Shown here: one piece after another, positions 1 through 64,000 of the stretch
Numbering within the stretch: position 1 is the first letter of the stretch
How the letters are laid out: each line of letters starts with the position of its first letter
Source of the DNA: an uncultured Gammaproteobacteria bacterium
Lineage (GTDB): Bacteria > Actinomycetota > Acidimicrobiia > Spongiisociales > SHLN01
Assembly: GCA_964195905.1 (NCBI GenBank)
Contig: CAXMQV010000127.1
Coordinates: 17,681 to 81,680, forward strand
Direction: 5' to 3'
DNA length: 64,000 nt
Made by a program: the position numbers and the translations under genes
The notes under the pieces: model-generated
What the model was told of the DNA's origin: nothing
The model's input: the letters and a program-made list of their open reading frames with translations, nothing else
The model's database searches: none

Positions 1-1073
1 CGCATCGCCCCGGTCCCGCTGGTAGTGATAGAGATGACCTGGGACAGGCTGCGGTCATGGCCCCGCAGATTGGCGGCTTCGGCTCCATGGCAGAGAGCGC
101 AACTAGCGGCATACACCGCCGCGCCGCTGCGCGCGATGGTCGTCGTCGTCGTTGCCCCCGGAAGGGTCGTGGTCGGAATGCTCTGACTCAGCAAGTAATC
201 GGCCACGTTGCCGATCTGAGCCGAGCCGAGCTCGGGGAAACCCCGCATCGACCCGATCCCATTGCTGATGATCGACACCAGCTGGCTTCTGCTCCTGGAG
301 GTCGGAACCACATTGCCGCCATTGGCCCCGTGACACGCCGCACAATTCTGCGCCCACACCGTCGAACCGGAAGCAGCAAGAGTGGTCGTCGTCGTTGCCC
401 CCGGAAGGGTCGTGGTGGTTGTCGTCGTAGCGGGCACGGTCCCGGTCACGTAGTCCCAGATGGCACCGACTTGCTCATTGCTGAGATTGGACTGGGCGGG
501 CATTCCACCCTGTCCGTTGATCGTTATGTTGATGAAGGTTGAACGCGTCAATCCCGTGCCGCTGAGATTTCCCCCGTTTGGCCCGTGGCACGCCGCACAG
601 CGGGCACCGTAGAGGGCTTGCCCATCGGGTGGGGTCCCGGGAAGGGTGGTCGTGGTGGTGGGAGGAGCGCTGCTCGACGGATCGCCCGGCAGGGACAGCT
701 GCTGAATTTCGGCACCGTTCTTGACCCCGTCACCGTCCGAATCCGCGTTGAGGAGGGCAGGGGCCAGGAAGTTCTTGTCTCCGAAATCGCCATCCTCCCA
801 ATCCTGACCGTACTGGTTGAGGTTGTTCTCGCCGGGATGCACGGGATCGGTGTGGCACAACACGCACGAATCCAGCGCAGATCCGGCCGCAGCCGGAAAC
901 GCTTGAGCAAAACCGGACATGAACTTCTGCTTGGCATCTGCCCCGGGGGTCAGAAGCAGGAGCATCACTCCCAGGAAAACGAGCACCGCAACCGCCAGGC
1001 CAAGCAGCATCCGTCGCCCCCGGTGGGCGGAATTGAAGTCTCCGGGGCCCTCACCGATCGCTCGAGGTGTCAT
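1..1073 (-). CDS. membrane-anchored multi-domain c-type cytochrome (4 CxxCH sites seen); the 3' end runs off the window
   Basis: Absent from the ORF track because there is no stop in the window. Own translation of the minus strand from ATG (comp. 1071-1073) gives MTPRAIGEGPGDFNSAHRGRRMLLGLAVAVLVFLGVMLLLL (TM anchor), then CVLCH, then NADSDGDGVKNG. Three class-I cytochrome c modules follow (YGARCAACHG..GGMP, WAQNCAACHG..GSMRGFP, YAASCALCHG), joined by Thr-rich TTTLPG(A)TTTT linkers. Confidence 0.85.
   Translation of the reverse strand, partial: MTPRAIGEGPGDFNSAHRGRRMLLGLAVAVLVFLGVMLLLLTPGADAKQKFMSGFAQAFPAAAGSALDSCVLCHTDPVHPGENNLNQYGQDWEDGDFGDKNFLAPALLNADSDGDGVKNGAEIQQLSLPGDPSSSAPPTTTTTLPGTPPDGQALYGARCAACHGPNGGNLSGTGLTRSTFINITINGQGGMPAQSNLSNEQVGAIWDYVTGTVPATTTTTTTLPGATTTTTLAASGSTVWAQNCAACHGANGGNVVPTSRSRSQLVSIISNGIGSMRGFPELGSAQIGNVADYLLSQSIPTTTLPGATTTTTIARSGAAVYAASCALCHGAEAANLRGHDRSLSQVISITTSGTGAM
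138..660 (-). repeat. three copies of a ~25-40-nt repeat encoding the Thr-rich linkers of the cytochrome
   Basis: ggtcgtcgtcgt(cgt)tgcccccggaagggtcgtggt at 138-176 and 384-418, with a diverged copy at 637-660. Confidence 0.85.
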
Positions 1074-1229
1074 ACATTCACTCGCTCTTGTCGTTTTCCG
1101 TACGCTCTTCTTCAGCAAACGCAGGTCAATGCTCAACGTACGACATTGCCGGTTAACAGAACTCCATGGAACGGTTAAGCGATCGATAAGGCCGCCCGCC
1201 ACCCGGGCAGGAGGGCCTCGAAGCTAGCG

Positions 1230-2396
1230 TTGGCGGGAATGGACGATCACTCCGCGACCTCCATGCCAATCAAACGCATCGTGCAGACTGTGGCGTCCCT
1301 GGCCATCGTGGTCGGGATCTTCGTGTTCGCGTTTCCTCAGTTCGCAGATTACGGGGACGTGTGGACCGAGATTTCCGCCATGACCGGGATCGAAGTCGTG
1401 ACGCTATTCGGGGTAGCCATCTGGAATCTCGTCACCTACTGGTTCGTGCTCACCGCGGTCATGCCGGGCCTCACCTATCCCCAGGCCGCCATCTCGAACC
1501 AGGCCTCCACTGCCGTCGCCAACACGATGCCGGGCGGAGGTGCGATCGCGGTCGGCGTCACCTACGCCATGTATCGCTCCTGGGGATTCGGCAAGAGCGA
1601 GTTCGCCCTGGCGGCAGTCGTCTCCGGAGTGTGGAACAACTTCGCCAAACTCGGGATGCCGGTGCTGGCCCTCGCCCTCCTGGCACTGGAGGGCGACATC
1701 ACCGCCACCCGGGTGATCGCGGCCGTGGTAGGCATCGGAGTCCTCATCGGTTTCATCGCTCTATGGAGCCTGTTTCTCTACAAGGAATCACTGGCTCGCC
1801 GGATCGGCGCATTCGTCGGCCGGCTCGTTAGCCGGCTCCGTTCCCTGGTCCACAAACCGCCCGTCCACGATTGGGATGATGCCGGTGCCGACTTCCGGGC
1901 TCAGGCTCTCGGCCTGCTTCGCACCCGCTGGCTGCGGCTGACCGTGTCGACGCTCGTCAGTCACATCTCGCTCTATATCGTGCTGCTCGTGACCCTCCGC
2001 CACGTTGGAGTCGGCGATGGGGTGCTCTCCTGGATCCAGGTGCTGGCCGTCTTCGCCTTCATCCGGCTGATCTCGGCCTTGCCGATCACGCCCGGTGGCG
2101 TGGGCGTCGTCGAACTCGGACTGACCGTTGGCCTGCAGGTTGCCGCCGACCTGACCAATGTGAGCGAGACAACATTCGAGGCAAAGATCGCGGCGGCCGT
2201 GCTGGTCTTTCGAGCGATCACCTTCCTCCTCCCGGTCCCGCTCGGTGCCATCTCCTATCTCATCTGGCGCACCAACAAGAGCTGGCGGAAGCTACCCCCG
2301 CCGGACGATGAGGAGAGCGAGCCCGCCGGCGGCGATCCCGAGGGCGGCTCCCCCGATACTGTCGAGCGGGAGATGGGCACCCACATAGACCCGTAG
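1230..2396 (+). CDS. flippase-like / lysylphosphatidylglycerol-synthase TM-region family (UPF0104) membrane protein
   Basis: 388-aa polytopic ORF. The pattern FAFPQFADYGDVW...NTMPGGGAIAVGVTYAM...ITPGGVGVVE is typical of this family. The start may be ATG 1239. The 3' end overlaps the convergent PAP2 gene by 105 nt. Confidence 0.75.
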   Translation: MAGMDDHSATSMPIKRIVQTVASLAIVVGIFVFAFPQFADYGDVWTEISAMTGIEVVTLFGVAIWNLVTYWFVLTAVMPGLTYPQAAISNQASTAVANTMPGGGAIAVGVTYAMYRSWGFGKSEFALAAVVSGVWNNFAKLGMPVLALALLALEGDITATRVIAAVVGIGVLIGFIALWSLFLYKESLARRIGAFVGRLVSRLRSLVHKPPVHDWDDAGADFRAQALGLLRTRWLRLTVSTLVSHISLYIVLLVTLRHVGVGDGVLSWIQVLAVFAFIRLISALPITPGGVGVVELGLTVGLQVAADLTNVSETTFEAKIAAAVLVFRAITFLLPVPLGAISYLIWRTNKSWRKLPPPDDEESEPAGGDPEGGSPDTVEREMGTHIDP

Positions 2397-2891
2397 GGTG
2401 GCCGCCCCCGTCGCCAGCGCCCACAACAGCGACGCCCACCGCTTCGGAAGGTAGGGAGTGGCGATGACGGCGATGGTGAACCCGACCGCGGCGTGCCCCG
2501 ATATGAATCCGAGCCCCCCGGGGCCTCCGTCGAGCCGATAGGCCACCCCGTCTTCGAGCAATCCGCCCGGTCGCGGACGATCGACCACCGATTTTACGAC
2601 CTTGGCCAGCAGCCAGATGCCGAAACCCGTTGAGACGAGCGCCAGGGCAGGCTGGCGCTTGCGTGTCAGGTGCCAGGCCAGTGCCCCGGCTATGAACGGG
2701 GCCGCCACCATCCCGAACTGCATGATCGGATAGAGCGGCCCCGCCAGCCAGTCGGGCCAGCCGTTTACCCACTCGAAGGCCGTTTTCTCGGCCGCCGGCA
2801 CGTTGTCGTCCCAGGCCAGGGCGGCCGCCGCCACGAAGCCTGCCGAGCCTCCCGCCAGCGCCACCAGCTGGTCGCGGCGAGTGTCAAGCAT
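2292..2891 (-). CDS. PAP2-family lipid phosphatase
   Basis: PAP2 C1/C2/C3 motifs KVVKSVVDRPRP, SGH, RVYVGAHLPLD. Start taken at MLDTRR (ATG comp. 2889-2891), which overlaps the upstream stop by 8 nt. The ORF itself is open to 2951. Confidence 0.85.
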   Translation of the reverse strand: MLDTRRDQLVALAGGSAGFVAAAALAWDDNVPAAEKTAFEWVNGWPDWLAGPLYPIMQFGMVAAPFIAGALAWHLTRKRQPALALVSTGFGIWLLAKVVKSVVDRPRPGGLLEDGVAYRLDGGPGGLGFISGHAAVGFTIAVIATPYLPKRWASLLWALATGAATLRVYVGAHLPLDSIGGAALGIAAGGLALLIVRRG

Positions 2892-3567
2892 CGAGAACCG
2901 GGACCGCCGGGGCCCTGTTGCGGAGCCACCAGATATGTACGACGGTGGCAACCCCGACGGCGGCGGCGGCGCCCAGCAGCGTTCCGGCGATGACGTCGGT
3001 GAGCCAATGAGCTCGCAGATAGGTGCGGCTCATGGCCATGAAGAAGGCAAAGCCGACCGCCAGCAGCTCCCAGATCCGCCGGTGGGGACCGGCGGGAAGA
3101 AACACGATCACGAGCGCCACCGCGGTGACGGCACCGGCGATTGCGTGCCCCGAGGGGAACGAGGCACCGGTGGTGGAAACGAGCGGGTCAATGGGGCGGG
3201 GCCGGTCGTAGAGGACCTTGAAGAGAGTCACGGAAACCTCGGCCACCACAATCGAGGCCAGCCACACCGTGAGCCACTCCCACCGTTTCTGAGCCCAGAG
3301 CAGGCCGGCCACCCCGACTCGCAGCGGCAGGGTGACCCAGGTGCTTCCGAGGTAGTTGAACGCCTTGGCGAAGAAGGTCAAACCTCCGCTCTCGATCGAG
3401 ACCATCGAATCATGGAACGAGTCGTCGAGAGGCTGCAGCGTCGAGCGCCCGAGCGCCATCCAGATCATCAGGACCGCCGCCGAAACATAGAGGGCAACGG
3501 CCCCTCCGATCGCCCAGCGGGGGTCGTCGAAGAGGTGGGGATGCCGATGCTCTGGGGCTCCGGTCAT
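2884..3567 (-). CDS. PAP2-family lipid phosphatase
   Basis: Motifs KVLYDRPRP, PSGH, SRTYLRAHWLTD. ATGA start/stop overlap with the upstream lipoprotein gene at 3564-3567. Confidence 0.88.
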   Translation of the reverse strand: MTGAPEHRHPHLFDDPRWAIGGAVALYVSAAVLMIWMALGRSTLQPLDDSFHDSMVSIESGGLTFFAKAFNYLGSTWVTLPLRVGVAGLLWAQKRWEWLTVWLASIVVAEVSVTLFKVLYDRPRPIDPLVSTTGASFPSGHAIAGAVTAVALVIVFLPAGPHRRIWELLAVGFAFFMAMSRTYLRAHWLTDVIAGTLLGAAAAVGVATVVHIWWLRNRAPAVPVLDA

Positions 3568-4424
3568 CCGAGAATGCCCGCCGATCGCAGCACCCGCCTG
3601 ACCTCACCGGCCGGGAACAAACCGATTGCCTCCTCGATGTCACCGGCCAGGCGGTCGACCCCCGGACCTTCCGCATCGAACTCGTAGGTGATGCACCCAC
3701 CCTCGAAGACCTGGTACCACATCCCGACGAAGCTCGGTTTTGGCAGCCGCCCTTCGAGCCGGTCGAAGAGATCGTGCAACTCGAGGCCTCTCACCGATTG
3801 CATCTCATCGGGCATCTGCAGCGTGGCGGTCCGCGCGGCGGCATCCTGCTCATCGACAACGATGATCGGCCGGTCCCGGCGCGCCGCCGCTGCCACCTTG
3901 TCGGCCAGGGGAAGGTCACTGGTGTCGAAGATCGCGAATATCGTTCGGCCATTGATCTGGCGCGCCTCGAGCTCGTCCTCAATGGTGTGTGCGTAGTCGG
4001 ATTCGCGACCGGTCACCGGAACGATCACGATGGTGGCATTTGACCCGACCAACTCAACGTCCTGATACTCAGACACATCCTGGTTCGGACCGCCCGCCAC
4101 CGGCGTTGCGGATCCGATGTCGCAACTCGCAGTGAGCGACACCTCCAGGAATCTCGATCCGAGGCGATCGGAATCCAGCCAGAACCTGCTCAGGCCGTGC
4201 TCGGGAATGAGGTCCTCGTACGACCAGCCGGCCTTCAGGTCATTCAGGCATGGGACGTATTCGGCCGTGTCGACCGCCTGCATCTGCAGGATGATGGCAC
4301 CGCTGAATGTGGTCACGATTTGCGGGTCCACAGGGCACGCCGGCACCGACCGGCCGAGCTGGTTGTTGCTACAGGCGGAGGCAACGAGGACAACGGCAAC
4401 GAGCAGGATCATTCGCCGGCTCAT
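3564..4424 (-). CDS. lipoprotein of unknown family
   Basis: Start chosen at MSRRMILLVAVVLVASAC (lipobox L-V-A-S-A-C). ATGA overlap with the upstream gene at 4421-4424. No family motif recognised. Confidence 0.7.
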   Translation of the reverse strand: MSRRMILLVAVVLVASACSNNQLGRSVPACPVDPQIVTTFSGAIILQMQAVDTAEYVPCLNDLKAGWSYEDLIPEHGLSRFWLDSDRLGSRFLEVSLTASCDIGSATPVAGGPNQDVSEYQDVELVGSNATIVIVPVTGRESDYAHTIEDELEARQINGRTIFAIFDTSDLPLADKVAAAARRDRPIIVVDEQDAAARTATLQMPDEMQSVRGLELHDLFDRLEGRLPKPSFVGMWYQVFEGGCITYEFDAEGPGVDRLAGDIEEAIGLFPAGEVRRVLRSAGILG

Positions 4425-6181
4425 ACGAATCCGGCTCCCGTCAGATTGTCGATGACGAATCCGAGGAACCACAGTGCGGCCAGCACGGCCCCGGCCGTGA
4501 GCCCGAGCCGGCGTCTGCTCCACCGTTGCACCGAGATGGGCTCGCAGGGAGGGGCCATGTCCCGGAAGGTCTGGATGAGATCGGGCTCACCGGTCGCGAT
4601 GTACTGCTTGTGAGCCGAACGGGATTGGGTCGGAATGGTGATGCCGCTGGTTGCCGCGAACGCCTCGGCGATGTCGTCTGGCGTGAAGTAGTCGAGGGCG
4701 GTTTGGTACACATGGACCGGGTCGTGGCGCAAGGCAAGGATCAGCATCATGTTGGCGAGGTCGACGGCCTGGCGCCATGGACTGGGACGGACGGTGGCGA
4801 AGGCCACGTCAATGAGCTTGACCTCGCCGTTATGCACCATCACATTGGCCGGCTTGATGTCGCGATGGGCCAATCCGGCGTCCCATAGTTTCCGAATCAT
4901 GAGGAGGGACTGATGAACAATCGAATCATCGATGATGGCATCGCCAAATTCCTGAGCACCGAACAAGAACTCGGTGACGAGGAGATACTCCCGTTCGGGA
5001 GTGATCTCGACGATGCCGTATGGCTTGGCCGATGGAAGCCCGGCCTCCTGCATGCGCAGCATGATGTAGTCCTCGTACTCGACGAGGCGCCTCACAGACG
5101 AAAACTTGACTTCGTCTTCAAGCGAGCCATAGAGGATCGTCCGGCCCACCTTGTACCAGCGGTCCGAGCGAAGGTGGGTTTGGGAGTAGAGCTTTGCAAA
5201 CAGATACACATCCGGCTCCCCGGCGTCAGCGTTTGGAACCGTCAGCCGGAGCGGGGTCGATCCACCCGATCCCTCCAGCCCGAACGGCTTGAGCTCGAGA
5301 ACCTCGATGCCGAGCTGATCCTGGACGGCTTGTTTGATGGCGACGCCACGAGCCCCACCAACATCGAGGTGGGCAGTGACGCCCCGCTGGTTGACCACCG
5401 GGAAGACGGCTTCTGGCACGAACAACTTGAACACGAGCACCGCCACCGCAAAGCCCAGCATCGCTGCGAATATGCCGTCGCTCGGGTGATCGACTCCCAG
5501 GTATAGGCGGGCGATGATGAGGAGCCCGACGATGACCTCCGCCATTGTCATGAAGCGGTTGCGCCACTTACCCTTCGGGAACAGCGACATCCCCATCACC
5601 CCGAAGCTCACGGCCAATCCGGCGGCCGGAGCGGACGGATGGCTGTAGCCGGTCCAGGGGCCGATGATGTCGACGAGGGGCCGGGGTCTGGCCACTGAGA
5701 TCTCGAGAGCGTTCACGACCAGCATCACGATGAAGAGCGCGCCGAGGAGGCCGAAGAGGTGCCGCCAGCGCTTGTAAAAGATGAGCACGAGGATGGTGGC
5801 CCACCGCAGGGGACGGATGAACCACTGCGAGCCGAGTGCGTGCAAGGCATCCATGACTTTCGTCACCCCGTCGGTTCGCAAGTCCTGCAGCCAGCGGAGC
5901 ACCGTCATGTCCCGATCTGTCCACCAGTTGGTTGTCTCGGTGAATACGAACAGCGAGATCCATGTCACCACCATGATCAAGCCGGCGATGATCCAGAACC
6001 AGCCGCTCGCCCGGAGCTCTCGCGGCAGCGGCGGCTTTTCCCCGGACGGCCGGCGGCGCCGACCGCTGAATCGAAGCGAGCCGATCCGAAGCTCGCGGCG
6101 AGCGCCGATGCCGGCGAGCTCGGTACCGAGCCTGCCGCTCTGCTGATAGTCGCTCGCAGAATGCGGATGATCTTCAGTCAT
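4421..6181 (-). CDS. fusion protein: N-terminal PAP2-like membrane domain plus C-terminal protein-kinase-like (Kdo/WaaP/RIO-type) domain plus C-terminal TM helix
   Basis: PAP2-like variant motifs ISVARPRP, GYSHPS, ARLYLGVDHPSD. Kinase fold signatures LFAKLY (Lys), HRDIKPANVMV (catalytic loop), KLIDVAF (DFG-equivalent). Terminal helix LGLTAGAVLAALWFLGFVI. Confidence 0.8.
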   Translation of the reverse strand: MTEDHPHSASDYQQSGRLGTELAGIGARRELRIGSLRFSGRRRRPSGEKPPLPRELRASGWFWIIAGLIMVVTWISLFVFTETTNWWTDRDMTVLRWLQDLRTDGVTKVMDALHALGSQWFIRPLRWATILVLIFYKRWRHLFGLLGALFIVMLVVNALEISVARPRPLVDIIGPWTGYSHPSAPAAGLAVSFGVMGMSLFPKGKWRNRFMTMAEVIVGLLIIARLYLGVDHPSDGIFAAMLGFAVAVLVFKLFVPEAVFPVVNQRGVTAHLDVGGARGVAIKQAVQDQLGIEVLELKPFGLEGSGGSTPLRLTVPNADAGEPDVYLFAKLYSQTHLRSDRWYKVGRTILYGSLEDEVKFSSVRRLVEYEDYIMLRMQEAGLPSAKPYGIVEITPEREYLLVTEFLFGAQEFGDAIIDDSIVHQSLLMIRKLWDAGLAHRDIKPANVMVHNGEVKLIDVAFATVRPSPWRQAVDLANMMLILALRHDPVHVYQTALDYFTPDDIAEAFAATSGITIPTQSRSAHKQYIATGEPDLIQTFRDMAPPCEPISVQRWSRRRLGLTAGAVLAALWFLGFVIDNLTGAGFV

Positions 6182-6264
6182 AGATCCCCGATCCTACGGG
6201 CTCGCAGCCACCATGGCCGGACCAGCGGAGTAGCTTGTGAAACGGAATACCGCTAGGGGGCCTC

Positions 6265-9132
6265 ATGAGCAGTAGTTCGAGCACGGCTGGATCAGTCTTC
6301 TTCGAGTGGGTAAACCGCCACATCCGCCTCGTCACGGTGGCGCTGGTCGTCGGCGCCATCGGATTCCTCTTCCTCGGCGAGTCGATGAAGACCGACGAGG
6401 ACGTGACCTTTGAACCGACCGGCGAGATCTACGACACCTTCGAGCGAGCCGACGATCTGCTGTCGCCGGAGACCTCGGTGCTGGGAGCGATCTTTCTCGT
6501 CGAAGATCCGATTGATGTTCTGAACCGTGACGCCCTGCTGGAATACAAACAGAACTCGGACGCCCTCCGCGCCGACGGCACCGCCCAGAGCCACCTCGTC
6601 ACAGTGTTCAACAACGACACCGGGCTCGAGATCGAGGGTGTGTTCTCTATTGCCGACGCCGTCGACGCCGCCCTCCCTTCCGGATTGGCCGACGCCAGCG
6701 GGGCAGAAGTCAAACTGGCCTTGCACGAATTGCTGGCGCTCGACTCCCCAACTCGCAATCTCGTGTTCGCCCTCTCCCAGGACGCCACCTCGCCCCCTGC
6801 CGTCGTGGAGGGCCGGGAGATCAACTTGTGGCAGTCACCCGTGTTCTTGTCCGACGTCCGCTACAACCTCGACACGTTCCCCGGTGAGACCGAGGATGAC
6901 CGGTTGCTGGAGGCCGAGGTATGGCTGCGGGAGGCGCAAACCACGTTGCGAGGCAGCCAGACCAACATGGAAGCCATCGGCGTCGGGATCGACTTCAACA
7001 CGTCGTTCAACGAATCATTTGAAGAAGGTGGGCCGTATATCTTCCTGGCAGTCGCCTTCATCCTGCTACTCGTCGGAGCCCTGCTGCGGTCCTACTGGGC
7101 GGCAGTGACCGTGGCGGCGGGCTTGTCGGTCACGATGATGATTTTCAACGGGTTCATCGGCGTCTTCCAGTTGGAAGTGTCTCCGCTCCTCCAACTCATC
7201 GTGCCGATCGCTTTGATCAGCTTCGGCGTCGACTTCTTCATTCACGGGTCCGGGCGAGCCCGCGAGGTTCAGGTGGAGGGCGCTACCCGGGAGCGGTCCT
7301 ATCCCCTCGGCCTGAGCCTGGTGTTCAAGGCAATGCTGATGGCAGCTCTGTCGTCGGCGGCCGCCTTCCTGTCGAATGTGGCTTCGGGGATCGAAGCCAT
7401 CACGGAGTTCGGGGTGGGAGCGGCGGTCGGCTTGTTGGTCGGCGCCGCGATTCTCGGGCTGATCGTTCCGAAGTGGCTGCTGGTGATCGAGGACCGGGTC
7501 GGGCCCTCCCCGGCCGACCGCGGCTTGATGGTCACCTACAAGATCGGCTTCCTCTTCGTCGCCCTGATTGCCGGCGTCATGGTGGCGATGAACGTCGTGT
7601 TCCCCACCATCGGGGTCGCCATCTTCCTGATCTTTTCGCTGCTCTTCATCTACCTGCCGTATCGGCTCACGCTGCGTCGCAATGCCCGGGCCGTCGCGAA
7701 GGGCCGCCCGATGAGCGATGAGGTGAAGGGAGCAGGCCACGGCATGCGATCGGCCGGAACCATCGTGCACTTCCTGGCCCGCTGGCGAGTCATCACGATT
7801 CCGATCGTGGCGGTGTTGGCGGTGGCAGGCGTGTGGGGCGCCTTCCAGGTGAGCTCGGAATTCCAGCTCAAGGACTTCCTGCCTGAAGACAGCAACCCCA
7901 TCATCTCCCTCGACAAACTCGATGAGCACTTCGGGCAATCGACCGGAGGCACCGGATTCATCTACGTGGAAGGCGACCTGACCGAGCCGTCCACGATCCT
8001 GGCAATGGAGCAGGCGGTCGACCAGATCGTCAACTCGGGCGCCAAGCTCTCAATCGACTACAACGGAGACGTCATCGTTGGCGACAACGCTGCCAGCATC
8101 GTCCGCACCGTCATGGAATCGGCCGCCGCTCAGGCGGCGGTGACCGGATCCACCGGAGTCGAATTGTCTGATTCGGACAGCAACGGACTGCCGGACACGG
8201 CCGCCCAGGTCGCCGCCGTTTACCAGCACGCCCATGGCAACGGCGTTATCAACGATGCCGGACAGACGGTCTTCACCACCGAGAACATCCAGAGCCTGCT
8301 GTACGTCGGAGGCCCGACCACTCAGGCAACCGCGCTGTCGGTCGGCATCCCTTCGTTTGTGGACGGTGTCATCATCAACGACGCCAGGGCCGCATTGGAC
8401 GCCGCCGACGCCGACCTCGAGGCCGCCATCGGCGATCGGACCGAGATCATCAGCGTGTCGGGCGACGTCATCACACAGAAGGACGGCCTCGACGCGTTCG
8501 TGAACGCCATGGTCGTCAGCATTCCGATTGCGGTGGTGCTGGCAACCCTGATCGCGGCCGCCATCATGCGTTCGTTCAAGTACGCCCTCACCGCCATCGT
8601 GCCCATCTTGCTGGTGGTGGCCTGGGTGTACGGATTCATGTGGCTGACCGACCTCAAGATCAACCCGATTACGGCCACGATTGCCGCCATCGCCATCGGG
8701 ATCGGGATCGACTTCGCCACCCACTTCACCGTGCGGTTCCGAGAGGAGTTCGAGGGCGAACCGAGCCGGTTCCCGGCGCTGCGACGGGCCGGTGAAGGCA
8801 CGGGCGGGGCGCTGGCCGTGTCGGCGTTGACGTCGATCCTCGGCTTCTTCGCCCTCAGCCTGGCTCCGACACCGATCTTCGCCACCTTCGGCTTGCTCAC
8901 GGCGGTGATGATCGCCATCGCGTTCCTCGTGTCGATCGTCGTGTTGCCGAGCCTGCTGTTGTTCGTCACGCCGAGTCGCAAGGGTGAGGAGCGCGAGGAG
9001 CTCATCCGCCGGGTCGGCGTAGCAGGCGAGGAGTACGAGCCCCACAAGCGGGAAACTGCCCTCCGCCGCACCGGCGCCGATGCCAGCACCGAGGCCGAAG
9101 CAGCCGACGAAACCCTGTCAACCGACGGGTAG
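6265..9132 (+). CDS. MMPL/RND-superfamily transporter (HpnN-like lipid exporter architecture)
   Basis: 955 aa. Two hydrophobic blocks of about 5-6 TM helices (from GGPYIFLAVAFILLLVGALL and from AMVVSIPIAVVLATLIAAAIM), each preceded by a large soluble loop. Confidence 0.85.
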   Translation: MSSSSSTAGSVFFEWVNRHIRLVTVALVVGAIGFLFLGESMKTDEDVTFEPTGEIYDTFERADDLLSPETSVLGAIFLVEDPIDVLNRDALLEYKQNSDALRADGTAQSHLVTVFNNDTGLEIEGVFSIADAVDAALPSGLADASGAEVKLALHELLALDSPTRNLVFALSQDATSPPAVVEGREINLWQSPVFLSDVRYNLDTFPGETEDDRLLEAEVWLREAQTTLRGSQTNMEAIGVGIDFNTSFNESFEEGGPYIFLAVAFILLLVGALLRSYWAAVTVAAGLSVTMMIFNGFIGVFQLEVSPLLQLIVPIALISFGVDFFIHGSGRAREVQVEGATRERSYPLGLSLVFKAMLMAALSSAAAFLSNVASGIEAITEFGVGAAVGLLVGAAILGLIVPKWLLVIEDRVGPSPADRGLMVTYKIGFLFVALIAGVMVAMNVVFPTIGVAIFLIFSLLFIYLPYRLTLRRNARAVAKGRPMSDEVKGAGHGMRSAGTIVHFLARWRVITIPIVAVLAVAGVWGAFQVSSEFQLKDFLPEDSNPIISLDKLDEHFGQSTGGTGFIYVEGDLTEPSTILAMEQAVDQIVNSGAKLSIDYNGDVIVGDNAASIVRTVMESAAAQAAVTGSTGVELSDSDSNGLPDTAAQVAAVYQHAHGNGVINDAGQTVFTTENIQSLLYVGGPTTQATALSVGIPSFVDGVIINDARAALDAADADLEAAIGDRTEIISVSGDVITQKDGLDAFVNAMVVSIPIAVVLATLIAAAIMRSFKYALTAIVPILLVVAWVYGFMWLTDLKINPITATIAAIAIGIGIDFATHFTVRFREEFEGEPSRFPALRRAGEGTGGALAVSALTSILGFFALSLAPTPIFATFGLLTAVMIAIAFLVSIVVLPSLLLFVTPSRKGEEREELIRRVGVAGEEYEPHKRETALRRTGADASTEAEAADETLSTDG

Positions 9133-9154
9133 GGGCGCAAGGAGCATCGGACAG

Positions 9155-9181
9155 CCGGTGACTGGTGACCGGTGACTGGTT
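9155..9181. repeat. tandem heptamer array (CCGGTGA/CTGGTGA) x~4
   Basis: ccggtga ctggtga ccggtga ctggtta. Convergent spacer. Touches the flavin reductase stop codon. Confidence 0.9.
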
Positions 9182-9680
9182 AATGCCGCTTGACGCCGCC
9201 GTACTTCATGCGGGTGTCCGACATGGAGGCCACTTCGGCGTCATCGTCTCTGATGCCGGCCGCCACGACTTCGCCGAGAAACAGCGTATGGGTGCCTACC
9301 TCGATCGCCTCTCGGACCGCGCATTCGAGGTAGGCGACCGCCTCCTCGAACACCGGCGCCCCGGTTTGGCCTTCCCGAATCGGGCGCTCGTTGAGGGTCA
9401 TCCCATCCTTGGTTGCTGGCTTCGAGAACTTGACGAAGGGCCGAGTGTCTTCGGCATCCCAGAGATTGATGGTGAAGACCCGGCTCTCGTCGACGAGACG
9501 GTGGGTAACGGAGCTGCTGTCGACCGACACGGCGATGAGCACCGGCTCCATGGACACCTGAGTCACCCAACTCTGGGTCATGCCGTTCCACGCGTCGCCG
9601 GACCGCGAGCCGAGCAAGCACAGCGCGTTCGGAATCTTCCACGTGACCTTGTTGATGAGTTCGATCGGCAGATCTGACAC
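9180..9680 (-). CDS. flavin reductase-domain protein
   Basis: 166 aa. Flavin_Reduct-like pattern ALCLLGSRSGDAWNGMTQSWVTQVSMEPVLIAVSV...HTLFLGEVV. Confidence 0.75.
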   Translation of the reverse strand: MSDLPIELINKVTWKIPNALCLLGSRSGDAWNGMTQSWVTQVSMEPVLIAVSVDSSSVTHRLVDESRVFTINLWDAEDTRPFVKFSKPATKDGMTLNERPIREGQTGAPVFEEAVAYLECAVREAIEVGTHTLFLGEVVAAGIRDDDAEVASMSDTRMKYGGVKRH

Positions 9681-9725
9681 GAGCCTCCATCCTTTCGGAG
9701 AGGGATCACTGTACGGGATCCGGCG

Positions 9726-9750
9726 CAGCTACCAGCTACCAGTTACCAGT
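9726..9750. repeat. tandem heptamer array (CAGCTAC) x3.5
   Basis: cagctac cagctac cagttac cagt. Divergent spacer. Confidence 0.9.
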
Positions 9751-9781
9751 TTTCTGTGTCGGAGCGACGGGCCGGGGGCCC

Positions 9782-9809
9782 GCGGCCGGCGGCCGGCGGC
9801 CGGCGGCGA
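9782..9809. repeat. tandem heptamer array (GCGGCCG) x4
   Basis: gcggccg gcggccg gcggccg gcggcga. 30 nt upstream of the usp ATG. Confidence 0.9.
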
Positions 9810-9838
9810 AGCGACCATCCCGGCTAGCCTCACGCTTG

Positions 9839-10342
9839 ATGAACATCCTCATCGCAACGGCTGGCGTGCTTCCACCCGAGCCGGTCGCCGCCATCGTCGA
9901 GCGCCTGGTCGATTCTCGCGACACGGTGCGGGTGATAACGGTCCTTGCGATCCCCCGCTCGTTCCTCAACGAAATCCGGTCCGAGGAATGGCGACCGCTC
10001 ACTGAGAGTGCCCCCGGGTGGGACGAGGAGGAAGATGCGGTGATCGCTCGCTACGTCGAAGAGCGCGGCCGCCGACTCACCGACCCCGTGGTCTCCGCTC
10101 TGCGGACCCGCAATATCGATGCCGAGGCCATTCACCTGGAAGGCGAGGACAAAGCCGGGGCCATCATCAGCACCGCCGAAGCGATCGATGCCGACCTGGT
10201 CGTTCTCGGTGCTACCAGGCAGATCTTCGCCGAGTCCGCCTGGGAGAGCATCTCAGCCAGAGTGATGGCCGACACCCGCCGACCCGTGCTGGTCGTTCCC
10301 GGCCACATCCCCTCCGACGAGGAGCCCGAATCGATTGACTGA
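9839..10342 (+). CDS. universal stress protein (UspA family)
   Basis: MNILIATAG...ADLVVLGATRQ...PVLVVPG layout. ATG at 9839 preferred over TTG at 9836. Confidence 0.75.
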   Translation: MNILIATAGVLPPEPVAAIVERLVDSRDTVRVITVLAIPRSFLNEIRSEEWRPLTESAPGWDEEEDAVIARYVEERGRRLTDPVVSALRTRNIDAEAIHLEGEDKAGAIISTAEAIDADLVVLGATRQIFAESAWESISARVMADTRRPVLVVPGHIPSDEEPESID

Positions 10343-11222
10343 GTTCCTGCGCACCCCGGACGACGCCTTCGTGGGCCTTCCCGATTACCCCTTCGAGCCC
10401 AACTACTTCGAGTGGAACGGCATCCGGATGCACTACCTGGATGAAGGCGAAGGCAGGCCGGTCGTCCTGTTCCACGGTGAACCAACCTGGTCGTTCCTGT
10501 ACCGGAAGGTGATCCCTCCGCTGGTGGACGCCGGCTACCGATGCATCGCCCCCGATTACGTGGGACTTGGCAGGTCCGACAAGCCGGTCGACGACGCTTT
10601 CTATACCTTCGACATGCACACCGACTCCGTGACCGCTCTGCTGGGATCGCTCGACCTGGTCGATGCCACCGTCGTGGGTCAGGATTGGGGCGGACCGATC
10701 GGTCTCCGCTTCGCCGTCGAGAACCCTGAGATCGTGACCCGCCTTGTGGTTCTCAACACCGGTCTCTTCAGTGGCCGCGGCTCGATGTCCGAGAGCTGGA
10801 TGAGGTTCCGAGATTGGGTGAAAGACACGCCCGACCTCCCGGTCGACTTCCTCATGTCCCGCAGCGAGGCACACCCCTGGGGAGCCGAAGTCCTGGCCGC
10901 CTACGGAGCACCCTTCCCTACCGCGGAACACAAGGCCGGGATCAGGCGGTTCCCGATGATGGTGCCGCTCGATCCAGACGATCCGGGGGCGGCCGAGATG
11001 CTGGCGATACGCCAGAAGCTTTCGGCATGGGAGAATCCGGCCTACGTGTTGTTCTCGACTGGCGATCCCATCTTCACGACCCGTACCGGCGAACGCCTCG
11101 CCGAGCTCATCCCCGGCGCCGGTCCGCTCGACACCATCGACGATGCCGCCCACTTCCTTCAAGAAGACCAGGGTGAGGAAGTCGGCCGCCGGATCGCTTC
11201 CTGGCTCGATTCGCTCGGTTGA
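10335..11222 (+). CDS. haloalkane dehalogenase (DhlA-like, alpha/beta hydrolase)
   Basis: Close match along the whole length to remembered DhlA: IRTPDxxF..YPFxPNY...HYLDEG...HGEPTWSxLYRKxIP, nucleophile motif GQDWGG, C-terminal AAHFLQED. TTG start overlaps the usp stop. Confidence 0.9.
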   Translation: MTEFLRTPDDAFVGLPDYPFEPNYFEWNGIRMHYLDEGEGRPVVLFHGEPTWSFLYRKVIPPLVDAGYRCIAPDYVGLGRSDKPVDDAFYTFDMHTDSVTALLGSLDLVDATVVGQDWGGPIGLRFAVENPEIVTRLVVLNTGLFSGRGSMSESWMRFRDWVKDTPDLPVDFLMSRSEAHPWGAEVLAAYGAPFPTAEHKAGIRRFPMMVPLDPDDPGAAEMLAIRQKLSAWENPAYVLFSTGDPIFTTRTGERLAELIPGAGPLDTIDDAAHFLQEDQGEEVGRRIASWLDSLG

Positions 11223-11223
11223 C

Positions 11224-11781
11224 GTGGCACACCGGTTGACGCTCGTGCTGCTCGCTCTGGCGCTCCTGGCGAGCGCTTGTGGCAGCGGGCCATCGCTCAC
11301 CGAGTATGCCGCGGAACTCCAAGCGATCGTCGGCACTCACAACGTAGACATGGACGGCAACGACAGCGACTTCGAGCGCCAGCCTCCGACCGTCGAAAGC
11401 ATCCGCTCTTATGCGACCACCCGCATGGAACTTCGCAACACCTTCCTGGCCGAGTTGGAAGCACTCGAACCTCCCAGCGAGGCCGCCGATCTCCACTCAG
11501 CCGCCCTTGAAACGATTCGCACGCTGGTGGCGGCCGAGCAGGAATTGTTTGAGATTGCGACCGGCAGCGACGACATCAACGACCTGCAGGACTTGTGGAC
11601 TTCCCCGGCGGGCCAGACCGCCCGTGACGCCGACGCACAGACCATCGCCATCTGTCAGGCGGCGGAAGCTGCCATCAACTCGACCGAGGAGCGCCAGGCC
11701 CTCGTTGGCATGGTGTGGGTCCCAACCGAACTCCAGGAAGTTGTCACCGTCGCCTTCGAGTGCACCGCCGCCGAGCGCTGA
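11224..11781 (+). CDS. lipoprotein of unknown function
   Basis: GTG start one codon after the upstream stop. VAHRLTLVLLALALLASACG lipobox. High GC3. Confidence 0.65.
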   Translation: MAHRLTLVLLALALLASACGSGPSLTEYAAELQAIVGTHNVDMDGNDSDFERQPPTVESIRSYATTRMELRNTFLAELEALEPPSEAADLHSAALETIRTLVAAEQELFEIATGSDDINDLQDLWTSPAGQTARDADAQTIAICQAAEAAINSTEERQALVGMVWVPTELQEVVTVAFECTAAER

Positions 11782-11804
11782 GGAAATTCTCCCTCGTCAA
11801 TCCG

Positions 11805-11853
11805 GCGCCCCCTCCGCCCCTGGCGGCGCACCTCCCCCTCCGGGGGAGGAAAT
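11805..11853. repeat. REP-like double-hairpin element, copy 1 (between convergent genes)
   Basis: GCGCCCCCTCCGCCCCTGGCGGCGCACCTCCCCCTCCGGGGGAGGAAA. The terminal hairpin CCTCCCCC-tcc-GGGGGAGG is at 11831-11849. Confidence 0.8.
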
Positions 11854-12215
11854 CAAGCGCCGCGGGTGAGGTTTTCGAGGTGGATGGGATTGGCCGGAGC
11901 CAGCAGCAGATGCTCCTCATCGTGGCTGAGCCAGAGATCGGGAGCGGCCTCCAGCCACACATGTTTGGGAAATGCACTGAGACGGGAACGCCACCGCCGG
12001 TTGGGAGGCCGGTAGAGCAGCACCTCGGGAGCCGGGGCCGACAGCGAGTCGAGCCGACCGACGAGGTCGTATTGACCGAACACCTCGGCCATGCCCTCGG
12101 CCGGGTCGAGCCAGCCGCCGTCGCGGTACCAGGCAACGTCGCCGCAGTCGGCACAGCTGACAATCTCTACGCCGGCCACGGTCACCGGGCTATGGGTGCA
12201 GGTCTTTGTCTCCAT
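11853..12215 (-). CDS. hypothetical protein (Cys/His-containing N-terminus)
   Basis: Start taken at METKTCTHSPV...SCADCGDVAWY. No family recognised. Coding-like GC3. Confidence 0.5.
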   Translation of the reverse strand: METKTCTHSPVTVAGVEIVSCADCGDVAWYRDGGWLDPAEGMAEVFGQYDLVGRLDSLSAPAPEVLLYRPPNRRWRSRLSAFPKHVWLEAAPDLWLSHDEEHLLLAPANPIHLENLTRGA

Positions 12216-12245
12216 GACCACCACTATGACGATCGGGTGTGACAG

Positions 12246-12280
12246 AAAACCGCAAACCGCCGACCGACAACCGCCCACCG
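12246..12280. repeat. degenerate heptamer array (NNNACCG) x5
   Basis: aaaaccg caaaccg ccgaccg acaaccg cccaccg. Confidence 0.8.
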
Positions 12281-12296
12281 CTATCTAAGCCAAGGA

Positions 12297-12324
12297 CGGT
12301 GGGCGGTTCGCGGTAGGCGGTACG
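12297..12324. repeat. degenerate heptamer array (CGGTNNG) x4, inverted relative to 12246-12280
   Basis: cggtggg cggttcg cggtagg cggtacg. The 12 nt cggtgggcggtt are the exact complement of 12269-12280. Confidence 0.8.
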
Positions 12325-12329
12325 CCCAC

Positions 12330-12360
12330 GAAGAAGCCGACCCCGGGGGTCGGCTTCTTC
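12330..12360. terminator. 13-bp GC-rich hairpin downstream of the secreted repeat-protein gene
   Basis: GAAGAAGCCGACC-ccggg-GGTCGGCTTCTTC. Confidence 0.6.
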
Positions 12361-12414
12361 GTTTCGGAGGGGCTGGTTTGAGGTGGGAGGGGGCCTCGTC
12401 CAGTCTCCTGATTG

Positions 12415-13323
12415 CTAGGCGCTGAGGCTCGCATCCTCGGCGGGTGGAGCGAAGTTGCCACCACCGAAGCCGGGGCCGCCGCGGCCGGGGCCACGTCGTC
12501 CGCCGCGATCGCCACGGTCACCGAAGCCGGGACCGTCACCGGGCACGGACTGCACCCTCTCGGTGATCCGCTCGGTGATGTCGGCCAGGCGCTCGTCGGC
12601 CTGCTCCTGGGTCAGGGTGCCGTCGGCAACCTTGTCCGCCAGGTCGGCGGCCGCCGGGGCGACGAGCCCATCCACCAGGGTGTCGAGATCGACGCCCTGC
12701 TCGGCTGCGATGTCGGCCAGGGTTGTCTCCCCAGCCTCGAGGGCGGCCTGGATGTCCTCGAATGGAATCCCGACTACGTCGGCCAGGTTCTGCTGGCGTT
12801 CGGCCTGGCGGGCTTCCCGCTCGGCCTCGTGCTCGGCACGCTCAACGTCACGGCTCGCCTGGATCTCGTCTTGAGTCGAGTTCACCATGGTGGTGATCTT
12901 CCCAGTCGCTTCGGCGAGGATCTCGTCGGCCTTCTCCTGAGTGATCTTCTCGTCGGCGACGGCGCCATCGAGTTTCTCCGTCAGGTCGGCCACCAACGAG
13001 TCGACCAGGGCTGTGCCACTGGACCCATTGGCAGTGGCTATGTCGCCCAGGGTGTCGCCGGCCTCGAGAGCGTCCACAATGACTTGCGGATCATCGATGC
13101 CGAGGAACTCCGCCACCCGGTCGAGGTGGCCGGGTCCGCCCCGCATGCCGCGGTGGCCGGCCCGTCCCTCGAACCCACGCTCGTGAGCGGACTTCTCCAC
13201 CCGGGTGTCCCCGGCAGGAGGGACCGTATCGTCGGTCCCATCACTCTGGGCGAAGGCCATGCCGCTTGCGGCGATGGCGGCCACCACCAGGGCGACGAAC
13301 CCGATCTTCAGACTCTGTTTCAT
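12415..13323 (-). CDS. secreted protein with internal ~75-aa duplication and Arg/Gly-rich C-terminal tail
   Basis: Signal peptide MKQSLKIGFVALVVAAIAASGMAFA. Two homologous segments (LGIDDPQVIVDALEAGDTLGDIA...EKITQEKADEILAE and VGIPFEDIQAALEAGETTLADIA...GTLTQEQADERLAD). Tail GDRGDRGGRRGPGRGGPGFGGG. Confidence 0.7.
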   Translation of the reverse strand: MKQSLKIGFVALVVAAIAASGMAFAQSDGTDDTVPPAGDTRVEKSAHERGFEGRAGHRGMRGGPGHLDRVAEFLGIDDPQVIVDALEAGDTLGDIATANGSSGTALVDSLVADLTEKLDGAVADEKITQEKADEILAEATGKITTMVNSTQDEIQASRDVERAEHEAEREARQAERQQNLADVVGIPFEDIQAALEAGETTLADIAAEQGVDLDTLVDGLVAPAAADLADKVADGTLTQEQADERLADITERITERVQSVPGDGPGFGDRGDRGGRRGPGRGGPGFGGGNFAPPAEDASLSA

Positions 13324-13413
13324 CTCTGTTCTCCTTTCCAAGAACTTGCGATAGTCCAAGGATGCGACCCGCAGGTATGGAGTCTGTTAGGGGGACCTAA
13401 GAGTGAGATAAGT

Positions 13414-13435
13414 TCAAGAGTCAACAGTCAACAGT
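13414..13435. repeat. tandem heptamer array (TCAACAG) x3
   Basis: tcaagag tcaacag tcaacag t. Confidence 0.85.
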
Positions 13436-13452
13436 TGGAGATACCCCTCTGA

Positions 13453-13477
13453 CTGTGAACTGTGAACTGTGAACTGG
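13453..13477. repeat. tandem heptamer array (CTGTGAA) x3.5
   Basis: ctgtgaa ctgtgaa ctgtgaa ctgg. Confidence 0.9.
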
Positions 13478-13492
13478 GGACCCGGGGGCTCC

Positions 13493-15394
13493 CTAGACCG
13501 CTGCTCCAGCTTGGAACTGGGTTTCGTAGAGGCGGGCGTAGAGGCCGCTTGCCGACAGCAATTCATCGTGGGTGCCGGTTTCCACGATGCGGCCCTCGTC
13601 CAGCACCAGAATCCGATCGGCGGCCAGGATGGTGGATAGGCGGTGGGCGATGACCAGCGACGTGCGGCCCCGCATGATGCCGTCGAGAGCCTCCTGAATG
13701 AGTGCCTCAGAGCGAGCGTCGAGGTGGGAGGTGGCCTCATCGAGGATGAGGATGCGAGGATCCTTGAGAATGACCCGGGCGATCGCCACCCGTTGCTTCT
13801 CCCCGCCCGACAGCCGGTAGCCGCGCTCCCCCACCCGGGTGTCATACCCGCGGGGCAGCGAGGCGATGTAGTCGTGGATGTTGGCGGCCCGGGCCGCCGC
13901 TTCCAGCTCCTCCGGTGTGGCATCCGGTTTGGCGTACTTGAGGTTGGCGGCGATCGAGTCGTGGAACAGATAGCTCTCCTGGGTCACAACTCCGATGTGA
14001 CCTGCCAATGAGTCGAATTCGATATCACGCACGTCGTGTCCATCGATCCGGACAACTCCCGTCGTGGCGTCGTAGAGCCGGGGCACGAGGTAGGTCACCG
14101 TGGTCTTCCCCGCCCCGCTCGGACCGACCAGCGCCACCAGCTCCCCCGGCTCGACGTTGAACGAGACTCCCTCAAGGGCGGTCCGCCGGGTCGACACCTG
14201 CACGAGCTCGTCGTCTTCGATCTTCTCCGTCGGGCGCCACATCGACATCCGCTTGACCGTCTGCAGCCCGACATCTTCGCCGGCGGAGTAATCGAAGCTG
14301 ACGTCATCGAAGCTGATGGCCCCCCGCATGTCGGGAAGCTCAACCGCGTCTTCGTGCTGGCTGATCTCCTGATGAATGTCGACCACCTCGAAGACCCGTT
14401 CGAACGAAACGAAGCTGGTGGCGAGCTCGACCCGGGCGTTGGAGAGGCCAGACAGCGCACCGTACAGCCCGGACAAATAGGCCGCCAGCGCCACCACGGT
14501 GCCGACTTTGAGCTCCTCGTTGATAACGAGCACGGCACCAACCCAGAACACCGCGGCAGTGCCAATGGCACTGACAAGCCCCAGCGCCATGAAGAACCAG
14601 CGGCCGATGAGAGCCCGTCGTACACCGAGGTCGCGGACATCGGCGGCCTCGACTTCAAACGTCGCATCCTCGTCCTTCGCTCGTCCGAACAGTTTGACCA
14701 GCAGAGCCCCTGACACGTTGAGTGCCTCGTTCATGGTGGCGTTCATGTCGGCGTTGCGGTCCATCTGCTCGCGAGCGATTTTTCGCAACGCCTTCCCGAC
14801 CCGGCGCGACGGGATGACGAACAGAGGAACAACAGCCACGGCCATCAGGGTGAGACGCCACTCCAGCTGCAGCATGATGACGAGCGTCAAGACCGCCAGA
14901 AACACGTTGGACACGATGGTGACCAGTGTCCCGGTGATGGCCTGCTGGGCACCTACCACGTCGTTGTTGAGGCGAGACATGAGCTCACCGGTGCGGGTGT
15001 TGGTGAAGAATCGCATCGACATGCCCTGCAGGTGTGAGAACAACTGGCGGCGCAGGTCGAAGATGATCCCTTCCCCGGCCCGGGCCGATGCCCACCGTTG
15101 CAGCACGCCAAGGATCCCGTTCACCAGCGGGACCGTCATCATGAGGATGCCGAGAATGGTGACCCTTCCCAGGTCTTCGTCGGGGATGGCCCGATCGATC
15201 AGGTCGCGAATCAGGAGCGGCGGCACCAGGGTCATCGCCGTGATGAAAATGATGGTGATGAACACGAGGGCGAGTTCGACCCGATACGGGTTGGCATAGG
15301 CGAGAACGCGTTTGAACAGTGCCCGATCAAGGGTGGGTTTGTCCTGCTCCTCGTCGTACTTCAGGTACGACCACCAACCGCCCGAGTGAAACAT
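13493..15394 (-). CDS. ABC exporter, fused permease/ATPase (MsbA-like type I)
   Basis: Walker A GPSGAGKTT, signature LSGGEKQRVAIARV, Walker B ILILDEATSHLD, six-TM N-terminal half. Start set at MFHSGGWW. Confidence 0.9.
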   Translation of the reverse strand: MFHSGGWWSYLKYDEEQDKPTLDRALFKRVLAYANPYRVELALVFITIIFITAMTLVPPLLIRDLIDRAIPDEDLGRVTILGILMMTVPLVNGILGVLQRWASARAGEGIIFDLRRQLFSHLQGMSMRFFTNTRTGELMSRLNNDVVGAQQAITGTLVTIVSNVFLAVLTLVIMLQLEWRLTLMAVAVVPLFVIPSRRVGKALRKIAREQMDRNADMNATMNEALNVSGALLVKLFGRAKDEDATFEVEAADVRDLGVRRALIGRWFFMALGLVSAIGTAAVFWVGAVLVINEELKVGTVVALAAYLSGLYGALSGLSNARVELATSFVSFERVFEVVDIHQEISQHEDAVELPDMRGAISFDDVSFDYSAGEDVGLQTVKRMSMWRPTEKIEDDELVQVSTRRTALEGVSFNVEPGELVALVGPSGAGKTTVTYLVPRLYDATTGVVRIDGHDVRDIEFDSLAGHIGVVTQESYLFHDSIAANLKYAKPDATPEELEAAARAANIHDYIASLPRGYDTRVGERGYRLSGGEKQRVAIARVILKDPRILILDEATSHLDARSEALIQEALDGIMRGRTSLVIAHRLSTILAADRILVLDEGRIVETGTHDELLSASGLYARLYETQFQAGAAV

Positions 15395-15455
15395 CAATCC
15401 TCCTGAGCGGACAAGAGTAGGGCGGTGCGTACGCCAAGCCATCCCTGCCGGTGGG

Positions 15456-16244
15456 GTGAGCATGCCCCCGAACGGGTACGATGCGAGGGTGCTGCGGCCT
15501 ATCACCCTTATTCGAAGCAGCTTTCCCCATCAGCCGGTGTTCGACACCGCCATTTCCCATGCGCTCTTGCGGCGGGCGGACCGGGGCGAGATTGGCGAGA
15601 CGCTCCGGGTGAGTGTCCCCGCCCGGATGGTCGCCTTCGGAAGCCAGGACGTCGCCGGCGCCGGATACAAGGAGGCGGCCGTCGAGGCCCGCCGGCGCGG
15701 GTTTGCCGCCATCGAGCGTCTGGCCGGAGGCCGGGCGGCCGTGTTCCACTCCGGAACGATCTCGTTTTCCTGGACGGTCCCCGACCTCGAGCCCCGGGCC
15801 GGAATAACCACCCGCTTCAAGGAGATTGCCGACGTGGCCGCCGCCGCCCTCGAGAGCCTCGGAGTCGAGGCTCACATCGGCGAGGTACCCGGCGAATACT
15901 GCCCCGGTACCTACAGCGTCAACGCCCGCCGACAGCGCAAGATCGCCGGGGTGGGCCAGCGGGTCATTGCCGGCGCCGCCCACATCGGCGGGGTCATCGT
16001 CGTGAACGACTCCGCTGCCATCCGGGACGTGCTCGTCCCGGTCTACGCGGCGCTGGGCGTGCCGTGGGAACCCATGACCGCCGGGAGCATCGAGGACGAG
16101 TTGGGAGCACCGCGGGATATCGAGAAGGTGGCCGATGCCTTCGTCGCCGAGTTCGCCGACCGCTTTGCACTCGAGGAGGGCCTCCTCGACGATCCAACCC
16201 TCGCTGAAGCCGAGACACTCGCTCCGGGACAGGCCTCCCCATGA
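15456..16244 (+). CDS. lipoate-protein ligase / BPL_LplA_LipB family protein
   Basis: RLAGGRAAVFHSG and RKIAGVGQR motifs of the LplA/LipB fold. 4-nt overlap with aroQ. Confidence 0.75.
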   Translation: MSMPPNGYDARVLRPITLIRSSFPHQPVFDTAISHALLRRADRGEIGETLRVSVPARMVAFGSQDVAGAGYKEAAVEARRRGFAAIERLAGGRAAVFHSGTISFSWTVPDLEPRAGITTRFKEIADVAAAALESLGVEAHIGEVPGEYCPGTYSVNARRQRKIAGVGQRVIAGAAHIGGVIVVNDSAAIRDVLVPVYAALGVPWEPMTAGSIEDELGAPRDIEKVADAFVAEFADRFALEEGLLDDPTLAEAETLAPGQASP

Positions 16245-16672
16245 ATGTGCTGGTCATCAACGGCCCCAATCTCAACTTGCTCGGCACCCGGGAGCCGGAG
16301 GTCTACGGGACCGCCACCCTCTCGGATCTCGATGAAATGTGCGCCGCCTGGGGATCGGAGCTCGGCTTGACCGTCTCGACCTTCCAGTCGAACCACGAGG
16401 GAGCCATCATCGACCGGGTCCACGCCGCGGCCGGCAACGCCGACGGCATCGTCCTGAACGCCGGAGCGCTCACGCACTACTCATACGCGCTCTACGACGC
16501 ACTGGTAGCGGTTGGACTGCCGACGGTGGAAGTCCACATCTCCGACATCCATGCCAGGGAGGAATGGCGGCGCCGATCGGTCATCCAACCCGCCTGTCTC
16601 ACCCAGATCAGCGGCGAAGGGCTAGACGGGTACCGCCGGGCGCTGGCAATCCTGGCCGAAGACGCCGGTTGA
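16241..16672 (+). CDS. aroQ: 3-dehydroquinate dehydratase, type II
   Basis: MNVLVINGPNLNLLGTREPEVYG...FQSNHEGAIID...LNAGALTHYSYAL...VEVHISDIHAREEWRR. Confidence 0.95.
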   Translation: MNVLVINGPNLNLLGTREPEVYGTATLSDLDEMCAAWGSELGLTVSTFQSNHEGAIIDRVHAAAGNADGIVLNAGALTHYSYALYDALVAVGLPTVEVHISDIHAREEWRRRSVIQPACLTQISGEGLDGYRRALAILAEDAG

Positions 16673-16690
16673 GGGCCGGCTCACCACCGT

Positions 16691-16739
16691 GACGCCCCCT
16701 CCGGCCCTTCGGGCCACCTCCCCCTCCGGGGGAGGAAAG
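16691..16739. repeat. REP-like double-hairpin element, copy 2 (between convergent aroQ and the aminotransferase gene)
   Basis: GACGCCCCCTCCGGCCCTTCGGGCCACCTCCCCCTCCGGGGGAGGAAA. The last 24 nt are identical to copy 1. Hairpins at GGCCC-ttc-GGGCC and 16717-16735. Confidence 0.8.
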
Positions 16740-16741
16740 CG

Positions 16742-17905
16742 TTATCCCGCCCACTCCTGGAGGCGGGTGAGGCCTTCCTCGAGGTTCTCGTCGGACAAGG
16801 CGAACGAGAAACGCAGGAACCCGGGCGCACCGAAGGCATCGCCGGGCACGGCTGCGATCTCGATTTCCTCCAAGAGCACCGTGGCCAGGTCGAGGCTCGA
16901 AGAGATCCCTTTCTTCTCCATGAGCTCGGTTACGTCCGGAAAGGCGTAGAAAGCTCCCTGCGGTTCCACCAATTGAACGCCCGCGGTCGACCGCAGCATC
17001 GACACCATCCGGAGACGCCGCCGATCAAAGGCTTCACGCATCGCGTGGGCGGACTCGAGGCCGCCCTCGAGAGCAGCCAACGCTGCGATCTGCGACACAT
17101 TTGCAACGTTCGAGCTCAGATGCGACTGGAGCGAGGAAGCCGCCTTGGCAACGGCGGGCGGAGCAATCAACCAGCCAACTCGCCACCCGGTCATCGCATA
17201 CGTCTTGGAGACCCCGTTCACATGGACGTAGTAATCCAGGACCTCGGGGGCGGCCGCCGCCATTGAGACGGCTTCGGCGCCGCCGTAGGTGAGGTGTTCG
17301 TAGATCTCGTCGCTCAGCACCCAGACGCCGTGCTCGGCCGCCCACCGCCCAATGGCGGCGATCTCGCCGGCCTCATACACGACACCGGTCGGGTTCGAGG
17401 GTGACGCGAAGATGAGCATCTTCGTCTTGTCGGTGCGGTATTCCTCCAGGGTCTCTGGAGTCACCTTCAGATCCGACCCGTGCGGCACTGCCACCGGTAT
17501 GGCGCCCGCCAGCTTCACAGTCTCGGGATAGGTGACCCAATACGGAGCGGGGATCAGCGCCTCGTCTCCGGGATCGAGCAGCACCGAGCAAGCCTGGTAC
17601 ACCGCTTGCTTGGCCCCATTGGTCACGACCACCTGGCTCGCCTCGGCGTTCATGGCAGGTGCGGTGCCGGCGACCGCAGCCCGCAACGCGGGCATACCCG
17701 CCGCCGGGCCGTAGTGGTGGGCTTTCGGGTCGCGGCAGGCAGCCTCGGCCGCGGCCACGATGTGGTCCGGCGTGGCGAAGTCGGGCTCTCCGGCCCCGAA
17801 ACCGATGACCGCCTTGCCGGCCGCCCGCAGCCGGGCCGCCTTGGCAGTCACGGCCATCGTCACAGACTCGGACATCGCCTCTGCCCGGTGTGAAAGCGCG
17901 CTCAT
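16742..17905 (-). CDS. class-I pyridoxal-phosphate aminotransferase (aspartate aminotransferase-like)
   Basis: GEPDF, SPSNPTG, SKTYAMTGWRVGW (PLP lysine). ATGA overlap with ferritin at 17902-17905. Confidence 0.9.
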   Translation of the reverse strand: MSALSHRAEAMSESVTMAVTAKAARLRAAGKAVIGFGAGEPDFATPDHIVAAAEAACRDPKAHHYGPAAGMPALRAAVAGTAPAMNAEASQVVVTNGAKQAVYQACSVLLDPGDEALIPAPYWVTYPETVKLAGAIPVAVPHGSDLKVTPETLEEYRTDKTKMLIFASPSNPTGVVYEAGEIAAIGRWAAEHGVWVLSDEIYEHLTYGGAEAVSMAAAAPEVLDYYVHVNGVSKTYAMTGWRVGWLIAPPAVAKAASSLQSHLSSNVANVSQIAALAALEGGLESAHAMREAFDRRRLRMVSMLRSTAGVQLVEPQGAFYAFPDVTELMEKKGISSSLDLATVLLEEIEIAAVPGDAFGAPGFLRFSFALSDENLEEGLTRLQEWAG

Positions 17906-18402
17906 TCTTCCCCCTTTCTGGCGCCGAGCTCGCGATCGAGCATAAGCAGCACCTGCTGGTCGTCCCCCGCCCGGCGCAGGTCTTCGACGACCTGGTCGAC
18001 CGAGGCTTCCTCTTCTACTTGTTCGCTGATGAACCAGGTGAGAAGCGGGATCGCTTCGTACTCCGCCTCTGCGTTGGCGAGTGTGTAGAGGGCGTTGATG
18101 GAGGCCGTCACCGACTTCTCCTGGGCGAGGGCAGATTCGAAGACTTCGAGGGCCGACCCGAAAACCGCCCTGGGAGAGTCAATCGTTCCCAGACTGACGT
18201 CCTCTCCCCGGTCGACCACGAACTCGAAGAACTTCAGGCCGTGGGCTCGCTCCTCCGCCGATTGCATCTGCATCCATGCCGCCATGCCCGGCAGATTCTG
18301 TGATTCAAACCACCCCGCCATGGCGAGATACGAATGCGATGCCGACAGCTCCATAGTGATCTGATCATTGAGGGCGGCGAGCATCTTCTTGTTAAGGGGC
18401 AT
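17902..18402 (-). CDS. ferritin
   Basis: LNDQITMELSASHSYLAMA...QSAEERAHGLKFFEF ferroxidase-centre pattern. Start at MPLNKK. Confidence 0.85.
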   Translation of the reverse strand: MPLNKKMLAALNDQITMELSASHSYLAMAGWFESQNLPGMAAWMQMQSAEERAHGLKFFEFVVDRGEDVSLGTIDSPRAVFGSALEVFESALAQEKSVTASINALYTLANAEAEYEAIPLLTWFISEQVEEEASVDQVVEDLRRAGDDQQVLLMLDRELGARKGEE

Positions 18403-18465
18403 GGCGTCTCCTTGCCGATTGTTGATCAACCCAAGTCTATGGCCCCCCAGACCGGGATCGTCTGG

Positions 18466-19620
18466 CTAGGGCAAGTACTGCTCTTCGATGCGGATCACGG
18501 TGTCGCCCTCGAGCTGTATCCAGTATGGGAGGTGTCCATTCCCGTACCAGTGCCAATCATCTCCCCCAATACGTGCACAGTCATCGGGCCAATCGGCGGT
18601 TTCGCAACGATCGACCTCGGCGAGGAGATCAATCCATACCGGAAGGGCCACGGGGATTGGCTCGATCTGCTGGCGGGAACCGAGCAACAGCACGTCAACG
18701 CCATCTGCGAGCGGGAAGGTACGCAGACGCGGATTGTCATTGACGATGAAGTAGTCGTTTGGCACTCCCTCACCTGGTCCGATATCGCCGGCAGCTTCGG
18801 CTGCCAGATCGGCTTCCAGCCCACCGAGGAAGAATGCATAGTCGATGGTCAACTCGTAGCCGGAGCCACGGGCGGCGACGTCGGTCACCGTCCCGAAGTG
18901 GATATCGGTCGCTTCCCCGCGCGACGTGCCGTGCCAGAAGCCTGCGATGTCCCAAAGCGTGAACACCGTCTCGCACGGGATTCCGTCGCGATCGGCGTCC
19001 ATCCGATCCGGTTGGCCCTCCATGAACCAGTACGCCACCGCGTGGGGGTACCCCGCAAAGGTGCTCTCAGAGGCGATCAGATCCCGGCAGAACATGCCGG
19101 CACCGATCGTCTGATAGTCGGCCACGAGAGAACCCCCCACCTCATACCAGTGGGTGGCGTCCTCGCCGGTCACGAGGACCGTGATGGCGAAGGGATCGGG
19201 CCAATACTCGCGCTCTTCTTGTGGCGTAGCTTCACACTGCAGCACCGCCCCGAAGGCGACATCACCGCTGTTGTCACATTTGATCGCGACGGGCCCGACG
19301 ACTCCGCGGGGCTTCTCTGGCTGGTAGTAGTCCCATCGAGCCTGGTAATCGGCTTCAACCGAGGCGACAACGGCGGCAACGGGGATGTCGCCGGCGACGC
19401 TTGTGCTCACCATGGTGGTCGTGGTCGTGGCAGGGGCCGCAAGGGTCGTAGTTGTTATCGGAGACGCACCCGGCGCCGTCGTGGGCGGCGGATCAATAGA
19501 CACAGTCGTCGTTGTGGTGGGAAACGCTATGCCGCTGGTGGCGGTATCACTGGTGGTGCACGCCGTCGCCACTAGACCCAGAACCAGACCAACAACGAAA
19601 AGCCGTATTCGCATCGTCAC
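18466..19620 (-). CDS. lipoprotein with Thr/Pro-rich linker and Excalibur-type Ca-binding motif
   Basis: MRIRLFVVGLVLGLVATAC lipobox. TTTTTVSIDPPPTT linker. DADRDGIPCE matches DxDxDGxxCE. Confidence 0.75.
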   Translation of the reverse strand: MTMRIRLFVVGLVLGLVATACTTSDTATSGIAFPTTTTTVSIDPPPTTAPGASPITTTTLAAPATTTTTMVSTSVAGDIPVAAVVASVEADYQARWDYYQPEKPRGVVGPVAIKCDNSGDVAFGAVLQCEATPQEEREYWPDPFAITVLVTGEDATHWYEVGGSLVADYQTIGAGMFCRDLIASESTFAGYPHAVAYWFMEGQPDRMDADRDGIPCETVFTLWDIAGFWHGTSRGEATDIHFGTVTDVAARGSGYELTIDYAFFLGGLEADLAAEAAGDIGPGEGVPNDYFIVNDNPRLRTFPLADGVDVLLLGSRQQIEPIPVALPVWIDLLAEVDRCETADWPDDCARIGGDDWHWYGNGHLPYWIQLEGDTVIRIEEQYLP

Positions 19621-19757
19621 CCTCGGGCAATCATCCCTTCAATACCTTCACCATCGACCGACGCCATCGGCCGGACTAGAGCAATTGGGCCTGAAGTGCT
19701 CGCGTACATCAACAATGAGACGTGTACCGCGCCGTTCTGGTTCACGACATCCTGGCC

Positions 19758-19820
19758 GGTGACAGGTGATAGGTGACAGGTGACAGGTGACGGGTGACCG
19801 TTGGCCGTTGACCGGTGACG
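19758..19820. repeat. tandem heptamer array (GGTGACN) x9, the longest in the window
   Basis: ggtgaca ggtgata ggtgaca ggtgaca ggtgacg ggtgacc gttggcc gttgacc ggtgacg. Ends 3 nt before the ppk stop codon. Confidence 0.95.
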
Positions 19821-19823
19821 TTC

Positions 19824-21968
19824 CTATGCAATCAGCCAGGGATCGCGTTGTTGAATCATCCGCAGCTGGCTGTCGAAGGGCAGTTCGCCATCGGTGGGTT
19901 GTCGACGCGTATAGGTTCCATCTGCGTGCAGGTAGCGGGTCTGGGCGGTGTCGGCCAGGTGGAGCTTGAAAATCTTCTCCATGACAATGCGCTGAATGTC
20001 GGGGTCCTCGACCGGATAGAGCGCCTCGACCCGCCGGTTGAGGTTGCGAGGCATGAGATCGGCCGATCCAATGAAGATCTCCGGGTCCCCACCGTTTCCG
20101 AAGTAGTAGATGCGGGCGTGCTCGAGGTAGCGCCCGACGATCGAGGTCACGGTGATGTTCTCGGAAACCCCCGGCACACCCGGTCGCAGGGCACAAATCC
20201 CTCGTACCTGCAGATCGATCTTCACCCCAGTCTGGGAGGCGGCGTAGAGCTGGGCGATGATGTCGCGATCGATGAGGGCGTTCATCTTGAAGGCGAGATA
20301 CCCCGTTCCGAGGGTTTCGTGGATGGCGACCTCGCGCTCAATGCGCCACTCGAGCTCTTCTCGCATGGTGTTTGGCGCCACGAGTAGTTTCCGGTAGTCG
20401 TCTTTTCTCGAGTATCCGGTGAGCGAGTTGAACACATCGGAAACGTCCGCCCCGATGTCGGGATCGGTCGTGAACAACCCGATGTCGGTGTAGATCCGCG
20501 CGGTGCCGACGTTGTAGTTGCCAGACGACATGTGGACATACCGCCGCAGTCCGTCGGGATCCCTTCGCACCACCATGGAGAGTTTGGCGTGGGTTTTGAG
20601 GCCCATCACTCCGTACACGACGTGCACGCCCGCCTCTTCCAGTGCCCGGGCCCACTCAATATTGGTGGTCTCATCGAAGCGAGCCTTCAGCTCCACAAGG
20701 ACCGCTACCTGCTTGTGCTTCTCCCGGGCCTCAAGGAGGGCGTCGACAATCGGTGAATTCGAACCAATCCGATAGAGGGTCTGTTTGATGGTGAGCACCT
20801 GGGGATCTCGAGCCGCCTCGCGGATGAAGTCGACCACCGGGGTGAAGCTGTCATATGGGTGGTAGAGAACGATGTCACGGCGCTGCATGATGGAGAAGAT
20901 GCTCTCGTCGGTTTGGAGAACGGGCGGCAACTTCGGCTGGATCGTGGGCTCCTTCAGGTCGGGTCGGTCCACCACCATCAGGTCCATGAGATCTGCCATG
21001 CCGAGAGGGCCCTCGGTGGCGAACACTTGATAGGGAGCCAGGTCGAGGTTGGCCACCAGAATGTCGCGGATGTGATCGGGGGTGCTGGCGTCGATTTCGA
21101 GCCGAACGGCCGAACCGAACTGGCGCATTTCGAGGCCCTCACTGACGGCGGCCAGCAGGTCGGCGGCCTCGTCCTCTTCGATCTCGACGTCGGCATCGCG
21201 GGTGACCCGGAAGGCGTAAGCGTCAACCACTTCCACGCCCGGAAACAGCAGACCGAGGCTGTCATGTACCACTTCTTCGATCCAGACGAAGTTGTTGGCG
21301 GCCACTTCGGCCAACCCGAGTGTCTCGAATGCCTCGGCCCGCTCTTCTGATGGGATCCGCAGCAACCGGGGAAGTGTGTGGGGGACCTTGACCCTGGCGA
21401 ATCTCTCGCCGAGCCGCGGATCTCGCAACACGACCGCCAGGTTCACCGACAGGTTGGAAATGTGCGGAAACGGATGGCTCGGGTCGAAAGCAAGCGGAGT
21501 GAGGGCGGGAAAGATCTCGGACTCGAAGTACTTCCTGAGCAGTTTGCGCTGCTTCTTCTTGAGGTCTTCCAGCAGGAGAATCTGGATGCCTTCCTCGGCC
21601 AGCTCTTCGATGATCCCGCTCCACGCCTCGTCAAACCGTTCGAGCTGGGGTTGCAGTCGCAGGCGGATGGCGGCGAGCTGCTCGGCCGGAGTCATGCCGT
21701 CGGCGGGCGCTTCAAGTGCTCCCGCCAGCAGCTGGTTGCGAAGTCCCGAGACCCTGATCATGAAGAACTCGTCGAGATTCGAGGCGAAGATGGAGAGGAA
21801 TTTGATTCGCTCGAAGAGAGGACGCTGCCCATCGGTTGCTTCTTCGAGCACCCTCAAATTGAACTGTAACCAGCTGAGCTCACGGTTGATATAGAGCTCC
21901 GGGCTGTACAGATCCGGGTACGTGCTGGCAGAGCCGAGCGGGCTCTCGATTGCCATTGGTCTCCTCAT
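19824..21968 (-). CDS. ppk: polyphosphate kinase 1
   Basis: 714 aa. YINRELSWLQFNLRVLEE, RIKFLSIFASNLDEFFMIRV, two PLD-like C-terminal domains (HAKLSMVVR). Confidence 0.95.
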   Translation of the reverse strand: MRRPMAIESPLGSASTYPDLYSPELYINRELSWLQFNLRVLEEATDGQRPLFERIKFLSIFASNLDEFFMIRVSGLRNQLLAGALEAPADGMTPAEQLAAIRLRLQPQLERFDEAWSGIIEELAEEGIQILLLEDLKKKQRKLLRKYFESEIFPALTPLAFDPSHPFPHISNLSVNLAVVLRDPRLGERFARVKVPHTLPRLLRIPSEERAEAFETLGLAEVAANNFVWIEEVVHDSLGLLFPGVEVVDAYAFRVTRDADVEIEEDEAADLLAAVSEGLEMRQFGSAVRLEIDASTPDHIRDILVANLDLAPYQVFATEGPLGMADLMDLMVVDRPDLKEPTIQPKLPPVLQTDESIFSIMQRRDIVLYHPYDSFTPVVDFIREAARDPQVLTIKQTLYRIGSNSPIVDALLEAREKHKQVAVLVELKARFDETTNIEWARALEEAGVHVVYGVMGLKTHAKLSMVVRRDPDGLRRYVHMSSGNYNVGTARIYTDIGLFTTDPDIGADVSDVFNSLTGYSRKDDYRKLLVAPNTMREELEWRIEREVAIHETLGTGYLAFKMNALIDRDIIAQLYAASQTGVKIDLQVRGICALRPGVPGVSENITVTSIVGRYLEHARIYYFGNGGDPEIFIGSADLMPRNLNRRVEALYPVEDPDIQRIVMEKIFKLHLADTAQTRYLHADGTYTRRQPTDGELPFDSQLRMIQQRDPWLIA

Positions 21969-22065
21969 CCCCTCGGAAGGGCGCGAATTCTAAGGCTGAA
22001 TGGTCTCGGGGGCCATACCCCAGTTTGTTCGGCATCAGGACCGCACATCTGAAAGACTGCGTGGT

Positions 22066-22575
22066 ATGAAACGACTTCTTCTCCTGCGACACGCCAAATC
22101 TGATTGGGATTCGGGGGTGGCCGGCGATCACGATCGGCCCCTCGCCTCCCGGGGCCGCAAGTCGGCCAAGGCGATTGGCCGGTTCATTGCCCTGGCGGGC
22201 CTCGAGCCGGATTACGCGATCACCTCGACTGCGGTACGGGCCAGATCAACCCTCGAGCTCGCCATGGAGGCCGGCGACTGGACCTGCCCCGTCAATGAGA
22301 CTCGCGATCTGTACCACGCCGGTGTAGCCGACGTGCTGGCCGTTGTGGGCGAAGCAGCCGACTCGGACGAGGCGGTCCTCATCGTCGGCCACCAACCGAC
22401 CTGGAGCGGGGTGGTCGAGGCCCTCACCGGGGCGGCCACGCGAATGGCAACCGGAACGCTGGTCGGAATCGATCTCGGCTCGGACTCGTGGCGAGCGATC
22501 AGGCCCGGTCTCGGAGAGCTCGCCTTCATCGTCCCTCCCCGCCTCTTCACCGACGGCAGCTTCGATCTTGGCTGA
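22066..22575 (+). CDS. histidine phosphatase superfamily protein (SixA-like)
   Basis: MKRLLLLRHAKSDW (RHG-type motif), later LIVGHQP. Divergent from ppk. Confidence 0.8.
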   Translation: MKRLLLLRHAKSDWDSGVAGDHDRPLASRGRKSAKAIGRFIALAGLEPDYAITSTAVRARSTLELAMEAGDWTCPVNETRDLYHAGVADVLAVVGEAADSDEAVLIVGHQPTWSGVVEALTGAATRMATGTLVGIDLGSDSWRAIRPGLGELAFIVPPRLFTDGSFDLG

Positions 22576-23233
22576 ATACGACATCATTGGAGACGTCCAC
22601 GGGTGCCTCAACACCCTCCGACATCTCCTTGTGGACCTCGGCTACGCCGAGGACGGCAGTCACCCCGATGGCCGCCGGCTCGCCTTCGTCGGAGACCTCG
22701 TAACGCGCGGTGTGCACTCCGAGGAGACGTTCGTCTACGTCATGCGGTTGGTGGGAGCCGGGCGCGCCTCGGCGGTGCGCGGCAACCAGGACCTCGTCTG
22801 GGCCGAAACCCACTCCAGGCTGGCCGGCTGGATCAACTCCATGCCGCTCCAGCTGCTCGTTGATGAGGGCCGGCTGCTCATCGTGCACGCCGCCGTCAAG
22901 GCGGAGGTGATCGGCCGGGCCGACGCTGAGGCCGAACGATGGTGCTTGCTCGGCAACCCGATGCTGGGATCGGACGGCGAGGAATTCCGACCCGATTGGC
23001 AGGAAACCTACGACGGCGTCCCCTTTGTCGTCGCCGGACACTCGGTTGTCCACGAACCACGGTTCCGCGAGGCCGGTGGTGGGTCGGTCGTCATCGATAC
23101 CGGCGCCTCGCACGGCGCCAACGCCCGCGACCGTTTCACCGGCGAACCATTCGAGGGCTACCTGTCGGCGTTGCGCTGGCCGGAGCGAACCACGATGAGC
23201 GTGCCAACCGACCCGAGAGACCTTCCGAGCTAG
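22568..23233 (+). CDS. calcineurin-like metallophosphoesterase (ApaH/PrpE-like)
   Basis: (M)AEYDIIGDVHG, FVGDLVTRG, RGNQD (variant of GNHD/E), VAGHS. TTG start at 22568 inferred from the family N-terminus. Confidence 0.75.
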   Translation: MAEYDIIGDVHGCLNTLRHLLVDLGYAEDGSHPDGRRLAFVGDLVTRGVHSEETFVYVMRLVGAGRASAVRGNQDLVWAETHSRLAGWINSMPLQLLVDEGRLLIVHAAVKAEVIGRADAEAERWCLLGNPMLGSDGEEFRPDWQETYDGVPFVVAGHSVVHEPRFREAGGGSVVIDTGASHGANARDRFTGEPFEGYLSALRWPERTTMSVPTDPRDLPS

Positions 23234-23275
23234 CCAGCTTGCTAGTAGAGATCGTGGGCGCCGATCGGCGGTCGG

Positions 23276-24334
23276 CTAGCGAGCCAGATCGGCGGCTCCG
23301 GCCGCCACCAGCTTGACCAGGTCGCCCAGGCCGGCGAATCGTTCATCGCGGGTCTGGCCCCGTACCCACCGGATATGGATCTGGGCAAGAATGACGGCCA
23401 CCCGGTAGAGCCCGAGCACGTGATAGAACCGGATGCCCGACACATCCCGCCCGCTGGCCAGGGCATACCGCTCGACGATGTCAGCCCGGCTGGGGAATCC
23501 GGTGGCATCGTGGGGCATCGGAGAGAAGGCCTGGACCTGCTCGGGGTCGTCATCGTCGATCCAGTAGGTGAGGAGAGTTCCAAGGTCCGAAAGGGGATCG
23601 CCAAGCGTGGCCATGTCCCAATCGAACACGGCCACCAGCCGCCCGGGATCGTCGGCGGCGAACATCGAGTTGTCGAGCTTGTAGTCGTTGTGGATGAGGG
23701 CGGAACCGAGATCGGGAGGCAGGTTGTCAACCAGCCACCGATGGGCCACGTTCATGGCGGGCAGATCTTCTGACTTGGCCTTTTCCCACCGCCCGAACCA
23801 TCCCTGCACCTGCCGTTCGATGAAGCCGGCCGGCTTCCCGAGGTCGCCGAGCCCGAGGGCGGAGTAGTCGATGGCGTGCAACCGGGCCAACCCATCGACG
23901 AGCGCCTCTCCGAGACGTCGAGCTGCATCGGGCACGGCCGAATAGGCCTCAGGCATCCGCCGTCTGACCACCAGCCCATACCGGCGTTCCATCACGAAGA
24001 AGGGTGCCCCCAGAATCGAATCGTCCTCGCACAACAGAAACGATTGAGGGGCCGGGTCGTAAACCTGATGGATGCGTGACAGGACCGCGTGCTCCCGAGC
24101 CATGTCGTGCGACTTGGGAGCGATGGGGCCGAGCGGCGGGCGACGCAGCACATAGACATGCTCGCCGTAATCGAGCTCGAACGTGAGATTGGCGGCCCCA
24201 CCCCCGAATTGCCGGACGGTCAGCGGTTCCCCGGAGCCGGGGAGCCGTCCCTGTAGATAGGCGGCAAGGGCCCCCTCGTCGAAGCGCTCATCGGGTCGCA
24301 CCTCGATGGTTTCGCCTTCGGGCTCGGGGATCAC
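23276..24334 (-). CDS. phosphotransferase (APH/ChoK-like kinase) family protein
   Basis: GGGAANLTFEL, IHNDYKLDN, VFDWDMATLGDPLSDLG. The start is uncertain: GTG at 24334 is preferred, GTG at 24397 is possible, and the ORF is open to 24526. Confidence 0.8.
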   Translation of the reverse strand: MIPEPEGETIEVRPDERFDEGALAAYLQGRLPGSGEPLTVRQFGGGAANLTFELDYGEHVYVLRRPPLGPIAPKSHDMAREHAVLSRIHQVYDPAPQSFLLCEDDSILGAPFFVMERRYGLVVRRRMPEAYSAVPDAARRLGEALVDGLARLHAIDYSALGLGDLGKPAGFIERQVQGWFGRWEKAKSEDLPAMNVAHRWLVDNLPPDLGSALIHNDYKLDNSMFAADDPGRLVAVFDWDMATLGDPLSDLGTLLTYWIDDDDPEQVQAFSPMPHDATGFPSRADIVERYALASGRDVSGIRFYHVLGLYRVAVILAQIHIRWVRGQTRDERFAGLGDLVKLVAAGAADLAR

Positions 24335-24399
24335 AACGTCGGCCGGTTCTCTGTCACACTCGAAGAGTAGATTCGGATTTCGAAAGAAGGCATTCACAC

Positions 24400-25203
24400 A
24401 TGCCAGAACGCACCTCGTACACACCCGGGACTTTCTCGTGGGTCGACCTTGCAAGCAGCGATCTCGAAGCTGCCCGGGTTTTCTACTCGGGGCTCTTCGG
24501 CTGGGAATACGACGCCCAGGAATCACCGATGGGTGTCTACGTCATGGCCCTCAAGAACGGCACGCCGGTGGCCGGAATGGCGACCCTGCCGGTCGAGCAG
24601 CAGGAAATGGGGGTTCCGTCGATGTGGAGCTCCTGCGTATCGGTCGACAGTGCCGACGAAAGCGCCGCCAAGGCCGCCGGGCTGGGGGGCACCATCATGA
24701 TGGCCCCGATGGACGCAATGGAGGCGGGCCGGATGGCCTTCATCATTGCGCCGGGCGGTGAGGTATTCGGGCTGTGGGAGCCCAGGGACCACATCGGCGC
24801 CGGACTCGTCAACGAAGCAGGCACCCTGAGCTGGAACGAGCTCTACACCCGTGATCTCGAGGAGGCCAAGGCCTTCTACAGCGGTCTATTCGGATGGAAC
24901 ATCCACACCGGACCCAACCCGAGCGGCCAGGGCGAGTACACCGTCATCCAGGTCGGTGAGAACATGAACGGGGGCATGCTGACTATCGACGAGAACTGGC
25001 CGGATGACGTGCCGCCGAATTGGGCCGTCTACTTCAACGTCGACGACGCCGCCGGGACCACGGCCAAGGCCAAGGACCTGGGCGGTCAGGTCATAATGCC
25101 GGCCATGGACATCCCGGAGGTGGGCACGCTGGTGGTGCTGCAGGACCCGACCGGGGCGGTGTTCACCATCATGGAGCCGGCACCACAGCTGGACGAGTCA
25201 TAG
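24400..25203 (+). CDS. two-domain VOC (glyoxalase/bleomycin-resistance fold) protein
   Basis: Duplicated module FYSGLFGWEY... / FYSGLFGWNI... Confidence 0.8.
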   Translation: MPERTSYTPGTFSWVDLASSDLEAARVFYSGLFGWEYDAQESPMGVYVMALKNGTPVAGMATLPVEQQEMGVPSMWSSCVSVDSADESAAKAAGLGGTIMMAPMDAMEAGRMAFIIAPGGEVFGLWEPRDHIGAGLVNEAGTLSWNELYTRDLEEAKAFYSGLFGWNIHTGPNPSGQGEYTVIQVGENMNGGMLTIDENWPDDVPPNWAVYFNVDDAAGTTAKAKDLGGQVIMPAMDIPEVGTLVVLQDPTGAVFTIMEPAPQLDES

Positions 25204-25227
25204 GCGGACGGCCGCAGGACACCGGTT

Positions 25228-25258
25228 GAGCGAGGGAGGCCCCCGGCCTCCCTCGCTC
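25228..25258 (+). terminator. 14-bp hairpin after the VOC gene
   Basis: GAGCGAGGGAGGCC-ccc-GGCCTCCCTCGCTC, 25 nt after the stop. Confidence 0.6.
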
Positions 25259-25280
25259 GCGTCCGAATTAGCCTGTACGC

Positions 25281-25925
25281 ATGACCAACAGCAAGCGCAC
25301 TGAGGTTCGTCGCCTCCCGGAACGGGGCGACTACGACCGCGACCTCATCAATTCGATCCTTGACGAGGCCCTCATTTGTCACGTCGGATTCGTTTCCGAA
25401 CAGGGATATCCGGTAGTTATCCCGACCATTCACGCCCGATCCGAAAGCACGCTGTACCTGCACGGATCCCCGGCCAGCCGCATGCTGCGGGCTGTGAAGG
25501 AGGGTGCCGACGTCTGCGTCACCGTGACGCTGATTGACAGCCTCGTGCTGGCACGCTCGGTGTTCCATCACTCGATGAACTACCGCTCCGTGGTGGTCTT
25601 CGGCAACCCCCGAGAAGTCACCGACCCCAACGAGAAGCTGCGAGCGCTCGAGGTCATCACCGACCATGTGGTGCCTGGCCGCTGGGCCGATGCCCGTCAC
25701 CCGAACGACCTGGAGTCCAAGGGCACCACCGTGCTCGCCATCGAGATCGACGAGGCCTCGGCCAAGACCCGGAGCGGGCCGCCCGGCGACGATGACGAGG
25801 ACTACGCCCTGCCAATCTGGGCAGGCGTGGTCCCTGTCACAACCACCTTCGGCCCTCTAATCGACGACCCCCTCCTCACCGACGGCATCGACCCACCCGA
25901 CTACGTGACCGACTACCGGCGCTAA
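25281..25925 (+). CDS. pyridoxamine 5'-phosphate oxidase-like FMN-binding protein (Pyridox_ox_2 type)
   Basis: RRLPERGDYDRDLINSILDEALICHVGF...PTIHARSESTLYLHGS. Confidence 0.75.
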   Translation: MTNSKRTEVRRLPERGDYDRDLINSILDEALICHVGFVSEQGYPVVIPTIHARSESTLYLHGSPASRMLRAVKEGADVCVTVTLIDSLVLARSVFHHSMNYRSVVVFGNPREVTDPNEKLRALEVITDHVVPGRWADARHPNDLESKGTTVLAIEIDEASAKTRSGPPGDDDEDYALPIWAGVVPVTTTFGPLIDDPLLTDGIDPPDYVTDYRR

Positions 25926-25944
25926 CGACGCCTACGATCACGCA

Positions 25945-27132
25945 ATGCCGACAACTCCCTTCGTCCATGAAGACGTGACTAGGACGGCGCTGGCCGCCGA
26001 CGAGGCCCGATTGACCCGACTCTTCGGAGCCGACGACGGCCTGCTTCCGTTGTGGATCGCCGAGCCCTACCTCGACCTCGCCCCGGGCGTGGTGGCCGCA
26101 CTCCAAACCCGGGCCAGGTCGGCCTGGTACGGCTACGAGGCCCGCCCGCCTTCAGTCAAGAACGCCTTCTGGGAGTGGATGACGGCCCGGCATGGCTGGG
26201 ACGGATCGGGCCTGGAGACGATCGTGAGTCCGAGTGTCGGGACCTCAATCGGGGTGCTGATCGAAGAGCTGACCGGCCCCGGGGACGGCGTGATCCTGCA
26301 GCCCCCGGTTTTCACCGACTTCAAACCGCTGGTGGCAAGAGCTCACCGGACCCTGGTGCGCAATCCGCTCGCGCTCACCGATGACGGATACCGAATCGAT
26401 CTGGATGGGCTGGCCGCAGCCGCCGAAGAACCAACCACCAGGGCCCTCATCCTGTGCAATCCGCACAATCCGGTTGGTCGGGTGTGGACGGGCGAAGAGC
26501 TGGCTGCAGTCGCCGAGATCTGTGCCCGCCACGACTTACTCGTCATCGCCGACGAGATCCACGCCGACCTGGCGCTCCCACCCAACCGGTTCACTCCGTT
26601 CGCGCGGGCAGCAACCGGGTCGGGAGTGGCGTGGGCGGCCACCCACGGTCCGATCAAGACGTTCGGCCTGGCCGGCGTGTGCGACACGCTGCTCGTGACC
26701 GACAACGAGGCTGTCGCCGAATCGTTTCGTAAACGGAGCTCACAGCTCCACCTCACCCGCAACAACGTCTTTGCCGTCACTGCCTTCCAGGCCGCCTACC
26801 GCACCGGGGCGCCATGGCTCGACGGGCTCCTGGAACTCGTCGATCACAACCTCAGGCTTCTCCGGACCCGGCTCCCGGAGGGCATTGGGCTGATCGAGCC
26901 GGAAGGCACCTATCTGGCCTGGCTCGACTTCCGGCCGCTCGGCATGGAGGTGCCCGAACTGGTGGAGTGGCTGACGTCGGCCGGCCTGGCGCTGAGCCCG
27001 GGCCACTGGTTCGGGCGGGAGGGGGCCGGATACGCCCGCATGACGGTGGCGGTGCCGAGCGAACAGATCGAGGACGCCATCGGCCGCCTCACCCGGGCGG
27101 TAACCGGCCGGCGAGCCGGCTCCGGCGGGTAG
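25945..27132 (+). CDS. MalY/PatB-type PLP-dependent C-S lyase (aminotransferase class I/II)
   Basis: LPLWIAEPYLDLAPGV, YGYE, NPHNPVGRVW, GPIKTFGLAG (PLP Lys). Confidence 0.8.
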   Translation: MPTTPFVHEDVTRTALAADEARLTRLFGADDGLLPLWIAEPYLDLAPGVVAALQTRARSAWYGYEARPPSVKNAFWEWMTARHGWDGSGLETIVSPSVGTSIGVLIEELTGPGDGVILQPPVFTDFKPLVARAHRTLVRNPLALTDDGYRIDLDGLAAAAEEPTTRALILCNPHNPVGRVWTGEELAAVAEICARHDLLVIADEIHADLALPPNRFTPFARAATGSGVAWAATHGPIKTFGLAGVCDTLLVTDNEAVAESFRKRSSQLHLTRNNVFAVTAFQAAYRTGAPWLDGLLELVDHNLRLLRTRLPEGIGLIEPEGTYLAWLDFRPLGMEVPELVEWLTSAGLALSPGHWFGREGAGYARMTVAVPSEQIEDAIGRLTRAVTGRRAGSGG

Positions 27133-27145
27133 CCCGCTTCGGCCG

Positions 27146-28951
27146 CTAGCTCCCGGCCACGATCTTGCGGACCTGCCCGTCGAACGTAGTCAGGTACAGC
27201 TCCCCGTGACCGTCCTCGCCGAAGGAGGAGACGGTGGCAGTGATGCCGAGATCCCACTCCCGAGAGGTCGTGATGGCTGATCCGTCATAGAACAGGCCGC
27301 GCACGAACTTGGCACAGAAGTCGCTGTACAGGTAGGCGCCGTGCAGGCCGTCGATCCCCCACCCCCGGTACACAAATCCCCCGGTCACCGAGCAACCCTC
27401 GGTGATGTTCGAGTAGGCGACGAGTGGTTGGATGTACGAGCTCGTGTCGCAACCGGTGGTCCCCGGCGGGTAGCAGCCAAAACCCTCCTGCACGTTCCAG
27501 CCAAAGTTGCGCCTGGGGGCGGACCGGGACACGACGTTGATCTCTTCCCAGGTGTCCTGTCCGACGTCGCCGATGTAGATGAGGGGCCCGTCCCAGTCAA
27601 AGCGCCACGGGTTCCGGAGCCCGATCGCCCAGATCTGGTCGCTTCCGGTCCCGTCCACGTCCAACCCGACGATGGCACCGAGCGGCGTAGAGGCGTTCTG
27701 GCCGTTCCCGAATGGATCGCCGCCTCCGCCCCCGTCCCCGAGCCCCACGTGGAGGCGGCCGTCGGGACCGAACTGGATCATGCCGCCGTTGTGGTTGGAG
27801 GCCGGTTGATCGACCGAAAGCAGGGTACGAACAAACCCGGGGCCACCGGCCGCGTCCCGGTATTCGACCACCCGGGTGTCACCGGCGATGTTCGTGTAGT
27901 GGACGTAGAACAACCCGTTTGCGGCGAAGGACGGATGAAATGCCATTCCAAGCAGCCCTCCTTCGCCGCCGCTCGTAACCGATGTCGACAGGTCCAGGAA
28001 TGGCGGTGCCAGCACGACGCCGTCTTCGACGATCTTGATGCGGCCCCCCTGCTCAACCACAAACAAACGATCGTCACCGGCGGGAGCCGTCACAAACACC
28101 GGCCGGACGAATCCGCTGGCGACCGGCTCGAGAGCGAGCCCCGGCAGGGGCGGCGGTGAGCCGAGGTGGCCGGCTACCGGAAGCCAGCCCGACTCACCGA
28201 AGCGAAGTTCCTCGTCGGCCACAGGGTTGGTGTTTTCGTTGACGAGCAAGAACCGGGCCGGCCATCGGGCGCCGAGCGTGTCATCCCCGTCCCCGTCCCA
28301 GTCGCCGGCCAGCACTATGGTGCCGCCGCTGCCGTTGCTCCCGAAGGTGCCGCCCGGCGGAGCGATGCCTCCGCCGGCGGGGAGGCCGGCCAGGTCCTGG
28401 GTGATGAAGACCATCTGGCCGTCGTCCCGGTGGACCCCGACGGTATCCCGGCCGTCGCCGTTGAAATCGCCGGCGAACGGGCGGTCGCCCGGCGCCCCGA
28501 AGAAGAAATCGAGATCGGCAACGGAGGTTTCGAGCCTGTTTCCGAGGAAGAACCGGCCGTTCCGAAAGACGCCGAATGTGTCGCAGCCGTCCCCGTCCCA
28601 ATCCCCGGCGATTGGCACGTCGCCCGGAATCCCAAAGAAGAACGTCTGCTCCCCCACTCCGAAGTCGTTGCTGTCGCGGAGATAGGCGAATCCGTTCGAT
28701 TTCCGGTACAGGGCAACGGTGTCGATGCCGTCACAATCCCAATCACCCAACAGTGGAGTGTCACCGGGGATCCCGAAGTAGAAAGAGGTTATCCGTCCGT
28801 CCGCATACCGGAGATGCCAGCGGCCGCTGGCCGGGTCGAACAGCCCGACCTCGTCGGGAACCCCAATCGCGGCAGGGGCCGGAGTCGCCGGCGCCGCCAG
28901 CAGGGCCGCCACCACCGCTACAACCAGTAATCCAGACAGAGACCTCTCCAC
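27146..28951 (-). CDS. secreted FG-GAP-like repeat protein fused to a PQQ-dependent glucose/sorbosone dehydrogenase beta-propeller
   Basis: Four repeats of FxFGxPGDxPxxGDWDGDGxDT, then HNGGMIQFGPDGRLHVGLGDGG. Start moved to GTG (VERSLSGLLVVAVVAALLAAPA signal peptide). The ORF is open to 29011. Confidence 0.8.
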   Translation of the reverse strand: MERSLSGLLVVAVVAALLAAPATPAPAAIGVPDEVGLFDPASGRWHLRYADGRITSFYFGIPGDTPLLGDWDCDGIDTVALYRKSNGFAYLRDSNDFGVGEQTFFFGIPGDVPIAGDWDGDGCDTFGVFRNGRFFLGNRLETSVADLDFFFGAPGDRPFAGDFNGDGRDTVGVHRDDGQMVFITQDLAGLPAGGGIAPPGGTFGSNGSGGTIVLAGDWDGDGDDTLGARWPARFLLVNENTNPVADEELRFGESGWLPVAGHLGSPPPLPGLALEPVASGFVRPVFVTAPAGDDRLFVVEQGGRIKIVEDGVVLAPPFLDLSTSVTSGGEGGLLGMAFHPSFAANGLFYVHYTNIAGDTRVVEYRDAAGGPGFVRTLLSVDQPASNHNGGMIQFGPDGRLHVGLGDGGGGGDPFGNGQNASTPLGAIVGLDVDGTGSDQIWAIGLRNPWRFDWDGPLIYIGDVGQDTWEEINVVSRSAPRRNFGWNVQEGFGCYPPGTTGCDTSSYIQPLVAYSNITEGCSVTGGFVYRGWGIDGLHGAYLYSDFCAKFVRGLFYDGSAITTSREWDLGITATVSSFGEDGHGELYLTTFDGQVRKIVAGS

Positions 28952-28999
28952 GCCGGGCAGGCTACCGGACGGGCAGATCTGTGCGACCAGAGGGGTCTC

Positions 29000-29785
29000 A
29001 TGCAGACTCAAGGGATTCGCAGGAGCGTCGAACCAACTCCTGTGAACCGCTCAAACCTCTTCCTTCTGGGAGTGGCAGTCTCGCTCGCGCTCCTGGCTGC
29101 GGCACTGCTCAGTTCGGAATCCTTCGCTCCAAGCGATATCACGGCCAGCTATCAGGTGCGGGGCGACTCGATCGTGCTCCTGGAAGGTGAGCCCGAGCCA
29201 TGGCACGCCGGGGCGTGGGAACGTTGGGTCGAGCTGGTCCCGAGCTCCGCCCGGTGGCGGGTTGGGAGGTTCGACGCCATCGACGGCGCCAATGAAGGCC
29301 AGGTGGAGCCGATCTCCGACAGCTTGCAGGTGTGGAGCCTGCGCATCGCCGAACTCGACGACCGGGTTCTCGATGTCGCCCTCATCCACGAGCTGGGCCA
29401 TCTCGTTTCCCTCGGCCCAACCGAGGTGGTGCCGGCCACCGACCGGTCGGTCAAACAGAACTGTGTGACCTATTTTTCGGTGGAGGGTTGTGCGATTCCG
29501 GGCCGGGTCTTCGAGAGATTCGTAAGCACGTTCTGGGATGGGGAAGGAAGCTGGGGCGAGAGCCAGGCGGCCGCTGATGAGCGGCATCGGCAGCAGCCGG
29601 GATCGTACGTGACCGCCTATGCAGCCACCAACCCCGGCGAGGACATCGCCGAGACGTTCGTGTTCTTCATATACCGGCTCCGCCCGACCGAAACCTCGGT
29701 GGCCGACGAGAAGATTGCCCTGTTGTGGGAGTTCCCCGAGCTGGTCGAGCTCCGTCAGATTCTTCGACGCTCTCTGGTTCAGTAA
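29000..29785 (+). CDS. membrane-anchored putative zinc metalloprotease (HExxH)
   Basis: N-terminal TM LFLLGVAVSLALLAAALL. IHELGHLV motif. No further family assignment. Confidence 0.6.
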   Translation: MQTQGIRRSVEPTPVNRSNLFLLGVAVSLALLAAALLSSESFAPSDITASYQVRGDSIVLLEGEPEPWHAGAWERWVELVPSSARWRVGRFDAIDGANEGQVEPISDSLQVWSLRIAELDDRVLDVALIHELGHLVSLGPTEVVPATDRSVKQNCVTYFSVEGCAIPGRVFERFVSTFWDGEGSWGESQAAADERHRQQPGSYVTAYAATNPGEDIAETFVFFIYRLRPTETSVADEKIALLWEFPELVELRQILRRSLVQ

Positions 29786-29788
29786 CGA

Positions 29789-32700
29789 TCACCTGAAATC
29801 GCGGCTCTTCACCTTCTCAACAAGAAGAGGATGGAACCGGCGCGCCACCAGGTTGGTGACTCCATCACGGAATTCGAGAATGCCCTCGATGATGAGCCCG
29901 GCTTCTTTGCGAGCGACCTCCCGCTGGGCATCCCAAACCGCCGGCAACACGACCACATTGAGCAGGCCGGTCTCGTCCTCCAGGTTGAAGAACATCACTC
30001 CGTTTGCCGTGCTGGGACGCTGACGATGAGTCACGATCCCTCCCACCCGCACTCGCTTGCCGTGCCGCCTCCGGCCGAGGGCATCGGAAACGGTCAGGCA
30101 CCCCTCCATCTCGAGCTGAGCCCTGACGAACTCGACGGGATGACGTGAGGAGACTCCGGTTGTCCACAGATCGGCCTGCATCTCCTCCAGCTCGGACATG
30201 CCCGGCAGGGGCGGCGCCTCTACCCCGGGAGCCAGCGCCAGCCGATCCGGTCCGAGACCGGCGGCGGCCCCGGCTGCCCACATCCCGTCCCGCCTGCCAA
30301 CCCCCAGCGACTCGAGCGCCCCGGAGGCCGCCAGGCTCTCGAGAGCATCGAGGGGAAGGCCGGTCCGCTGTGCGAGATCTTCGACCGACGAGAACGCTTC
30401 GCCGAACCGGCGAGCCGCCTCGATGCGGGTGACCTCGGCATCGCCAAGGTTGCGCACGTACCGCAGCCCCATTCGGAGTGCCACGGGCGGGCGAAGCGGA
30501 TCTCCCTCCGGGCCCCGTCCGCGCCGGTAGCGCATGGCGTAGTAGGTGACAATGTCGTCCTGATCGGCTTCGGCCGGCTCGACCGTGCAGTCATATTCGG
30601 AGCGGTTCACGTCGGGACCCTCCACGATCACGCCGTGGCGCTGGGAATCCTGAACGAGCGAGTTCGGGGTGTAGAAGCCCATCGGCTGGGCGTTGAGGAG
30701 ACCGCACAGGAACTCGGTCGGCCAGTGGTATTTGAGCCAGGAGGAGGCATAGACGATGTAGGCGAAGCTCACCGAGTGACTTTCGGGGAATCCGAAGGCG
30801 GCAAACCCCTGCAGCTTCTCCCAGATCTCGTCGGCGGCCGCTCCGGTGATCCCGTTGCCCGCCATCCCCTCGTACAGCTCGTCCTGGAGCTTGGCCATCG
30901 CCTCGACGCTCCGCTTGGAGGACATCGCCATCCGTAACCGGTCGGTCTGGCCGCCACTGAACCCGGCGCATACCCGGGCCAGCTCCATGAGCTGCTCCTG
31001 GAACACGGGGACTCCAAGCGTCTTCTCCAAAATGGGCTGAGCGAGCGGATGAGGGTAGGTGATGGGCGCTTCACCATTTCGTCGTTGCAGAAAGGGATGC
31101 ACCGAGTGACCCTGAATGGGACCGGGACGGATGAGGGCTACTTCGATGGCCAGGTCGTAGAACGTCTTTGGCTTCATCCGCGGCAACGTCGCCATCTGGG
31201 CTCGCGACTCCACCTGGAACACGCCGACGGTGTCGGCCTTGGTGAGCATCTCGTAGATGACCGGCTCCTGGGGGATGGTGGCGAGGTCAACACTGATGGC
31301 ATGGGTCTCTGCGATGACGTCAACGGCCAGGTGGAGCGCATTGAGCATGCCGAGACCGAGCAGATCGAACTTGACGATCCCGATGGCAGCGCACGACTCC
31401 TTATCCCACTGGAGAACCGACCGATCCTCCATCCGACCCCACTCAAGCGGCACCACCTCGTGGAGCGGCCGGTCGGCAATGACCACCCCACCGGAATGTA
31501 TGCCGAGATGGCGGGGGAAGCCGTCCAGACGGTGGCAGGTCTCGTAGATGAGATCGGCGGTGAGGCCCGCCGGGAGCTCGACCTGACTGGAAATCGACTT
31601 CGGGTCGCGGGTATCGAGATATTTGGTGAGCCCATTGACCTGTGCCTGGGTGAGCCCGAAGGCCTTGCCGACATCCTGGAGCACCGATCGAGCCCGGTAG
31701 GTGATGACGTTGGCCACCATGGCAGCCCGCTCCCGCCCGTACCGCTGGTAACAATACTGGATGACCTCCTCACGCCGCTCGGCCTCGAAGTCGACGTCAA
31801 TATCGGGGGGACGGCCGCGTTCCTCGGACAGGAAGCGTTCGAATGGCAGGTGGAGCCGGATCGGATCGACCCTGGTGAGCCCGATGCACCGGCACACCGC
31901 CGAGTCGGCTCCCGACCCCCGGATCTGGCAGTAGATATCGCGCGAACGGGCGAACTCGACGAGATCCCACACAATGAGGAAATAGCCGGGAAACCCGAGC
32001 TCATCAATGATCTTCAACTCATGTTCGAGACGAGTGGCAGCCCGGGGCTCAACTCCCCCGGCCCCGTCCGGGTACACATCACGGGCACCCTCGAACACGA
32101 GATGGCGCAGGTACTCCATCTCGCTGCGGAAATGACCCGGCATCGGAAAGTCGGGAAGGCGGGGGGCCACCAACCGCAGGTCGAATGCCAGCGACTCCCC
32201 GAGCCGGGCGGCCGTCGCCACCGCCCCCGGAAAAGGGGCAAAGCGACGCTCCATTTCGGCCGGCGACCGGAGAAACCGTTCATCGGTGGCAGGTCGGAAC
32301 CCGTCGGCGGTATCGAGATCGCGCCGGCCGCCGATGGCAGCGAGCACCTCGGAGAGGTCGACCCGGTCGCGGGTGTGATAGTGGACGTTGTTGGTGGCAA
32401 CCACCGGAACCCGGAGCTGGCGAGCCACCTCGGCGACCAGCTGGTTGCGAGGGTCGTCCTCGGGCATAGCGTGATCCCACAGCTCGGCGTAGAGACGGTC
32501 GCCGAACACATCTCGCAGCCGACTTAGCTCCCGCCGTACTCCAACCGCATCACCGATCCCGGCCGCCCGGGGGACCGCCCCCTGATGGCACCCGGTGAGA
32601 GCCACCAGTTCGCCCCGGCGGGCAGCCGTCGCCAGATCATCCCACCGGTAGGCGGGCCGGTCCTTCTCTCCCCGGAACTGGGCTCGGGTGATGAGCTCAC

Positions 32701-33112
32701 CGAGGGCGGCATACCCGGCCGGCGACCCTGACAGCAGCACGAGATGATCGGTCGGGTCGGGGCCGGTTGGCTTTGACCCGTGCATCTGGCGGATCCGCCC
32801 CCGCCGTTTCTTGTTCGGGCTCTGCGCCAACTCGGGGTTGCCCCCCGGCCCCGGGATCGGATTGGATTCCGGGTCCTGCTGGTCACCGAGGCCCCCGATC
32901 GGCAGCCCGATCTCCGCCCCGTACACCGTCGGCAATCCCGACTCCCTGGCTGCTTCGTTGAACTGGACGGCACCGTAGAACCCATCGTGATCGGTCACTG
33001 CCAGGGCCGAGTAGCCGAGCTCGACTGCCTGTTCAACCAGCTCAGCGGGCCAGGAGGCTCCGTCGAGGAACGAGAAATTGGAATGGCAGTGGAGCTCGGC
33101 GTAGCTGGTCAT
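29789..33112 (-). CDS. dnaE2: error-prone DNA polymerase III alpha homologue DnaE2
   Basis: 1107 aa. PHP N-terminus MTSYAELHCHSNFSFLDGAS. Pol III alpha core. LexA box 13 nt upstream. Confidence 0.92.
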   Translation of the reverse strand: MTSYAELHCHSNFSFLDGASWPAELVEQAVELGYSALAVTDHDGFYGAVQFNEAARESGLPTVYGAEIGLPIGGLGDQQDPESNPIPGPGGNPELAQSPNKKRRGRIRQMHGSKPTGPDPTDHLVLLSGSPAGYAALGELITRAQFRGEKDRPAYRWDDLATAARRGELVALTGCHQGAVPRAAGIGDAVGVRRELSRLRDVFGDRLYAELWDHAMPEDDPRNQLVAEVARQLRVPVVATNNVHYHTRDRVDLSEVLAAIGGRRDLDTADGFRPATDERFLRSPAEMERRFAPFPGAVATAARLGESLAFDLRLVAPRLPDFPMPGHFRSEMEYLRHLVFEGARDVYPDGAGGVEPRAATRLEHELKIIDELGFPGYFLIVWDLVEFARSRDIYCQIRGSGADSAVCRCIGLTRVDPIRLHLPFERFLSEERGRPPDIDVDFEAERREEVIQYCYQRYGRERAAMVANVITYRARSVLQDVGKAFGLTQAQVNGLTKYLDTRDPKSISSQVELPAGLTADLIYETCHRLDGFPRHLGIHSGGVVIADRPLHEVVPLEWGRMEDRSVLQWDKESCAAIGIVKFDLLGLGMLNALHLAVDVIAETHAISVDLATIPQEPVIYEMLTKADTVGVFQVESRAQMATLPRMKPKTFYDLAIEVALIRPGPIQGHSVHPFLQRRNGEAPITYPHPLAQPILEKTLGVPVFQEQLMELARVCAGFSGGQTDRLRMAMSSKRSVEAMAKLQDELYEGMAGNGITGAAADEIWEKLQGFAAFGFPESHSVSFAYIVYASSWLKYHWPTEFLCGLLNAQPMGFYTPNSLVQDSQRHGVIVEGPDVNRSEYDCTVEPAEADQDDIVTYYAMRYRRGRGPEGDPLRPPVALRMGLRYVRNLGDAEVTRIEAARRFGEAFSSVEDLAQRTGLPLDALESLAASGALESLGVGRRDGMWAAGAAAGLGPDRLALAPGVEAPPLPGMSELEEMQADLWTTGVSSRHPVEFVRAQLEMEGCLTVSDALGRRRHGKRVRVGGIVTHRQRPSTANGVMFFNLEDETGLLNVVVLPAVWDAQREVARKEAGLIIEGILEFRDGVTNLVARRFHPLLVEKVKSRDFR

Positions 33113-33124
33113 GAAGCACCATTA

Positions 33125-33140
33125 TCGAACATATGTTCGA
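33125..33140. promoter_or_regulatory. LexA (SOS) box TCGAACATATGTTCGA upstream of dnaE2
   Basis: Perfect palindrome matching the actinobacterial consensus TCGAAC-N4-GTTCGA. It lies 13 nt from the dnaE2 ATG and 57 nt from the divergent membrane-protein ATG. Confidence 0.85.
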
Positions 33141-33196
33141 TCGCCGCAAATGGGGAAACGCTCAAGCCGAAGAGCGGTTGGGACGTCTCTGTACCC

Positions 33197-33658
33197 ATGA
33201 CCCCCGGGTTCCCCGTTCGCGCTGCCATCCTCAGTGTGCTCGGCGCCGTCCTCGGCGCCGTCCTGTGGGTGCTCATCGCCATCGCCGCCGATCTCGAACG
33301 CGCCGTGCCGGTGGTGCTCGTCGGGGTATTCGCCGGAGCCGCTAGCCGGATCGAGCCTCACCGGAACCGGTCAACTCAGGTGATGGCCCTGCTGGCCACC
33401 CTCGTGGGGATGACCATCGTCCAGTACCTCGTGGTCCGGCACAGCATCGTGACCGAGCTGGTCGATTCGGGAGCGGACCGCTCCGTGCCGATGTTCCTCT
33501 CCGCCTCCTCCATGTGGTCCGTGACCTTCGGCTGGCTGCGGGTGTATCCCATCGACGCTATCTTCTGGGCGATCTCGGCCGCGGCCGCCTTCGTGCTTCC
33601 TCGTCACCGAGCCGAAGCGACCATCCCGCTCGATGTCTTTCAGGAGCGCGCCGGCTAG
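33197..33658 (+). CDS. hypothetical integral membrane protein
   Basis: Start at MTPGFPVRAAILSVLGAVLGAVLWVL. About 4 TM helices. Divergent from dnaE2. Confidence 0.55.
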   Translation: MTPGFPVRAAILSVLGAVLGAVLWVLIAIAADLERAVPVVLVGVFAGAASRIEPHRNRSTQVMALLATLVGMTIVQYLVVRHSIVTELVDSGADRSVPMFLSASSMWSVTFGWLRVYPIDAIFWAISAAAAFVLPRHRAEATIPLDVFQERAG

Positions 33659-33675
33659 CGCCGTACCATCGGGGC

Positions 33676-34767
33676 ATGAAATATGCTCCCGCCGACCTCG
33701 ATGACGCCCGACGCCGCATCGCCGCCGCCGAGCTCGTTGCCGTCGCCAGCAATCACCTGACCGCCGACCTCTACTCCGCCCTCGAGTTCTCGGACCTCGT
33801 CGCGATCAAGAACCTCCTCAAGAAGTTCTTCTCCGCTCAGCCGTGGAGCGCCGACGACGCCGATCGTCTTGACATGTTCCTGCGTCGCAACGTCGAGACG
33901 GCCGACGGCTGGTTTGAGCACGACCTCGGCGCCGGCTTGACCCTGCAACACGGATTCGACGACGGCATCTACCGCCTGTGGGCAACCGGGGGCAACGACG
34001 ACGAGGCATCGATATTCGACCGGGTCTTCTCCGGGCCCGTTCAACCCGAGGCCACCCCGAACCCGCGCCACGTGCGCTTTGTGATCGGAGGAACACCCGC
34101 TCCCGGCGTCTGGTTCCGCCGCGGCGATGACTTGACCGATGACCGGGCCGAAACGCTGCTCGACGATCCCGATGTCACCGATGTACTGGTGGCTGGTGAT
34201 TTCGTTGCCGTCGGACTGCGCCGGGCTGCCATGTGGAAGGACCGGCTCGACGATCTCGTCCAGCGCGTCACCGACCTGTTCTGGACTCCGGAGCGGGTCG
34301 TCACCGATCTGGACGGACCGACCCGCGACGAGCTCGTATCCGGGCAGACCGCCGGTGCCCTCCACCTGCTCAATCCCGACGATCCGGAGAGCCGTACCAC
34401 GCTGGAAACCGCCCTCGGCAGCGAGGATGCCCGCCATCGCCGAATGGCCGTCGCCACGCTCTCCCAGTCGACCGATCGGGCGTTGGCGGTGGCAACACTG
34501 ATGAGCTCTTTCGCCGACGCCTCGCGCGTCGTGCGCCGCACGGTCATCGACGTCGCCGTCGATCTGGAGACCGAGGAGCTGCGGAGCCTGCTGGAACGGG
34601 CCCTCGCAGACGAAGACGATTGGATCCGCTGGAAGGCGGTCAAGGGCATCGCCGGGCTCGGCCTCTCTACAAGCGCAACAGCCATTGAGTCCCTTGCCGA
34701 TGATCCGGACTTCCAGGTCCGGTTCGAGGTGGCCGCCGCCCTCAGGCGATTGAACGGAGACGGCTAG
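33676..34767 (+). CDS. Nfu_N-like plus HEAT-repeat protein (YpgR/CvfC-like)
   Basis: Start MKYAPADLDD. Central DVTDVLVAGDFVAVGL (Nfu N-terminal-like). C-terminal PBS/HEAT-type repeats (DEDDWIRWKAVKGIAGLG, DPDFQVRFEVAAALRRL). Confidence 0.55.
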   Translation: MKYAPADLDDARRRIAAAELVAVASNHLTADLYSALEFSDLVAIKNLLKKFFSAQPWSADDADRLDMFLRRNVETADGWFEHDLGAGLTLQHGFDDGIYRLWATGGNDDEASIFDRVFSGPVQPEATPNPRHVRFVIGGTPAPGVWFRRGDDLTDDRAETLLDDPDVTDVLVAGDFVAVGLRRAAMWKDRLDDLVQRVTDLFWTPERVVTDLDGPTRDELVSGQTAGALHLLNPDDPESRTTLETALGSEDARHRRMAVATLSQSTDRALAVATLMSSFADASRVVRRTVIDVAVDLETEELRSLLERALADEDDWIRWKAVKGIAGLGLSTSATAIESLADDPDFQVRFEVAAALRRLNGDG

Positions 34768-35171
34768 ACGGCCGCCGCCTTGAGGTGCTTGGTGGGACGG
34801 GAGACGATGTACCAGCAGATCCCGACTGCCAGAGCCGCCATCCCGACACCGGTATAGACATTGCGTACCGCCAGTCCGATGGTGAGAGCGAAGCTGGCAG
34901 CGACCGCCATCACGCCGGTGATCTTCATGCGGCGGGTGAAGCCCAAACCGGCCCGATAGTCACGGATCATGGGACCGAACAGACGATGGCTGATGATCCA
35001 CTCATGGAGCCGCTCGTTGCCCATCGCGAAGAAGAAGGCCGCCAGCAGAATAAAATCGAAGGTGGGGATTCCGAGGACGCCGACGCCGACAAACCCGAGC
35101 GCGAGAAACAACAGGCCAAGGCCCGTATAGATCACCCGCAGTACGCGGCTACGCGAAAGCTTGTCCGACAT
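34764..35171 (-). CDS. DUF454 (YbaN-like) inner-membrane protein
   Basis: MSDKLSRSRVLRVIYTGLGLLFLALGFVGVGVLGIPTFDFILLAAFFF. The N-terminal ORF extension to 35315 runs through the heptamer arrays and is rejected. Confidence 0.7.
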   Translation of the reverse strand: MSDKLSRSRVLRVIYTGLGLLFLALGFVGVGVLGIPTFDFILLAAFFFAMGNERLHEWIISHRLFGPMIRDYRAGLGFTRRMKITGVMAVAASFALTIGLAVRNVYTGVGMAALAVGICWYIVSRPTKHLKAAAV

Positions 35172-35213
35172 CGGCGGGCAGGATACCTGTTCTGTCGAGC
35201 AAAGCTCGACGGA

Positions 35214-35248
35214 GCCGACCGCCCACCGCCCACCGTCGGCCGCCCAGA
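35214..35248. repeat. tandem heptamer array (GCCCACC-like) x5
   Basis: gccgacc gcccacc gcccacc gtcggcc gcccaga. Confidence 0.8.
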
Positions 35249-35253
35249 CGAAC

Positions 35254-35299
35254 AGCTGGGAGCTCGTAGCGGTGGCTGGTAGCTGGTAGCTGGCAGCTC
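35254..35299. repeat. tandem heptamer array (AGCTGGT/GCTGGTA) x~6.5
   Basis: agctggg agctcgt agcggtg gctggta gctggta gctggca gctc. This is the reverse complement of the CAGCTAC family at 9726. Confidence 0.85.
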
Positions 35300-36384
35300 T
35301 AGAGGGCGAGAACACCTTCGATTGCTTCGGTCATCTTGACGCGGCGTTGGGTTACCGGGCTGGTGCCGTCAAGGAGAGCCTCTGTGTCGGCGAGAACCTG
35401 CTCGAGGGAAAAGCGTTGCACGGACGGATCTCGGGTGGTCGATCCGCCGCCGACCGCCGGTTCCCAGGCGACCATCTGGTCTGACGCGCCCTCCATCAGG
35501 GCCGACACCGCGGCCAGACCAAAGCGGCCGGCAATCATGCGGTCACGGAAGGTAGGGCTTCCGCCCCGCACGAGGTGTCCCAGCACGGTGGCCCGCACCT
35601 CGACATCTGGCAGATCTTCGGCAACTCGGGCGGCAACGTCACGGGTGAGCCGGGTGGTGGAATAGGCGATGCCCTCGGCTTTGATGATGAGTACTCGCTT
35701 CTTTCCGCGATCGCTCTCGAAGGAAGTTCGAATTACTCGCTCAACGCTGTCGAGCAACTCTGCCTCGGTTCGATGCCGCTCCGGGATGAGCATGGCATCG
35801 GCGGCTGCCGCTACTGCTGATGACATCGCCAGATAGCCCGATTGCCGGCCCATCACCTCCACGATGAAGGCGCGTTTGTGGGCGCGGGCGGTATCGGAGA
35901 TGCGGTCACACGCCTCCACGATCGTGTTGAGAGCAGTGTCGACGCCGAGTGCGTACCGCGTGCAACCAACGTCGTTGTCGATCGAGGCAGGAATGGCGAT
36001 CACCGGAAAGAGGGGTGCGAAGGCGTGGGCGCCGGCCGCCGATCCGTTGCCGCCGATCACAACCAAACCCTCGACTTCGGCGACCCGAAGCCCCTCGGCG
36101 GCTTGCTCACGGTGCTCCGACTGGAGAAATCGCTCACTGCGGCTCGACCCGAGGATGGTCCCGCCCAGCCCACCGGCGGCGTCAACCTCTCGCTGCGATC
36201 GCACCCGATCGGGCCCGAGACGCACTGTGAGGTCGACGAACCGGCCGTCGATCAGACCTTCGTATCCCTGCTCGACGCCGATCACCTCCACGTTGCCGGC
36301 GGCGGCCACCTTCGCCACCGCCCGGAGGGCGGCGTTCATACCCGGGGCATCCCCGCCTGACGTGAGGGCCGCAATGCGTCGCAC
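35299..36384 (-). CDS. pfkA: 6-phosphofructokinase
   Basis: RIAALTSGGDAPGMNAALRAV, GGNGS, MGRQSGYLA. Confidence 0.92.
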   Translation of the reverse strand: MRRIAALTSGGDAPGMNAALRAVAKVAAAGNVEVIGVEQGYEGLIDGRFVDLTVRLGPDRVRSQREVDAAGGLGGTILGSSRSERFLQSEHREQAAEGLRVAEVEGLVVIGGNGSAAGAHAFAPLFPVIAIPASIDNDVGCTRYALGVDTALNTIVEACDRISDTARAHKRAFIVEVMGRQSGYLAMSSAVAAAADAMLIPERHRTEAELLDSVERVIRTSFESDRGKKRVLIIKAEGIAYSTTRLTRDVAARVAEDLPDVEVRATVLGHLVRGGSPTFRDRMIAGRFGLAAVSALMEGASDQMVAWEPAVGGGSTTRDPSVQRFSLEQVLADTEALLDGTSPVTQRRVKMTEAIEGVLAL

Positions 36385-36407
36385 CCCGTGATTGTAGGAG
36401 CTGAGGC

Positions 36408-36662
36408 TCAGGTGAACCGATCGACGCCAACCACATGCACGCCGAGCGCATCCGGAGAGAGCGGATCGGAGTCGACATGGAAGACGAGCTCGGCTCCCTC
36501 GAGAGGCGACCCGGCCACCGCGTTGGTGAAGTGACGCTGCAGCGAGGTCGGCGAGATGTTGGAGAGTGCACCGACACGAATGTGAACCCGGGTAACCGTA
36601 GCGTTCCCGAGATGGCCCTCAGCCTGGGCCAAGAGAGACTGGACGAGTGTCGGCGATGCCAT
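36408..36662 (-). CDS. HypA-like protein lacking the Ni (MHE) and Zn (CxxC) sites
   Basis: 84 aa. Alignable by eye to the HypA N-domain (RVT.V.I.IG.LS.I.P.SL.F.F...G...EGA.L). 23 nt upstream of pfkA. Confidence 0.45.
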   Translation of the reverse strand: MASPTLVQSLLAQAEGHLGNATVTRVHIRVGALSNISPTSLQRHFTNAVAGSPLEGAELVFHVDSDPLSPDALGVHVVGVDRFT

Positions 36663-36739
36663 ACATGGGTATCGACAATCCTCTCGAATCCTGGATGTGA
36701 CTGTGACCTCCTCTCAACCACAAAACCTATGCTTGCTCC

Positions 36740-37159
36740 ATGCGCGTCCTGTTTGTCTGCAGCGGCAACATCTGCCGATCGCCCTTTGCCGAGGCGCTCG
36801 CCCGCGATCGGAGTGACCGGCCCGACCTCGAATTCGTCAGCGCCGGAACGATCGCTCTGACCGGCAACCGGGCCACCATCACCGGGATCGCCGTTGCCGA
36901 CGAGGTCGGCATCGATCTCGGAGATCACCGGGCCACCCACCTCACCGCCGAGGTGCTCGCCGCCAGTGATCTCGTCTATGCCATGGAGGACGAGCACATC
37001 GGCTCGGTGCTCGCGATCGACCCGGCGGCCAGGGTGGAACTCCTCAGCCCCGAAGGTATGCCCATTCCCGATCCCTACGGTGGGGATCCCCTCGAGTATT
37101 CGGCCAGCTACGCCCTCATCGATAAGGCCCTGCAGAAACGGCTGACAAAAGAGGCCTAA
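36740..37159 (+). CDS. low-molecular-weight protein-tyrosine phosphatase
   Basis: VLFVCSGNICRSP P-loop and DPYG motif. Confidence 0.9.
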   Translation: MRVLFVCSGNICRSPFAEALARDRSDRPDLEFVSAGTIALTGNRATITGIAVADEVGIDLGDHRATHLTAEVLAASDLVYAMEDEHIGSVLAIDPAARVELLSPEGMPIPDPYGGDPLEYSASYALIDKALQKRLTKEA

Positions 37160-37212
37160 CGGCCCGGGCAGGCCTGCGGGAATTCCCTAAGCTGGCGTGA
37201 GGAGGCTCATCG

Positions 37213-39000
37213 ATGAAAGAATTTCACTCGCCCGCGTTGGCTACGGTCGCCCCAGACGACAACGCCATTAGTGCCCTGTTTGCCCTGGCCGAGCGCGATC
37301 CAGACCGCTCTGCAATTGCCTACCGGGATGGAGACAAGTTCGTCGACGTCCCGCTCCGTGAGTTCACCGAAAACGTGCGAAAGCTGGCGGCCGGGCTGAT
37401 CTCCCTTGGCATAGAACCCGGATCGAAGGTGGCTCTTCACTGCGGCACCCGCCCGGAGTTCACCTATTTCGACTACGCCATCTGGGCCGCCGGGTGCGTC
37501 ACGGTGCCGATCTATGAGACCTCCTCTGAAGAGCAGGTCGAGTGGATCATCGGGAACAGCGAGGCGGTCGCCGTCATCTCAGAATCCCAGGAGATGAAAG
37601 ACACGTTTGATGCCGTTTCCGCCGGCATCCCCACCTGCGAACATTCAATCGTCATCGAGCACGGTGGCTTCGACCACCTCCTCGAAGCAGGCGCCGCCGT
37701 GGACCCGGCAGAGGTCGACAAGCGCTGGCAATCCATCAAACACGATGATCTCGCCACCCTCGTCTACACCTCGGGGACCACCGGACGCCCCAAGGGCTGC
37801 ATGTTGAGCCACCACAACTTCATCTCTACGACTCGCCAGGTTGTCGCCGGTATGCCCGACATCTTCGATGAGGGCAACTCAACTCTCATGTTCCTCCCCC
37901 TGGCACACATCTTCGCCCGGATCGTCCAGGTCGGCTGCCTCTCGAGCGGCGTCAAGATCGGTTTCTCCACCGGCGTCCCCCAGCTGGTCGAAGAACTTGG
38001 CATGTTCCATCCGACCTGGGTGTTCAGCGTGCCCCGGGTGTTCGAGAAGGTCTACAACAGCGCCCAGCACAAGGCGCACGCGGATGGCAAGGGCAAGATT
38101 TTTGATTACGCCGCCAAGGTCAGCGAGGAGTTCTCTCGCCAGACCCAGGCGGGCCGGGTGAAGCCGCTGACCAAGGTTCAGCACATGATCTTCGACAAGC
38201 TGGTCTACTCCAAGCTGCGCGACGTTTTCGGCGGCAAGGTCCGCTATGCGGTCTCGGGCGGCGCTGCCCTCGGAGAACGGCTCGGCCACTTCTTCATGGG
38301 TGCCGGCATCCATGTGCTCGAGGGCTACGGCCTCACTGAGACCACCGCCGTTTCAACCTTCAATCGACCGGAAGCAACCGAAATCGGCTCAGTCGGATTG
38401 CCGCTTCCCGGCGGTGGGGTCGCCATCGCCGATGACGGCGAGGTCCTGTTGAAGGGCGATCAGATCATGACGGGCTACTACAAGAACGACACGGCCACCG
38501 CCGAGTCGATCAATCCCGACGGGTGGTTCCATACCGGCGACATCGGCGAACTGGATGCTGCCGGCTTCCTCCGGATCACCGGGCGCAAGAAGGAAATCCT
38601 CGTCACCGCCGCCGGCAAGAACGTCGCACCTGCGGTGATCGAGGATCGAATCCGGGCCCACGGCCTCGTGAGCCAGGCGATGGTGGTCGGAGATGGCGAG
38701 AAGTTCATCGCATGCCTCATCACAATCGATCCGGACGCCTTCCCCGAATGGGCCGAAGAGAACGGCAAGGCCGGCAGTAGGATCGCCGACCTCGTTGATG
38801 ACCCGGCCCTGCAGGCAGCGGTGCAAGAAGCCATCGACGAAGGCAACAAGGCGGTATCTCGTGCCGAAGCGGTACGCGAGTTCCGCATCTTGCCGGAGGA
38901 CTTCACGATCGACGGCGGCGAGATGACCCCCACCCTCAAGCTTCGCCGTGCCATCGTCATGAAGAAGTACGCGGGAACAGTTGAGGACATGTACCGATAG
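37213..39000 (+). CDS. long-chain acyl-CoA synthetase (AMP-forming)
   Basis: LVYTSGTTGRPKG, EGYGLTET, TGDIGELD, GRKKE. Confidence 0.92.
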   Translation: MKEFHSPALATVAPDDNAISALFALAERDPDRSAIAYRDGDKFVDVPLREFTENVRKLAAGLISLGIEPGSKVALHCGTRPEFTYFDYAIWAAGCVTVPIYETSSEEQVEWIIGNSEAVAVISESQEMKDTFDAVSAGIPTCEHSIVIEHGGFDHLLEAGAAVDPAEVDKRWQSIKHDDLATLVYTSGTTGRPKGCMLSHHNFISTTRQVVAGMPDIFDEGNSTLMFLPLAHIFARIVQVGCLSSGVKIGFSTGVPQLVEELGMFHPTWVFSVPRVFEKVYNSAQHKAHADGKGKIFDYAAKVSEEFSRQTQAGRVKPLTKVQHMIFDKLVYSKLRDVFGGKVRYAVSGGAALGERLGHFFMGAGIHVLEGYGLTETTAVSTFNRPEATEIGSVGLPLPGGGVAIADDGEVLLKGDQIMTGYYKNDTATAESINPDGWFHTGDIGELDAAGFLRITGRKKEILVTAAGKNVAPAVIEDRIRAHGLVSQAMVVGDGEKFIACLITIDPDAFPEWAEENGKAGSRIADLVDDPALQAAVQEAIDEGNKAVSRAEAVREFRILPEDFTIDGGEMTPTLKLRRAIVMKKYAGTVEDMYR

Positions 39001-39021
39001 ATCGGCTCCGCCGATCTATCG
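38995..39021 (+). terminator. 11-bp hairpin overlapping the acyl-CoA synthetase stop codon
   Basis: CGATAGATCGG-ctccg-CCGATCTATCG. Confidence 0.5.
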
Positions 39022-39024
39022 CTA

Positions 39025-39052
39025 GTCACCGGTCGCCGGTCACCGGTCACCA
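39025..39052. repeat. tandem heptamer array (GTCACCG) x4
   Basis: gtcaccg gtcgccg gtcaccg gtcacca. Confidence 0.9.
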
Positions 39053-39122
39053 GCCTTCCAGAACCTTCGTTCGCGCTTCGGTCGGAGACTCAACGAACTC
39101 AGTGCCCATAGGTCTTCTTGCC

Positions 39123-39150
39123 GGTGACGGGTGACGGGTGACCGGCGACT
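39123..39150. repeat. tandem heptamer array (GGTGACG) x4, inverted relative to 39025-39052
   Basis: ggtgacg ggtgacg ggtgacc ggcgact. Confidence 0.9.
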
Positions 39151-39152
39151 CG

Positions 39153-39183
39153 TCAGTTGATCGGCCGCAGGCCGATCAACTGA
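39153..39183 (-). terminator. 13-bp hairpin overlapping the VIT1 stop codon
   Basis: TCAGTTGATCGGC-cgcag-GCCGATCAACTGA. Confidence 0.5.
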
Positions 39184-39904
39184 TGAAGCTGTCGTATCCG
39201 AGGCCTATGAAATAGCTGACGATGGCGCCGACACCGGCCACAGCGACGTTTTCGAGGCCACTCTTGAGCGGGTTGGTCCTGGTCATCTGGGTCTTGACGA
39301 CGCCAACTATGAACAGGCCGATGGCGGCACCGATGGCAGCCACGATCAGGGCCCGATCCGGGTTGCTCATGAAGGCGAAGGGCAGGACGCTTGGCAGCGA
39401 GCCGGCCAGGAACAACACCCCGGACATGACCATGGCGAACACAGGATTTCGCCGGCCGTCATCGATGACGCCAAACTCGAATGCCTTCATGAGCTCCATG
39501 AGGACTTCGTCGTCGTCGGCGGCCGACTCGACAACCGCCTCGATCGCGGCCGGACCTACCCCGATGTTGCTGAGGTAGTCCCTTACTTCGTCGAGCTCGC
39601 GCTCCTTGTAATACTTGAAGTGTTCTCGCTCGAGTGCCAGCTCGCCGTCGATGGCCTCTTCCTGCGATTTGGTCGCCATGTATTCGCCGGCCGCCATCGA
39701 GACGGCTCCGGCGAAGGCTCCCGCCATGCCGGCCAGCAACACGACATCCGAGTCGACGCCACCGCCGACGACACCCACCACCAGCAGGAACATGGAAACC
39801 AGGCCGTCGTTTACGCCGAGAATGACGTCGCGCAGATACTGTGAGCGGGGACCAAGGTGCTCCCGATATGGCGGGGTTTCTTCGGGGTCGACGGCGGCGG
39901 ACAT
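39176..39904 (-). CDS. VIT1/CCC1-family iron/manganese transporter
   Basis: YLRDVILGVNDGLVSMFLLVVGVVGG plus a ferritin-like cytosolic insert. Start at MSAAVDPEE. Confidence 0.8.
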   Translation of the reverse strand: MSAAVDPEETPPYREHLGPRSQYLRDVILGVNDGLVSMFLLVVGVVGGGVDSDVVLLAGMAGAFAGAVSMAAGEYMATKSQEEAIDGELALEREHFKYYKERELDEVRDYLSNIGVGPAAIEAVVESAADDDEVLMELMKAFEFGVIDDGRRNPVFAMVMSGVLFLAGSLPSVLPFAFMSNPDRALIVAAIGAAIGLFIVGVVKTQMTRTNPLKSGLENVAVAGVGAIVSYFIGLGYDSFIS

Positions 39905-39929
39905 CGGCCTAGATGGTACCGCCCACCCC

Positions 39930-40583
39930 TTACCGGCGGGCATCGAGCAGGGCGAGGGCCCGCGTCATCCAGTCGTACCACGCCTCGGTCATGGCGCCCC
40001 GATCCTCATACTGAGCCGGGTACATGGGCGCGCCAATTGCAATCCTCACCGGATGCCGGCGTAGCTTCAAATCCTCCAATCCCATTGCCTCCCCGGTGCC
40101 CCACAGGGCCATCGGAATGAGCGGGCACCTCGCCCGCATGGCCAGCCAGGCGGCGCCCTGCTTGGGCGGGCTCTCACCCCACGCGCTCACACGCCGACCC
40201 TCGGGGAAGAGAGTGACTCCCCCGCCGGTGCCGAGGTGGTTGAGGGCGGTGCGCATCGACTGGAGCGGTACGGTCCCGCGCGGCATCGGGATCACACCGA
40301 GGTAGTAGGTGAGCGCATCGAAAAACCGCGACCGGCCGAAGAGCTCATCCACTCCGAGGAATCGGGTCGGCCGCTCGGTTGCCACCGCGGCCACGAAGGG
40401 GTCGACGTGGCTGAAGTGGTTGGCAGCGATGACCACCGGACCGGGCGGAATGGCGTTTTCCCCGACCACTTCGAAATCCCACACACGGGGCAATGTGCGC
40501 CACACCGCCCACTGGGCGCCCCGCCATAGGGTGTAGGTGGCGAACGGAAATCCGGGGTCGAACCTGGGCGCTATCACTGACAC
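39930..40583 (-). CDS. 1-acyl-sn-glycerol-3-phosphate acyltransferase family
   Basis: NHFSHVDP (HX4D) and FPEGRR motifs. Confidence 0.85.
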   Translation of the reverse strand: MSVIAPRFDPGFPFATYTLWRGAQWAVWRTLPRVWDFEVVGENAIPPGPVVIAANHFSHVDPFVAAVATERPTRFLGVDELFGRSRFFDALTYYLGVIPMPRGTVPLQSMRTALNHLGTGGGVTLFPEGRRVSAWGESPPKQGAAWLAMRARCPLIPMALWGTGEAMGLEDLKLRRHPVRIAIGAPMYPAQYEDRGAMTEAWYDWMTRALALLDARR

Positions 40584-40622
40584 CTCGCGACTCTAGAATC
40601 CCCAGCCCGGAGGTACGAACGG

Positions 40623-41405
40623 ATGCGCTGGACGAGAACATGGCCACTGCTGCCCATGGCCGCGCTCGGATCAATCATCGGTCAGATCCTCTATGCCGCC
40701 CACCGCCCCGATCTGCCGTCGTACGACAACTATGAAACCTCCGGGGCGCTCGGTGACCCGGGCAAGCCGGGGCTCACGCTGGTGGCGCTCGGCGACAGCT
40801 CCATCACCGCCCCCGGAGTCAATCACATCGACGACGCCTGGATTCGGAAAGTCGCCCACGGTTTGACGGACCGATATTTCGTCCACCTCCGGGCCGTTGC
40901 GGTCGGCGGCTCGAAGGCATCCGACGTGATCGCCGATCAGCTCGGTCCTGCTCTGGAGTTCGAAGCCGACCTCGCCATTGTGTCGGTCGCCGCCAACGAC
41001 GCAATCCGGGGAGTCCCGGTCAGGCGATTTGAGCAGGAGATGGAAGAGATTGTCCAGGCCCTGACGGCAGACGGCACAAGAGTGGTCGTCGTCGGGGTAG
41101 GAGATATCGGGTCGGTACCCCGGCTCCCCCGCTTCCTGCGCTGGTATCTCACCAAGCGATCAGGGCGATTCGATCGGGCTTCCGCCGACGTGGCCGCCCG
41201 TCACGCCGGCGTTGTCAAGGTTGACGTCCGCGGAGACCTATCCGAGGCATTCCGCACTGACCGGATGACGTTCTCCGGAGATCGCTTCCACGCATCGAGC
41301 TACGGCCACGAGCACTTCGCCCACCACATCTCGGTCGCGGTGGATCGCGCTCTTGCCGACATGCCCGGCCCAGGCGGGCGAGGCGTCGAAGAGGCGCCCG
41401 GCTAG
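40623..41405 (+). CDS. SGNH/GDSL hydrolase
   Basis: LVALGDSS (block I), SVAANDA (block III), GDRFHAS (DxxH block V). Confidence 0.8.
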   Translation: MRWTRTWPLLPMAALGSIIGQILYAAHRPDLPSYDNYETSGALGDPGKPGLTLVALGDSSITAPGVNHIDDAWIRKVAHGLTDRYFVHLRAVAVGGSKASDVIADQLGPALEFEADLAIVSVAANDAIRGVPVRRFEQEMEEIVQALTADGTRVVVVGVGDIGSVPRLPRFLRWYLTKRSGRFDRASADVAARHAGVVKVDVRGDLSEAFRTDRMTFSGDRFHASSYGHEHFAHHISVAVDRALADMPGPGGRGVEEAPG

Positions 41406-41680
41406 GCGGCCTCGTTCAATTCTTGATGGTCGGCGCAGTAAGCGTCGCCGCTCTCTCGGACCAGGCAACAGCCCACTGCAACACAGATACACGTCGGTTT
41501 CATAAATCCCTCATCGGCACAACCTCGCGAAAACTTATCGCGAAAAACCAACTTAGATCGCCGAGGCGCCCCGGCGCAAATAGCTTGAACGCACTCCGTA
41601 TTGCTCCGATCACGCATTGTGAGGTCAACGGAAACTGCTCGGCCGCATCCAGGGTCGTTACAACCGGGCCGCGGTGGCAC
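41402..41680 (-). CDS. candidate small Cys-rich protein (33-92 aa depending on start)
   Basis: ORF with 10 Cys. The shortest version is MKPTCICVAVGCCLVRESGDAYCADHQELNEAA (start 41503). It lies in an unusually low-GC spacer and GC3 is only moderate. Confidence 0.3.
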   Translation of the reverse strand: MPPRPGCNDPGCGRAVSVDLTMRDRSNTECVQAICAGAPRRSKLVFRDKFSRGCADEGFMKPTCICVAVGCCLVRESGDAYCADHQELNEAA

Positions 41681-41736
41681 GCGAAGCCCTCAAGGCCCAC
41701 CGCCAGATGGCTCCCGACGGGTTAGCCTGCCGAACG

Positions 41737-43236
41737 ATGACGAGAAACGGCGGAATACTCCTTCATCCAACGAGCCTCCCCGGCCCGTACGGGATCGGCG
41801 ATCTCGGGCCCGAGGCGCACCGCTGGATCGAGTTCCTGGATCAAGCAGGGTGTGGGATCTGGCAAGTACTCCCCCTCGGACCGACCGGCTATGGAGACAG
41901 CCCGTATCAGACGTTCTCAGCCTTTGCCGGCAATCCGTACCTCATTAGCCCAGATGGCCTGATCGACGATGGCTTGCTTGACCCGATTGAACCGCCGGAC
42001 CTATCCGACGGTCCGGTCGACTACGGGGCCGTCATTCCATGGAAGCGCCAGTTGCTGGGGGCGGCCTACCAGCGGATGGTGAGCTGGCCGACCGATCACC
42101 CGATCCGGATCGAGTTCGAGTCGTTCAGACGCGCCGCCCGCGACTGGCTACCCGAATTCGCCACCTTCACGGCGCTCAAGGAGGCCCACAATCTCAACTC
42201 ATGGGCGGAGTGGCCGATTGAGTATCGCGATCGCGAACCGGAAGCGATCCGCCTGGCTGAACTCGACCTGGCCGACGTCCGGGCGCGGGTCGCCTTCGAG
42301 CAGTTCATGTTCTTTCGGCAATGGGGACGGGTGCGGGCCGACGCCCGCCAACACGGTATCCAGATCATCGGCGACATCCCCATCTTCGCGGCCCACGATT
42401 CGGCCGATGTGTGGGCCAACCGGCACCTCTTCTCGATCGGCCACGAGGGGCAGCCGACCGTGGTGGCGGGCGTACCCCCCGACTACTTCTCGGAAACCGG
42501 TCAACTGTGGGGCAATCCGCTTTATCGATGGAGCGTTCACCGCCGCGAGGGATACCAGTGGTGGATCAGGCGGGTGGGGGCCACGCTCGACATGGTCGAC
42601 ATTGTGCGTCTCGACCACTTCCGGGGTTTCTACGACTACTGGGAGGTCCCCGGGGGTTCTGAGAACGCCGTCGAGGGTCGCTGGCGCCGGGGCCCGGCCG
42701 GAGGACTGCTCAGGGCCCTTCGGGACGAGCTCGGCGACCTGCCGCTCATCGCCGAGGATCTCGGCGGTGACATGGGACCCGGTATCCGCCGTCTCCGGGA
42801 ACGGTTCGGTCTGCCCGGGATGAAAGTGACCCAGTTCGCGTTCGGATCGGGACCCGACCACGAGTTCCTTCCCCACAACTACGACAGCGCCAACTGGGTC
42901 GCCTACACGGGAACCCACGACAACGACACGGTGCAAGCCTGGTTCGAGGGTGCGGCCGACCACGAGAAGGAGTACGCCCTTCGCTACACCGCCGCCACTC
43001 CCGAAGACATCCACTGGGCGCTACTGCGCCTGACCTGGTCGTCGATCGCCCATACCGCTGTTGCCCCCCTCCAGGACTTCCTCGGCCTTGGTGAAGAAGG
43101 GCGCATGAACGTGCCGAGCGTGCCCAGCGGCAATTGGCAGTGGCGCTTCACGACCGATCAAGTGGATGACACGGTCGCCGAAATGATCCGATCCCTCAAC
43201 GAGACCTACGGGCGTCTCGCCCAGGGCGCTCTATAG
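41737..43236 (+). CDS. malQ: 4-alpha-glucanotransferase (amylomaltase)
   Basis: Start MTRNGGILLHPTSLPGPYGIGDLG. Also SPYQTFSAFAGNPYLIS, VRLDHFRGF, IAEDLG. Confidence 0.92.
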   Translation: MTRNGGILLHPTSLPGPYGIGDLGPEAHRWIEFLDQAGCGIWQVLPLGPTGYGDSPYQTFSAFAGNPYLISPDGLIDDGLLDPIEPPDLSDGPVDYGAVIPWKRQLLGAAYQRMVSWPTDHPIRIEFESFRRAARDWLPEFATFTALKEAHNLNSWAEWPIEYRDREPEAIRLAELDLADVRARVAFEQFMFFRQWGRVRADARQHGIQIIGDIPIFAAHDSADVWANRHLFSIGHEGQPTVVAGVPPDYFSETGQLWGNPLYRWSVHRREGYQWWIRRVGATLDMVDIVRLDHFRGFYDYWEVPGGSENAVEGRWRRGPAGGLLRALRDELGDLPLIAEDLGGDMGPGIRRLRERFGLPGMKVTQFAFGSGPDHEFLPHNYDSANWVAYTGTHDNDTVQAWFEGAADHEKEYALRYTAATPEDIHWALLRLTWSSIAHTAVAPLQDFLGLGEEGRMNVPSVPSGNWQWRFTTDQVDDTVAEMIRSLNETYGRLAQGAL

Positions 43237-43722
43237 ATAGAGCCCGGAGGAGCCGGCGTCCTTGTCGGACTCCTTAGCGTCGAGGGTGTGGAGGGCTTCG
43301 AGGTTTTGCAGGGCCGATCGCTGTACGGCGACTTGCTGGCCCCAGAGGCTGGCGCGAATGCCATGGAAGAGGCCCTCCAGCCAGCCGGCCAGCTGTGCCT
43401 GAGCGACCCGCACCTCCGCCTCGGACGCCCCCTCCTGAAGAGGGAGTACCACCATGTCGAGCTCGTCGCGCAGCTCATCGGACATGATCTCTCGCAACGA
43501 CTCCAGGGTCCGACTGTGAACGTTCTGAAGACGGGCGACGGCGTGGTCGTCGAGCTCGATACCGCGTACCTCGACGAGCATCGCCTGGGTCATCGAGGCA
43601 ATCCGGACCAGCTTGAGCGGCTCGGAAACCATCGGCTCATCGGGCTCGACAACGTCCTCGCCAACGACTTCAGGCGCGGGCGGTGGGAGGATCTCGGACT
43701 CGGGTATCTCGCTGTCGGTCAC
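43231..43722 (-). CDS. bpa: bacterial proteasome activator Bpa/PafE
   Basis: RVAQAQLAGWLEGLFHGIRASLWGQQVAV matches remembered M. tuberculosis Rv3780 (RIAQAQLVGWLEGLFHGIQTALFAQQMAA). The C-terminus is GLYL, against the canonical GQYL. Confidence 0.85.
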   Translation of the reverse strand: MTDSEIPESEILPPPAPEVVGEDVVEPDEPMVSEPLKLVRIASMTQAMLVEVRGIELDDHAVARLQNVHSRTLESLREIMSDELRDELDMVVLPLQEGASEAEVRVAQAQLAGWLEGLFHGIRASLWGQQVAVQRSALQNLEALHTLDAKESDKDAGSSGLYL

Positions 43723-43767
43723 GGTTCAGATGCTAGCCAGGGCGCTGGATTGCCCCGGGGCAGCGAA

Positions 43768-45189
43768 TCACGCCTCGAGCCACTCGGTGTGGGAGAACTC
43801 ACCCCTCGGCCGATCGACTCGCTCGTAGGTGTGGGCGCCGAAGTAATCCCGCTGCGCCTGGATCAGATTGGCGGGCAGCCGGGCGGTGCGATACCCGTCG
43901 TAGAAGGCGAGAGCGCTCGAGTAGGCGGGAACCGGAATCCCGGCCTCAACCGCTCGCACGACGGTGCGACGCCATCCTGGTTGAGCCTTCTCGAGCTCGG
44001 CGCGGAAGTAGTCGTCGATCACAAGCGATGCGAGATCGGGCGCTCCATCGAAGGCAGCCTTGATGTGCTCGAGCAGCACCGACCGGATGATGCATCCCTC
44101 GCGCCAGAGATAGGCGATGGCGCCGTAGTCGAGGTTCCACCCGTACTCGACGGCCGCCGCCCGCAGCAACATGAACCCCTGGGCATAGCTGACGATCTTC
44201 GATGCGTAGAGCGCGTCGTGGATGTCGGAAACGATCCCGGCACGGTCTCCACTCATGGCGGGATCGGGTCCACTGAGAAGACCGGCGGCCGCCTCCCGCT
44301 GGTCCTTCAGGGCCGACAGAACTCTCGCGTACACGGCCTCGGCTACGAGCGTTACCGGCACTCCGAGCGTGAGCGAGGAGATTCCGGTCCACTTCCCGGT
44401 GCCTTTCTGACCGGCGGTGTCGAGGATCTTCTCGAGGAGCGGCTCCCCATCACCATCGCGCACCGCCATGATGTCGGCGGTGATATCGGTGAGGTACGAA
44501 TCGAGCGGCCCGTCCTTCCAACTCCGGAACGTCGCGGCCATGTCGTCGTGCGACATGGCGAGCCCGGCGTACATGAGCGAGTAGGCCTCGGCCAGCACTT
44601 GCATATCGCCGTACTCGATGCCGTTGTGAACCATCTTCACGTAGTGGCCGGCTCCGTCGCTCCCCACCCAATCGCAGCAGGGTGTGCCGTCCGCCACCTT
44701 GGCCGAGATTGCCTGCAGAATGTCCTTGACCGCCGGCCATGCCGCCACCGAGCCGCCCGGCATGATTGACGGGCCGAATCGGGCACCCTCTTCACCCCCG
44801 GAGACGCCGGTCCCGATGAAGAGGAGCCCTTGCTCTTCGATCTCACGGGTGCGGCGAATGGTGTCTTCGTAGTGGGCGTTGCCTCCGTCGATGATGATGT
44901 CGCCATCATCGAGCAGGCCAACCAGCTGACCGATGACCGCATCGGTGCCGGACCCGGCCTGGACCATGATCATCACCCGTCGGGGCGACGCCAGCATCCC
45001 GACCAGCTCCTCGAGGGTGGCGGCGGCTGCGATCCCGGCCGCCCGGCCCTCCTCTTCCATGAAGGCGTCGGTCTTGGTGGTGGTCCGGTTGTAGACCGCG
45101 ACCTGGTACCCATGGTCGGCCATGTTGAGGGCGAGGTTGCGACCCATGACGGCGAGGCCGATCACGGCGATATCAGCAGGTTGGTTCAT
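43768..45189 (-). CDS. gnd: 6-phosphogluconate dehydrogenase (decarboxylating)
   Basis: IGLAVMGRNLALN, GGNAHYEDT, GAGHYVKMVHNGIEYGDMQ. Confidence 0.95.
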   Translation of the reverse strand: MNQPADIAVIGLAVMGRNLALNMADHGYQVAVYNRTTTKTDAFMEEEGRAAGIAAAATLEELVGMLASPRRVMIMVQAGSGTDAVIGQLVGLLDDGDIIIDGGNAHYEDTIRRTREIEEQGLLFIGTGVSGGEEGARFGPSIMPGGSVAAWPAVKDILQAISAKVADGTPCCDWVGSDGAGHYVKMVHNGIEYGDMQVLAEAYSLMYAGLAMSHDDMAATFRSWKDGPLDSYLTDITADIMAVRDGDGEPLLEKILDTAGQKGTGKWTGISSLTLGVPVTLVAEAVYARVLSALKDQREAAAGLLSGPDPAMSGDRAGIVSDIHDALYASKIVSYAQGFMLLRAAAVEYGWNLDYGAIAYLWREGCIIRSVLLEHIKAAFDGAPDLASLVIDDYFRAELEKAQPGWRRTVVRAVEAGIPVPAYSSALAFYDGYRTARLPANLIQAQRDYFGAHTYERVDRPRGEFSHTEWLEA

Positions 45190-45225
45190 ACGGCCAAGTT
45201 AGCAATGCCGCCGCCCGCTACCCGC

Positions 45226-45274
45226 CAATCGGCATCAGGCATCAGGCATCAGGCATCAGTTGACAGTTGACAGC
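45226..45274. repeat. tandem heptamer array (CATCAGG x4-5 then TGACAGT x2)
   Basis: caatcgg catcagg catcagg catcagg catcagt tgacagt tgacagc. Confidence 0.9.
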
Positions 45275-45301
45275 AAGAATCGTTGGCGTCAGGCATAGCG
45301 A

Positions 45302-45315
45302 AAACGGGAAACGGG
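45302..45315. repeat. heptamer doublet (AAACGGG) x2
   Basis: aaacggg aaacggg. This is the complement of the CCCGTTT family at 58823. Confidence 0.7.
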
Positions 45316-45348
45316 CAAGTCTCTGATCGCACCTCGTAAGATCACGAC

Positions 45349-45993
45349 ATGGATACCAAGACTGTGCTCGTGTTCGCCGGAGGGGAAGCGGTTGCGCTGA
45401 CCGGGCGGCTGCCGGAGGCCGACTTTGTGATCGCGGCCGACTCCGGGCTCGATCTCGCAGCCTCATTGGGGGTAGCGGTCGACTTGCTCGTTGGGGATCT
45501 CGATTCGGTTTCTCCTGAAGGCCTCGCCGGCGCCCGGCAAGCGGGAATTGCCATCGAGGAGCACCCGGCCGACAAGGATGCCACCGACCTCGAGCTCTCC
45601 CTCGCGGCAGCCGTCCGGCATGGTGCCGCCCGGATCGTCGTGATAGGCGGTGGAGGCGGTCGGATCGACCATCTCCTGGCCAACGCCATGTTGCTGACAT
45701 CTCCCGGCTGGGCCGAGCTCGACGTCGAGTGGCTCGTCGATGGTGCCCACATCATCGCAATCCGCCATGAAGCGACGATCCGCGGCACATCAGGCGACCT
45801 GCTGACCCTGCTGGCGGTTGGCGAGCCGGCCGACGGCGTGACTACCGAGGGCCTTCGCTACGAGCTCTCCGACGACGTGCTGCTTGCCAGCTCAACCCGG
45901 GGAGTCAGCAACGAGTTCGTGGCCGACACCGTCGTCGTCCGGGTCCGCAACGGAGTCCTGCTTGCCATCCATCAGCTGGCAACGGCCGGCTAG
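45349..45993 (+). CDS. thiamine pyrophosphokinase
   Basis: VIAADSGL, LLVGDLDS, KDATDLELSL, VVIGGGGGRIDH. Confidence 0.8.
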   Translation: MDTKTVLVFAGGEAVALTGRLPEADFVIAADSGLDLAASLGVAVDLLVGDLDSVSPEGLAGARQAGIAIEEHPADKDATDLELSLAAAVRHGAARIVVIGGGGGRIDHLLANAMLLTSPGWAELDVEWLVDGAHIIAIRHEATIRGTSGDLLTLLAVGEPADGVTTEGLRYELSDDVLLASSTRGVSNEFVADTVVVRVRNGVLLAIHQLATAG

Positions 45994-46001
45994 TCGACTT
46001 C

Positions 46002-46187
46002 GTGCAGCCCACCGACGACCTGGAACGGCGAACCACCGGGGCCGGCTGCACCAACGAGGAGCTGACCGAGCTCTTCACCGAACGCATCGGTGCCCTGTCG
46101 GTCGGATCTTCGAACCCCGCCGGTCGGTTCCTCGTTTCGCTGCTCACCGGGGCTGTCGAAAACGGCGAACTCGACTTCAGCAGCTAA
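46002..46187 (+). CDS. hypothetical small protein (61 aa)
   Basis: GTG start. Very high GC3 in this frame only. No family recognised. Confidence 0.45.
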   Translation: MQPTDDLERRTTGAGCTNEELTELFTERIGALSVGSSNPAGRFLVSLLTGAVENGELDFSS

Positions 46188-46220
46188 CCGGAGACCAGCA
46201 GCACAATTGCCGGCCGGCCG

Positions 46221-47138
46221 TCAAGCGCCGAATTTTGCTCCGAGCTTCTGGAACTCGTCCTGGTTGGACACGGGAATGAGATAGTCGTCGGTCGACCGGA
46301 TAACGTCGAGTTGATCGGCGATGTCCTCAATCGTGACCGGACCATCGGCGAGGGGATGTTTGAAGTACCCATCGGTCAAGCCGATGAAGAACCGGCTCAC
46401 CGATCCACCGCCCACCGACCAGACCTCACCGGTCAGCTCACACTGCTCGGACGCCAGGTAGGCGACCGCCGGGCTCACGAGCTCCGGCCCGAACTGTTTT
46501 GCGGTGATTCCGAAGGCACCCAATAGTTCCTCGGTCATGCGGGTGACCGCGATCGGCGCGATGGCGTTCACCTTGATGTTGTACTTGGCCCCCTCCAATT
46601 TGAGCACATTGACGAGACCGACCATCCCCATCTTGGCGGCGCCGTAGTTGGCCTGGCCGAAATTGCCGATCACCCCCGAGGCCGAGGATGTCATGACGAC
46701 CCTTCCGTACCCCTGCTCCCGCAGGTGGGGCCAGGCAGCCCGGGTCACATAGAAGGCGCCGCGCAAGTGCACGTCGAGCACGGCGGTGATCTGATCGACC
46801 TCAATGTTGTGAAATGCCTTGTCGCTGAGAATGCCGGCGTTGTTGATGACCACATCCAGCCGCCCGAACTCATCAAGAGCCTTCGCCACGATGGCGGCTC
46901 CCCCATCGGGCGTCGCCACCGACGAGTACTCGGCGACTGCCGCACCCCCCGCCGCCTTGATCTCCTCCACGACGCCATCGGCCGCGCTCGACGCTTGCCC
47001 GGTGCCATCGACACTGCCGCCCAGATCGTTGACGACTACGGCCGCCCCGCGCTCTGCCAGCAGCAGAGCGTGCCGGCGCCCGAGGCCGCCGCCGGCACCC
47101 GTGATTACCGCCACCCGGTCCCTGAAATCCACCATCAC
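46221..47138 (-). CDS. SDR-family oxidoreductase (MFE-2-type 3-hydroxyacyl-CoA dehydrogenase-like)
   Basis: VAVITGAGGGLGR...VVVNDLGG, NNAGI, YGAAK. Confidence 0.85.
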   Translation of the reverse strand: MMVDFRDRVAVITGAGGGLGRRHALLLAERGAAVVVNDLGGSVDGTGQASSAADGVVEEIKAAGGAAVAEYSSVATPDGGAAIVAKALDEFGRLDVVINNAGILSDKAFHNIEVDQITAVLDVHLRGAFYVTRAAWPHLREQGYGRVVMTSSASGVIGNFGQANYGAAKMGMVGLVNVLKLEGAKYNIKVNAIAPIAVTRMTEELLGAFGITAKQFGPELVSPAVAYLASEQCELTGEVWSVGGGSVSRFFIGLTDGYFKHPLADGPVTIEDIADQLDVIRSTDDYLIPVSNQDEFQKLGAKFGA

Positions 47139-47216
47139 ACGTCTCCTTCGGGGGTTTTTCCAACTGTAGTGCTGCCGCCGACCCCCCGATCGTGGCCGGT
47201 CTCCTAACCTGGGCGC

Positions 47217-48032
47217 ATGGCTGAGGTCCTCACAATCGAGCAGGCCAGATCGGTCGCCACCGTGTGGCTCGACCGCCCGGATGCCAGAAACGCCATGGGC
47301 GCAGATTTGTGGCGCGAGCTCCCCCTAACGATGGATTCCCTCGGGGATGATCCGGCGGTACGGGCAATCATCATCGCCGCCCGCGGTGATCACTTCACCG
47401 TCGGCCTCGACCTCAAGGAATTCGGCGCCGCCCTCATGTCGGGATTCGGGTCCGACCACGGGGTAGCAGGACGGCTCCAGACCCGCGCCCAGGTCAAGAT
47501 AATGCAGCGCACAATGACGTCGATCGCCCGCTGCCCCAAGCCGGTGATCGCAGCCGTCCACGGCTACTGCATCGGCGCCGGAGTGGACCTGATCACCGCC
47601 TGTGACATCCGGTTGGCATCGACCGACGCGGTGTTCTCGGTGCGAGAGACCCGCATGGGCATGGTGGCCGACGTGGGGACACTGCAGCGCCTCCCCCGGA
47701 TCCTGAACCCGGGTTACGTCGCCGAGCTCGCCTTCACCGGCAGAGATGTCGGAGCAAGTGAAGCACTCGAGATGGGCCTGGTCAGTCGGGTTTACGACGA
47801 CTCAGGTGCTCTCTTCGATGCGGCCACCGAGCTGGCGGAATCAATCGCCGCCAATTCCCCGTTGGCGGTGCAGGGTTCCAAGGCGGTGCTGGCCGCCACC
47901 GGGCACATGAGCGTCGATGAAGCGCTCGACTATGTCGCCGTCTGGAACGCCGCCTTCCTCCACTCCAACGACCTGCAGGAGGCAGTGCAAGCCTTCCTCG
48001 AGAAGCGACCGCCCGCGTTCGACGGCACCTGA
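47217..48032 (+). CDS. enoyl-CoA hydratase/isomerase (ECH1 dienoyl-CoA isomerase-like)
   Basis: AAVHGYCIGAGVDLITACDIRLAS...ETRMGMVADVGTLQRLPR. Confidence 0.85.
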   Translation: MAEVLTIEQARSVATVWLDRPDARNAMGADLWRELPLTMDSLGDDPAVRAIIIAARGDHFTVGLDLKEFGAALMSGFGSDHGVAGRLQTRAQVKIMQRTMTSIARCPKPVIAAVHGYCIGAGVDLITACDIRLASTDAVFSVRETRMGMVADVGTLQRLPRILNPGYVAELAFTGRDVGASEALEMGLVSRVYDDSGALFDAATELAESIAANSPLAVQGSKAVLAATGHMSVDEALDYVAVWNAAFLHSNDLQEAVQAFLEKRPPAFDGT

Positions 48033-48033
48033 G

Positions 48034-48753
48034 GTGGCTACCTTCCTGCGCTCGCTGGTCGCCTATCCCGCTATCGCTCTCTCGACGCTCGTCTTTGGCG
48101 GAATCGCCATCCTCGGAAGCCGGCTTCCCCGGCACTGGCTGGTGCCCGATCGGGCCGCCTCAACGTGGGCCCGGTTCTTCCTTTTCGTCGCCGGGCTCCG
48201 AGTGGAGGTGGAAGGCCGCGAGCATCTTCGCCCCGAGCGCCCGCAGGTGGTGGTCTCCAATCACCTCTCAAACCTCGACCCGATGGTCTGCTGGCTCGCC
48301 CTCCAACCCATCCACTACCGGTTCATGGCCAAGAAAGAGGTCTTCAAGATCCCCTTCTTCCGGACAGTCATCAAAACCATGCACATGGTCAAGGTCGACC
48401 GGCAGGCAGGCGCCGGAGGGTACGAGTTCATCAACCAGCAGATTCGTGAGGTGTTCGCGCTCGGCCTTTCCCTCCTCATCTACGGAGAGGGCACCCGGTC
48501 CCGCACCCATGATGTGAAGGAGTTCAAGAAAGGGCCGTTCATCATCGCCAACGCGGTCGATGCCCCCATCCTGCCGGTGACCATCGAAGGAACCGAACGG
48601 GCCTGGGCACCCGGCGATTGGAGAATGCGCGGTGGACGGGCCAGGGTTGTCATCCACCCGCTTGTGGAACAGAGTGGCACCCCCACCGAGATGCGTTCAC
48701 AGATCGAGACCCTCATCCGGGCCACCTACGAGGACCTAGCGACCGGCGCCTAA
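48034..48753 (+). CDS. 1-acyl-sn-glycerol-3-phosphate acyltransferase family
   Basis: GTG start one nt after the upstream stop. NHLSNLDP (HX4D), YGEGTRS. Confidence 0.8.
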   Translation: MATFLRSLVAYPAIALSTLVFGGIAILGSRLPRHWLVPDRAASTWARFFLFVAGLRVEVEGREHLRPERPQVVVSNHLSNLDPMVCWLALQPIHYRFMAKKEVFKIPFFRTVIKTMHMVKVDRQAGAGGYEFINQQIREVFALGLSLLIYGEGTRSRTHDVKEFKKGPFIIANAVDAPILPVTIEGTERAWAPGDWRMRGGRARVVIHPLVEQSGTPTEMRSQIETLIRATYEDLATGA

Positions 48754-49479
48754 CCGGCCCGTAGCCGCCACCAGCTCATCGAAGGTATTTTCAGATTCAA
48801 GGTTCGAATCTGACATCCACCGCTGGTACTCGTCATAGGTCGCCATCGCCTCGAGGCGCCGACCGTCGACGAACAGCGCCTGTACCAGCAGCCGCCAGAA
48901 TCGCTCCCGGTAGGGATACTCGATGACGAGGGCTCGCAGCCGGGATGCGCATTCTGCCCATTGCCCGAGCCGCAGCTCGCATTCGGTTTCGATCTCCACC
49001 GCCAGCAATCGCAGCTCCTCCAGTCGAATCGCCTCGAGGTGCCCGAACTCCTCGTCGCCCAGCAACCCGAGCACCGGGCCTCGCCAGAGAGCAATCGCCG
49101 CCCGGGTGGCCTCGAGAGCCGCTCCGGGGTCATCGGCCAAACGGGCCCGGGCCTCATGCACGAGCCGTTCGAACCGGCACGAGTCGAGCTGCTCGCACTC
49201 AGCCACGAGCATGTACGAGTGGTCCTCGTTGAGGATGGCGTCGGATCCGAGCAGATGCCGCAATCGGGAGACATAAGACTGGATGGTGCCATCGGCCGAC
49301 GGCGGCGGGTCGTCGCCCCACACCACCCAGGCCAGTTCGTCGGCGCGAACCGAATGATTGGCACTGAGCACCAGGGCCGCCAGGACGGCCCGTTGGTGAT
49401 GGCCCCCGATGTGGATCGTCTCACCATTGCGACGGGCCTCGACAGGGCCAAGGATGAGGATCTCGGTGTCAGGTCGCAT
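48736..49479 (-). CDS. small SARP-family regulator (OmpR-type winged helix plus BTAD)
   Basis: Start MRPDTEILILGPVEARRNG. Also QRAVLAALVL, LWRGPVLG, RERFWRLLVQALFVDGRRLEAMATYDEY. Confidence 0.8.
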   Translation of the reverse strand: MRPDTEILILGPVEARRNGETIHIGGHHQRAVLAALVLSANHSVRADELAWVVWGDDPPPSADGTIQSYVSRLRHLLGSDAILNEDHSYMLVAECEQLDSCRFERLVHEARARLADDPGAALEATRAAIALWRGPVLGLLGDEEFGHLEAIRLEELRLLAVEIETECELRLGQWAECASRLRALVIEYPYRERFWRLLVQALFVDGRRLEAMATYDEYQRWMSDSNLESENTFDELVAATGRLGAGR

Positions 49480-49527
49480 GTCCCTCCTACCTTCAGTCAA
49501 CCGTGCCGACCGCCTCCGGCCTAGAGG

Positions 49528-49558
49528 CTTGTGACCACAATCACAAGGTTCTTGCAAG
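49528..49558. promoter_or_regulatory. two palindromes (CTTGTGA-N6-TCACAAG and CTTGCAAG) in the SARP / repeat-protein divergent spacer
   Basis: Read directly at 49528-49547 and 49551-49558. Candidate operator sites only. Confidence 0.3.
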
Positions 49559-49612
49559 GACTTCTCCGGAACGTTCCAAGCCCGCTGCCGGACACTTGAA
49601 GGGAAGAAAGGA

Positions 49613-50275
49613 ATGATAATGGCGGATTTGCTCGACAAGAAGACGTCGGCCGGGACCAAAACTCCCACGGCGCCCGAGAAACAGCGGCTCGATCTCCGGC
49701 CCCAGCTGAAGGCTCCTCCGGCGCCGCGAATCCGCCGGTGGATCCAGTGGATGGCGGCGTTCGTGGTGCTCGCCGCAGCGGCAGCTCTCGCCACCGTCTG
49801 GGGCGACGGAGCAACGACTGCCTACGATCGAGGGGACGAGCACGGCCCGTACACGGCCCTGGCCGTCCGCGACCTGACCGGCGTCGACCTGGGATCCCGG
49901 CTGGCCGGCCTTGACCCCGTCTTTGATCCTGCCGTGGTCCCCGAACACGGGGCGTTCACGGCCATGGTCTACCGTGATGTCACCGCGGGGGTGAACCGGT
50001 TCACCGGTCTCGACGCCAACCTCGACCCGAATGTGATTCTCGGCAGCGGCTATCACACACTCATGCCGCCCACGTGGACCGCCCTCGAGGTCGACACCCG
50101 AGTGGCCGGTCTCGACCTCAATCTGGACCCCGACGTGATACTCGGAGCCGGCTACCACACCCTGATGCCCGCCACCTGGGGATCGGGAACGGTTGATCGC
50201 TTCGCCGGCACCGACGCCAACCTGGACCCCAACGTCTGGCCCGACCCCCGACCCATAACCCAACGGGGTCTCTGA
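49613..50275 (+). CDS. single-pass membrane protein built from ~35-aa GLDxNLDPxV(ILGxGYHTLMPxTW) repeats
   Basis: TM WIQWMAAFVVLAAAAALATVW followed by four recognisable repeats. No family recognised. Confidence 0.6.
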   Translation: MIMADLLDKKTSAGTKTPTAPEKQRLDLRPQLKAPPAPRIRRWIQWMAAFVVLAAAAALATVWGDGATTAYDRGDEHGPYTALAVRDLTGVDLGSRLAGLDPVFDPAVVPEHGAFTAMVYRDVTAGVNRFTGLDANLDPNVILGSGYHTLMPPTWTALEVDTRVAGLDLNLDPDVILGAGYHTLMPATWGSGTVDRFAGTDANLDPNVWPDPRPITQRGL

Positions 50276-50282
50276 TTCGGGG

Positions 50283-50310
50283 CCGGTGACCGGTGACAGG
50301 TGACCGGTGA
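50283..50310. repeat. tandem heptamer array (CCGGTGA) x4
   Basis: ccggtga ccggtga caggtga ccggtga. Fills most of the 41-nt convergent spacer. Confidence 0.9.
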
Positions 50311-50316
50311 CCTTCT

Positions 50317-51789
50317 TTAGTCATAGATCCCCACCAGGAACGCCTCCCCCTGGCGGACCTCACAGAGGAAGGCTCCGGCAGAGGTAACGAGTTGGTAGCG
50401 ATCTGCGGAGGGCTCTCCCTCCCACCACCGCCCGACTCGACGCCATGGACCGGCCCAGGACAGAATCGGTTCCCACCGGGTCCTGAGCCGGATCCGAGCG
50501 GGCAGACCGTCCTCCCATTCCACGCCAACCGGCCGGGGCTGGGGAGGCACGAGCGTGGGCGACGGAGCAGGAAGGCGTCCCGGCCAGGGAGCCGATGGAT
50601 CTCGCGATGGTGCAGGCGCCGGTTCCCCCCATCGAAACCACTGGACCTGGTCTAGTGGATCCCTGCCTCCCTGGCGGCGAGCTTGCAGCACTGCTTCTGG
50701 CCCGACCAGCGCCTGGGCACGGATAAGAGCCCGGGTGGCCTCCGCTTCGCTGGTCGGATCCTCGGTCAAACCAAGCTGGCGCCCCTCCCCCGACACATCG
50801 GCAGGCATCACACGCAGCCTGCGCAACCCACCGGCGATTCCCCCCGACTCCACCCAGGCCCGCAACTGCCATCGAATCCGCTCGGCCAGGTTGGCCTCGT
50901 CAAAGGGGTCGGCACTCCGCCACACCCGTTTGAGCACCGTGCCGGCAACCGACTCGGCTTCAATTTCCACCCGGTGGGGAGCCGTACCCTCCGCTCTCAG
51001 TCCATCCAACAGTCGGTGAGCCAGGTTGCGTGAAGCAAATCCGGCCTGCTCGAGGTTGACGAGCGGGTCTTCGAATTTCTCTTCAACCGCATGGTCCTCC
51101 GGCACAATACGCGGGTGGGTATCGCGATCCTCGCCCGAGGCGTAGCGATGGGCATCCAGGCCGAGCGTGCCGAACCGGGAGGCCACCGCCGCCCGGGGAA
51201 GGTTTGCCAGTTCGCCGAGCGTGGTGATCCCGAGCCAGCGGAATGTCGAGGCCAGCTCATCACTCCCGATGGCTCCGACATCGAGCGATGAGAGAAACGC
51301 CGCCTCGTCGGTGACGATGAAAGGCCCACCATCTCGCTCCGCCAATACGGCAGCCTGGTGGGCGGCAAAAGGGCCCTGGGCAACTCCCAGGGCAGCCCCC
51401 GGGCCGGCCACCGCCTCGATGGCACCAACCACTTGATCGACGAGGACACTCTCGCCTCCGTAGTAGCGGACCGCCCCACCGACGGGGACATACACGAGAC
51501 CGGGATGGACCATTTCAACCCGTGGAATCAAGGCTTCGATCGCCGCCACTACGGGCTCGAACCCTCCAGCCTCCGCCCCTCGATCCTGGCCATACGTAAC
51601 AACAGACGGGCACACGGCTTCGGCTTCTCTCCGCAGCATCCCTCCCTGCACGCCCTGCCCGCGGGCCAGGGCATTGGCCGCGACGATCCGATTGGTGTCA
51701 TCGACGACCTGGCACGGCCTATCCGACGGCGCGTCCAGGCAACGCAACGGCCAATCGGGAAACCACACGCATAGTGTCCGCGCCATCAT
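50317..51789 (-). CDS. imuB: ImuB (Y-family polymerase-like mutasome subunit)
   Basis: MMARTLCVWFPDWPL N-terminus. Position downstream of imuA'. Confidence 0.85.
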   Translation of the reverse strand: MMARTLCVWFPDWPLRCLDAPSDRPCQVVDDTNRIVAANALARGQGVQGGMLRREAEAVCPSVVTYGQDRGAEAGGFEPVVAAIEALIPRVEMVHPGLVYVPVGGAVRYYGGESVLVDQVVGAIEAVAGPGAALGVAQGPFAAHQAAVLAERDGGPFIVTDEAAFLSSLDVGAIGSDELASTFRWLGITTLGELANLPRAAVASRFGTLGLDAHRYASGEDRDTHPRIVPEDHAVEEKFEDPLVNLEQAGFASRNLAHRLLDGLRAEGTAPHRVEIEAESVAGTVLKRVWRSADPFDEANLAERIRWQLRAWVESGGIAGGLRRLRVMPADVSGEGRQLGLTEDPTSEAEATRALIRAQALVGPEAVLQARRQGGRDPLDQVQWFRWGEPAPAPSRDPSAPWPGRLPAPSPTLVPPQPRPVGVEWEDGLPARIRLRTRWEPILSWAGPWRRVGRWWEGEPSADRYQLVTSAGAFLCEVRQGEAFLVGIYD

Positions 51790-52315
51790 CCTCCACTTCG
51801 AGTATGTGATGTATCCCCCCTACCCCCTTGCCCGAAGCGGCCAGAGTGACCCGCCGCTCCCCCAACCGGCCTCTTCCCCGCTCGACTCCCTCCCAGGCCA
51901 CCTCCTGTGCCTCCAGTCGAAGATGGGTGATGCCAGTCGGAATATCCCCATCGATCGGGCGTAGGACAACCGACGTCGACCGGACTCGGGCGAGAGCCCC
52001 GAGGCGGCGCAACAGAGGGGTGGCCACGCCAGCCGGAATCTCGGCATACACCGCTTGCATTCCCTCAACGAGGGCGGCGGTGACCTGCGGCCAGCGGCGG
52101 GCATCGGGGCATCGGACCACCACCATCCGTTCGGCCGACACGCCCATCTCCCAGAGGGCAAGCGGGTTGAGCCACCCGCGCACATCAACACACGCCACCC
52201 ACCCCGGTTGATCCCTCAGCAGTCCCATTCCCAGCCGGGTCAGGCCCGACCCGGGGGCTCCGATCAGCCCAATTATTTTTCCTGCCTCTAGTTCCAACGT
52301 CATAGGACAGTTCAC
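51719..52315 (-). CDS. imuA': ImuA' (RecA-fold SOS mutasome subunit)
   Basis: GLIGAPGSGLTRLG P-loop-like segment. LexA box immediately upstream. Precedes imuB, with a 71-nt overlap as called. Confidence 0.7.
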   Translation of the reverse strand: MNCPMTLELEAGKIIGLIGAPGSGLTRLGMGLLRDQPGWVACVDVRGWLNPLALWEMGVSAERMVVVRCPDARRWPQVTAALVEGMQAVYAEIPAGVATPLLRRLGALARVRSTSVVLRPIDGDIPTGITHLRLEAQEVAWEGVERGRGRLGERRVTLAASGKGVGGIHHILEVEDDGADTMRVVSRLAVALPGRAVG

Positions 52316-52320
52316 AGTAA

Positions 52321-52336
52321 TCGAACATATGTTCGA
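52321..52336. promoter_or_regulatory. LexA (SOS) box TCGAACATATGTTCGA upstream of imuA'-imuB
   Basis: Identical 16-mer to the dnaE2 box. It lies 6 nt upstream of the imuA' ORF start. Confidence 0.85.
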
Positions 52337-52450
52337 TTACAAAAGGGGTTGGAGAGCGGCTCAACTGGCCCGGAGTGGGCGCCGACAACCTAAGTACACT
52401 GACCGCTTCTGGGGGAAGACCAGGGCGGCAGGGGTCACGACAGGAAATAG

Positions 52451-53875
52451 ATGGTTTTCAACTCGTTCGAGTTCGCAGTATTCCTGCCGCTCGTCTTCAT
52501 CCTCTACTGGACGGTGCTGCGCAAGCGCCAGAACCTGTTGCTGCTGGTCGGTTCGTACATCTTCTACGGCTGGTGGGATTGGCGTTTCCTCAGCCTGATC
52601 GTGCTCTCCACCTTCACCGACTTCTACGTTGCCCAGGCGATAGCTGACCGCCGGGATGCAAAAGTTCGCCGTCTGCTCATGTTCGTGAGCATCGCCGTCA
52701 ACCTCGGCATTCTCGGCTTCTTCAAATACTTCGATTTCTTCATCGACTCAACGGCCGGCGCCCTCGATTCGATCGGACTCCAACCCAACTTGCCGACCCT
52801 CACCATCCTCCTGCCGGTCGGCATCTCCTTCTACACCTTCCAGACCCTTGGATACACGATCGACGTGTATCGCAAGAAGATGCAGCCGACCTCTGATTGG
52901 TTGAGCTTCGCCGTCTACGTCGCGTATTTCCCGCAATTGGTGGCCGGCCCCATCGAACGAGCCAGCCGACTGCTCCCCCAGATCGAGAAGCTGCGAGTCC
53001 GCCTGACCGCCCCCGAGATCCGGTCCGGCCTCTACCTCATCCTGCTCGGGCTCTTCCGCAAGGTCGTGATTGCAGACGGGCTCGCCCCGATGGTCAATGA
53101 GGCATTCGGACGCTCGGGCTCGGGAGGATGGCTCCGCCTTCTGCTCGGCATCTATGCCTTCTCTCTTCAGATCTACGGCGATTTCGCCGGCTACTCCGCC
53201 ATTGCCCGCGGAACGAGCCGGCTGCTTGGAATCGAGCTGATGGAGAACTTCCGCCAACCGTACTTATCGCGCAACATCACACACTTCTGGCGCACCTGGC
53301 ACATCTCACTGTCGACCTGGCTGCGCGACTACCTCTACATCACCGTGGGCGGCAATCGTCGGGGCACGATCTTCACGTACCGAAATCTCATGATCACCAT
53401 GCTTCTCGGCGGGCTCTGGCATGGAGCGGCCTGGACATTTGTCGTGTGGGGTGGCCTGCACGGCCTCTATCTGGCTGCCCACCGCAGCCTCCGCCACAAG
53501 AGCCCCAAGGCTGCCGACGACTCATTCACCATGGCCGACATCCTTCCCACCCTCGCAACGTTTCACCTGGTGGCGCTGTCGTGGATCTTCTTCCGGGCCG
53601 ACTCTTTCACCCAGGCCTGGGACTACCTCACCGGCATCGTGACCTTGCGGGGCGGCGTTCCCGACCTCGTGGCGGCCGGTGAGATGCTGGCCCTGCTCGC
53701 TCCACTCGGGTTGCTGAGCTTCATCATCGACTTCGCCCAACGTCAGGCGAGAAACCAGACCGCCCCGCTCGAGTGGCCGGTGCTGAGCCGGGGCCTGGCC
53801 TACGGTGTCATGAGCGTTGGGCTCATCGTCTTCACCGGCGGCGGTTCAGTCCCCTTCATCTACTTCCAATTCTGA
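52451..53875 (+). CDS. MBOAT-family O-acyltransferase (AlgI/DltB/PatA-like)
   Basis: MVFNSFEFAVFLPLVFILYW, FWRTWHISLSTWLRDYLY, GGLWHGAAW (catalytic His). Confidence 0.92.
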   Translation: MVFNSFEFAVFLPLVFILYWTVLRKRQNLLLLVGSYIFYGWWDWRFLSLIVLSTFTDFYVAQAIADRRDAKVRRLLMFVSIAVNLGILGFFKYFDFFIDSTAGALDSIGLQPNLPTLTILLPVGISFYTFQTLGYTIDVYRKKMQPTSDWLSFAVYVAYFPQLVAGPIERASRLLPQIEKLRVRLTAPEIRSGLYLILLGLFRKVVIADGLAPMVNEAFGRSGSGGWLRLLLGIYAFSLQIYGDFAGYSAIARGTSRLLGIELMENFRQPYLSRNITHFWRTWHISLSTWLRDYLYITVGGNRRGTIFTYRNLMITMLLGGLWHGAAWTFVVWGGLHGLYLAAHRSLRHKSPKAADDSFTMADILPTLATFHLVALSWIFFRADSFTQAWDYLTGIVTLRGGVPDLVAAGEMLALLAPLGLLSFIIDFAQRQARNQTAPLEWPVLSRGLAYGVMSVGLIVFTGGGSVPFIYFQF

Positions 53876-54936
53876 TGAGCGCCCTTCCCGACGCCACCGC
53901 CGCCGACCAGGATCTGATCATGGTTGATTCCCAATCCGAGAGAGCACCCAGGGCCGGGATGCTCGGACGGCCGGGGGCGAAGACGTTCATCATCTTCATC
54001 GCCGTGCTCGTGCTCTCGGAGCTGGCTGCTCGCGTTCTGGCAGGAGGGCTCCCCAACCCCGATTGGAACTTCGCCCAGACCGACCGGAAGGTCGCCGAGA
54101 TGGAGGCGATGGCGGCGGCCGGTGAAACTACCGATGTCGTGTTGATCGGGAACTCGTCGGTGAATGCTGCCTTCGTCGCCCGGGACCTGGAGGAGCGCAG
54201 TGGCCTCGGAACGTTCTTCAACGCCGGACTGGATGGTTCCTCAATGCGCCAGACCGAGGATTGGACACTCAACGTTGTGGTTCCTCTCATTGCCCCCGAA
54301 ACGGTGGTGATCGGCCTGACGAGCCGCGACCTCAACGACGGAAGCAGCTCGAACGCCGAGGTATTCGACAAATATCTGAACTCCCGTGGCCGGGCCACAT
54401 TCCTGGGCGAGGAGACCACCGGTCAGAAGGTCCAGCGAGCGCTCTCGGAAGTGTCGGCCCTCGTCAAGATCAGCCCGTTCCTGCGCGATCCAGCCTCCCT
54501 CGTGACCCAGTACAACCCGGACGGGCCCGATACAGGCGAGTTCGTGCTGCCCGGCGAGGATTACAACCCCCGCCCGCTCGACGTGACCCGCACCAGGGAG
54601 CGGGCGCTCAACGACTACGCGCTCGGGGGCGTTGAGCTCGCCGCCCTCGGCCGACTCGTTCAACAACTGGAATCGCAGGGGATCGAGGTCGTGGTGGCCG
54701 AAATGCCCTACGTCGCCGAGGACTATCTCGACCTGCATCCCAACGGCGTCACCGACTACAACGCTTACCGCCAACTGGTGGCGGCCTTCACAGCCGAGAA
54801 GGGCCTGACCTACATCGATCTGACCGATCACCCGTGGACGACCGCTGAGTTCTACGACTTCCTGCACGTGAACTCGGCGGGCATCGCCATCGTCAATGCC
54901 ATGCTGGCCGACGCCCTCGCCGCCAACGCCGGCTAG
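53875..54936 (+). CDS. MBOAT partner protein (DltD/AlgJ/PatB-like SGNH-type fold, tentative)
   Basis: TGATG stop/start overlap with the MBOAT gene. N-terminal TM. LIGNSSVNAAF (block-I-like) and YDFLHVNSAG (DxxH-like). Confidence 0.6.
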   Translation: MSALPDATAADQDLIMVDSQSERAPRAGMLGRPGAKTFIIFIAVLVLSELAARVLAGGLPNPDWNFAQTDRKVAEMEAMAAAGETTDVVLIGNSSVNAAFVARDLEERSGLGTFFNAGLDGSSMRQTEDWTLNVVVPLIAPETVVIGLTSRDLNDGSSSNAEVFDKYLNSRGRATFLGEETTGQKVQRALSEVSALVKISPFLRDPASLVTQYNPDGPDTGEFVLPGEDYNPRPLDVTRTRERALNDYALGGVELAALGRLVQQLESQGIEVVVAEMPYVAEDYLDLHPNGVTDYNAYRQLVAAFTAEKGLTYIDLTDHPWTTAEFYDFLHVNSAGIAIVNAMLADALAANAG

Positions 54937-55754
54937 ACCGCCCCGTCATCGGGTGGATACATCACCCGGCCCCGGTTGTGGGCAACCTCCTCGTCGACGA
55001 TGGCATCTCCATTGCGATCGATGATGCGTCGCCGAAGCCGGTTCTCGCGCCACCATAGATCGCCGATCTGGAAGAACCGGTGATCGATCTCTTCCACCTC
55101 CACCCGCCACCCCGGATCTTCCCGAGCCCAAAGCTCACTGACGAAGAAGCGGCCTTGCACCCGGGCCGCCAACATCACCGGCGTGGGAAGCGGGTTCCGA
55201 AAACGGAAATCGGCGTAGTTGTAGACGACGGTGGCCCCGCATCCGAACGGAACAGTTCGTTCATGATCGGGAAACAGATCCAGTCCGTGCCGGTGGCGCT
55301 CGACGATGTGCATCCCGGCGCGAACTGCGACCCAGTAGAAGCTGTTCGAGACCTGGCACAGCCCCCCACCGATCCCTGCGGCAGGTGCCCCGTTGTGGAG
55401 CTCGAGTCCGGCACGAAAGCCCCGACGACTCGTTGGTCGCCCGATGGCGTGGTGATGAGAGAACACCTGACCGGGGCCGACGATCAGTCCATCGAGGAGG
55501 CCGGCCGCTCGAGTCACGTTGACCTCCTTGCCAAGCTGCAGATGCTGATCGAGACCGGTTGCCGACCGTGCCAGCGGGGAGGAATGGGCGGCCAGGAGAT
55601 GACGAAACCCCTGGCGCTCATCGGACGTCGCCTGAGTACCGGCGATGCTCCGGCGCTCCCACAGCCAAGCGGGCAACCGGCGCAGTTGCAGGAGCCAGAG
55701 TCGGATCGGGAAGGGCACGATCCGCCGAGGAAACTCTCGCAACCACTCGCTCAT
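54933..55754 (-). CDS. VanW-family protein
   Basis: GGGLCQVSNSFYWVAVRAGMHIVERHRH... Confidence 0.8.
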   Translation of the reverse strand: MSEWLREFPRRIVPFPIRLWLLQLRRLPAWLWERRSIAGTQATSDERQGFRHLLAAHSSPLARSATGLDQHLQLGKEVNVTRAAGLLDGLIVGPGQVFSHHHAIGRPTSRRGFRAGLELHNGAPAAGIGGGLCQVSNSFYWVAVRAGMHIVERHRHGLDLFPDHERTVPFGCGATVVYNYADFRFRNPLPTPVMLAARVQGRFFVSELWAREDPGWRVEVEEIDHRFFQIGDLWWRENRLRRRIIDRNGDAIVDEEVAHNRGRVMYPPDDGAV

Positions 55755-55778
55755 TTCCCAACCCTATTTCAACACGCA

Positions 55779-55809
55779 AGCCCCCGGCGTCCGAAGACGA
55801 CCGGGGGCT
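55779..55809 (-). terminator. hairpin 30 nt downstream of pnp
   Basis: AGCCCCCGGCGTC..GACGaCCGGGGGCT, followed on the minus strand by a moderately U-rich run. Confidence 0.55.
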
Positions 55810-55838
55810 GCAGCAAGCCGGAAAATGAGCCAGGGAGA

Positions 55839-58301
55839 CTAGCCGTCGAGGCCTTTCTCGAACTCGTCCTCGAAGCTGGCGGCCCGACGACGGGTGGAGC
55901 CGGCGTCACCGGAGTCGCTCCGGTTCTCGGCGGCCTCATCCGAGCGGGGACGGCGGCGGCGGGAACTGTCGCCGCTATCACCCTTGTCCGACCGGTCACG
56001 GCTCTCGGAGCGTCCGCCCCGATCACGGTCACGGCCACCACGGTCACGATCACCACGATCGCGGTCACGGCCACCACGGTCACGATCACCACGGTCACGG
56101 TCACGGTCACGACCGCGATCACCGCGGTCGTCGTCACCGTCGCCTCCGCCATCGGAGGGCGGCTCACCGGCCATGTTGAGGCTGACCTTGCCGTTGCGGT
56201 CGATCTCGCCGACCACGACCTGGATCTTGTCGCCCAGGCTGAGCTCATCTTCGACATTGTCGATCCGGCGATTGCCGCCGATCTTGGAGATGTGCAGCAG
56301 ACCGTCGCGACCGGGAAGGATGTTGACGAACGCACCGAACTTGGTGATGTTCACCACTTCGCCTTCGTACTCCTTGCCCAATTCGGCCTCGGGCGGGAAG
56401 GCGATCATCATCACCTTGTTCTTGGCAGCTTCCATCGACTCCTGGTCGGCGGCGCCGACCCGGATGGTCCCGTCATCGTCGATGTCGAGCGTGGCGCCCG
56501 TCTCCTCCTCGATTTCGCGGATCATCTTGCCCTTGGGACCAATGATCTCGCCGATCTTGTCGCGCGGGATCTGCACCGCTTCGATGCGGGGCGTGAACGG
56601 CCGCAGCTCTTCGCGGGGCCCCTCGATCGCCTCATGCATGGCGGCCAGGACCTTGAGCCGGGCATCCTTGGCCTGGTTGAGGGCACCGGTGAGCACCTCT
56701 TCGGGCAAGCCTTCGATCTTCGTATCGAGCTGCAAGGCCGTGATGACATCGGCTGTGCCTGCCACCTTGAAGTCCATGTCTCCGAGAGCGTCCTCGGCGC
56801 CGAGGATGTCGGTCAGAGTGACGAACCCGTCTTCGTGAGCGATTAGTCCCATGGCGATGCCGGCCACCGGAGCAATGATCGGAACACCTGCGTCCATGAG
56901 CGACAAGCTCGAGCCGCATACCGACGCCATCGAGCTCGACCCATTCGACGCCAGCACTTCCGACACGAGCCGGAAGGCATAGGGGAAGTCATCGGAAGTC
57001 GGAATGGTGGGAAGCAGGGCCTTCTCAGCGAGCGCCCCGTGGCCGATCTCACGACGCTTGGGACCGCGCATGAAGCCGGTCTCACCGGTCGAGTACGGCG
57101 GGAAGTTGTAGTGGTGCATGTAGCGCTTGGATTCCTCGAGCGCGATGGTGTCGAGCATCTGCTCCATCCGCAGCATTCCGAGGGTGGTCACATTGAGCAC
57201 CTGCGTGTCACCGCGCTTGAACAGCCCGGAGCCATGCGTCCGATCGAGGACGCCGACCTCGGCTTCGAGCGCCCGGATATCGGCGGCGGCGCGCCCGTCG
57301 AGACGGACACCCTCGGAGACCACCCGCTGGCGCATCTTCTGCTTCATTACCGAACCGAACGCCTTCTTGACCATGGCGGCCTCGTCGGCTTCGGTGTCCT
57401 CGCTGATGAGCTCGGCCTGGATCGCTTCGCGGAGGCCGGACTGCGCTTCGCTGCGGGCCTTCTTGTCGGTAATGGTAATGACATCCATGGCGCGATCACC
57501 GATGGCGGCCGACACGCGGTCAAACACCTCGGGCGTGTAGTCGGTTACGAGCGGGAACTCGACCTCGGCCGGATTGAAGTTGGCGGCGAGCTCGAGCTGA
57601 AGATCGATGAGCTGACCGATGAAGGCCTTGGATTCTTCGAGGCCCCGGGCCACAGTGTCCTCATCGCTCGGCGGCTGGCCCTCTCCGATGAGACGCAACC
57701 CGTCCTCGGTGGAACCGGCCTCAACCATGACGACGTCGATGCCGCCCTCGCTGTTGCGTTTTCCGGCAACGGTCAGCTCGAATACGCCGCCGTCCATGTC
57801 CGTGTGAGTCGGCATGGCCATCCACTGGCCATCCTTGAGGCCCATGCGGACCGCCGCCAGCGGGCCTTCGAACGGGATCGGGCTGATCGTGAGCGCCGCC
57901 GAGGCACCGTTGAGAGCCGCCACGTCGTAGGGGTTCTCATGATCGACCTGCAGGATGGTGGCGATGATGTGGGTCTCGGAGCGGAACCCTTCTTTGAAGG
58001 ATGGCCGCAGCGGCCGGTCGATGAGGCGACAGGTGAGGATGGCTCGCTCGGTGGCCCGACCCTCCCGTCGGAAGAACGATCCGGGGATCCGTCCGACCGC
58101 ATACATGCGCTCTTCTACGTCCACGGTGAGCGGGAAGAAGTCGACTCCTTCGCGCAGGCGGCGGGATGCCGTTGCGGTCACGAGGACCTCGGTTCCGCCG
58201 ACGTTGACGGTTACGGCCCCGTCGGCTTGGAGGGCAGTCTTGCCGGCCGAGAATGCTATCTCGGAGTTTCCGACCTGGCCCTTGACGGTGAATTCAGACA
58301 C
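55839..58301 (-). CDS. pnp: polyribonucleotide nucleotidyltransferase (PNPase) with ~100-aa Arg/Asp-rich C-terminal extension
   Basis: Two RNase PH domains, then KH and S1 (GEVVNITKFGAFVNILPGRDGLLHIS). Tail GDRGRDRDRDRGDRDRGGRDRDRGDRDRGGRDRDRGGRSESRDR. Confidence 0.95.
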   Translation of the reverse strand: MSEFTVKGQVGNSEIAFSAGKTALQADGAVTVNVGGTEVLVTATASRRLREGVDFFPLTVDVEERMYAVGRIPGSFFRREGRATERAILTCRLIDRPLRPSFKEGFRSETHIIATILQVDHENPYDVAALNGASAALTISPIPFEGPLAAVRMGLKDGQWMAMPTHTDMDGGVFELTVAGKRNSEGGIDVVMVEAGSTEDGLRLIGEGQPPSDEDTVARGLEESKAFIGQLIDLQLELAANFNPAEVEFPLVTDYTPEVFDRVSAAIGDRAMDVITITDKKARSEAQSGLREAIQAELISEDTEADEAAMVKKAFGSVMKQKMRQRVVSEGVRLDGRAAADIRALEAEVGVLDRTHGSGLFKRGDTQVLNVTTLGMLRMEQMLDTIALEESKRYMHHYNFPPYSTGETGFMRGPKRREIGHGALAEKALLPTIPTSDDFPYAFRLVSEVLASNGSSSMASVCGSSLSLMDAGVPIIAPVAGIAMGLIAHEDGFVTLTDILGAEDALGDMDFKVAGTADVITALQLDTKIEGLPEEVLTGALNQAKDARLKVLAAMHEAIEGPREELRPFTPRIEAVQIPRDKIGEIIGPKGKMIREIEEETGATLDIDDDGTIRVGAADQESMEAAKNKVMMIAFPPEAELGKEYEGEVVNITKFGAFVNILPGRDGLLHISKIGGNRRIDNVEDELSLGDKIQVVVGEIDRNGKVSLNMAGEPPSDGGGDGDDDRGDRGRDRDRDRGDRDRGGRDRDRGDRDRGGRDRDRGGRSESRDRSDKGDSGDSSRRRRPRSDEAAENRSDSGDAGSTRRRAASFEDEFEKGLDG
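56021..56092 (-). repeat. 36-nt tandem duplication inside the pnp tail-coding region
   Basis: gatcacggtcacggccaccacggtcacgatcaccac / gatcgcggtcacggccaccacggtcacgatcaccac (1 mismatch). Encodes GDRDRGGRDRDR twice. Confidence 0.9.
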
Positions 58302-58319
58302 GCGTCTCTCCTTTTGTTT

Positions 58320-58448
58320 GGGGAGGAAGCGGGCCGATTACCAGTAGTCATGCCTTGCTCGTAACAAGGGATCACCACTGACAACCACCCGGGTCCTCAC
58401 ATTGTTCGCGACTATTCGCGTTGAAGGCGGCCCGATGGCTGCCTCCCC
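58320..58448 (-). promoter_or_regulatory. rpsO-pnp intergenic long-range stem (candidate RNase III / autoregulatory leader)
   Basis: GGGGAGG (58320-58326) pairs with CCTCCCC (58442-48) and CGGGCC (58330-35) with GGCCCG (58429-34), enclosing about 90 nt that include an inner hairpin CCTTG-N7-CAAGG (58353-58369). Confidence 0.4.
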
Positions 58449-58450
58449 GG

Positions 58451-58717
58451 TTACCGACGAAGTCCCAGCTTGGCTATGAGACTGCGGTAGCGCTCCACAT
58501 CCTGATTCTTCAGGTAATTGAGGAGACGACGGCGTTTTCCGACCAGCATGAGTAGTCCACGCCGGCTGTGATGATCCTTTTCGTGGAACTTCAAATGCTC
58601 GGTGAGATGGGCTACGCGTTGGGTAATCAGCGCCACCTGGACTTCCGGCGAACCGGAGTCGGTGGCGTGCTTGCCGAACTCTTCAATAATGGTCTTGGTG
58701 TCATTCACCTTGGAAAC
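58451..58717 (-). CDS. rpsO: 30S ribosomal protein S15
   Basis: [54 protein letters not shown] start at 58717 gives 88 aa. Confidence 0.92.
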
Positions 58718-58783
58718 TCCGCCGGAATCGGCTTTCGGAACTGTAGCAGAGCGAGAACGATAGCTCGCTGTTTGGGAACCGCC

Positions 58784-58811
58784 AACAGGCATCAGGCATC
58801 AGGCATCGGGT
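58784..58811. repeat. tandem heptamer array (CATCAGG) x4
   Basis: caacagg catcagg catcagg catcggg. Confidence 0.9.
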
Positions 58812-58822
58812 AAGAATCGTTA

Positions 58823-58850
58823 CCCGTTTCCCGTTGCCGTTTCCGGTTGC
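58823..58850. repeat. imperfect heptamer array (CCCGTTT-like) x4
   Basis: cccgttt cccgttg ccgtttc cggttgc (one 6-nt step). Confidence 0.75.
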
Positions 58851-58982
58851 CCGAAAAAGACCCCAACCAGGCGTGCGGCGCGGTGATGGGGTTTCTCTGG
58901 GCCTGGCGCCGGCGGCGCCGGTCGTCCCCTATCTAGCCGTCCCGTGGCAGCAGTCGACTTCTCGGCCCCTGACGCGAGAGAA

Positions 58983-59384
58983 CTAGGGGCTCGGCCGAGA
59001 AGTGACATCGAGAACCGCTTCGGCCTCTACTTCTACCTTCCAGGCGGGGTCGAGGAGGGCGGCAACTACGACCATGGTGGCGGCCGGGGCAGCGCCGGCG
59101 AACAGTTCGGCGTGGGCGGCACCGATCTCCCCGGCGTCGGCTGGATCGGTGATGAACATGCGAGTCCGGACCACCTGGTCGAGCGTGGCGCCACCCTCGG
59201 TGAGGGCGGCTGCGATGATCTCGCCGCAGCGCCGCATCTGATCGCCGGCTCCCGACGCAACCGGCTCCCCCGGCGGAGGCACCGGGGCGGTGCCCGAGAC
59301 GAGGATGCGGTTTCCAACCCGTATGGCCCTGGAGAACCCGATGGTCTCCTCGTAGGGCGACGCTGAACGGATCCGCCTGATCAT
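58983..59384 (-). CDS. RidA/YjgF-family protein
   Basis: Start MIRRIRSASPYEETIGFSRAIRVGNRILVSGT. ATGA overlap with the upstream gene at 59381-59384. Confidence 0.8.
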   Translation of the reverse strand: MIRRIRSASPYEETIGFSRAIRVGNRILVSGTAPVPPPGEPVASGAGDQMRRCGEIIAAALTEGGATLDQVVRTRMFITDPADAGEIGAAHAELFAGAAPAATMVVVAALLDPAWKVEVEAEAVLDVTSRPSP

Positions 59385-60526
59385 GGAGACGCCGCCTCGG
59401 CCGCCACTCCCCCATCGCCGGTGAGCGCTGAGTCGACGACCTCGTGGCGGTGGACATACGTTGAGATGAAGGCCTGCACGGTGGCCGCCACCGGCAAGGC
59501 CATGAGTGTCCCCGGCACGCCCATGAGCGTCCCGCCTGCAATGGCGGAACCGAACGCGATGGCGGGATGGAGCGACATCGTTCGGGCGGTGATGCGGGGG
59601 CTGAGCAGGTAGTTCTCGATTTGCTGATAGACGAGCACGAAGACGAGGACGCCGATCGCGGTGGCCGGTGACTCGAGGAGGGCGATGAGGACCGGCAGCG
59701 CTCCCCCGATATAGGTCCCGACGACGGGGACGAACTGACTGAGCACGCCGAGCCACAAGGCGAGCGCCAGCGCGAACGGGACCCCGAGGATCCGAAACGC
59801 CACCCAGGTCGAGACCGTGGCGAAGGCGGCCAACAGGGCCCGCGAGTAGAAGTATCCGCCGGTCTTGTCGATGGCGATCTCCCACACGCGCAGCACCTCG
59901 CGTTGCCGGTCGGCGGGAAGCGTCGACATGAGGAGTCGACGGAAGCGGGGAGCGTCGGCCACCAGGTAGAACGTGAACAAGGCAATCGTAAGTCCCTGAA
60001 ACAAGGTGCTGATGAGACGCGACCCGACCCCGAAGGCGCTCCCGGCCAGGTCGGCTGCGTATCCCTGCAGCGTGGCATCGAAGTCGGTGAGCCCGTCTGC
60101 AATCCTGTCGGACGAGAACTCGATGCCGAAGCGCTCGGCCTGCACTGCCAGATCGTCGATGTAATCCGGCACCCGCTCGATGAACAACAGGGTCTGGTCG
60201 ATGATGAGCGGCACCATCAACCCCACGAGCGCCGAACCGGCCAACAGCACAACAACAAAGATGGCACCGGTCGCCAGGCCCCGGCGCCAACCGCGCCTGG
60301 CGAGGTAGTTGACTGCCGGTTCCAGCGCCGTGGCGAGGAACGCCGAGATGAGCAGAAGCACGATGAGCCCGCGCAGTGCCCGGAACACAGCCAACCCGGC
60401 AAAGAGCGCCACGACCATGCCGGCCACCATCACCAGAAGATGGGGAATCCAGGCGGGCATCCCGGCGCGGGCCGCCAGAATCCCACGGTAAATACCCGGT
60501 TGTCGCGGCTCGTCGATGGTGCTCAC
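59381..60526 (-). CDS. AI-2E (PerM/UPF0118) family transporter
   Basis: 381 aa, about 8 TM. VLVYQQIENYLLSPRI signature. Confidence 0.88.
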   Translation of the reverse strand: MSTIDEPRQPGIYRGILAARAGMPAWIPHLLVMVAGMVVALFAGLAVFRALRGLIVLLLISAFLATALEPAVNYLARRGWRRGLATGAIFVVVLLAGSALVGLMVPLIIDQTLLFIERVPDYIDDLAVQAERFGIEFSSDRIADGLTDFDATLQGYAADLAGSAFGVGSRLISTLFQGLTIALFTFYLVADAPRFRRLLMSTLPADRQREVLRVWEIAIDKTGGYFYSRALLAAFATVSTWVAFRILGVPFALALALWLGVLSQFVPVVGTYIGGALPVLIALLESPATAIGVLVFVLVYQQIENYLLSPRITARTMSLHPAIAFGSAIAGGTLMGVPGTLMALPVAATVQAFISTYVHRHEVVDSALTGDGGVAAEAASP

Positions 60527-60571
60527 AGTGGCGAGGTTATAGAGCGGCCCGATGATTCTGCGGGTTTGTGG

Positions 60572-62080
60572 TCACCGAACGAGAACAACCTCCTCCCAGG
60601 CATCCTGGAACTGCGTGGTTCCCACCCCGTTCCACAGCAAGCCGCGGCGGGTCCGCGGCTTCGCCAACCCCCACAAGGCCTGCTTGAGACTCGATGCTTC
60701 ATCGCGCAGGCCGTCGATGACCGCTTCGGCATGGGTGTCGACGAGCGGACCGAGGGGAAGCCGGATCTTGCTGTTTCCCGGACCCGGCACAATTCCGGTC
60801 ACAATTGAGAAGAGCCTTCCCACGAGCGTTATGCGTTCGGCCGCGTCGTCGGCGAGGGTGTCGACGGCCAGACTGTAGGCCCCGATGTAGTACCCGAGAT
60901 TGGCTGCGTTCGGGTAGGGAAACGCCGGGTCGGATCCCTCGTCGGAGAAATGATCGAGGCGGTGCTCTCCTCCCAGGAGGCCCGCCAGGAGCACGTCTAA
61001 TTCGTCGATACGGTCCGCCTCGATCATCTCCTTGATCCACTCCGAGGTGACATTGCCGTGCGGGTCGACATCGTGATTGAGCCGGGCGACGACCGATCCG
61101 GGATCGCTGCGAAGCAGGGCGGCCAGCCGACCGAGAACTGCTTCGTATTCGACCCCACCCACCGCCGGGGTGCGCTGGTGGGCGATGACCTGTCGTGTCA
61201 TCTCCACGAATAACCGCGCCTTGAGGCCTGGATCAGTGAAGCCAGCCGCCAGCTCGATGAGGCCGGCCATCGAATCGAGCCGCAGCCGGAGCGCTCCCTG
61301 TGGATCGACCTGGTGACGGCCGAGAAGATCCGCCGACAGCTGTGCCAGCGGCGCCGCGGTGACCCCCTCCTCGATCGTCTCGCCGGGAACGTCGGCCAGC
61401 AAATCGATGATCTGATGCCAGCCGTCATCGGCGGGGTTTTGGGAGGCCCACAGCAGGACGGCCAGGCGGACCCGTACTGCCGGGGGCGAGCCGCCGGCCG
61501 CCGCTTCGATCAACTCGACACGCTTGCCCTCGGCAATGACCCGGGACAGCTGAACAGGATTGAGCCGTGCTGCCAGGTCGTCGAACAGCCTGCCCTGTTC
61601 GAGTGCACTTAGCCCACCCATCCACCCGTCCAGCTCGCGCATCCACACACCCAACTCGCTATCACTGAGCCCGGCCACCACGGCGCTCGCCTCCCCCGGG
61701 TCGAGACTGGCTACGGCACGGTGGATGTCGAGGAGATCTCGGCGGCCAACATCTGAGAACAGGCCATCCTGCAGCGAGGTCCGGATGGTCTGTTCGGCGT
61801 TGCTGACGCGCCTCGCCCGGCCGGCCAGGAGGGCAAACCCCGCCACCATGGCAGTCAGAGCGGCCCCGCCACCCGGCACCGCCGGGGAGGGAGTTGGTCG
61901 GTATGGCGCCGGAGGGGCGGGCGCTACCGGCCCGGGCTCGAGGGCAAGCCCGGCCGCCGGACTATCGGGAACGGCCACTGTCGTGGACGTGGCGACTGTC
62001 GCAGACGCCGTTGATGGGGGGTCGCTGTGACCGATGCCGAGGACACCAACGACGAGAGTGGAGATGACCGCCATGAACAT
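60572..62080 (-). CDS. hypothetical secreted/membrane-anchored protein
   Basis: Hydrophobic N-terminus, Pro/Thr-rich spacer, second hydrophobic helix ALTAMVAGFALLAGRARR, then a ~400-aa domain with no recognised family. Confidence 0.6.
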   Translation of the reverse strand: MFMAVISTLVVGVLGIGHSDPPSTASATVATSTTVAVPDSPAAGLALEPGPVAPAPPAPYRPTPSPAVPGGGAALTAMVAGFALLAGRARRVSNAEQTIRTSLQDGLFSDVGRRDLLDIHRAVASLDPGEASAVVAGLSDSELGVWMRELDGWMGGLSALEQGRLFDDLAARLNPVQLSRVIAEGKRVELIEAAAGGSPPAVRVRLAVLLWASQNPADDGWHQIIDLLADVPGETIEEGVTAAPLAQLSADLLGRHQVDPQGALRLRLDSMAGLIELAAGFTDPGLKARLFVEMTRQVIAHQRTPAVGGVEYEAVLGRLAALLRSDPGSVVARLNHDVDPHGNVTSEWIKEMIEADRIDELDVLLAGLLGGEHRLDHFSDEGSDPAFPYPNAANLGYYIGAYSLAVDTLADDAAERITLVGRLFSIVTGIVPGPGNSKIRLPLGPLVDTHAEAVIDGLRDEASSLKQALWGLAKPRTRRGLLWNGVGTTQFQDAWEEVVLVR

Positions 62081-62136
62081 CCGGCCAGCATGGAGAATCC
62101 GGTGACCGGGTACAAGGGGTTTGTCGCGTCCGGTGG

Positions 62137-63072
62137 TCAGGACTGGCGGAGTCGCTCCCGCGCTTGTTCGACGTCCCGGCCGATCTGATCGACCAGATCC
62201 TCGACAGAGTCGAAGCGTCGCTCTCCCCGCAATCGATCGACGAACTCGACAGCAAGGTCGCGTCCGTAGAGGTCGTCCGAGAAGTCGAGGAGATGCGCTT
62301 CGACGACCTCACGAATGCCATCGAATGTGGGACGAACCCCGATGTTGACCACGGCTGGGAAACGCTTGCCCTCGTGCACGGCAATGACTGCGTAGACACC
62401 CCTGCCGGGGACCAGCAGGCCGGGCCGGATTTCGAGGTTGGCGGTCGGGAACCCGATCCCGGAGCCGCGATGATCGCCGGCGACGACCCGGCCCGAACGG
62501 GTAAACGGCCGTCCGAGCAGACCGGCGGCAGTTTCGACGTCGCCCTCTGACACTGCCCGCCGTACGAGCGTCGACGAGATGGGGCCCGAACCAGTTTCCA
62601 GCAGCTTGACGCTGCGAACCGCGAACCCGAAGTGATCACCGAGCCGCCGAAGCTCATCGACATCGCCTTCAGCGTTCAGCCCGAAGCGGAAACCGTCGCC
62701 GACCACCACGAGCCGCGCTCCGAGCCCGTTGGCCAGGACCGTCTCGACGAAGCCGTCGGGAGGCAGCGATCGCATCGCCTCGTCAAATGTCAAGACGGCG
62801 GCGAACCCGAGCCCCGCCTCCTCGAATAGCGCCAGCCGCTCGTCGGGGGTGGTGATGAGCGCCGGCGATCGATCAGGCGCGATCGTGGTCAGGGGGTGTC
62901 GATCGAAGGTGATGGCGCCGATTGGAAGGGCGCCGAGGGCCGCAGCGTCCTCGAAGAGTGCCTGGAGCATCTGGCGATGCCCGAGATGGACGCCGTCGAA
63001 CACGCCGACCGAGACCGCAACCCCGCCGGGCTGGGGGGCCCAAACCGTCGGATCGCCTACCAGGATCTTCAC
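62137..63072 (-). CDS. ribF: bifunctional riboflavin kinase / FAD synthetase
   Basis: GVFDGVHLGHR, GFPTAN, 4-nt overlap with truB. Confidence 0.93.
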   Translation of the reverse strand: MKILVGDPTVWAPQPGGVAVSVGVFDGVHLGHRQMLQALFEDAAALGALPIGAITFDRHPLTTIAPDRSPALITTPDERLALFEEAGLGFAAVLTFDEAMRSLPPDGFVETVLANGLGARLVVVGDGFRFGLNAEGDVDELRRLGDHFGFAVRSVKLLETGSGPISSTLVRRAVSEGDVETAAGLLGRPFTRSGRVVAGDHRGSGIGFPTANLEIRPGLLVPGRGVYAVIAVHEGKRFPAVVNIGVRPTFDGIREVVEAHLLDFSDDLYGRDLAVEFVDRLRGERRFDSVEDLVDQIGRDVEQARERLRQS

Positions 63073-63947
63073 GCCACCACCACCTCAGGCTTGACGCCCG
63101 AGCCATGCCGGTCGTAAATCGCCAGCAGGTTGCCGGCGCCGTCGAGAACAGCGGTGGCGGCTTGTACCGGCAATTCGTCGAGAGAGAGAACCGAACCATG
63201 AGAGATCCGGTCCGCCAGTTCATCATCGACGGTGAGATGAGCGAGATCGGCCAGGCCGTCCGAGAGCGACAGCATCTCGCCCGGAATACGATCGGCATCC
63301 GCAATGAGCGTCTCCATCTCGGCAGCTTCTTCCACCAGCAATGAGCCGATACTCGTGCGCCGCAGGCCAACGAGGTGGGCACGACCACCGAGGGCACGGC
63401 CGATGTCGTCGGCCAGCGTCCGGATATAGGTGCCGCTCGAACATACGACCCGGATCTCGGCAATCGGGAACTCACCGCCCTCGAAACCAAGCAGCTCTAG
63501 TTCGTGGATGTGAACCGTGCGGGCCGGACGTTCAACTTCTTCTCCCCGCCTGGCGAGCTCGTACAGCTTCTGGCCATCGATCTTGATGGCCGAGACCATC
63601 GGCGGGATCTGCTGGATCTCGCCGCGGAAGGCCGTCATCGCGGCCGCCACCTCCTGGCGGCTGACGGGAAGGGGGACGCGCTCGACCTCGACCCCATCGG
63701 CGTCGAGTGAGTCGGTGGCAATCCCGAATTGGGCTCGAGCCACGTACTCCTTCGGAAGATGCTGGACGAATCGCAGCAGGCGAGTTGCGCGTCCCAGGCC
63801 GAGGACCAGCAGACCGGTCGCCATGGGGTCGAGCGTGCCGGCGTGACCGATCTTCCGGGTACCGGCCAGACCGCGCATCTTGGCCACGACATCATGGGAC
63901 GTCCATCCCGACGGCTTGTCGATGAGCAGGAAACCCTCATTGGTCAC
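63069..63947 (-). CDS. truB: tRNA pseudouridine(55) synthase
   Basis: GFLLIDKPSGWTSHDVV, GHAGTLDPMATGLL. GTG start. Confidence 0.93.
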   Translation of the reverse strand: MTNEGFLLIDKPSGWTSHDVVAKMRGLAGTRKIGHAGTLDPMATGLLVLGLGRATRLLRFVQHLPKEYVARAQFGIATDSLDADGVEVERVPLPVSRQEVAAAMTAFRGEIQQIPPMVSAIKIDGQKLYELARRGEEVERPARTVHIHELELLGFEGGEFPIAEIRVVCSSGTYIRTLADDIGRALGGRAHLVGLRRTSIGSLLVEEAAEMETLIADADRIPGEMLSLSDGLADLAHLTVDDELADRISHGSVLSLDELPVQAATAVLDGAGNLLAIYDRHGSGVKPEVVVA

Positions 63948-64000
63948 GGAGGTACTCCCGGACCCGCTCGATGACCCCGGTCACCGGGGCATCGAACGTG
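63937..64000 (-). CDS. 3' end of an unidentified gene upstream of truB (partial; the 5' part lies outside the window)
   Basis: Not in the ORF track. Own translation ...TFDAPVTGVIERVREYLRDQ* has 17/20 G/C at third positions, against about 8/18 in the alternative frame. Overlaps the truB start by 11 nt. Confidence 0.5.
   Translation of the reverse strand, partial: TFDAPVTGVIERVREYLRDQ

Follow-up and report, generated by a model that had tools for sequence, protein, structure and literature searches.

What does a protein that joins a lipid-phosphatase fold to a protein-kinase-like domain do in an operon with a lipoprotein and two further PAP2 proteins, flanked by genes for a flippase-like protein and an RND transporter? 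This is the question raised by one locus in the 64,000-nucleotide stretch of DNA that we analyzed (the window). Four genes on the minus strand encode the fusion protein (6181 to 4421, 586 aa), the lipoprotein (4424 to 3564, 286 aa), PAP2-A (3567 to 2884, 227 aa) and PAP2-B (2891 to 2292, 199 aa). As read from the ORFs, they are chained by stop/start overlaps: ATGA at 4421-4424, ATGA at 3564-3567 and, between PAP2-A and PAP2-B, the 8-nt overlap ATGCTTGA. Convergent with this operon on the plus strand is an LPG_synthase_TM flippase-like gene (1230..2396, 388 aa), and divergent from it, also on the plus strand, is an RND/MMPL gene (6265..9132, 955 aa). The ORFs and junctions match those of the first-pass annotation, and Pfam agrees with its domain calls (PAP2, 34 bits at residues 143-254 of the fusion, 66.7 bits in PAP2-A and 60.9 bits in PAP2-B; LPG_synthase_TM, 59.3 bits against a cut-off of 33.4; MMPL, 77 bits), although the divergent intergenic region, given there as 84 nt, is 83 nt long (6182-6264). 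That region contains no Rfam family and no match to a sigma-70-type consensus. The 3′ ends of the flippase-like and PAP2-B genes overlap by 105 nt in the window, an overlap that had gone unmentioned. All three operon overlaps and the convergent one (105-159 nt among relatives) are kept in six relatives whose fusion proteins are 73-87% identical; the PAP2-A/PAP2-B overlap is of the [AG]TGnnTGA type in L003-L008. Because these overlaps recur, and because that between the fusion and lipoprotein genes is found in 79 of 80 loci, the arrangement is not due to chance.

The locus was initially described as encoding three PAP2 phosphatase domains, a count that falls to two when the active sites are examined. 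The fusion protein (4421..6181, minus strand) has thousands of homologues, the nearest 92% identical, and appears to comprise a cytoplasmic N-terminus, a degenerate six-helix PAP2 module, the kinase domain, a seventh transmembrane helix (TM7) and a short extracytoplasmic tail; its AF2 model is mediocre (pLDDT 68.5). The six-helix fold of the PAP2-like module (5417..6010, minus strand, residues ~58-255) superposes on that of Bacillus subtilis PgpB (5jki; Foldseek TMt 0.78). When the two are aligned, the C1 Lys is replaced by E160, at a position that varies among 200 sequences, the C2 His by P185 (190/200) and the C3 nucleophile His by D231 (189/200). None of the 200 relatives has all three catalytic motifs together, and since every one has lost the C1 Lys together with the two catalytic His, the module is probably a pseudo-phosphatase from which phosphatase activity is not expected, with a pocket that keeps R165, R167, P168, P182 and D235. 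The standalone proteins, in contrast, are predicted from their motifs to be catalytically intact lipid-phosphate phosphatases: the KX6RP, PSGH and SRX5HX3D motifs of PAP2-A align to PgpB 5jki and are intact in all 39 of its orthologues, and PAP2-B, which aligns to LpxE 6ebu, has intact motifs that are all present in 25 of 32 orthologues.

Where the two halves of the fusion lie with respect to the membrane bears directly on what they could do. The active site of the PgpB family faces outward, toward the outer leaflet. By homology, we infer that the degenerate pocket lies at the outer-leaflet face and the kinase in the cytoplasm, a topology consistent with the 12 Lys/Arg among the N-terminal 61 residues. 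The kinase domain is inserted between helix 6 and helix 7 and would thus be held to the membrane at each end; TM7 and the conserved tail DNLTGAGFV (4424..4516, minus strand) correspond to a hydropathy peak at 559-577 and an AF2 helix at 556-581. With the pocket outside and the kinase inside, the two could not act on one lipid molecule simultaneously. The predicted cytoplasmic N-terminus also carries a conserved motif, G-R-R-R-R-P-[S/T]-G-E (6038..6064, minus strand, residues 40-48), in which R42-R44, P45 and G47 are found in 194-195 of 200 sequences (alignment gaps account for the rest, apart from a single substitution at R42 and another at G47) and Ser or Thr occupies position 46 in 185 of 195. 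It is a possible autophosphorylation or pseudosubstrate site.

The kinase-like domain (4517..5398, minus strand, residues ~262-555) is atypical but appears to retain a full catalytic set: K330, E370, H439, R440, K443, N446 and D458 do not vary across 200 sequences, and D441 is present in 199. A threshold of E ≤ 1e-3 gathers 1098 representative relatives, and one of E ≤ 1e-30 gathers 304. All Pfam kinase matches are under curated cut-offs (Pkinase, 27.6 against 31.7 bits; Kdo, 20.6; RIO1, 16.6), and the NCBIfam matches are weak too. The closest folds found by Foldseek are RIOK3, RIOK1, Rio1 and PRPK/Bud32, a canonical APE region is missing from the short activation segment, and NCBI labels the relatives “RIO1 family regulatory kinase/ATPase.” RIO and Bud32 kinases work largely as ATPases. 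All of this is compatible with an ATPase switch or assembly factor, in which ATP hydrolysis would gate or assemble a complex of the pseudo-PAP2, lipoprotein, flippase-like and RND proteins without phosphotransfer to a substrate. We consider this improbable: the HRDxK lysine and catalytic Asp that true phosphotransferases typically have are near-invariant, the RIO-specific loop motif is absent and no RIO1 Pfam score exceeds threshold. The catalytic loop is instead HRDIKPAN, of the Hanks-type HRDxKPxN form, which we take to be a Ser/Thr protein-kinase signature distinct from the KdkA, WaaP and APH type. Nonetheless, the resemblance to RIO/Bud32, together with weak scores on Kdo/WaaP and APH models, makes a non-protein substrate possible and so counts against a role in signaling.

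The closest tie of the kinase is to the lipoprotein (3564..4424, minus strand), whose gene is translationally coupled to that of the fusion through ATGA. It has a signal peptide with lipobox Cys18, is rich in Cys, including four invariant ones (C30, C59, C101 and C244), and is modeled well by AF2 (pLDDT 91.6). As the annotation had noted, it belongs to no recognizable family; no Pfam or NCBIfam model scores above cut-off. The annotation had suggested checking whether its pairing with the fusion is conserved, and it is: a lipoprotein gene lies directly 3′ of the fusion gene in 80 of 80 evaluable loci. Furthermore, a large sister clade carries the lipoprotein core in cis, joined to the kinase protein after TM7 and with no signal peptide (for example P0219, P0220 and P0233; hhalign probability 99%, E 2.7e-18). 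At least 14 of the 51 full-length representatives show this form, which also occurs in a family of no fewer than 120 clusters. What these cis-fused forms (at HMM positions 123-228) and the 191-aa proteins of the L077 type lack is an insert (3750..4052, minus strand, residues ~125-225) that folds like the anticodon-binding domain of a class II aaRS; it matches that of ThrRS over ~97 columns (Foldseek rmsd 2.2-2.4 Å, TMq 0.29), and its score on Pfam HGTP_anticodon, 18.5 bits, is under the 21-bit cut-off. The conserved unit is therefore the kinase–lipoprotein pair, which is uncharacterized and widespread in actinobacteria, and the lipoprotein is best read as a putative extracytoplasmic partner or co-sensor of the kinase. 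All the family members seen derive from MAGs or metagenomes. A search of the literature found no publication on this family and no described pathway with this combination of genes, as the first-pass annotation had surmised.

It is also worth considering how far this unit extends. Among 45 loci, standalone PAP2 genes are nearby in 32, a flippase-like orthologue is within 3 kb in 30 and an RND orthologue is adjacent in 8. The 406 kb of near flank (0-3 kb bins) hold 66 PAP2, 47 flippase-like and 11 RND genes, while 620 kb of farther flank hold 0, 1 and 1. One could nonetheless argue that only the kinase and lipoprotein form a module and that the others are independent envelope housekeeping genes held in local synteny, given that the surroundings of the pair differ in gene order, orientation and content, that the RND gene is already missing in L005 and L006 (78% and 73% identity) and that all three accessory genes are lacking near the pair in 5 of the 45 loci. 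We regard this as very unlikely. Almost all accessory genes are within 3 kb in every sampled clade, and in L001 the start of the flippase-like gene overlaps the lipoprotein stop. Fusions argue in the same direction: P0273 is a single chain of a PAP2-A orthologue (43% identity, E 2e-38), fused N-terminally, then the degenerate PAP2, kinase and sensor domain, and L037 has, beside an RND orthologue, a protein that joins a flippase-like domain to a paralogous kinase-like one. The overlapping core genes and single-chain forms uphold the earlier idea of a conserved functional unit. The inclusion of an MMPL exporter fares less well: the gene does diverge from the operon in the window, but it is a recurrent, facultative neighbor. 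Its product, with 12 TM and two large outer loops, resembles proteins of the HAE3/HpnN/Patched type (Sterol-sensing, 23.3 bits; NCBIfam TIGR00921 HAE3, 137.7 bits, below cut-off), with PDB sequence matches to Patched1, HpnN, Dispatched and NPC1 and no MmpL3 chain at E ≤ 0.001.

The original proposal was a lipid cycle of one kinase and three phosphatases coupled to export. Refined, it becomes the main rival to the reading that we favor: the kinase would phosphorylate an inner-leaflet lipid or lipid-linked head group, the flippase-like protein (of the MprF flippase-domain/PplT/UPF0104 type) would move the product outward and PAP2-A/B would strip the phosphate, with the lipoprotein (and any RND protein) receiving or exporting the product and the dead PAP2 serving only as anchor or lipid-binding platform. 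The double membrane tether, the weak Kdo/WaaP and APH scores and the tight linkage of flippase-like and intact PAP2 genes to the kinase all suit such a route, as does P0273, whose intact-type PAP2-A orthologue can be called active. It is favored as well by precedents for an enzyme with a UPF0104 flippase in operons and fusions (MprF, gpgSDF and hexSDF, PMC12713373; PplT fusions); in MprF and gpgSDF the flippase goes with the enzyme making the flipped lipid. However, the original form conflicts with one PAP2 being dead, with the predicted placement of pocket and kinase on opposite sides of the membrane and with the facultative RND gene, and the refined one with the loci that lack all three accessory genes and with the Hanks-type loop. 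In addition, the flippase-fused domain of L037 has HRH in place of HRD and is therefore probably inactive. Harder still to fit to a housekeeping lipid kinase are the invariant Cys-rich partner, the OpuAC-like binding-protein gene that abuts the start of the fusion gene in 16 loci, and family members with N-terminal REC, REC plus GerE HTH, cNMP-binding, or STAND NTPase plus TPR domains. Together with the cis-fused extracytoplasmic domain, these point to a receptor kinase over a metabolic lipid kinase, and we judge the lipid route possible but rather unlikely. Two points count against signaling: REC and cNMP domains regulate metabolic enzymes too, and neither FHA nor PP2C phosphatase genes, nor those of any other classical Ser/Thr-signaling partner, recur in the neighborhoods.

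With these points weighed, the observed gene organization, coupling, conservation, domain content, catalytic-residue status and fused variants lead us to favor, tentatively, a receptor-like signaling kinase that is tied to lipid-phosphate turnover, has a pseudo-phosphatase as its membrane module and works with an extracytoplasmic co-sensor. It would account for the contrast between a dead PAP2 with a kept pocket and a conserved kinase catalytic set, for the invariant lipoprotein coupling and its fusion after TM7, for P0273, for the close-set accessory genes, and for the kinase-like/flippase-like fusions of L037 and the kinase-PplT fusions of Actinobacteria. Specifically, we infer a two-protein membrane complex of a seven-TM kinase and a disulfide-rich lipoprotein, made in 1:1 coupling and placed on the outer face as the kinase's extracytoplasmic domain. 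The dead-phosphatase pocket and lipoprotein would hold a ligand outside, most likely a phosphorylated lipid (polyprenyl (pyro)phosphate or a phospholipid) or a reporter of one, and binding would shift the helices between which the kinase is clamped, switching an ATP-dependent cytoplasmic output. That output could be autophosphorylation (perhaps at RRRRP[S/T]GE), phosphorylation of partner membrane proteins, or both. The partners would be one or two intact PAP2 phosphatases and the MprF-type flippase-like protein, sometimes with an HAE3/HpnN-like RND lipid transporter, and because these are what is encoded alongside, the regulated process is probably envelope lipid-phosphate turnover and translocation. 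The pair has the look of a receptor kinase linked to lipid phosphatases and a lipid flippase, not of a simple three-phosphatase lipid cycle.

It is informative to compare these components with known systems. PAP2-A and PAP2-B share the fold and all three motifs with PgpB/YodM 5jki of B. subtilis, Aquifex LpxE 6ebu and the BcrC/PgpB class, whereas the fused module shares with PgpB the fold without the catalytic residues. The eukaryotic PLPPR/LPPR “plasticity-related” proteins also have a lipid-phosphatase fold without catalytic residues, thought to be used in signaling or binding. The likeness is conceptual only: we know of no evolutionary link, nor of PLPPR/LPPR proteins fused to kinases. The fusion kinase resembles RIO/Bud32 (PRPK) and Kdo/WaaP kinases in its compact fold and short activation segment, but differs from RIO/Bud32 in its Hanks/PknB-type loop, its family-specific N-terminal extension (AHLD...QLG), its predicted integral membrane nature and its lack of ribosome or KEOPS context. 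The RND protein shares 12 TM and a sterol-sensing-like region with HAE3, HpnN and Patched/NPC1 transporters, although it is below the NCBIfam cut-offs for HAE3, HpnN, BstA and actII MMPL, and no hopanoid or sterol genes are near its gene. The 388-aa protein, a PF03706 flippase-like protein, is linked to lipid-active enzymes as in MprF and synthase plus UPF0104/PplT operons such as gpgSDF of Pseudomonas aeruginosa (PMC12713373); kinase-PplT fusions have been reported in Actinobacteria (preprint 10.1101/2022.03.11.483950). Here, however, the partner of this predicted flippase is a kinase with PAP2 rather than an aminoacyl-PG synthase or glycosyltransferase.

Two further comparisons concern the kinase in its setting. 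The SEAE1 “PAP2-PIK-like” module predicted in Segetibacter, read as acting on lipids (bioRxiv 10.64898/2026.09.18.752743), likewise places a kinase-like protein beside a PAP2 phosphatase and a secreted protein, but its kinase is of a soluble family, found in Bacteroidota in a lineage-restricted arrangement without PAP2 fusion or lipoprotein coupling. Closer in architecture are PknB-PASTA, the MviN(MurJ)-pseudokinase fusion and GlnH-GlnX-PknG, in which a cytoplasmic kinase or pseudokinase is coupled across the membrane to an extracytoplasmic sensor. These actinobacterial systems involve another kinase subfamily; in the present family, for which signaling is a proposal, the membrane module is a dead PAP2 fold and the putative sensor a new Cys-rich domain. 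MviN, a flippase for a lipid carrier, is joined to a kinase-like domain. In the third system the sensor is GlnH, a binding protein that is itself a lipoprotein and whose gene belongs to the same operon (PMC6069109).

The six open reading frames translate cleanly and lie where the first-pass annotation had placed them. Along the minus strand, the gene for the 586-aa fusion protein (6181->4421), in which a PAP2-like module is followed by a kinase domain and a further membrane helix (TM7), ends in an ATGA that is also the start of the lipoprotein gene (4424->3564); the terminal ATGA of the latter is in turn the start of the PAP2-A gene (3567->2884), whose end, ATGCTTGA, forms an 8-nt overlap with the PAP2-B gene (2891->2292). 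The gene for the MMPL/RND protein (hereafter RND; 6265..9132) diverges from the fusion gene across a gap that measures 83 nt rather than the 84 nt previously given, and the flippase-like gene (1230..2396, plus strand) converges on PAP2-B, with 3′ ends that overlap by 105 nt. This convergent overlap (2292-2396) is conserved, measuring 105–159 nt in six relatives, and a terminator-like hairpin lies at the PAP2-B stop (2302-2284, minus strand); together they may allow the two genes to interfere with each other, through antisense transcripts or during transcription. A scan for sigma-70 and terminator consensus sequences returned nothing in the divergent gap and was uninformative overall, yielding that one hairpin, and an Rfam scan of window positions 1-10000 matched no family. 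Among Pfam models, PAP2 (three times), LPG_synthase_TM and MMPL scored above their gathering thresholds, and Pkinase, Kdo and RIO1 gave sub-threshold matches at approximately residues 366-480 of the fusion; no NCBIfam model reached its cut-off for the proteins of the cluster. Beyond the cluster lie a flavin reductase, an alpha/beta hydrolase and an ABC transporter, all unrelated to it. There is also a small lipoprotein-like reading frame at 11143-11781 (plus strand; 212 aa) that has no Pfam match and whose family recurs within a few kilobases of the module at many Acidimicrobiia loci (for example L001 9229-9876, to which the window copy matches at E 1.4e-18, and L003, L004, L018, L019 and L065).

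Homologues of the fusion protein number in the thousands, the nearest being in metagenome-assembled genomes (MAGs) of Acidimicrobiia, and when species-representative genomes were scanned with a sequence pattern, at least 578 loci were confirmed, every one in a MAG from Acidimicrobiia or other Actinomycetota. The surroundings of 81 loci were examined, up to 10 kb either side, and the neighbourhood conservation on which the first-pass proposal depended is borne out: the fusion gene lies directly upstream of the lipoprotein gene in all 80 loci that reach far enough. The stop of the fusion and the start of the lipoprotein share 4 nt ([AGT]TGA) in 73 of these, L078 (see below) included, and 1 nt (TGATG or TAATG) in 6; in L047 the lipoprotein gene is directly downstream and the coupling is unclear. 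The exact arrangement of the window, with all overlaps including the convergent one, is kept in six relatives (L003-L008). Judged from the genomic sequences, then, the pair of fusion and lipoprotein is obligatory and stoichiometrically coupled, with a partner domain on the lipoprotein that is predicted to be extracytoplasmic. One locus outside the 81-locus set (L085, 1519-5029) has no lipoprotein; the fusion there has a cNMP-binding domain at its N-terminus, and 19 nt downstream of its gene is one for a secreted GSDH-like (glucose/sorbosone dehydrogenase) protein. A reading frame at L078 (9920-12211) resembled a natural 763-aa kinase-lipoprotein fusion; it was not counted as such because it arises from a frameshift within TM7 in a long-read MAG and the ATGA junction is intact, a warning against scoring such long-read reading frames as natural fusions. 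Many MAGs hold two paralogous pairs, often with different neighbours (L015/L018, L017/L020, L037/L071, L048/L058, L035/L061 and L012/L055; also L031, L069 and L073), such that one may adjoin RND and the other PAP2 and flippase-like genes, and sometimes the two copies are less than 5 kb apart. When a cultured host was sought with a divergent member, the named matches were again all MAGs, and no cultured host was present among the matches listed.

The membrane module of the fusion belongs to the PAP2 superfamily by profile (PF01569, 34 bits against a cut-off of 27.2) and by fold, matching the B. subtilis PgpB structure (5jki) at E 1.1e-12 with the family profile and at a TMt of 0.78 in Foldseek, while the catalytic residues are lost. 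When the family profile was aligned to PgpB and residues were counted across 200 family members, the position of the C1 lysine (160) was variable and is E in the window, that of the C2 histidine, the general acid (185), was Pro in 190 of 200, and that of the C3 nucleophile histidine (231) was Asp in 189 of 200; the three motifs never occur together in these 200 sequences. R165, R167, P168, P182 and D235 are retained. H181 and H232 are unlikely to have taken over the catalytic roles, since both vary within the family: H181 is present in 181/200, with M/F as substitutions, and H232 in 190/200, with Q/R/Y. The module thus has the residue pattern of a dead phosphatase with a conserved pocket, and the “three phosphatases” of the first-pass annotation are not what the cluster is predicted to encode.

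The kinase domain presents the opposite pattern of constraint. GSGGST, K330, E370, HRDIKPAN and D458 are conserved in 199–200 of 200 sequences, as in Hanks-type (PF00069) kinases, with K330, E370, H439, R440, K443, N446 and D458 invariant and D441 present in 199; the catalytic loop HRDIKPAN is very close to that of M. tuberculosis PknB. The full-length PF00069 model scores only 27.6 bits against 31.7, with a match confined to residues 420-463, and a canonical activation segment with APE and the GHI subdomain is missing, only ~16 residues separating D458 from the alphaF-like D474. The AlphaFold2 model of the fusion has a pLDDT of only 68.5, a moderate confidence, and was therefore used for fold assignment only; by Foldseek, its kinase is overall closest to RIOK3, RIOK1, Rio1 and PRPK/Bud32. 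RIOK3 and RIOK1 are the best folds, and the RIO1 model (PF01163) gives 16.6 bits for the window protein against a cut-off of 22, which some relatives pass at 24-28; the protein is embedded in the membrane and has HRDIKPAN as its loop. The Kdo/WaaP model (PF06293) falls short for the window protein (20.6 against 21.3 bits), a few relatives being marginal. The conservation pattern shows a domain that is evidently constrained as an active phosphotransferase, and it is improbable that it acts instead as a kinase-like ATPase switch. A topology can be inferred from the basic N-terminus, the PgpB fold of the PAP2 module and a hydrophobic helix at residues 559-577, C-terminal to the kinase: the degenerate pocket would sit at the outer leaflet, TM6 and TM7 would hold the kinase between them on the cytoplasmic side, and the short conserved C-terminal tail would be outside. 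The cytoplasmic N-terminal motif GRRRRP[S/T]GE is nearly invariant.

The lipoprotein has a signal peptide ending in a lipobox cysteine (MSRRMILLVAVVLVASAC), and this residue, Cys18, the predicted lipidation site, is conserved at 90% or above in 40 homologues. Four further cysteines are invariant; with the signal peptide and lipobox, these fit a disulfide-bonded protein that would lie outside the cytoplasm. The AlphaFold2 model is confident (pLDDT 91.6), and the sole Foldseek match to it is an insert of ~100 residues with the class II aminoacyl-tRNA synthetase (aaRS) anticodon-binding fold; the conserved core returned no PDB match in Foldseek. Assignment of the insert to the anticodon-binding domain family itself (PF03129) was rejected, since it scores 18.5 bits against 21 and the likeness, over ~97 residues, is at the level of the fold only. 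This PF03129-like domain is secreted and is missing both from a clade with short lipoproteins of ~190 aa and from the forms in which the lipoprotein core is fused in cis.

Of the 45 loci flanked on either side by 5 kb or more, 30 had a flippase-like orthologue within 3 kb, 32 a standalone PAP2 and 8 an RND orthologue; five had none of the three. RND is absent already from relatives at 78% and 73% identity (L005 and L006). Near and far flanks of the same loci served as an internal control for chance: the 406 kb of sequence lying 0-3 kb from the pair contained 66 PAP2, 47 flippase-like and 11 RND genes, and the 620 kb lying 3-9 kb away contained 0, 1 and 1. We take these counts to show that predicted lipid phosphatases and the flippase-like protein are habitual neighbours of the pair, and that the accessory genes are partly unlinked to it is very unlikely. 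De novo clustering of neighbouring reading frames yielded no further universally recurrent gene; it recovered lineage-specific synteny (a truB-ribF-pnp region), an OpuAC-like gene in one clade and the Acidimicrobiia small lipoprotein family. In the L066-L080 clade, the module adjoins the rbfA-truB-ribF-pnp housekeeping region, which is lineage-specific synteny and not a functional link.

The standalone PAP2 proteins have what the fusion lacks. PAP2-A and PAP2-B score 66.7 and 60.9 bits with PF01569 (cut-off 27.2), their motifs KX6RP, PSGH and SRX5HX3D align to PgpB and to Aquifex LpxE (6ebu), and these motifs are intact in 39 of 39 PAP2-A-type and 25 of 32 PAP2-B-type orthologues. The flippase-like protein matches PF03706 (59.3 bits against 33.4) and falls below TIGR00374 (31.4 against 43.2). 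It is not a bifunctional MprF: its 388 aa hold the flippase-like domain only, without an aminoacyl-PG synthase domain, and it scores 43.5 bits with NF033480, for which the cut-off is 600. RND matches the MMPL Pfam model (77 bits against 20.5) and has a hydropathy profile that agrees with 12 transmembrane helices and two large outer loops. It lies below the NCBIfam subfamily cut-offs (HAE3, 137.7 < 351.9; actII, 83.4 < 874.7; HpnN, 80.1 < 751.85); it resembles HpnN, Patched and NPC1, and a PDB sequence search with it returned no MmpL3 chain at E <= 0.001.

The wider family is instructive as to what the pair might do. When the kinase domain alone was searched against 1.84 billion representative proteins, 1098 relatives (clusters at 50% identity) were found at E <= 1e-3, 304 of them at E <= 1e-30. 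In a large group of proteins of ~720-760 aa, the lipoprotein core is fused after TM7 and lacks a signal peptide (hhalign probability 99%, E 2.7e-18); this form accounts for at least 14 of 51 full-length representatives, and a search with one such protein gave at least 120 full-length clusters. Other members (P0211, P0212, P0214, P0215, P0290, P0240, P0261, P0026 and P0273) are extended at the N-terminus by a STAND NTPase and TPR repeats (5 representatives), by REC, either alone or followed by a GerE HTH, by a cNMP-binding domain or by an intact PAP2. The last of these, P0273, is a single chain of intact PAP2, degenerate PAP2, kinase, transmembrane helix and sensor, and its first domain is 43% identical to the PAP2-A of the window. 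At L037, an 860-aa protein (3790-6372, minus strand) joins a transmembrane region and a paralogous kinase-like domain to an LPG_synthase_TM flippase-like domain (hhalign probability 98.3% over 334 columns); its gene is in an operon with an RND orthologue and a 187-aa reading frame, divergent from the fusion-lipoprotein pair. The kinase-like domain is possibly a pseudokinase because it has HRH instead of HRD. Kinase-PplT fusions in Actinobacteria have been reported independently (PplT preprint, 10.1101/2022.03.11.483950). At 16 loci, all in the short-lipoprotein and cis-fused clades (L062-L080 and L082-L084; e.g. L067 8993-9928, L082 7171-8004), a gene for an OpuAC-like (glycine-betaine/choline-type) substrate-binding protein abuts or overlaps the fusion start, again with PAP2 and flippase-like genes nearby; it is absent from the clade of the window. 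Two kilobases downstream of the cis-fused member at L082 lies a cluster (12168-15677) of a guanylate/adenylate cyclase, an OpuAC-like protein and a second cyclase, which hints that OpuAC-like binding proteins serve as signalling sensors in these organisms. Taken together, the fused variants suggest that the parts of the module belong together and would point to signalling.

We tentatively favour the reading that fusion and lipoprotein form a receptor-like kinase, sensing outside and signalling inside. The pseudo-phosphatase pocket and the lipoprotein would sense something outside the cell, plausibly a phosphorylated lipid, and the kinase would pass the signal on within the cytoplasm, its targets being itself and/or the lipid enzymes and transporters encoded next to it. 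A refined form of the earlier proposal, in which the kinase and phosphatases act on a lipid in a cycle, can draw on known pairings of a UPF0104 flippase with an enzyme (MprF and gpgSDF; PMC12713373), on the RIO/Kdo-like shape of the kinase and on its tethering to the membrane at both ends; nonetheless we consider it unlikely, because the membrane would separate the pocket from the kinase, the catalytic loop is Hanks-type, and the family gathers signalling input domains and binding-protein partners. The receptor-kinase reading can be extended: the family may be an unrecognised, widespread class of actinobacterial receptor kinases in which a dead PAP2 is the transmembrane “pseudophosphatase receptor” for a phosphorylated envelope lipid, a new disulfide-rich extracytoplasmic domain acts in trans, as a lipoprotein, or in cis, and the active kinase controls an MprF-type flippase, a lipid-exporting RND protein and the lipid-phosphate phosphatases. 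We regard this fuller picture as possible though rather doubtful.

Little is understood of the means by which monoderm bacteria sense lipid carriers and phospholipids and keep them in balance across the membrane, and we know of few bacterial Ser/Thr kinases with a known ligand. If the receptor-kinase reading is true, the module would offer a compact and very conserved test case, in which a dead lipid-phosphatase pocket, as a candidate lipid sensor, is combined with an obligate extracytoplasmic partner and an active kinase, and the genes for the likely effectors (phosphatases and flippase-like protein) are close by. Acidimicrobiia and other uncultured Actinomycetota have the family in abundance; once it is understood, thousands of proteins mislabelled as “PAP2 family” or “RIO1/Bud32” would gain an annotation, and a new route of envelope-lipid regulation could come to light. 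Were the lipid cycle true, the family would be a new pathway in which lipids are phosphorylated at the expense of ATP and flipped, which would be interesting as well.

The finding stands and is not a trivial one, and the first-pass interpretation is supported in part. The genes form a functional unit, as first proposed, and an undescribed one: their neighbourhood is conserved, and our literature search found no description of the fusion-lipoprotein family. The picture of a cycle coupled to MMPL export is to be replaced, RND being a neighbour at few loci. The cluster is better described, as far as its sequences indicate, as a putative receptor-like kinase built on a pseudo-phosphatase, for which the lipoprotein would be an obligate co-sensor; PAP2 phosphatases predicted to be active and a flippase-like protein usually go with it, and at times an RND transporter does too. 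A defence-system reading was rejected, the only PADLOC matches being weak and generic to the kinase loop (PD-T4-6 and Stk2 models), while the remaining five proteins gave none. Closest in concept is the PAP2-kinase module predicted in Segetibacter, whose kinase is of a different family and soluble.

Follow-up and report, generated by a model that had tools for sequence, protein, structure and literature searches.

Tandem heptanucleotide arrays populate the intergenic spacers of an Acidimicrobiia genome as a dense case of a known repeat class

What maintains the short tandem heptanucleotide arrays that occupy so many spacers of this DNA, and does their period or their sequence serve the neighboring genes? 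In the window, by which we mean the whole stretch of 64,000 nucleotides analyzed here, the sequence-only reading had described 17 arrays with a 7-nt period in 10 spacers, and all of them were located at the claimed positions by Tandem Repeats Finder (TRF) and by a scan of our own. TRF, with a score cut-off of at least 30, recovered 16 of the 17; the remaining one, 45302-45315, is an exact two-copy AAACGGG dimer, and the copy number is at least three in all the others. Over the intervals that had been claimed, self-match at period 7 ranges from 0.68 to 1.00. At 58823-58850 an array is present but imperfect, with a 71% match, and TRF also offers a period of 13 there. The arrays, given without strand, and one neighboring hairpin are as follows.

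9155..9181: GGTGACY, 3.9 copies; fills the 47-nt convergent spacer between the stop of an MmpL-like gene (9132) and the stop of a flavin reductase gene (9180), which it overlaps
9726..9750: CAGCTAC, 3.6 copies; divergent spacer 9681-9838
9769..9809: GGCCGGC, a GC-only unit, 5.6 copies; divergent spacer 9681-9838
12241..12281: AACCGCN, 5 degenerate copies; left arm of an inverted array pair
12297..12325: GGTNNGC/GGCGGTN, 4 copies; right arm of that pair
12328..12362, minus strand: perfect 17-bp hairpin ACGAAGAAGCCGACCCC/GGGGTCGGCTTCTTCGT with no heptamer array, just downstream of gene 12415-13323
13414..13435: TCAACAG, 3.1 copies; includes CAACAGT twice
13452..13477: ACTGTGA, 3.6 perfect copies; 15 nt past the ABC-transporter stop
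19758..19820: GGTGACN, 9 copies (GTCACCN in the ppk sense); begins 3 nt past the ppk stop
35214..35248: GCCCACC, 3-5 degenerate copies
35254..35299: GGTAGCT-type, 4-6.6 copies; abuts the stop of gene 35299-36384
39025..39052: GTCACCG, 4 copies; 24 nt past the stop of a FadD-like gene; left arm of an inverted pair
39123..39150: GGTGACG, 4 copies; 25 nt before the stop of the convergent gene; right arm of that pair
45226..45274: GGCATCA, 4 copies, followed directly by GTTGACA, 2 copies; divergent gnd spacer
45302..45315: AAACGGG, 2 copies, a dimer only; matches 58823-58835 in inverted orientation
50283..50312: CCGGTGA, 4.3 copies; occupies the whole 41-nt convergent spacer ahead of the imuB stop
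58784..58811: CAGGCAT (GGCATCA class), 3-4 copies; upstream of rpsO
58818..58853: CCCGTTT-type, 4-5 imperfect copies

Genes were called anew for the window (59 genes, 91% coding), and the arrays sum to 537 nt, which is 9.6% of its 5,603 nt of intergenic DNA, at a density of about 200-270 arrays per Mb. The spacers contain 17 exact period-7 runs; 200 dinucleotide-preserving shuffles of the same 5,603 nt average 0.45 such runs and never give more than 3, so the proposed enrichment over shuffled spacers withstood this comparison. Spacer runs with periods of 5, 6, 8 and 9 number 2, 4, 0 and 0, respectively, none of which is enriched, and the 58.5 kb of coding DNA has 7 exact period-7 runs, which is the chance level. 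When an array is defined strictly, as at least two exact adjacent units over at least 18 nt, all 13 arrays in the window are intergenic; the earlier statement that none lies inside a confidently called CDS holds for these, but two arrays (9155-9181 and 35254-35299) extend 1-2 nt into a stop codon. In the fetched loci, which total 1.9 Mb and are 86% coding, 56 of 60 arrays are intergenic. The occupied spacers comprise three convergent, two divergent and five co-directional ones, as had been described, and a lag-7 signal from decayed arrays is absent from the remaining sequence once the arrays are masked.

The arrays are genuine and are not assembly artifacts, because a second, independently assembled genome of this species (L091, 99.92% identical) carries the start of the ppk array and because one relative's array is the same in three separate metagenome assemblies. 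The L091 contig terminates within the ppk array after its first 49 nt, which illustrates that heptamer arrays can break short-read contigs; the arrays are also candidate high-resolution strain markers for uncultured Acidimicrobiia. The host had been called actinobacterial, and this is true in the broad sense, the window belonging to a MAG of the class Acidimicrobiia: the nearest Ppk relatives are MAGs bearing that name. The arrays adjoin genes for housekeeping or metabolism (ppk, gnd, rpsO-pnp, dnaE2/imuB, an ABC transporter and an acyl-CoA ligase). Rfam gave no match at gathering thresholds over the whole window and none even at E<=1 around 58250-59050, and there are no tRNAs in the window.

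At least nine unrelated unit classes occur in the 64 kb, and unit classes recur there at two to four spacers, which is above chance; at unlinked spacers we counted three exact-class pairs against 0.04-0.11 expected. GGTGACN, which had been assigned to five loci, actually forms five arrays in four spacers, and of the two AAACGGG/CCCGTTT sites, both of which exist, one is merely the dimer. CAACAGT does occur twice verbatim at 13422-13435. Among relatives, the ACCGCCC class is found at other loci in L092 and L154 and the GTCACCN class at other loci in L154, L095 and L097, and arrays of the unit class of 35214..35248 (GCCCACC) follow ppk in L092 and the APH gene in L154. The spacers 45222-45315 and 58779-58835, upstream of gnd and rpsO, have in common, in the same orientation, a composite of repeat and non-repeat sequence: CCGCCAA, followed by (GGCATCA)n and AAGAATCGTT. 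Apart from this single pair, spacer-to-spacer matches consist of the repeat units themselves. Lone GGTGAC sites outside arrays number 63 in the whole window against 48 +/- 6 expected, a mild excess as seeds, and cross-phylum unit matches at no more than one mismatch occur at about the chance rate and are uninformative. Three candidate regularities were rejected: a shared GGT/ACC core is present, by inspection, in just 3 of about 9 unit classes; self-complementary units make up 13% against 12% under the null, with no enrichment; and built-in backup stops in all frames are not general on inspection, the longest array lacking any in the ppk sense.

With respect to genes, 15 of the 49 arrays scored in the 1.9 Mb of fetched sequence are no more than 5 nt away from a stop codon, compared with 5.7 expected (p about 2e-5), and the same placement test puts 2 arrays near start codons against 4.1 expected. 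At four loci the arrays precede a start codon by 21-90 nt. When spacers of 40 nt or more are compared, arrays occur in 8 of the 20 with a gene 3' end and in 2 of the 13 that are purely divergent, a difference that is not significant. RNA folding exceeds that of shuffles at 4 of the 10 loci, through inverted array pairs (z -2.6 to -5.5), and is no better at the other six. The array 12297..12325 pairs with 12256-12280 over 25 nt at 88% complementarity (RNA hairpin z = -5.5), 39025..39052 with 39123..39150 over 20 nt at 95% (z = -5.0 on either strand), and 58818..58853 with the preceding array 58784..58811 (z = -4.2), and the RNA of 19758..19820, the longest array, is unstructured (z +1.2). The perfect hairpin 12328..12362 shows that the arrays of spacer 12225-12414 lie beyond a terminator-like stem distinct from them. 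The array 50283..50312 self-pairs into a hairpin followed by CTTCTTT and is the sole terminator-like array; a G+C-rich hairpin followed by a U-tract at the 3' end of a gene is found at 50289-50308 alone and does not characterize the class. The remark that the arrays are not simply terminators is thus borne out, and promoter and terminator scans showed no enrichment relative to shuffles. In the window, L090 and L092 together, all seven stop-proximal arrays, from about five independent loci, have more C than G in the mRNA sense, but over all lineages no general bias is seen (12 vs 11).

Arrays are present in the same spacers of related genomes (75-85% nucleotide identity), with different copy numbers and often with different units. 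Downstream of ppk the array is hypervariable, and where the relatives are 76-85% identical to the window over ppk and its neighbors, the copy number is 9, 5, 5, 4.3, 1, 1 or 0: the window has nine units, L154 has five of GTCACCT/G, L153 has five of the variant GGTCAAC, a unit that the window's array contains too (as units 2-3), a different heptamer is present in 4.3 copies in L092-94, L095/L096 and L090 have a single GTCACCN directly after the stop, and L155 has none. In the ABC-transporter spacer, the window and L090 both have two arrays at aligned positions with a common junction, AGTCAGAG, their units differing at 2-3 of 7 positions and their copies at 3 vs 8.6; aligned with 13414..13435 are GTCTTGG x8.6 in L090 and CCGTTGA x3 in L153, and aligned with 13452..13477 is AGTCCCT x4.6 in L090. 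The same relative L090 retains a CTGGTAG/CAGCTAC array corresponding to 9726..9750, has an inverted CAGCTAC-type array instead of GGCCGGC at the position of 9769..9809, and keeps an AACCGC array adjoining the same terminator hairpin (12328..12362). The spacer equivalent to that of 35254..35299 contains AACGGTC x4.7 and GACTTGG x3.6 in L131. Downstream of the FadD-like gene, the spacer is about 35, 3 and 22 nt long and array-free in L097, L098 and L099, compared with 175 nt in the window, where it contains two arrays. At three spacers, arrays are retained by two or three species; between the window and L090, co-occurrence in orthologous spacers is 2 of 3, which is not significant (hypergeometric estimate about 0.28). 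These differences between aligned sequences indicate growth in place at the ppk locus, concerted evolution in the ABC-transporter spacer and gain at the FadD-like spacer.

The explanation that we favor, and consider somewhat more probable than not, is that the arrays are heptanucleotide microsatellites that have grown by slippage and been homogenized in place, are tolerated outside reading frames alone and are largely neutral. A proto-repeat in a spacer would have been duplicated in 7-nt register by slipped-strand mispairing or unequal exchange. Copy number then shifts and variant units spread, as is seen in orthologous arrays, which differ in number and unit and keep their place. Arrays survive only in spacers, presumably because 7 is not a multiple of 3 and a copy change in a gene would shift the frame, and they are commonest right after the stop codon, which may be the least constrained stretch. 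Where an array of complementary units lies nearby, a long imperfect hairpin can form, and such inverted pairs may have arisen by template switching within quasi-palindromes. For the arrays as a class, we find no evidence for sequence-specific function; effects on expression, through 3'-end hairpins or spacer length, are probably incidental and locus-specific.

Several observations do not sit easily with slippage alone. The enrichment concerns period 7 and does not extend to 5 and 8; a few unit classes are shared by unlinked spacers, and the composite pair includes non-repeat sequence; no graveyard of decayed arrays is visible after masking; three spacers retain arrays in two or three species; and stop-codon adjacency, together with seven of seven C-rich sense strands in this lineage, could also reflect a role at the 3' ends of mRNAs. 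In addition, the one array seen in three assemblies is identical in all of them.

It is possible, although unlikely, that the arrays are functional mRNA 3'-end elements, the C-rich unstructured ones serving as Rho landing sites and the inverted pairs as terminating or exonuclease-protecting hairpins, comparable to REP in enterobacteria. Stop adjacency (15 vs 5.7 expected), the 8 of 20 spacers with a gene 3' end against 2 of 13 divergent ones, the 7/7 C>G arrays in the window, L090 and L092, the strong hairpins at four loci (z -2.6 to -5.5) and the score of 50289-50308 as a hairpin with a T-rich tail all point this way. However, two loci lie in divergent spacers and two more lie closer to a start than to a stop; in spacer 12225-12414 the arrays are beyond a separate perfect terminator-like hairpin, and in spacer 39001-39175 they lie between two stop-overlapping hairpins; the C>G bias, from about five independent loci, vanishes over all lineages (12 vs 11); the spacer-class difference is not significant; and close relatives lack arrays at the same gene ends. 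More doubtful is the proposal that the arrays are kept by selection for the 7-nt period and the post-stop position, not for sequence, as a rapidly evolving, sequence-flexible 3'-end module that would act as a loading or blocking platform for a 7-nt-stepping factor or Rho, is shared by Acidimicrobiia and Chloroflexota and is possibly related to cyanobacterial STRRs. If true, this would be the first general function for heptamer repeats and would explain the choice of 7.

Less probable again is a sequence-specific version, in which the arrays are binding platforms for a lineage-specific reader with a 7-nt step, for instance a cold-shock/OB-fold single-strand binder or a ring like HutP, a protein that reads UAG-N4 repeats, with the unit families as its recognition sequences. 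The strictly 7-nt period, the recurrence of unit classes at unlinked spacers above chance, the reappearance of ACCGCCC units elsewhere in L092 and L154 and of GTCACCN units elsewhere in L154, L095 and L097, and the same-orientation composite upstream of gnd and rpsO agree with such a reader, and cold-shock proteins were raised for heptamer repeats by MacGregor 2015 (PMC4679880). Nevertheless, at least nine unrelated unit classes in 64 kb, freely replaced in orthologous arrays, are hard to square with sequence-specific recognition, a GGT/ACC core is found in 3 of about 9 classes, orientation to genes is inconsistent, and no candidate factor was identified. We give slightly less weight still to the idea that a small element with heptamer ends or body, mobile or recombining and similar to a MITE or REP, has spread the arrays, which would explain the unlinked recurrence: transposition has been suggested for scattered short-repeat satellites (Subirana & Messeguer 2019, PMC6749651), the FadD-like spacer has gained about 140 nt relative to L097-L099, with inverted GTCACCG/GGTGACG arrays at the borders of the gain, array and non-array sequence alike are common to 45222-45315 and 58779-58835, and two unlinked loci of relatives have GTCGCCGGTCACCG ahead of dispersed hairpin repeats with a UUCG loop. 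Yet the 70-nt core between the FadD-spacer arrays is single-copy in the window and all fetched loci, neither target-site duplications nor full-length copies were seen, the relatives' hairpin repeat is absent from the window, and growth at the ppk locus from one resident unit needs no insertion. Contingency loci, whose copy number switches or tunes promoters as 7-bp repeats do at the hmw promoters of Haemophilus influenzae, are very improbable here: four loci lie 21-90 nt upstream of starts, but most arrays are at gene 3' ends, the neighboring genes are housekeeping or metabolic and not surface or virulence genes, and the one array seen in three assemblies does not vary among them. In favor of that reading, heptamer SSRs can tune promoters (PMC12721329, PMC8262952).

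We compared the arrays with known systems. The likeness to STRRs put forward by the sequence-only reading stands as regards form (tandem heptamers, non-coding location, few recurring families, all spacer types) and falls as regards membership, since the units and the host differ. Mazel et al. 1990 reportedly gave the cyanobacterial STRR sequences as CCCCAGT, TTGGTCA and CAACAGT. Among the 13 strict arrays, 13414-13435 alone matches such a consensus (CAACAGT = STRR3; about 0.03 expected by chance, as an estimate), and this match is not evidence of kinship with cyanobacterial STRRs. Like STRRs, which are mentioned in PMC4692102, the arrays are intergenic tandem heptamers with several unit families in both orientations; unlike them, they belong to another phylum, and their units differ save for the CAACAGT array, so that tandem heptamers in non-coding DNA are found and consensus units and a cyanobacterial host are not.

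The arrays resemble the REP/BIME sequences of enterobacteria as short extragenic repeats at gene 3' ends, with hairpins formed here from inverted array pairs. REP units are palindromes of 35-40 nt in hundreds of near-identical copies; the arrays are mostly unstructured direct repeats, 4 of 10 loci fold, through pairs, and we find no many-copy element, so identity with REP/BIME was rejected. Identity with a MITE-like element was rejected as well: the FadD spacer has inverted array ends, yet its core is single-copy in all fetched sequence. The arrays also differ from phase-variable contingency SSRs, which reside in promoters or reading frames of genes for surface or virulence functions. TAACTGA direct repeats (2-6 copies, intergenic; MacGregor 2015, PMC4679880), found in marine Beggiatoaceae, some Cyanobacteria and Bacteroidetes, are similar in being intergenic heptamers at many loci, with mixed arrays in some genomes; that system has one dominant unit, mainly just upstream of starts, whereas here there are many units and a post-stop preference. 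The GGGAATC/GGGGAYT repeats of Xanthomonas and Nostoc (Rehm et al. 2015, PMC4692102) share the occurrence of some inverted pairs, but their G-tract units are G-quadruplex-capable and the units here have no G-runs.

The closest fit is with heptanucleotide long SSRs, and the arrays are an unusually dense case of this 5-11-nt class, which is itself already known and has the cyanobacterial STRRs as its most familiar example: at least three head-to-tail copies, an excess over composition, exclusion from coding DNA and variation between related genomes were all found. To our knowledge, Acidimicrobiia are not among the hosts in the 2007 long-SSR survey, and heptamer repeats, STRRs and their kin included, have been known for more than 30 years. 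Searches of the literature available to us found no paper on such arrays in Acidimicrobiia and nothing relevant on heptanucleotide or STRR repeats in Acidimicrobiia or Chloroflexi, and this lineage appears to be undescribed for them. The wider novelty that had been implied has to be given up, because heptanucleotide long SSRs were described in 2007, Actinobacteria included: according to passages in PMC4679880 and PMC4692102, the ten genomes richest in 5-11-nt repeats in that survey (Mrazek, Guo & Shah) include three Actinobacteria. The class and the slippage idea are in the prior literature (PMC4679880, PMC4692102, PMC6749651), and heptamer-derived satellites have been reported in Chloroflexus and Burkholderia (PMC6749651). 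As in the survey, to the extent that these passages recount it (PMC4679880, PMC4692102), where the repeats are scattered across phyla, we observe tandem 7-nt repeats that exceed chance, are non-coding, 7 not being a multiple of 3, vary between related genomes and can be attributed to slippage. With the related metagenome genomes, individual loci can be traced from no unit or a single one up to nine, and stop-codon placement and unit turnover at fixed sites are patterns that can be tested on complete genomes. Unlike the surveyed SSRs, the arrays reach about 200-270 per Mb and about 10% of intergenic DNA; stop-codon adjacency and unit turnover at orthologous sites are shown here in addition, and the lineage adds a very dense case of heptamer repeats in a GC-rich, non-cyanobacterial phylum.

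The period-7 tandem arrays claimed for the spacers of the window are real: Tandem Repeats Finder, run on the window at a permissive threshold, recovered 16 of the 17 where they had been reported, and the remaining one, 45302-45315, is an exact dimer of AAACGGG. Inside the claimed intervals, which sum to 537 nt (9.6% of the intergenic DNA of the window), base identity at an offset of 7 nt downstream was 68-100%. Gene calling with a codon-bias model, for which the window itself served as the training set, predicted 59 genes, which take up 91% of the window, with 5,603 nt left over in 48 spacers. Of these spacers, 33 are 40 nt or longer, and arrays are present in 10 of the 33, of which 3 are convergent, 2 divergent and 5 co-directional. 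When an array was required to span 18 nt or more and to include two or more adjacent units without mismatch, 13 qualified in the window and all 13 were intergenic; the sequence-only reading had placed the arrays clear of coding sequences, which holds, although in two cases the array shares 1-2 nt with a stop codon. The excess is strongly non-random: the spacers contain 17 exact period-7 runs, compared with a mean of 0.45 and a maximum of 3 in 200 dinucleotide-preserving shuffles of the same spacers. Periods 5, 6, 8 and 9 gave 2, 4, 0 and 0 runs in these spacers, and the 58.5 kb of coding DNA held 7 exact period-7 runs, approximately the expectation from length. After masking of the arrays, the lag-7 autocorrelation of the spacers fell to background, and the signal is therefore due to discrete arrays. 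Separately, the PNPase gene (55839-58301, minus strand) contains a 36-nt coding tandem repeat in 2.5 copies with 92% match (56020-56110), which encodes a C-terminal Arg/Asp/Gly-rich tail, DRDRGDRDRGGRDRDRG...

The gene content had been described as actinobacterial, correctly so, and the class is Acidimicrobiia: the product of the window polyphosphate kinase gene (ppk, 19824-21956) has an identical counterpart on a 91.7-kb NCBI contig and shares 87-94% identity with proteins assigned by NCBI to Acidimicrobiia MAGs, the top species-representative genome match is likewise an Acidimicrobiia MAG, and the gene content, including an MMPL-family transporter, dnaE2/imuB and PNPase, is consistent with this class. 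As for dnaE2 and imuB, one and the same palindrome, TCGAACATATGTTCGA, occurs twice: at 33125-33140, upstream of dnaE2 (29789-33112, minus strand), and at 52321-52336, upstream of an operon (51719-52297 and 50317-51747, minus strand) in which an imuB-like gene is last. The palindrome fits TCGAAC-N4-GTTCGA, the Gram-positive/actinobacterial LexA SOS-box consensus, and this match suggests an SOS-regulated mutasome.

The species is represented by another assembly (L091, GCA_964196415.1; 99.92% identity over 11.3 kb), whose contig includes the first 49 nt of the GTCACCN array that follows ppk (11267-11315) and ends inside it; one relative's array is identical across three independent metagenome assemblies. 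The arrays are thus not assembly artefacts, and the contig end in L091 suggests that arrays of this kind break short-read assemblies.

Comparison of syntenic contigs from genomes 75-85% identical to the window at the nucleotide level revealed that the arrays turn over in place. The site directly past the ppk stop provides a copy-number series at a single locus.

Sequence past the ppk stop in the window and in contigs of other genomes
Window: GTCACCN x9, with variant units GTCAACG and GCCAACG
L154: GTCACCT/G x5
L153: GGTCAAC x5, i.e. takeover by the window's variant unit
L092-94: CGCCCAC x4.3
L095/96: single GTCACCG
L090: single GTCACCC
L155: no unit
L081: spacer itself missing

In the ABC-transporter 3' spacer, the window and the related contig L090 each carry a pair of arrays, and these align in position. 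The junction AGTCAGAG and approximately 100 nt adjoining the downstream gene are well conserved, whereas the units (TCACAGT/CTGTTGA in the window, AGTCCCT/GTCTTGG in L090) differ, as does the copy number (3 versus 8.6). The same spacer of L153 holds CCGTTGA x3 together with a period-6 array, TACGTC x5, at ~7421-7450, which indicates that units of 7 nt are not the only ones repeated in tandem in these spacers. For spacer 12225-12414, L090 retains a terminator-like hairpin and an adjoining AACCGC array, and L153 has GCCGANN x4 at this site. In spacer 35136-35298, a small hairpin ahead of the arrays is conserved between the window and the relative L131, which has AACGGTC x4.7 and GACTTGG x3.6 versus GCCCACC and GGTAGCT arrays in the window. 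The FadD-like 3' spacer measures ~35, 3 and 22 nt in the closest relatives, with no arrays, and 175 nt in the window, where it consists of a hairpin, GTCACCG x4, 70 unique nt, GGTGACG x4 and a second hairpin. Across these alignments, the spacers show birth from one resident unit, gain and loss, copy-number change and homogenisation of variants within arrays; such turnover is microsatellite behaviour.

We consider, with moderate confidence, that the arrays are heptanucleotide microsatellites. They would be born and remodelled in situ through slipped-strand mispairing or unequal exchange, and would survive only outside reading frames, chiefly in the unconstrained nucleotides immediately past a stop codon. 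Their position was assessed in the window together with every fetched locus 6 kb or longer, a pool of 1.9 Mb annotated with our own gene calls. In this pool, 56 of 60 arrays were intergenic, and 15 of 49 lay no more than 5 nt from a stop codon, compared with 5.7 expected from random placement of each array within its own spacer (p ~2e-5); near start codons, the calls for which are less reliable than those for stops, there were 2 versus 4.1 expected. In a more distant group whose FadD-like protein is 55-56% identical, composite blocks begin 2 nt past the FadD-like stop and are laid out as (AGAGCAC)n, AGAGAAGAGA and (AGCYGTC)n, with an inverted TTCTGTG partner array downstream; in L123 the entire block is duplicated, which indicates higher-order repeat growth.

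Composite blocks past the FadD-like stop in the distant group
L118: 2762-2930
L120: 11788-11941
L123: 2955-3114

The bias of the pooled arrays toward stop codons also favours the main rival, in which the arrays act at mRNA 3' ends as a Rho loading site or a protective hairpin. So does strand composition in this lineage, where all 7 arrays near a stop are C-rich in the mRNA sense (just 12 of 23 over all lineages). Such a role nevertheless seems unlikely, given that some arrays occupy divergent spacers, others lie beyond separate terminator-like hairpins, and relatives lack arrays at the same gene ends. RNA folding far exceeded that of shuffles at four loci, 12240-12330 (z -5.5), 58779-58860 (z -4.2), 13405-13485 (z -2.6) and 39019-39150 (z -5.0 on both strands), in each case through pairing between two arrays of roughly complementary units, and was no better than in shuffles at the remaining six (longest array, z +1.2). 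Array pairs account for the two longest inverted repeats (within 150 nt) of the window as a whole; self-complementarity of the units does not exceed that of random heptamers. Consensus promoter and terminator scans of the window added nothing except at the GGTGACC array 50289-50308, which resembles a hairpin trailed by a T-rich stretch. A role as platforms for binding in a 7-nt register is quite improbable, dispersal by a small mobile element slightly more so, and a function as phase-variable promoters is barely credible; all three have less support than the 3'-end role. Under the microsatellite reading, inverted pairs may have arisen by template switching and the arrays would have no general function.

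Hairpins of other kinds were also observed. A 24-nt stretch, CACCTCCCCCTCCGGGGGAGGAAA, with the hairpin CCTCCCCC/GGGGGAGG, is repeated identically at 11829-11852 and 16715-16738, in convergent spacers that are not linked. Both copies directly adjoin the stop of a minus-strand gene; the stretch may represent a small dispersed hairpin family, terminator-like or REP-like. Tandem small TTCG-loop hairpins (GGCAACGCCTTCGGCGTTGC and variants), absent from the window, occupy two unlinked spacers of relatives, each preceded by GTCGCCGGTCACCG or GTCACCG, and their stem arms are a heptamer and its own reverse complement, GCAACGC/GCGTTGC.

TTCG-loop hairpins in contigs of other genomes
L095: 5494-5741
L096: 2896-3143
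L097: ~1560-1640
L125: ~2720-2820

Slippage alone does not account for the strict preference for 7 nt or for the recurrence of a few unit classes. Exact unit-class pairs across unlinked window spacers number 3, compared with 0.04-0.11 expected, and arrays of the classes ACCGCCC and GTCACCN are also found at other loci in relatives. Of the recurrences previously noted, GGTGACN is present at several sites, but as five arrays in four spacers rather than at five loci, and AAACGGG/CCCGTTT is present at both sites, one being merely a dimer. One composite, consisting in order of CCGCCAA, (GGCATCA)n, AAGAATCGTT and an AAACGGG/CCCGTTT array, is common to the spacer upstream of gnd and the one upstream of rpsO. 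Also upstream of rpsO (58887-58976) is a G+C-rich dispersed sequence, GGGGTTTCNCTGGGCCTGGCGCCGGCGGCG..., that occurs twice within an insertion in L090 (19143-19172 and 19288-19379); an Rfam search with it gave no match at E<=1.

With one detector for all sequence sets, array density was 203 per Mb in the window (the 17 arrays first reported equal ~265 per Mb), 82 in close relatives, 49 in Armatimonadota, 48 in Chloroflexota loci, sampled solely as carriers of Ppk homologues, and 0 in the Nitrospirota, Myxococcota, Rubrobacteria and methanogen loci fetched. Four Chloroflexota MAG contigs (L002, L009, L036 and L044) are densely populated with heptamer arrays. Their units are of many kinds, inverted pairs are frequent (e.g. 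GGGATTA/ATCCCTA), and many of the arrays begin at a stop codon or a few nt away; this is the pattern of the window in another phylum.

The arrays show every defining feature of the heptanucleotide long-SSR class. According to the summaries by MacGregor 2015 (PMC4679880) and Rehm et al. 2015 (PMC4692102), a 2007 survey found heptanucleotide repeats to be the commonest long SSRs in most prokaryotic genomes, placed three Actinobacteria within the ten genomes richest in 5-11-nt repeats and put forward polymerase slippage as the cause; as summarised, it does not support the novelty for the phylum that the sequence-only reading had implied. Its label "STRR-like" is fair as an analogy of form, but the arrays are not members of the cyanobacterial STRRs, from which they differ in host and unit sequence; CAACAGT, a single unit match, is most simply a coincidence. 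Unlike these arrays, the TAACTGA repeats of Beggiatoaceae consist of one unit upstream of start codons, and the G-tract heptamers of Xanthomonas and Nostoc can form quadruplexes. Subirana & Messeguer 2019 (PMC6749651) described satellites derived from heptamers in Burkholderia and, for Chloroflexus, a dispersed 14-nt family. The literature searched, with the 2007 survey represented by its summaries, contained no description of such arrays in Acidimicrobiia. The window arrays are an unusually dense case of a known class and not a new type of system; what goes beyond prior descriptions, on the basis of the window and the fetched loci, is their adjacency to stop codons and the turnover of units at fixed sites.
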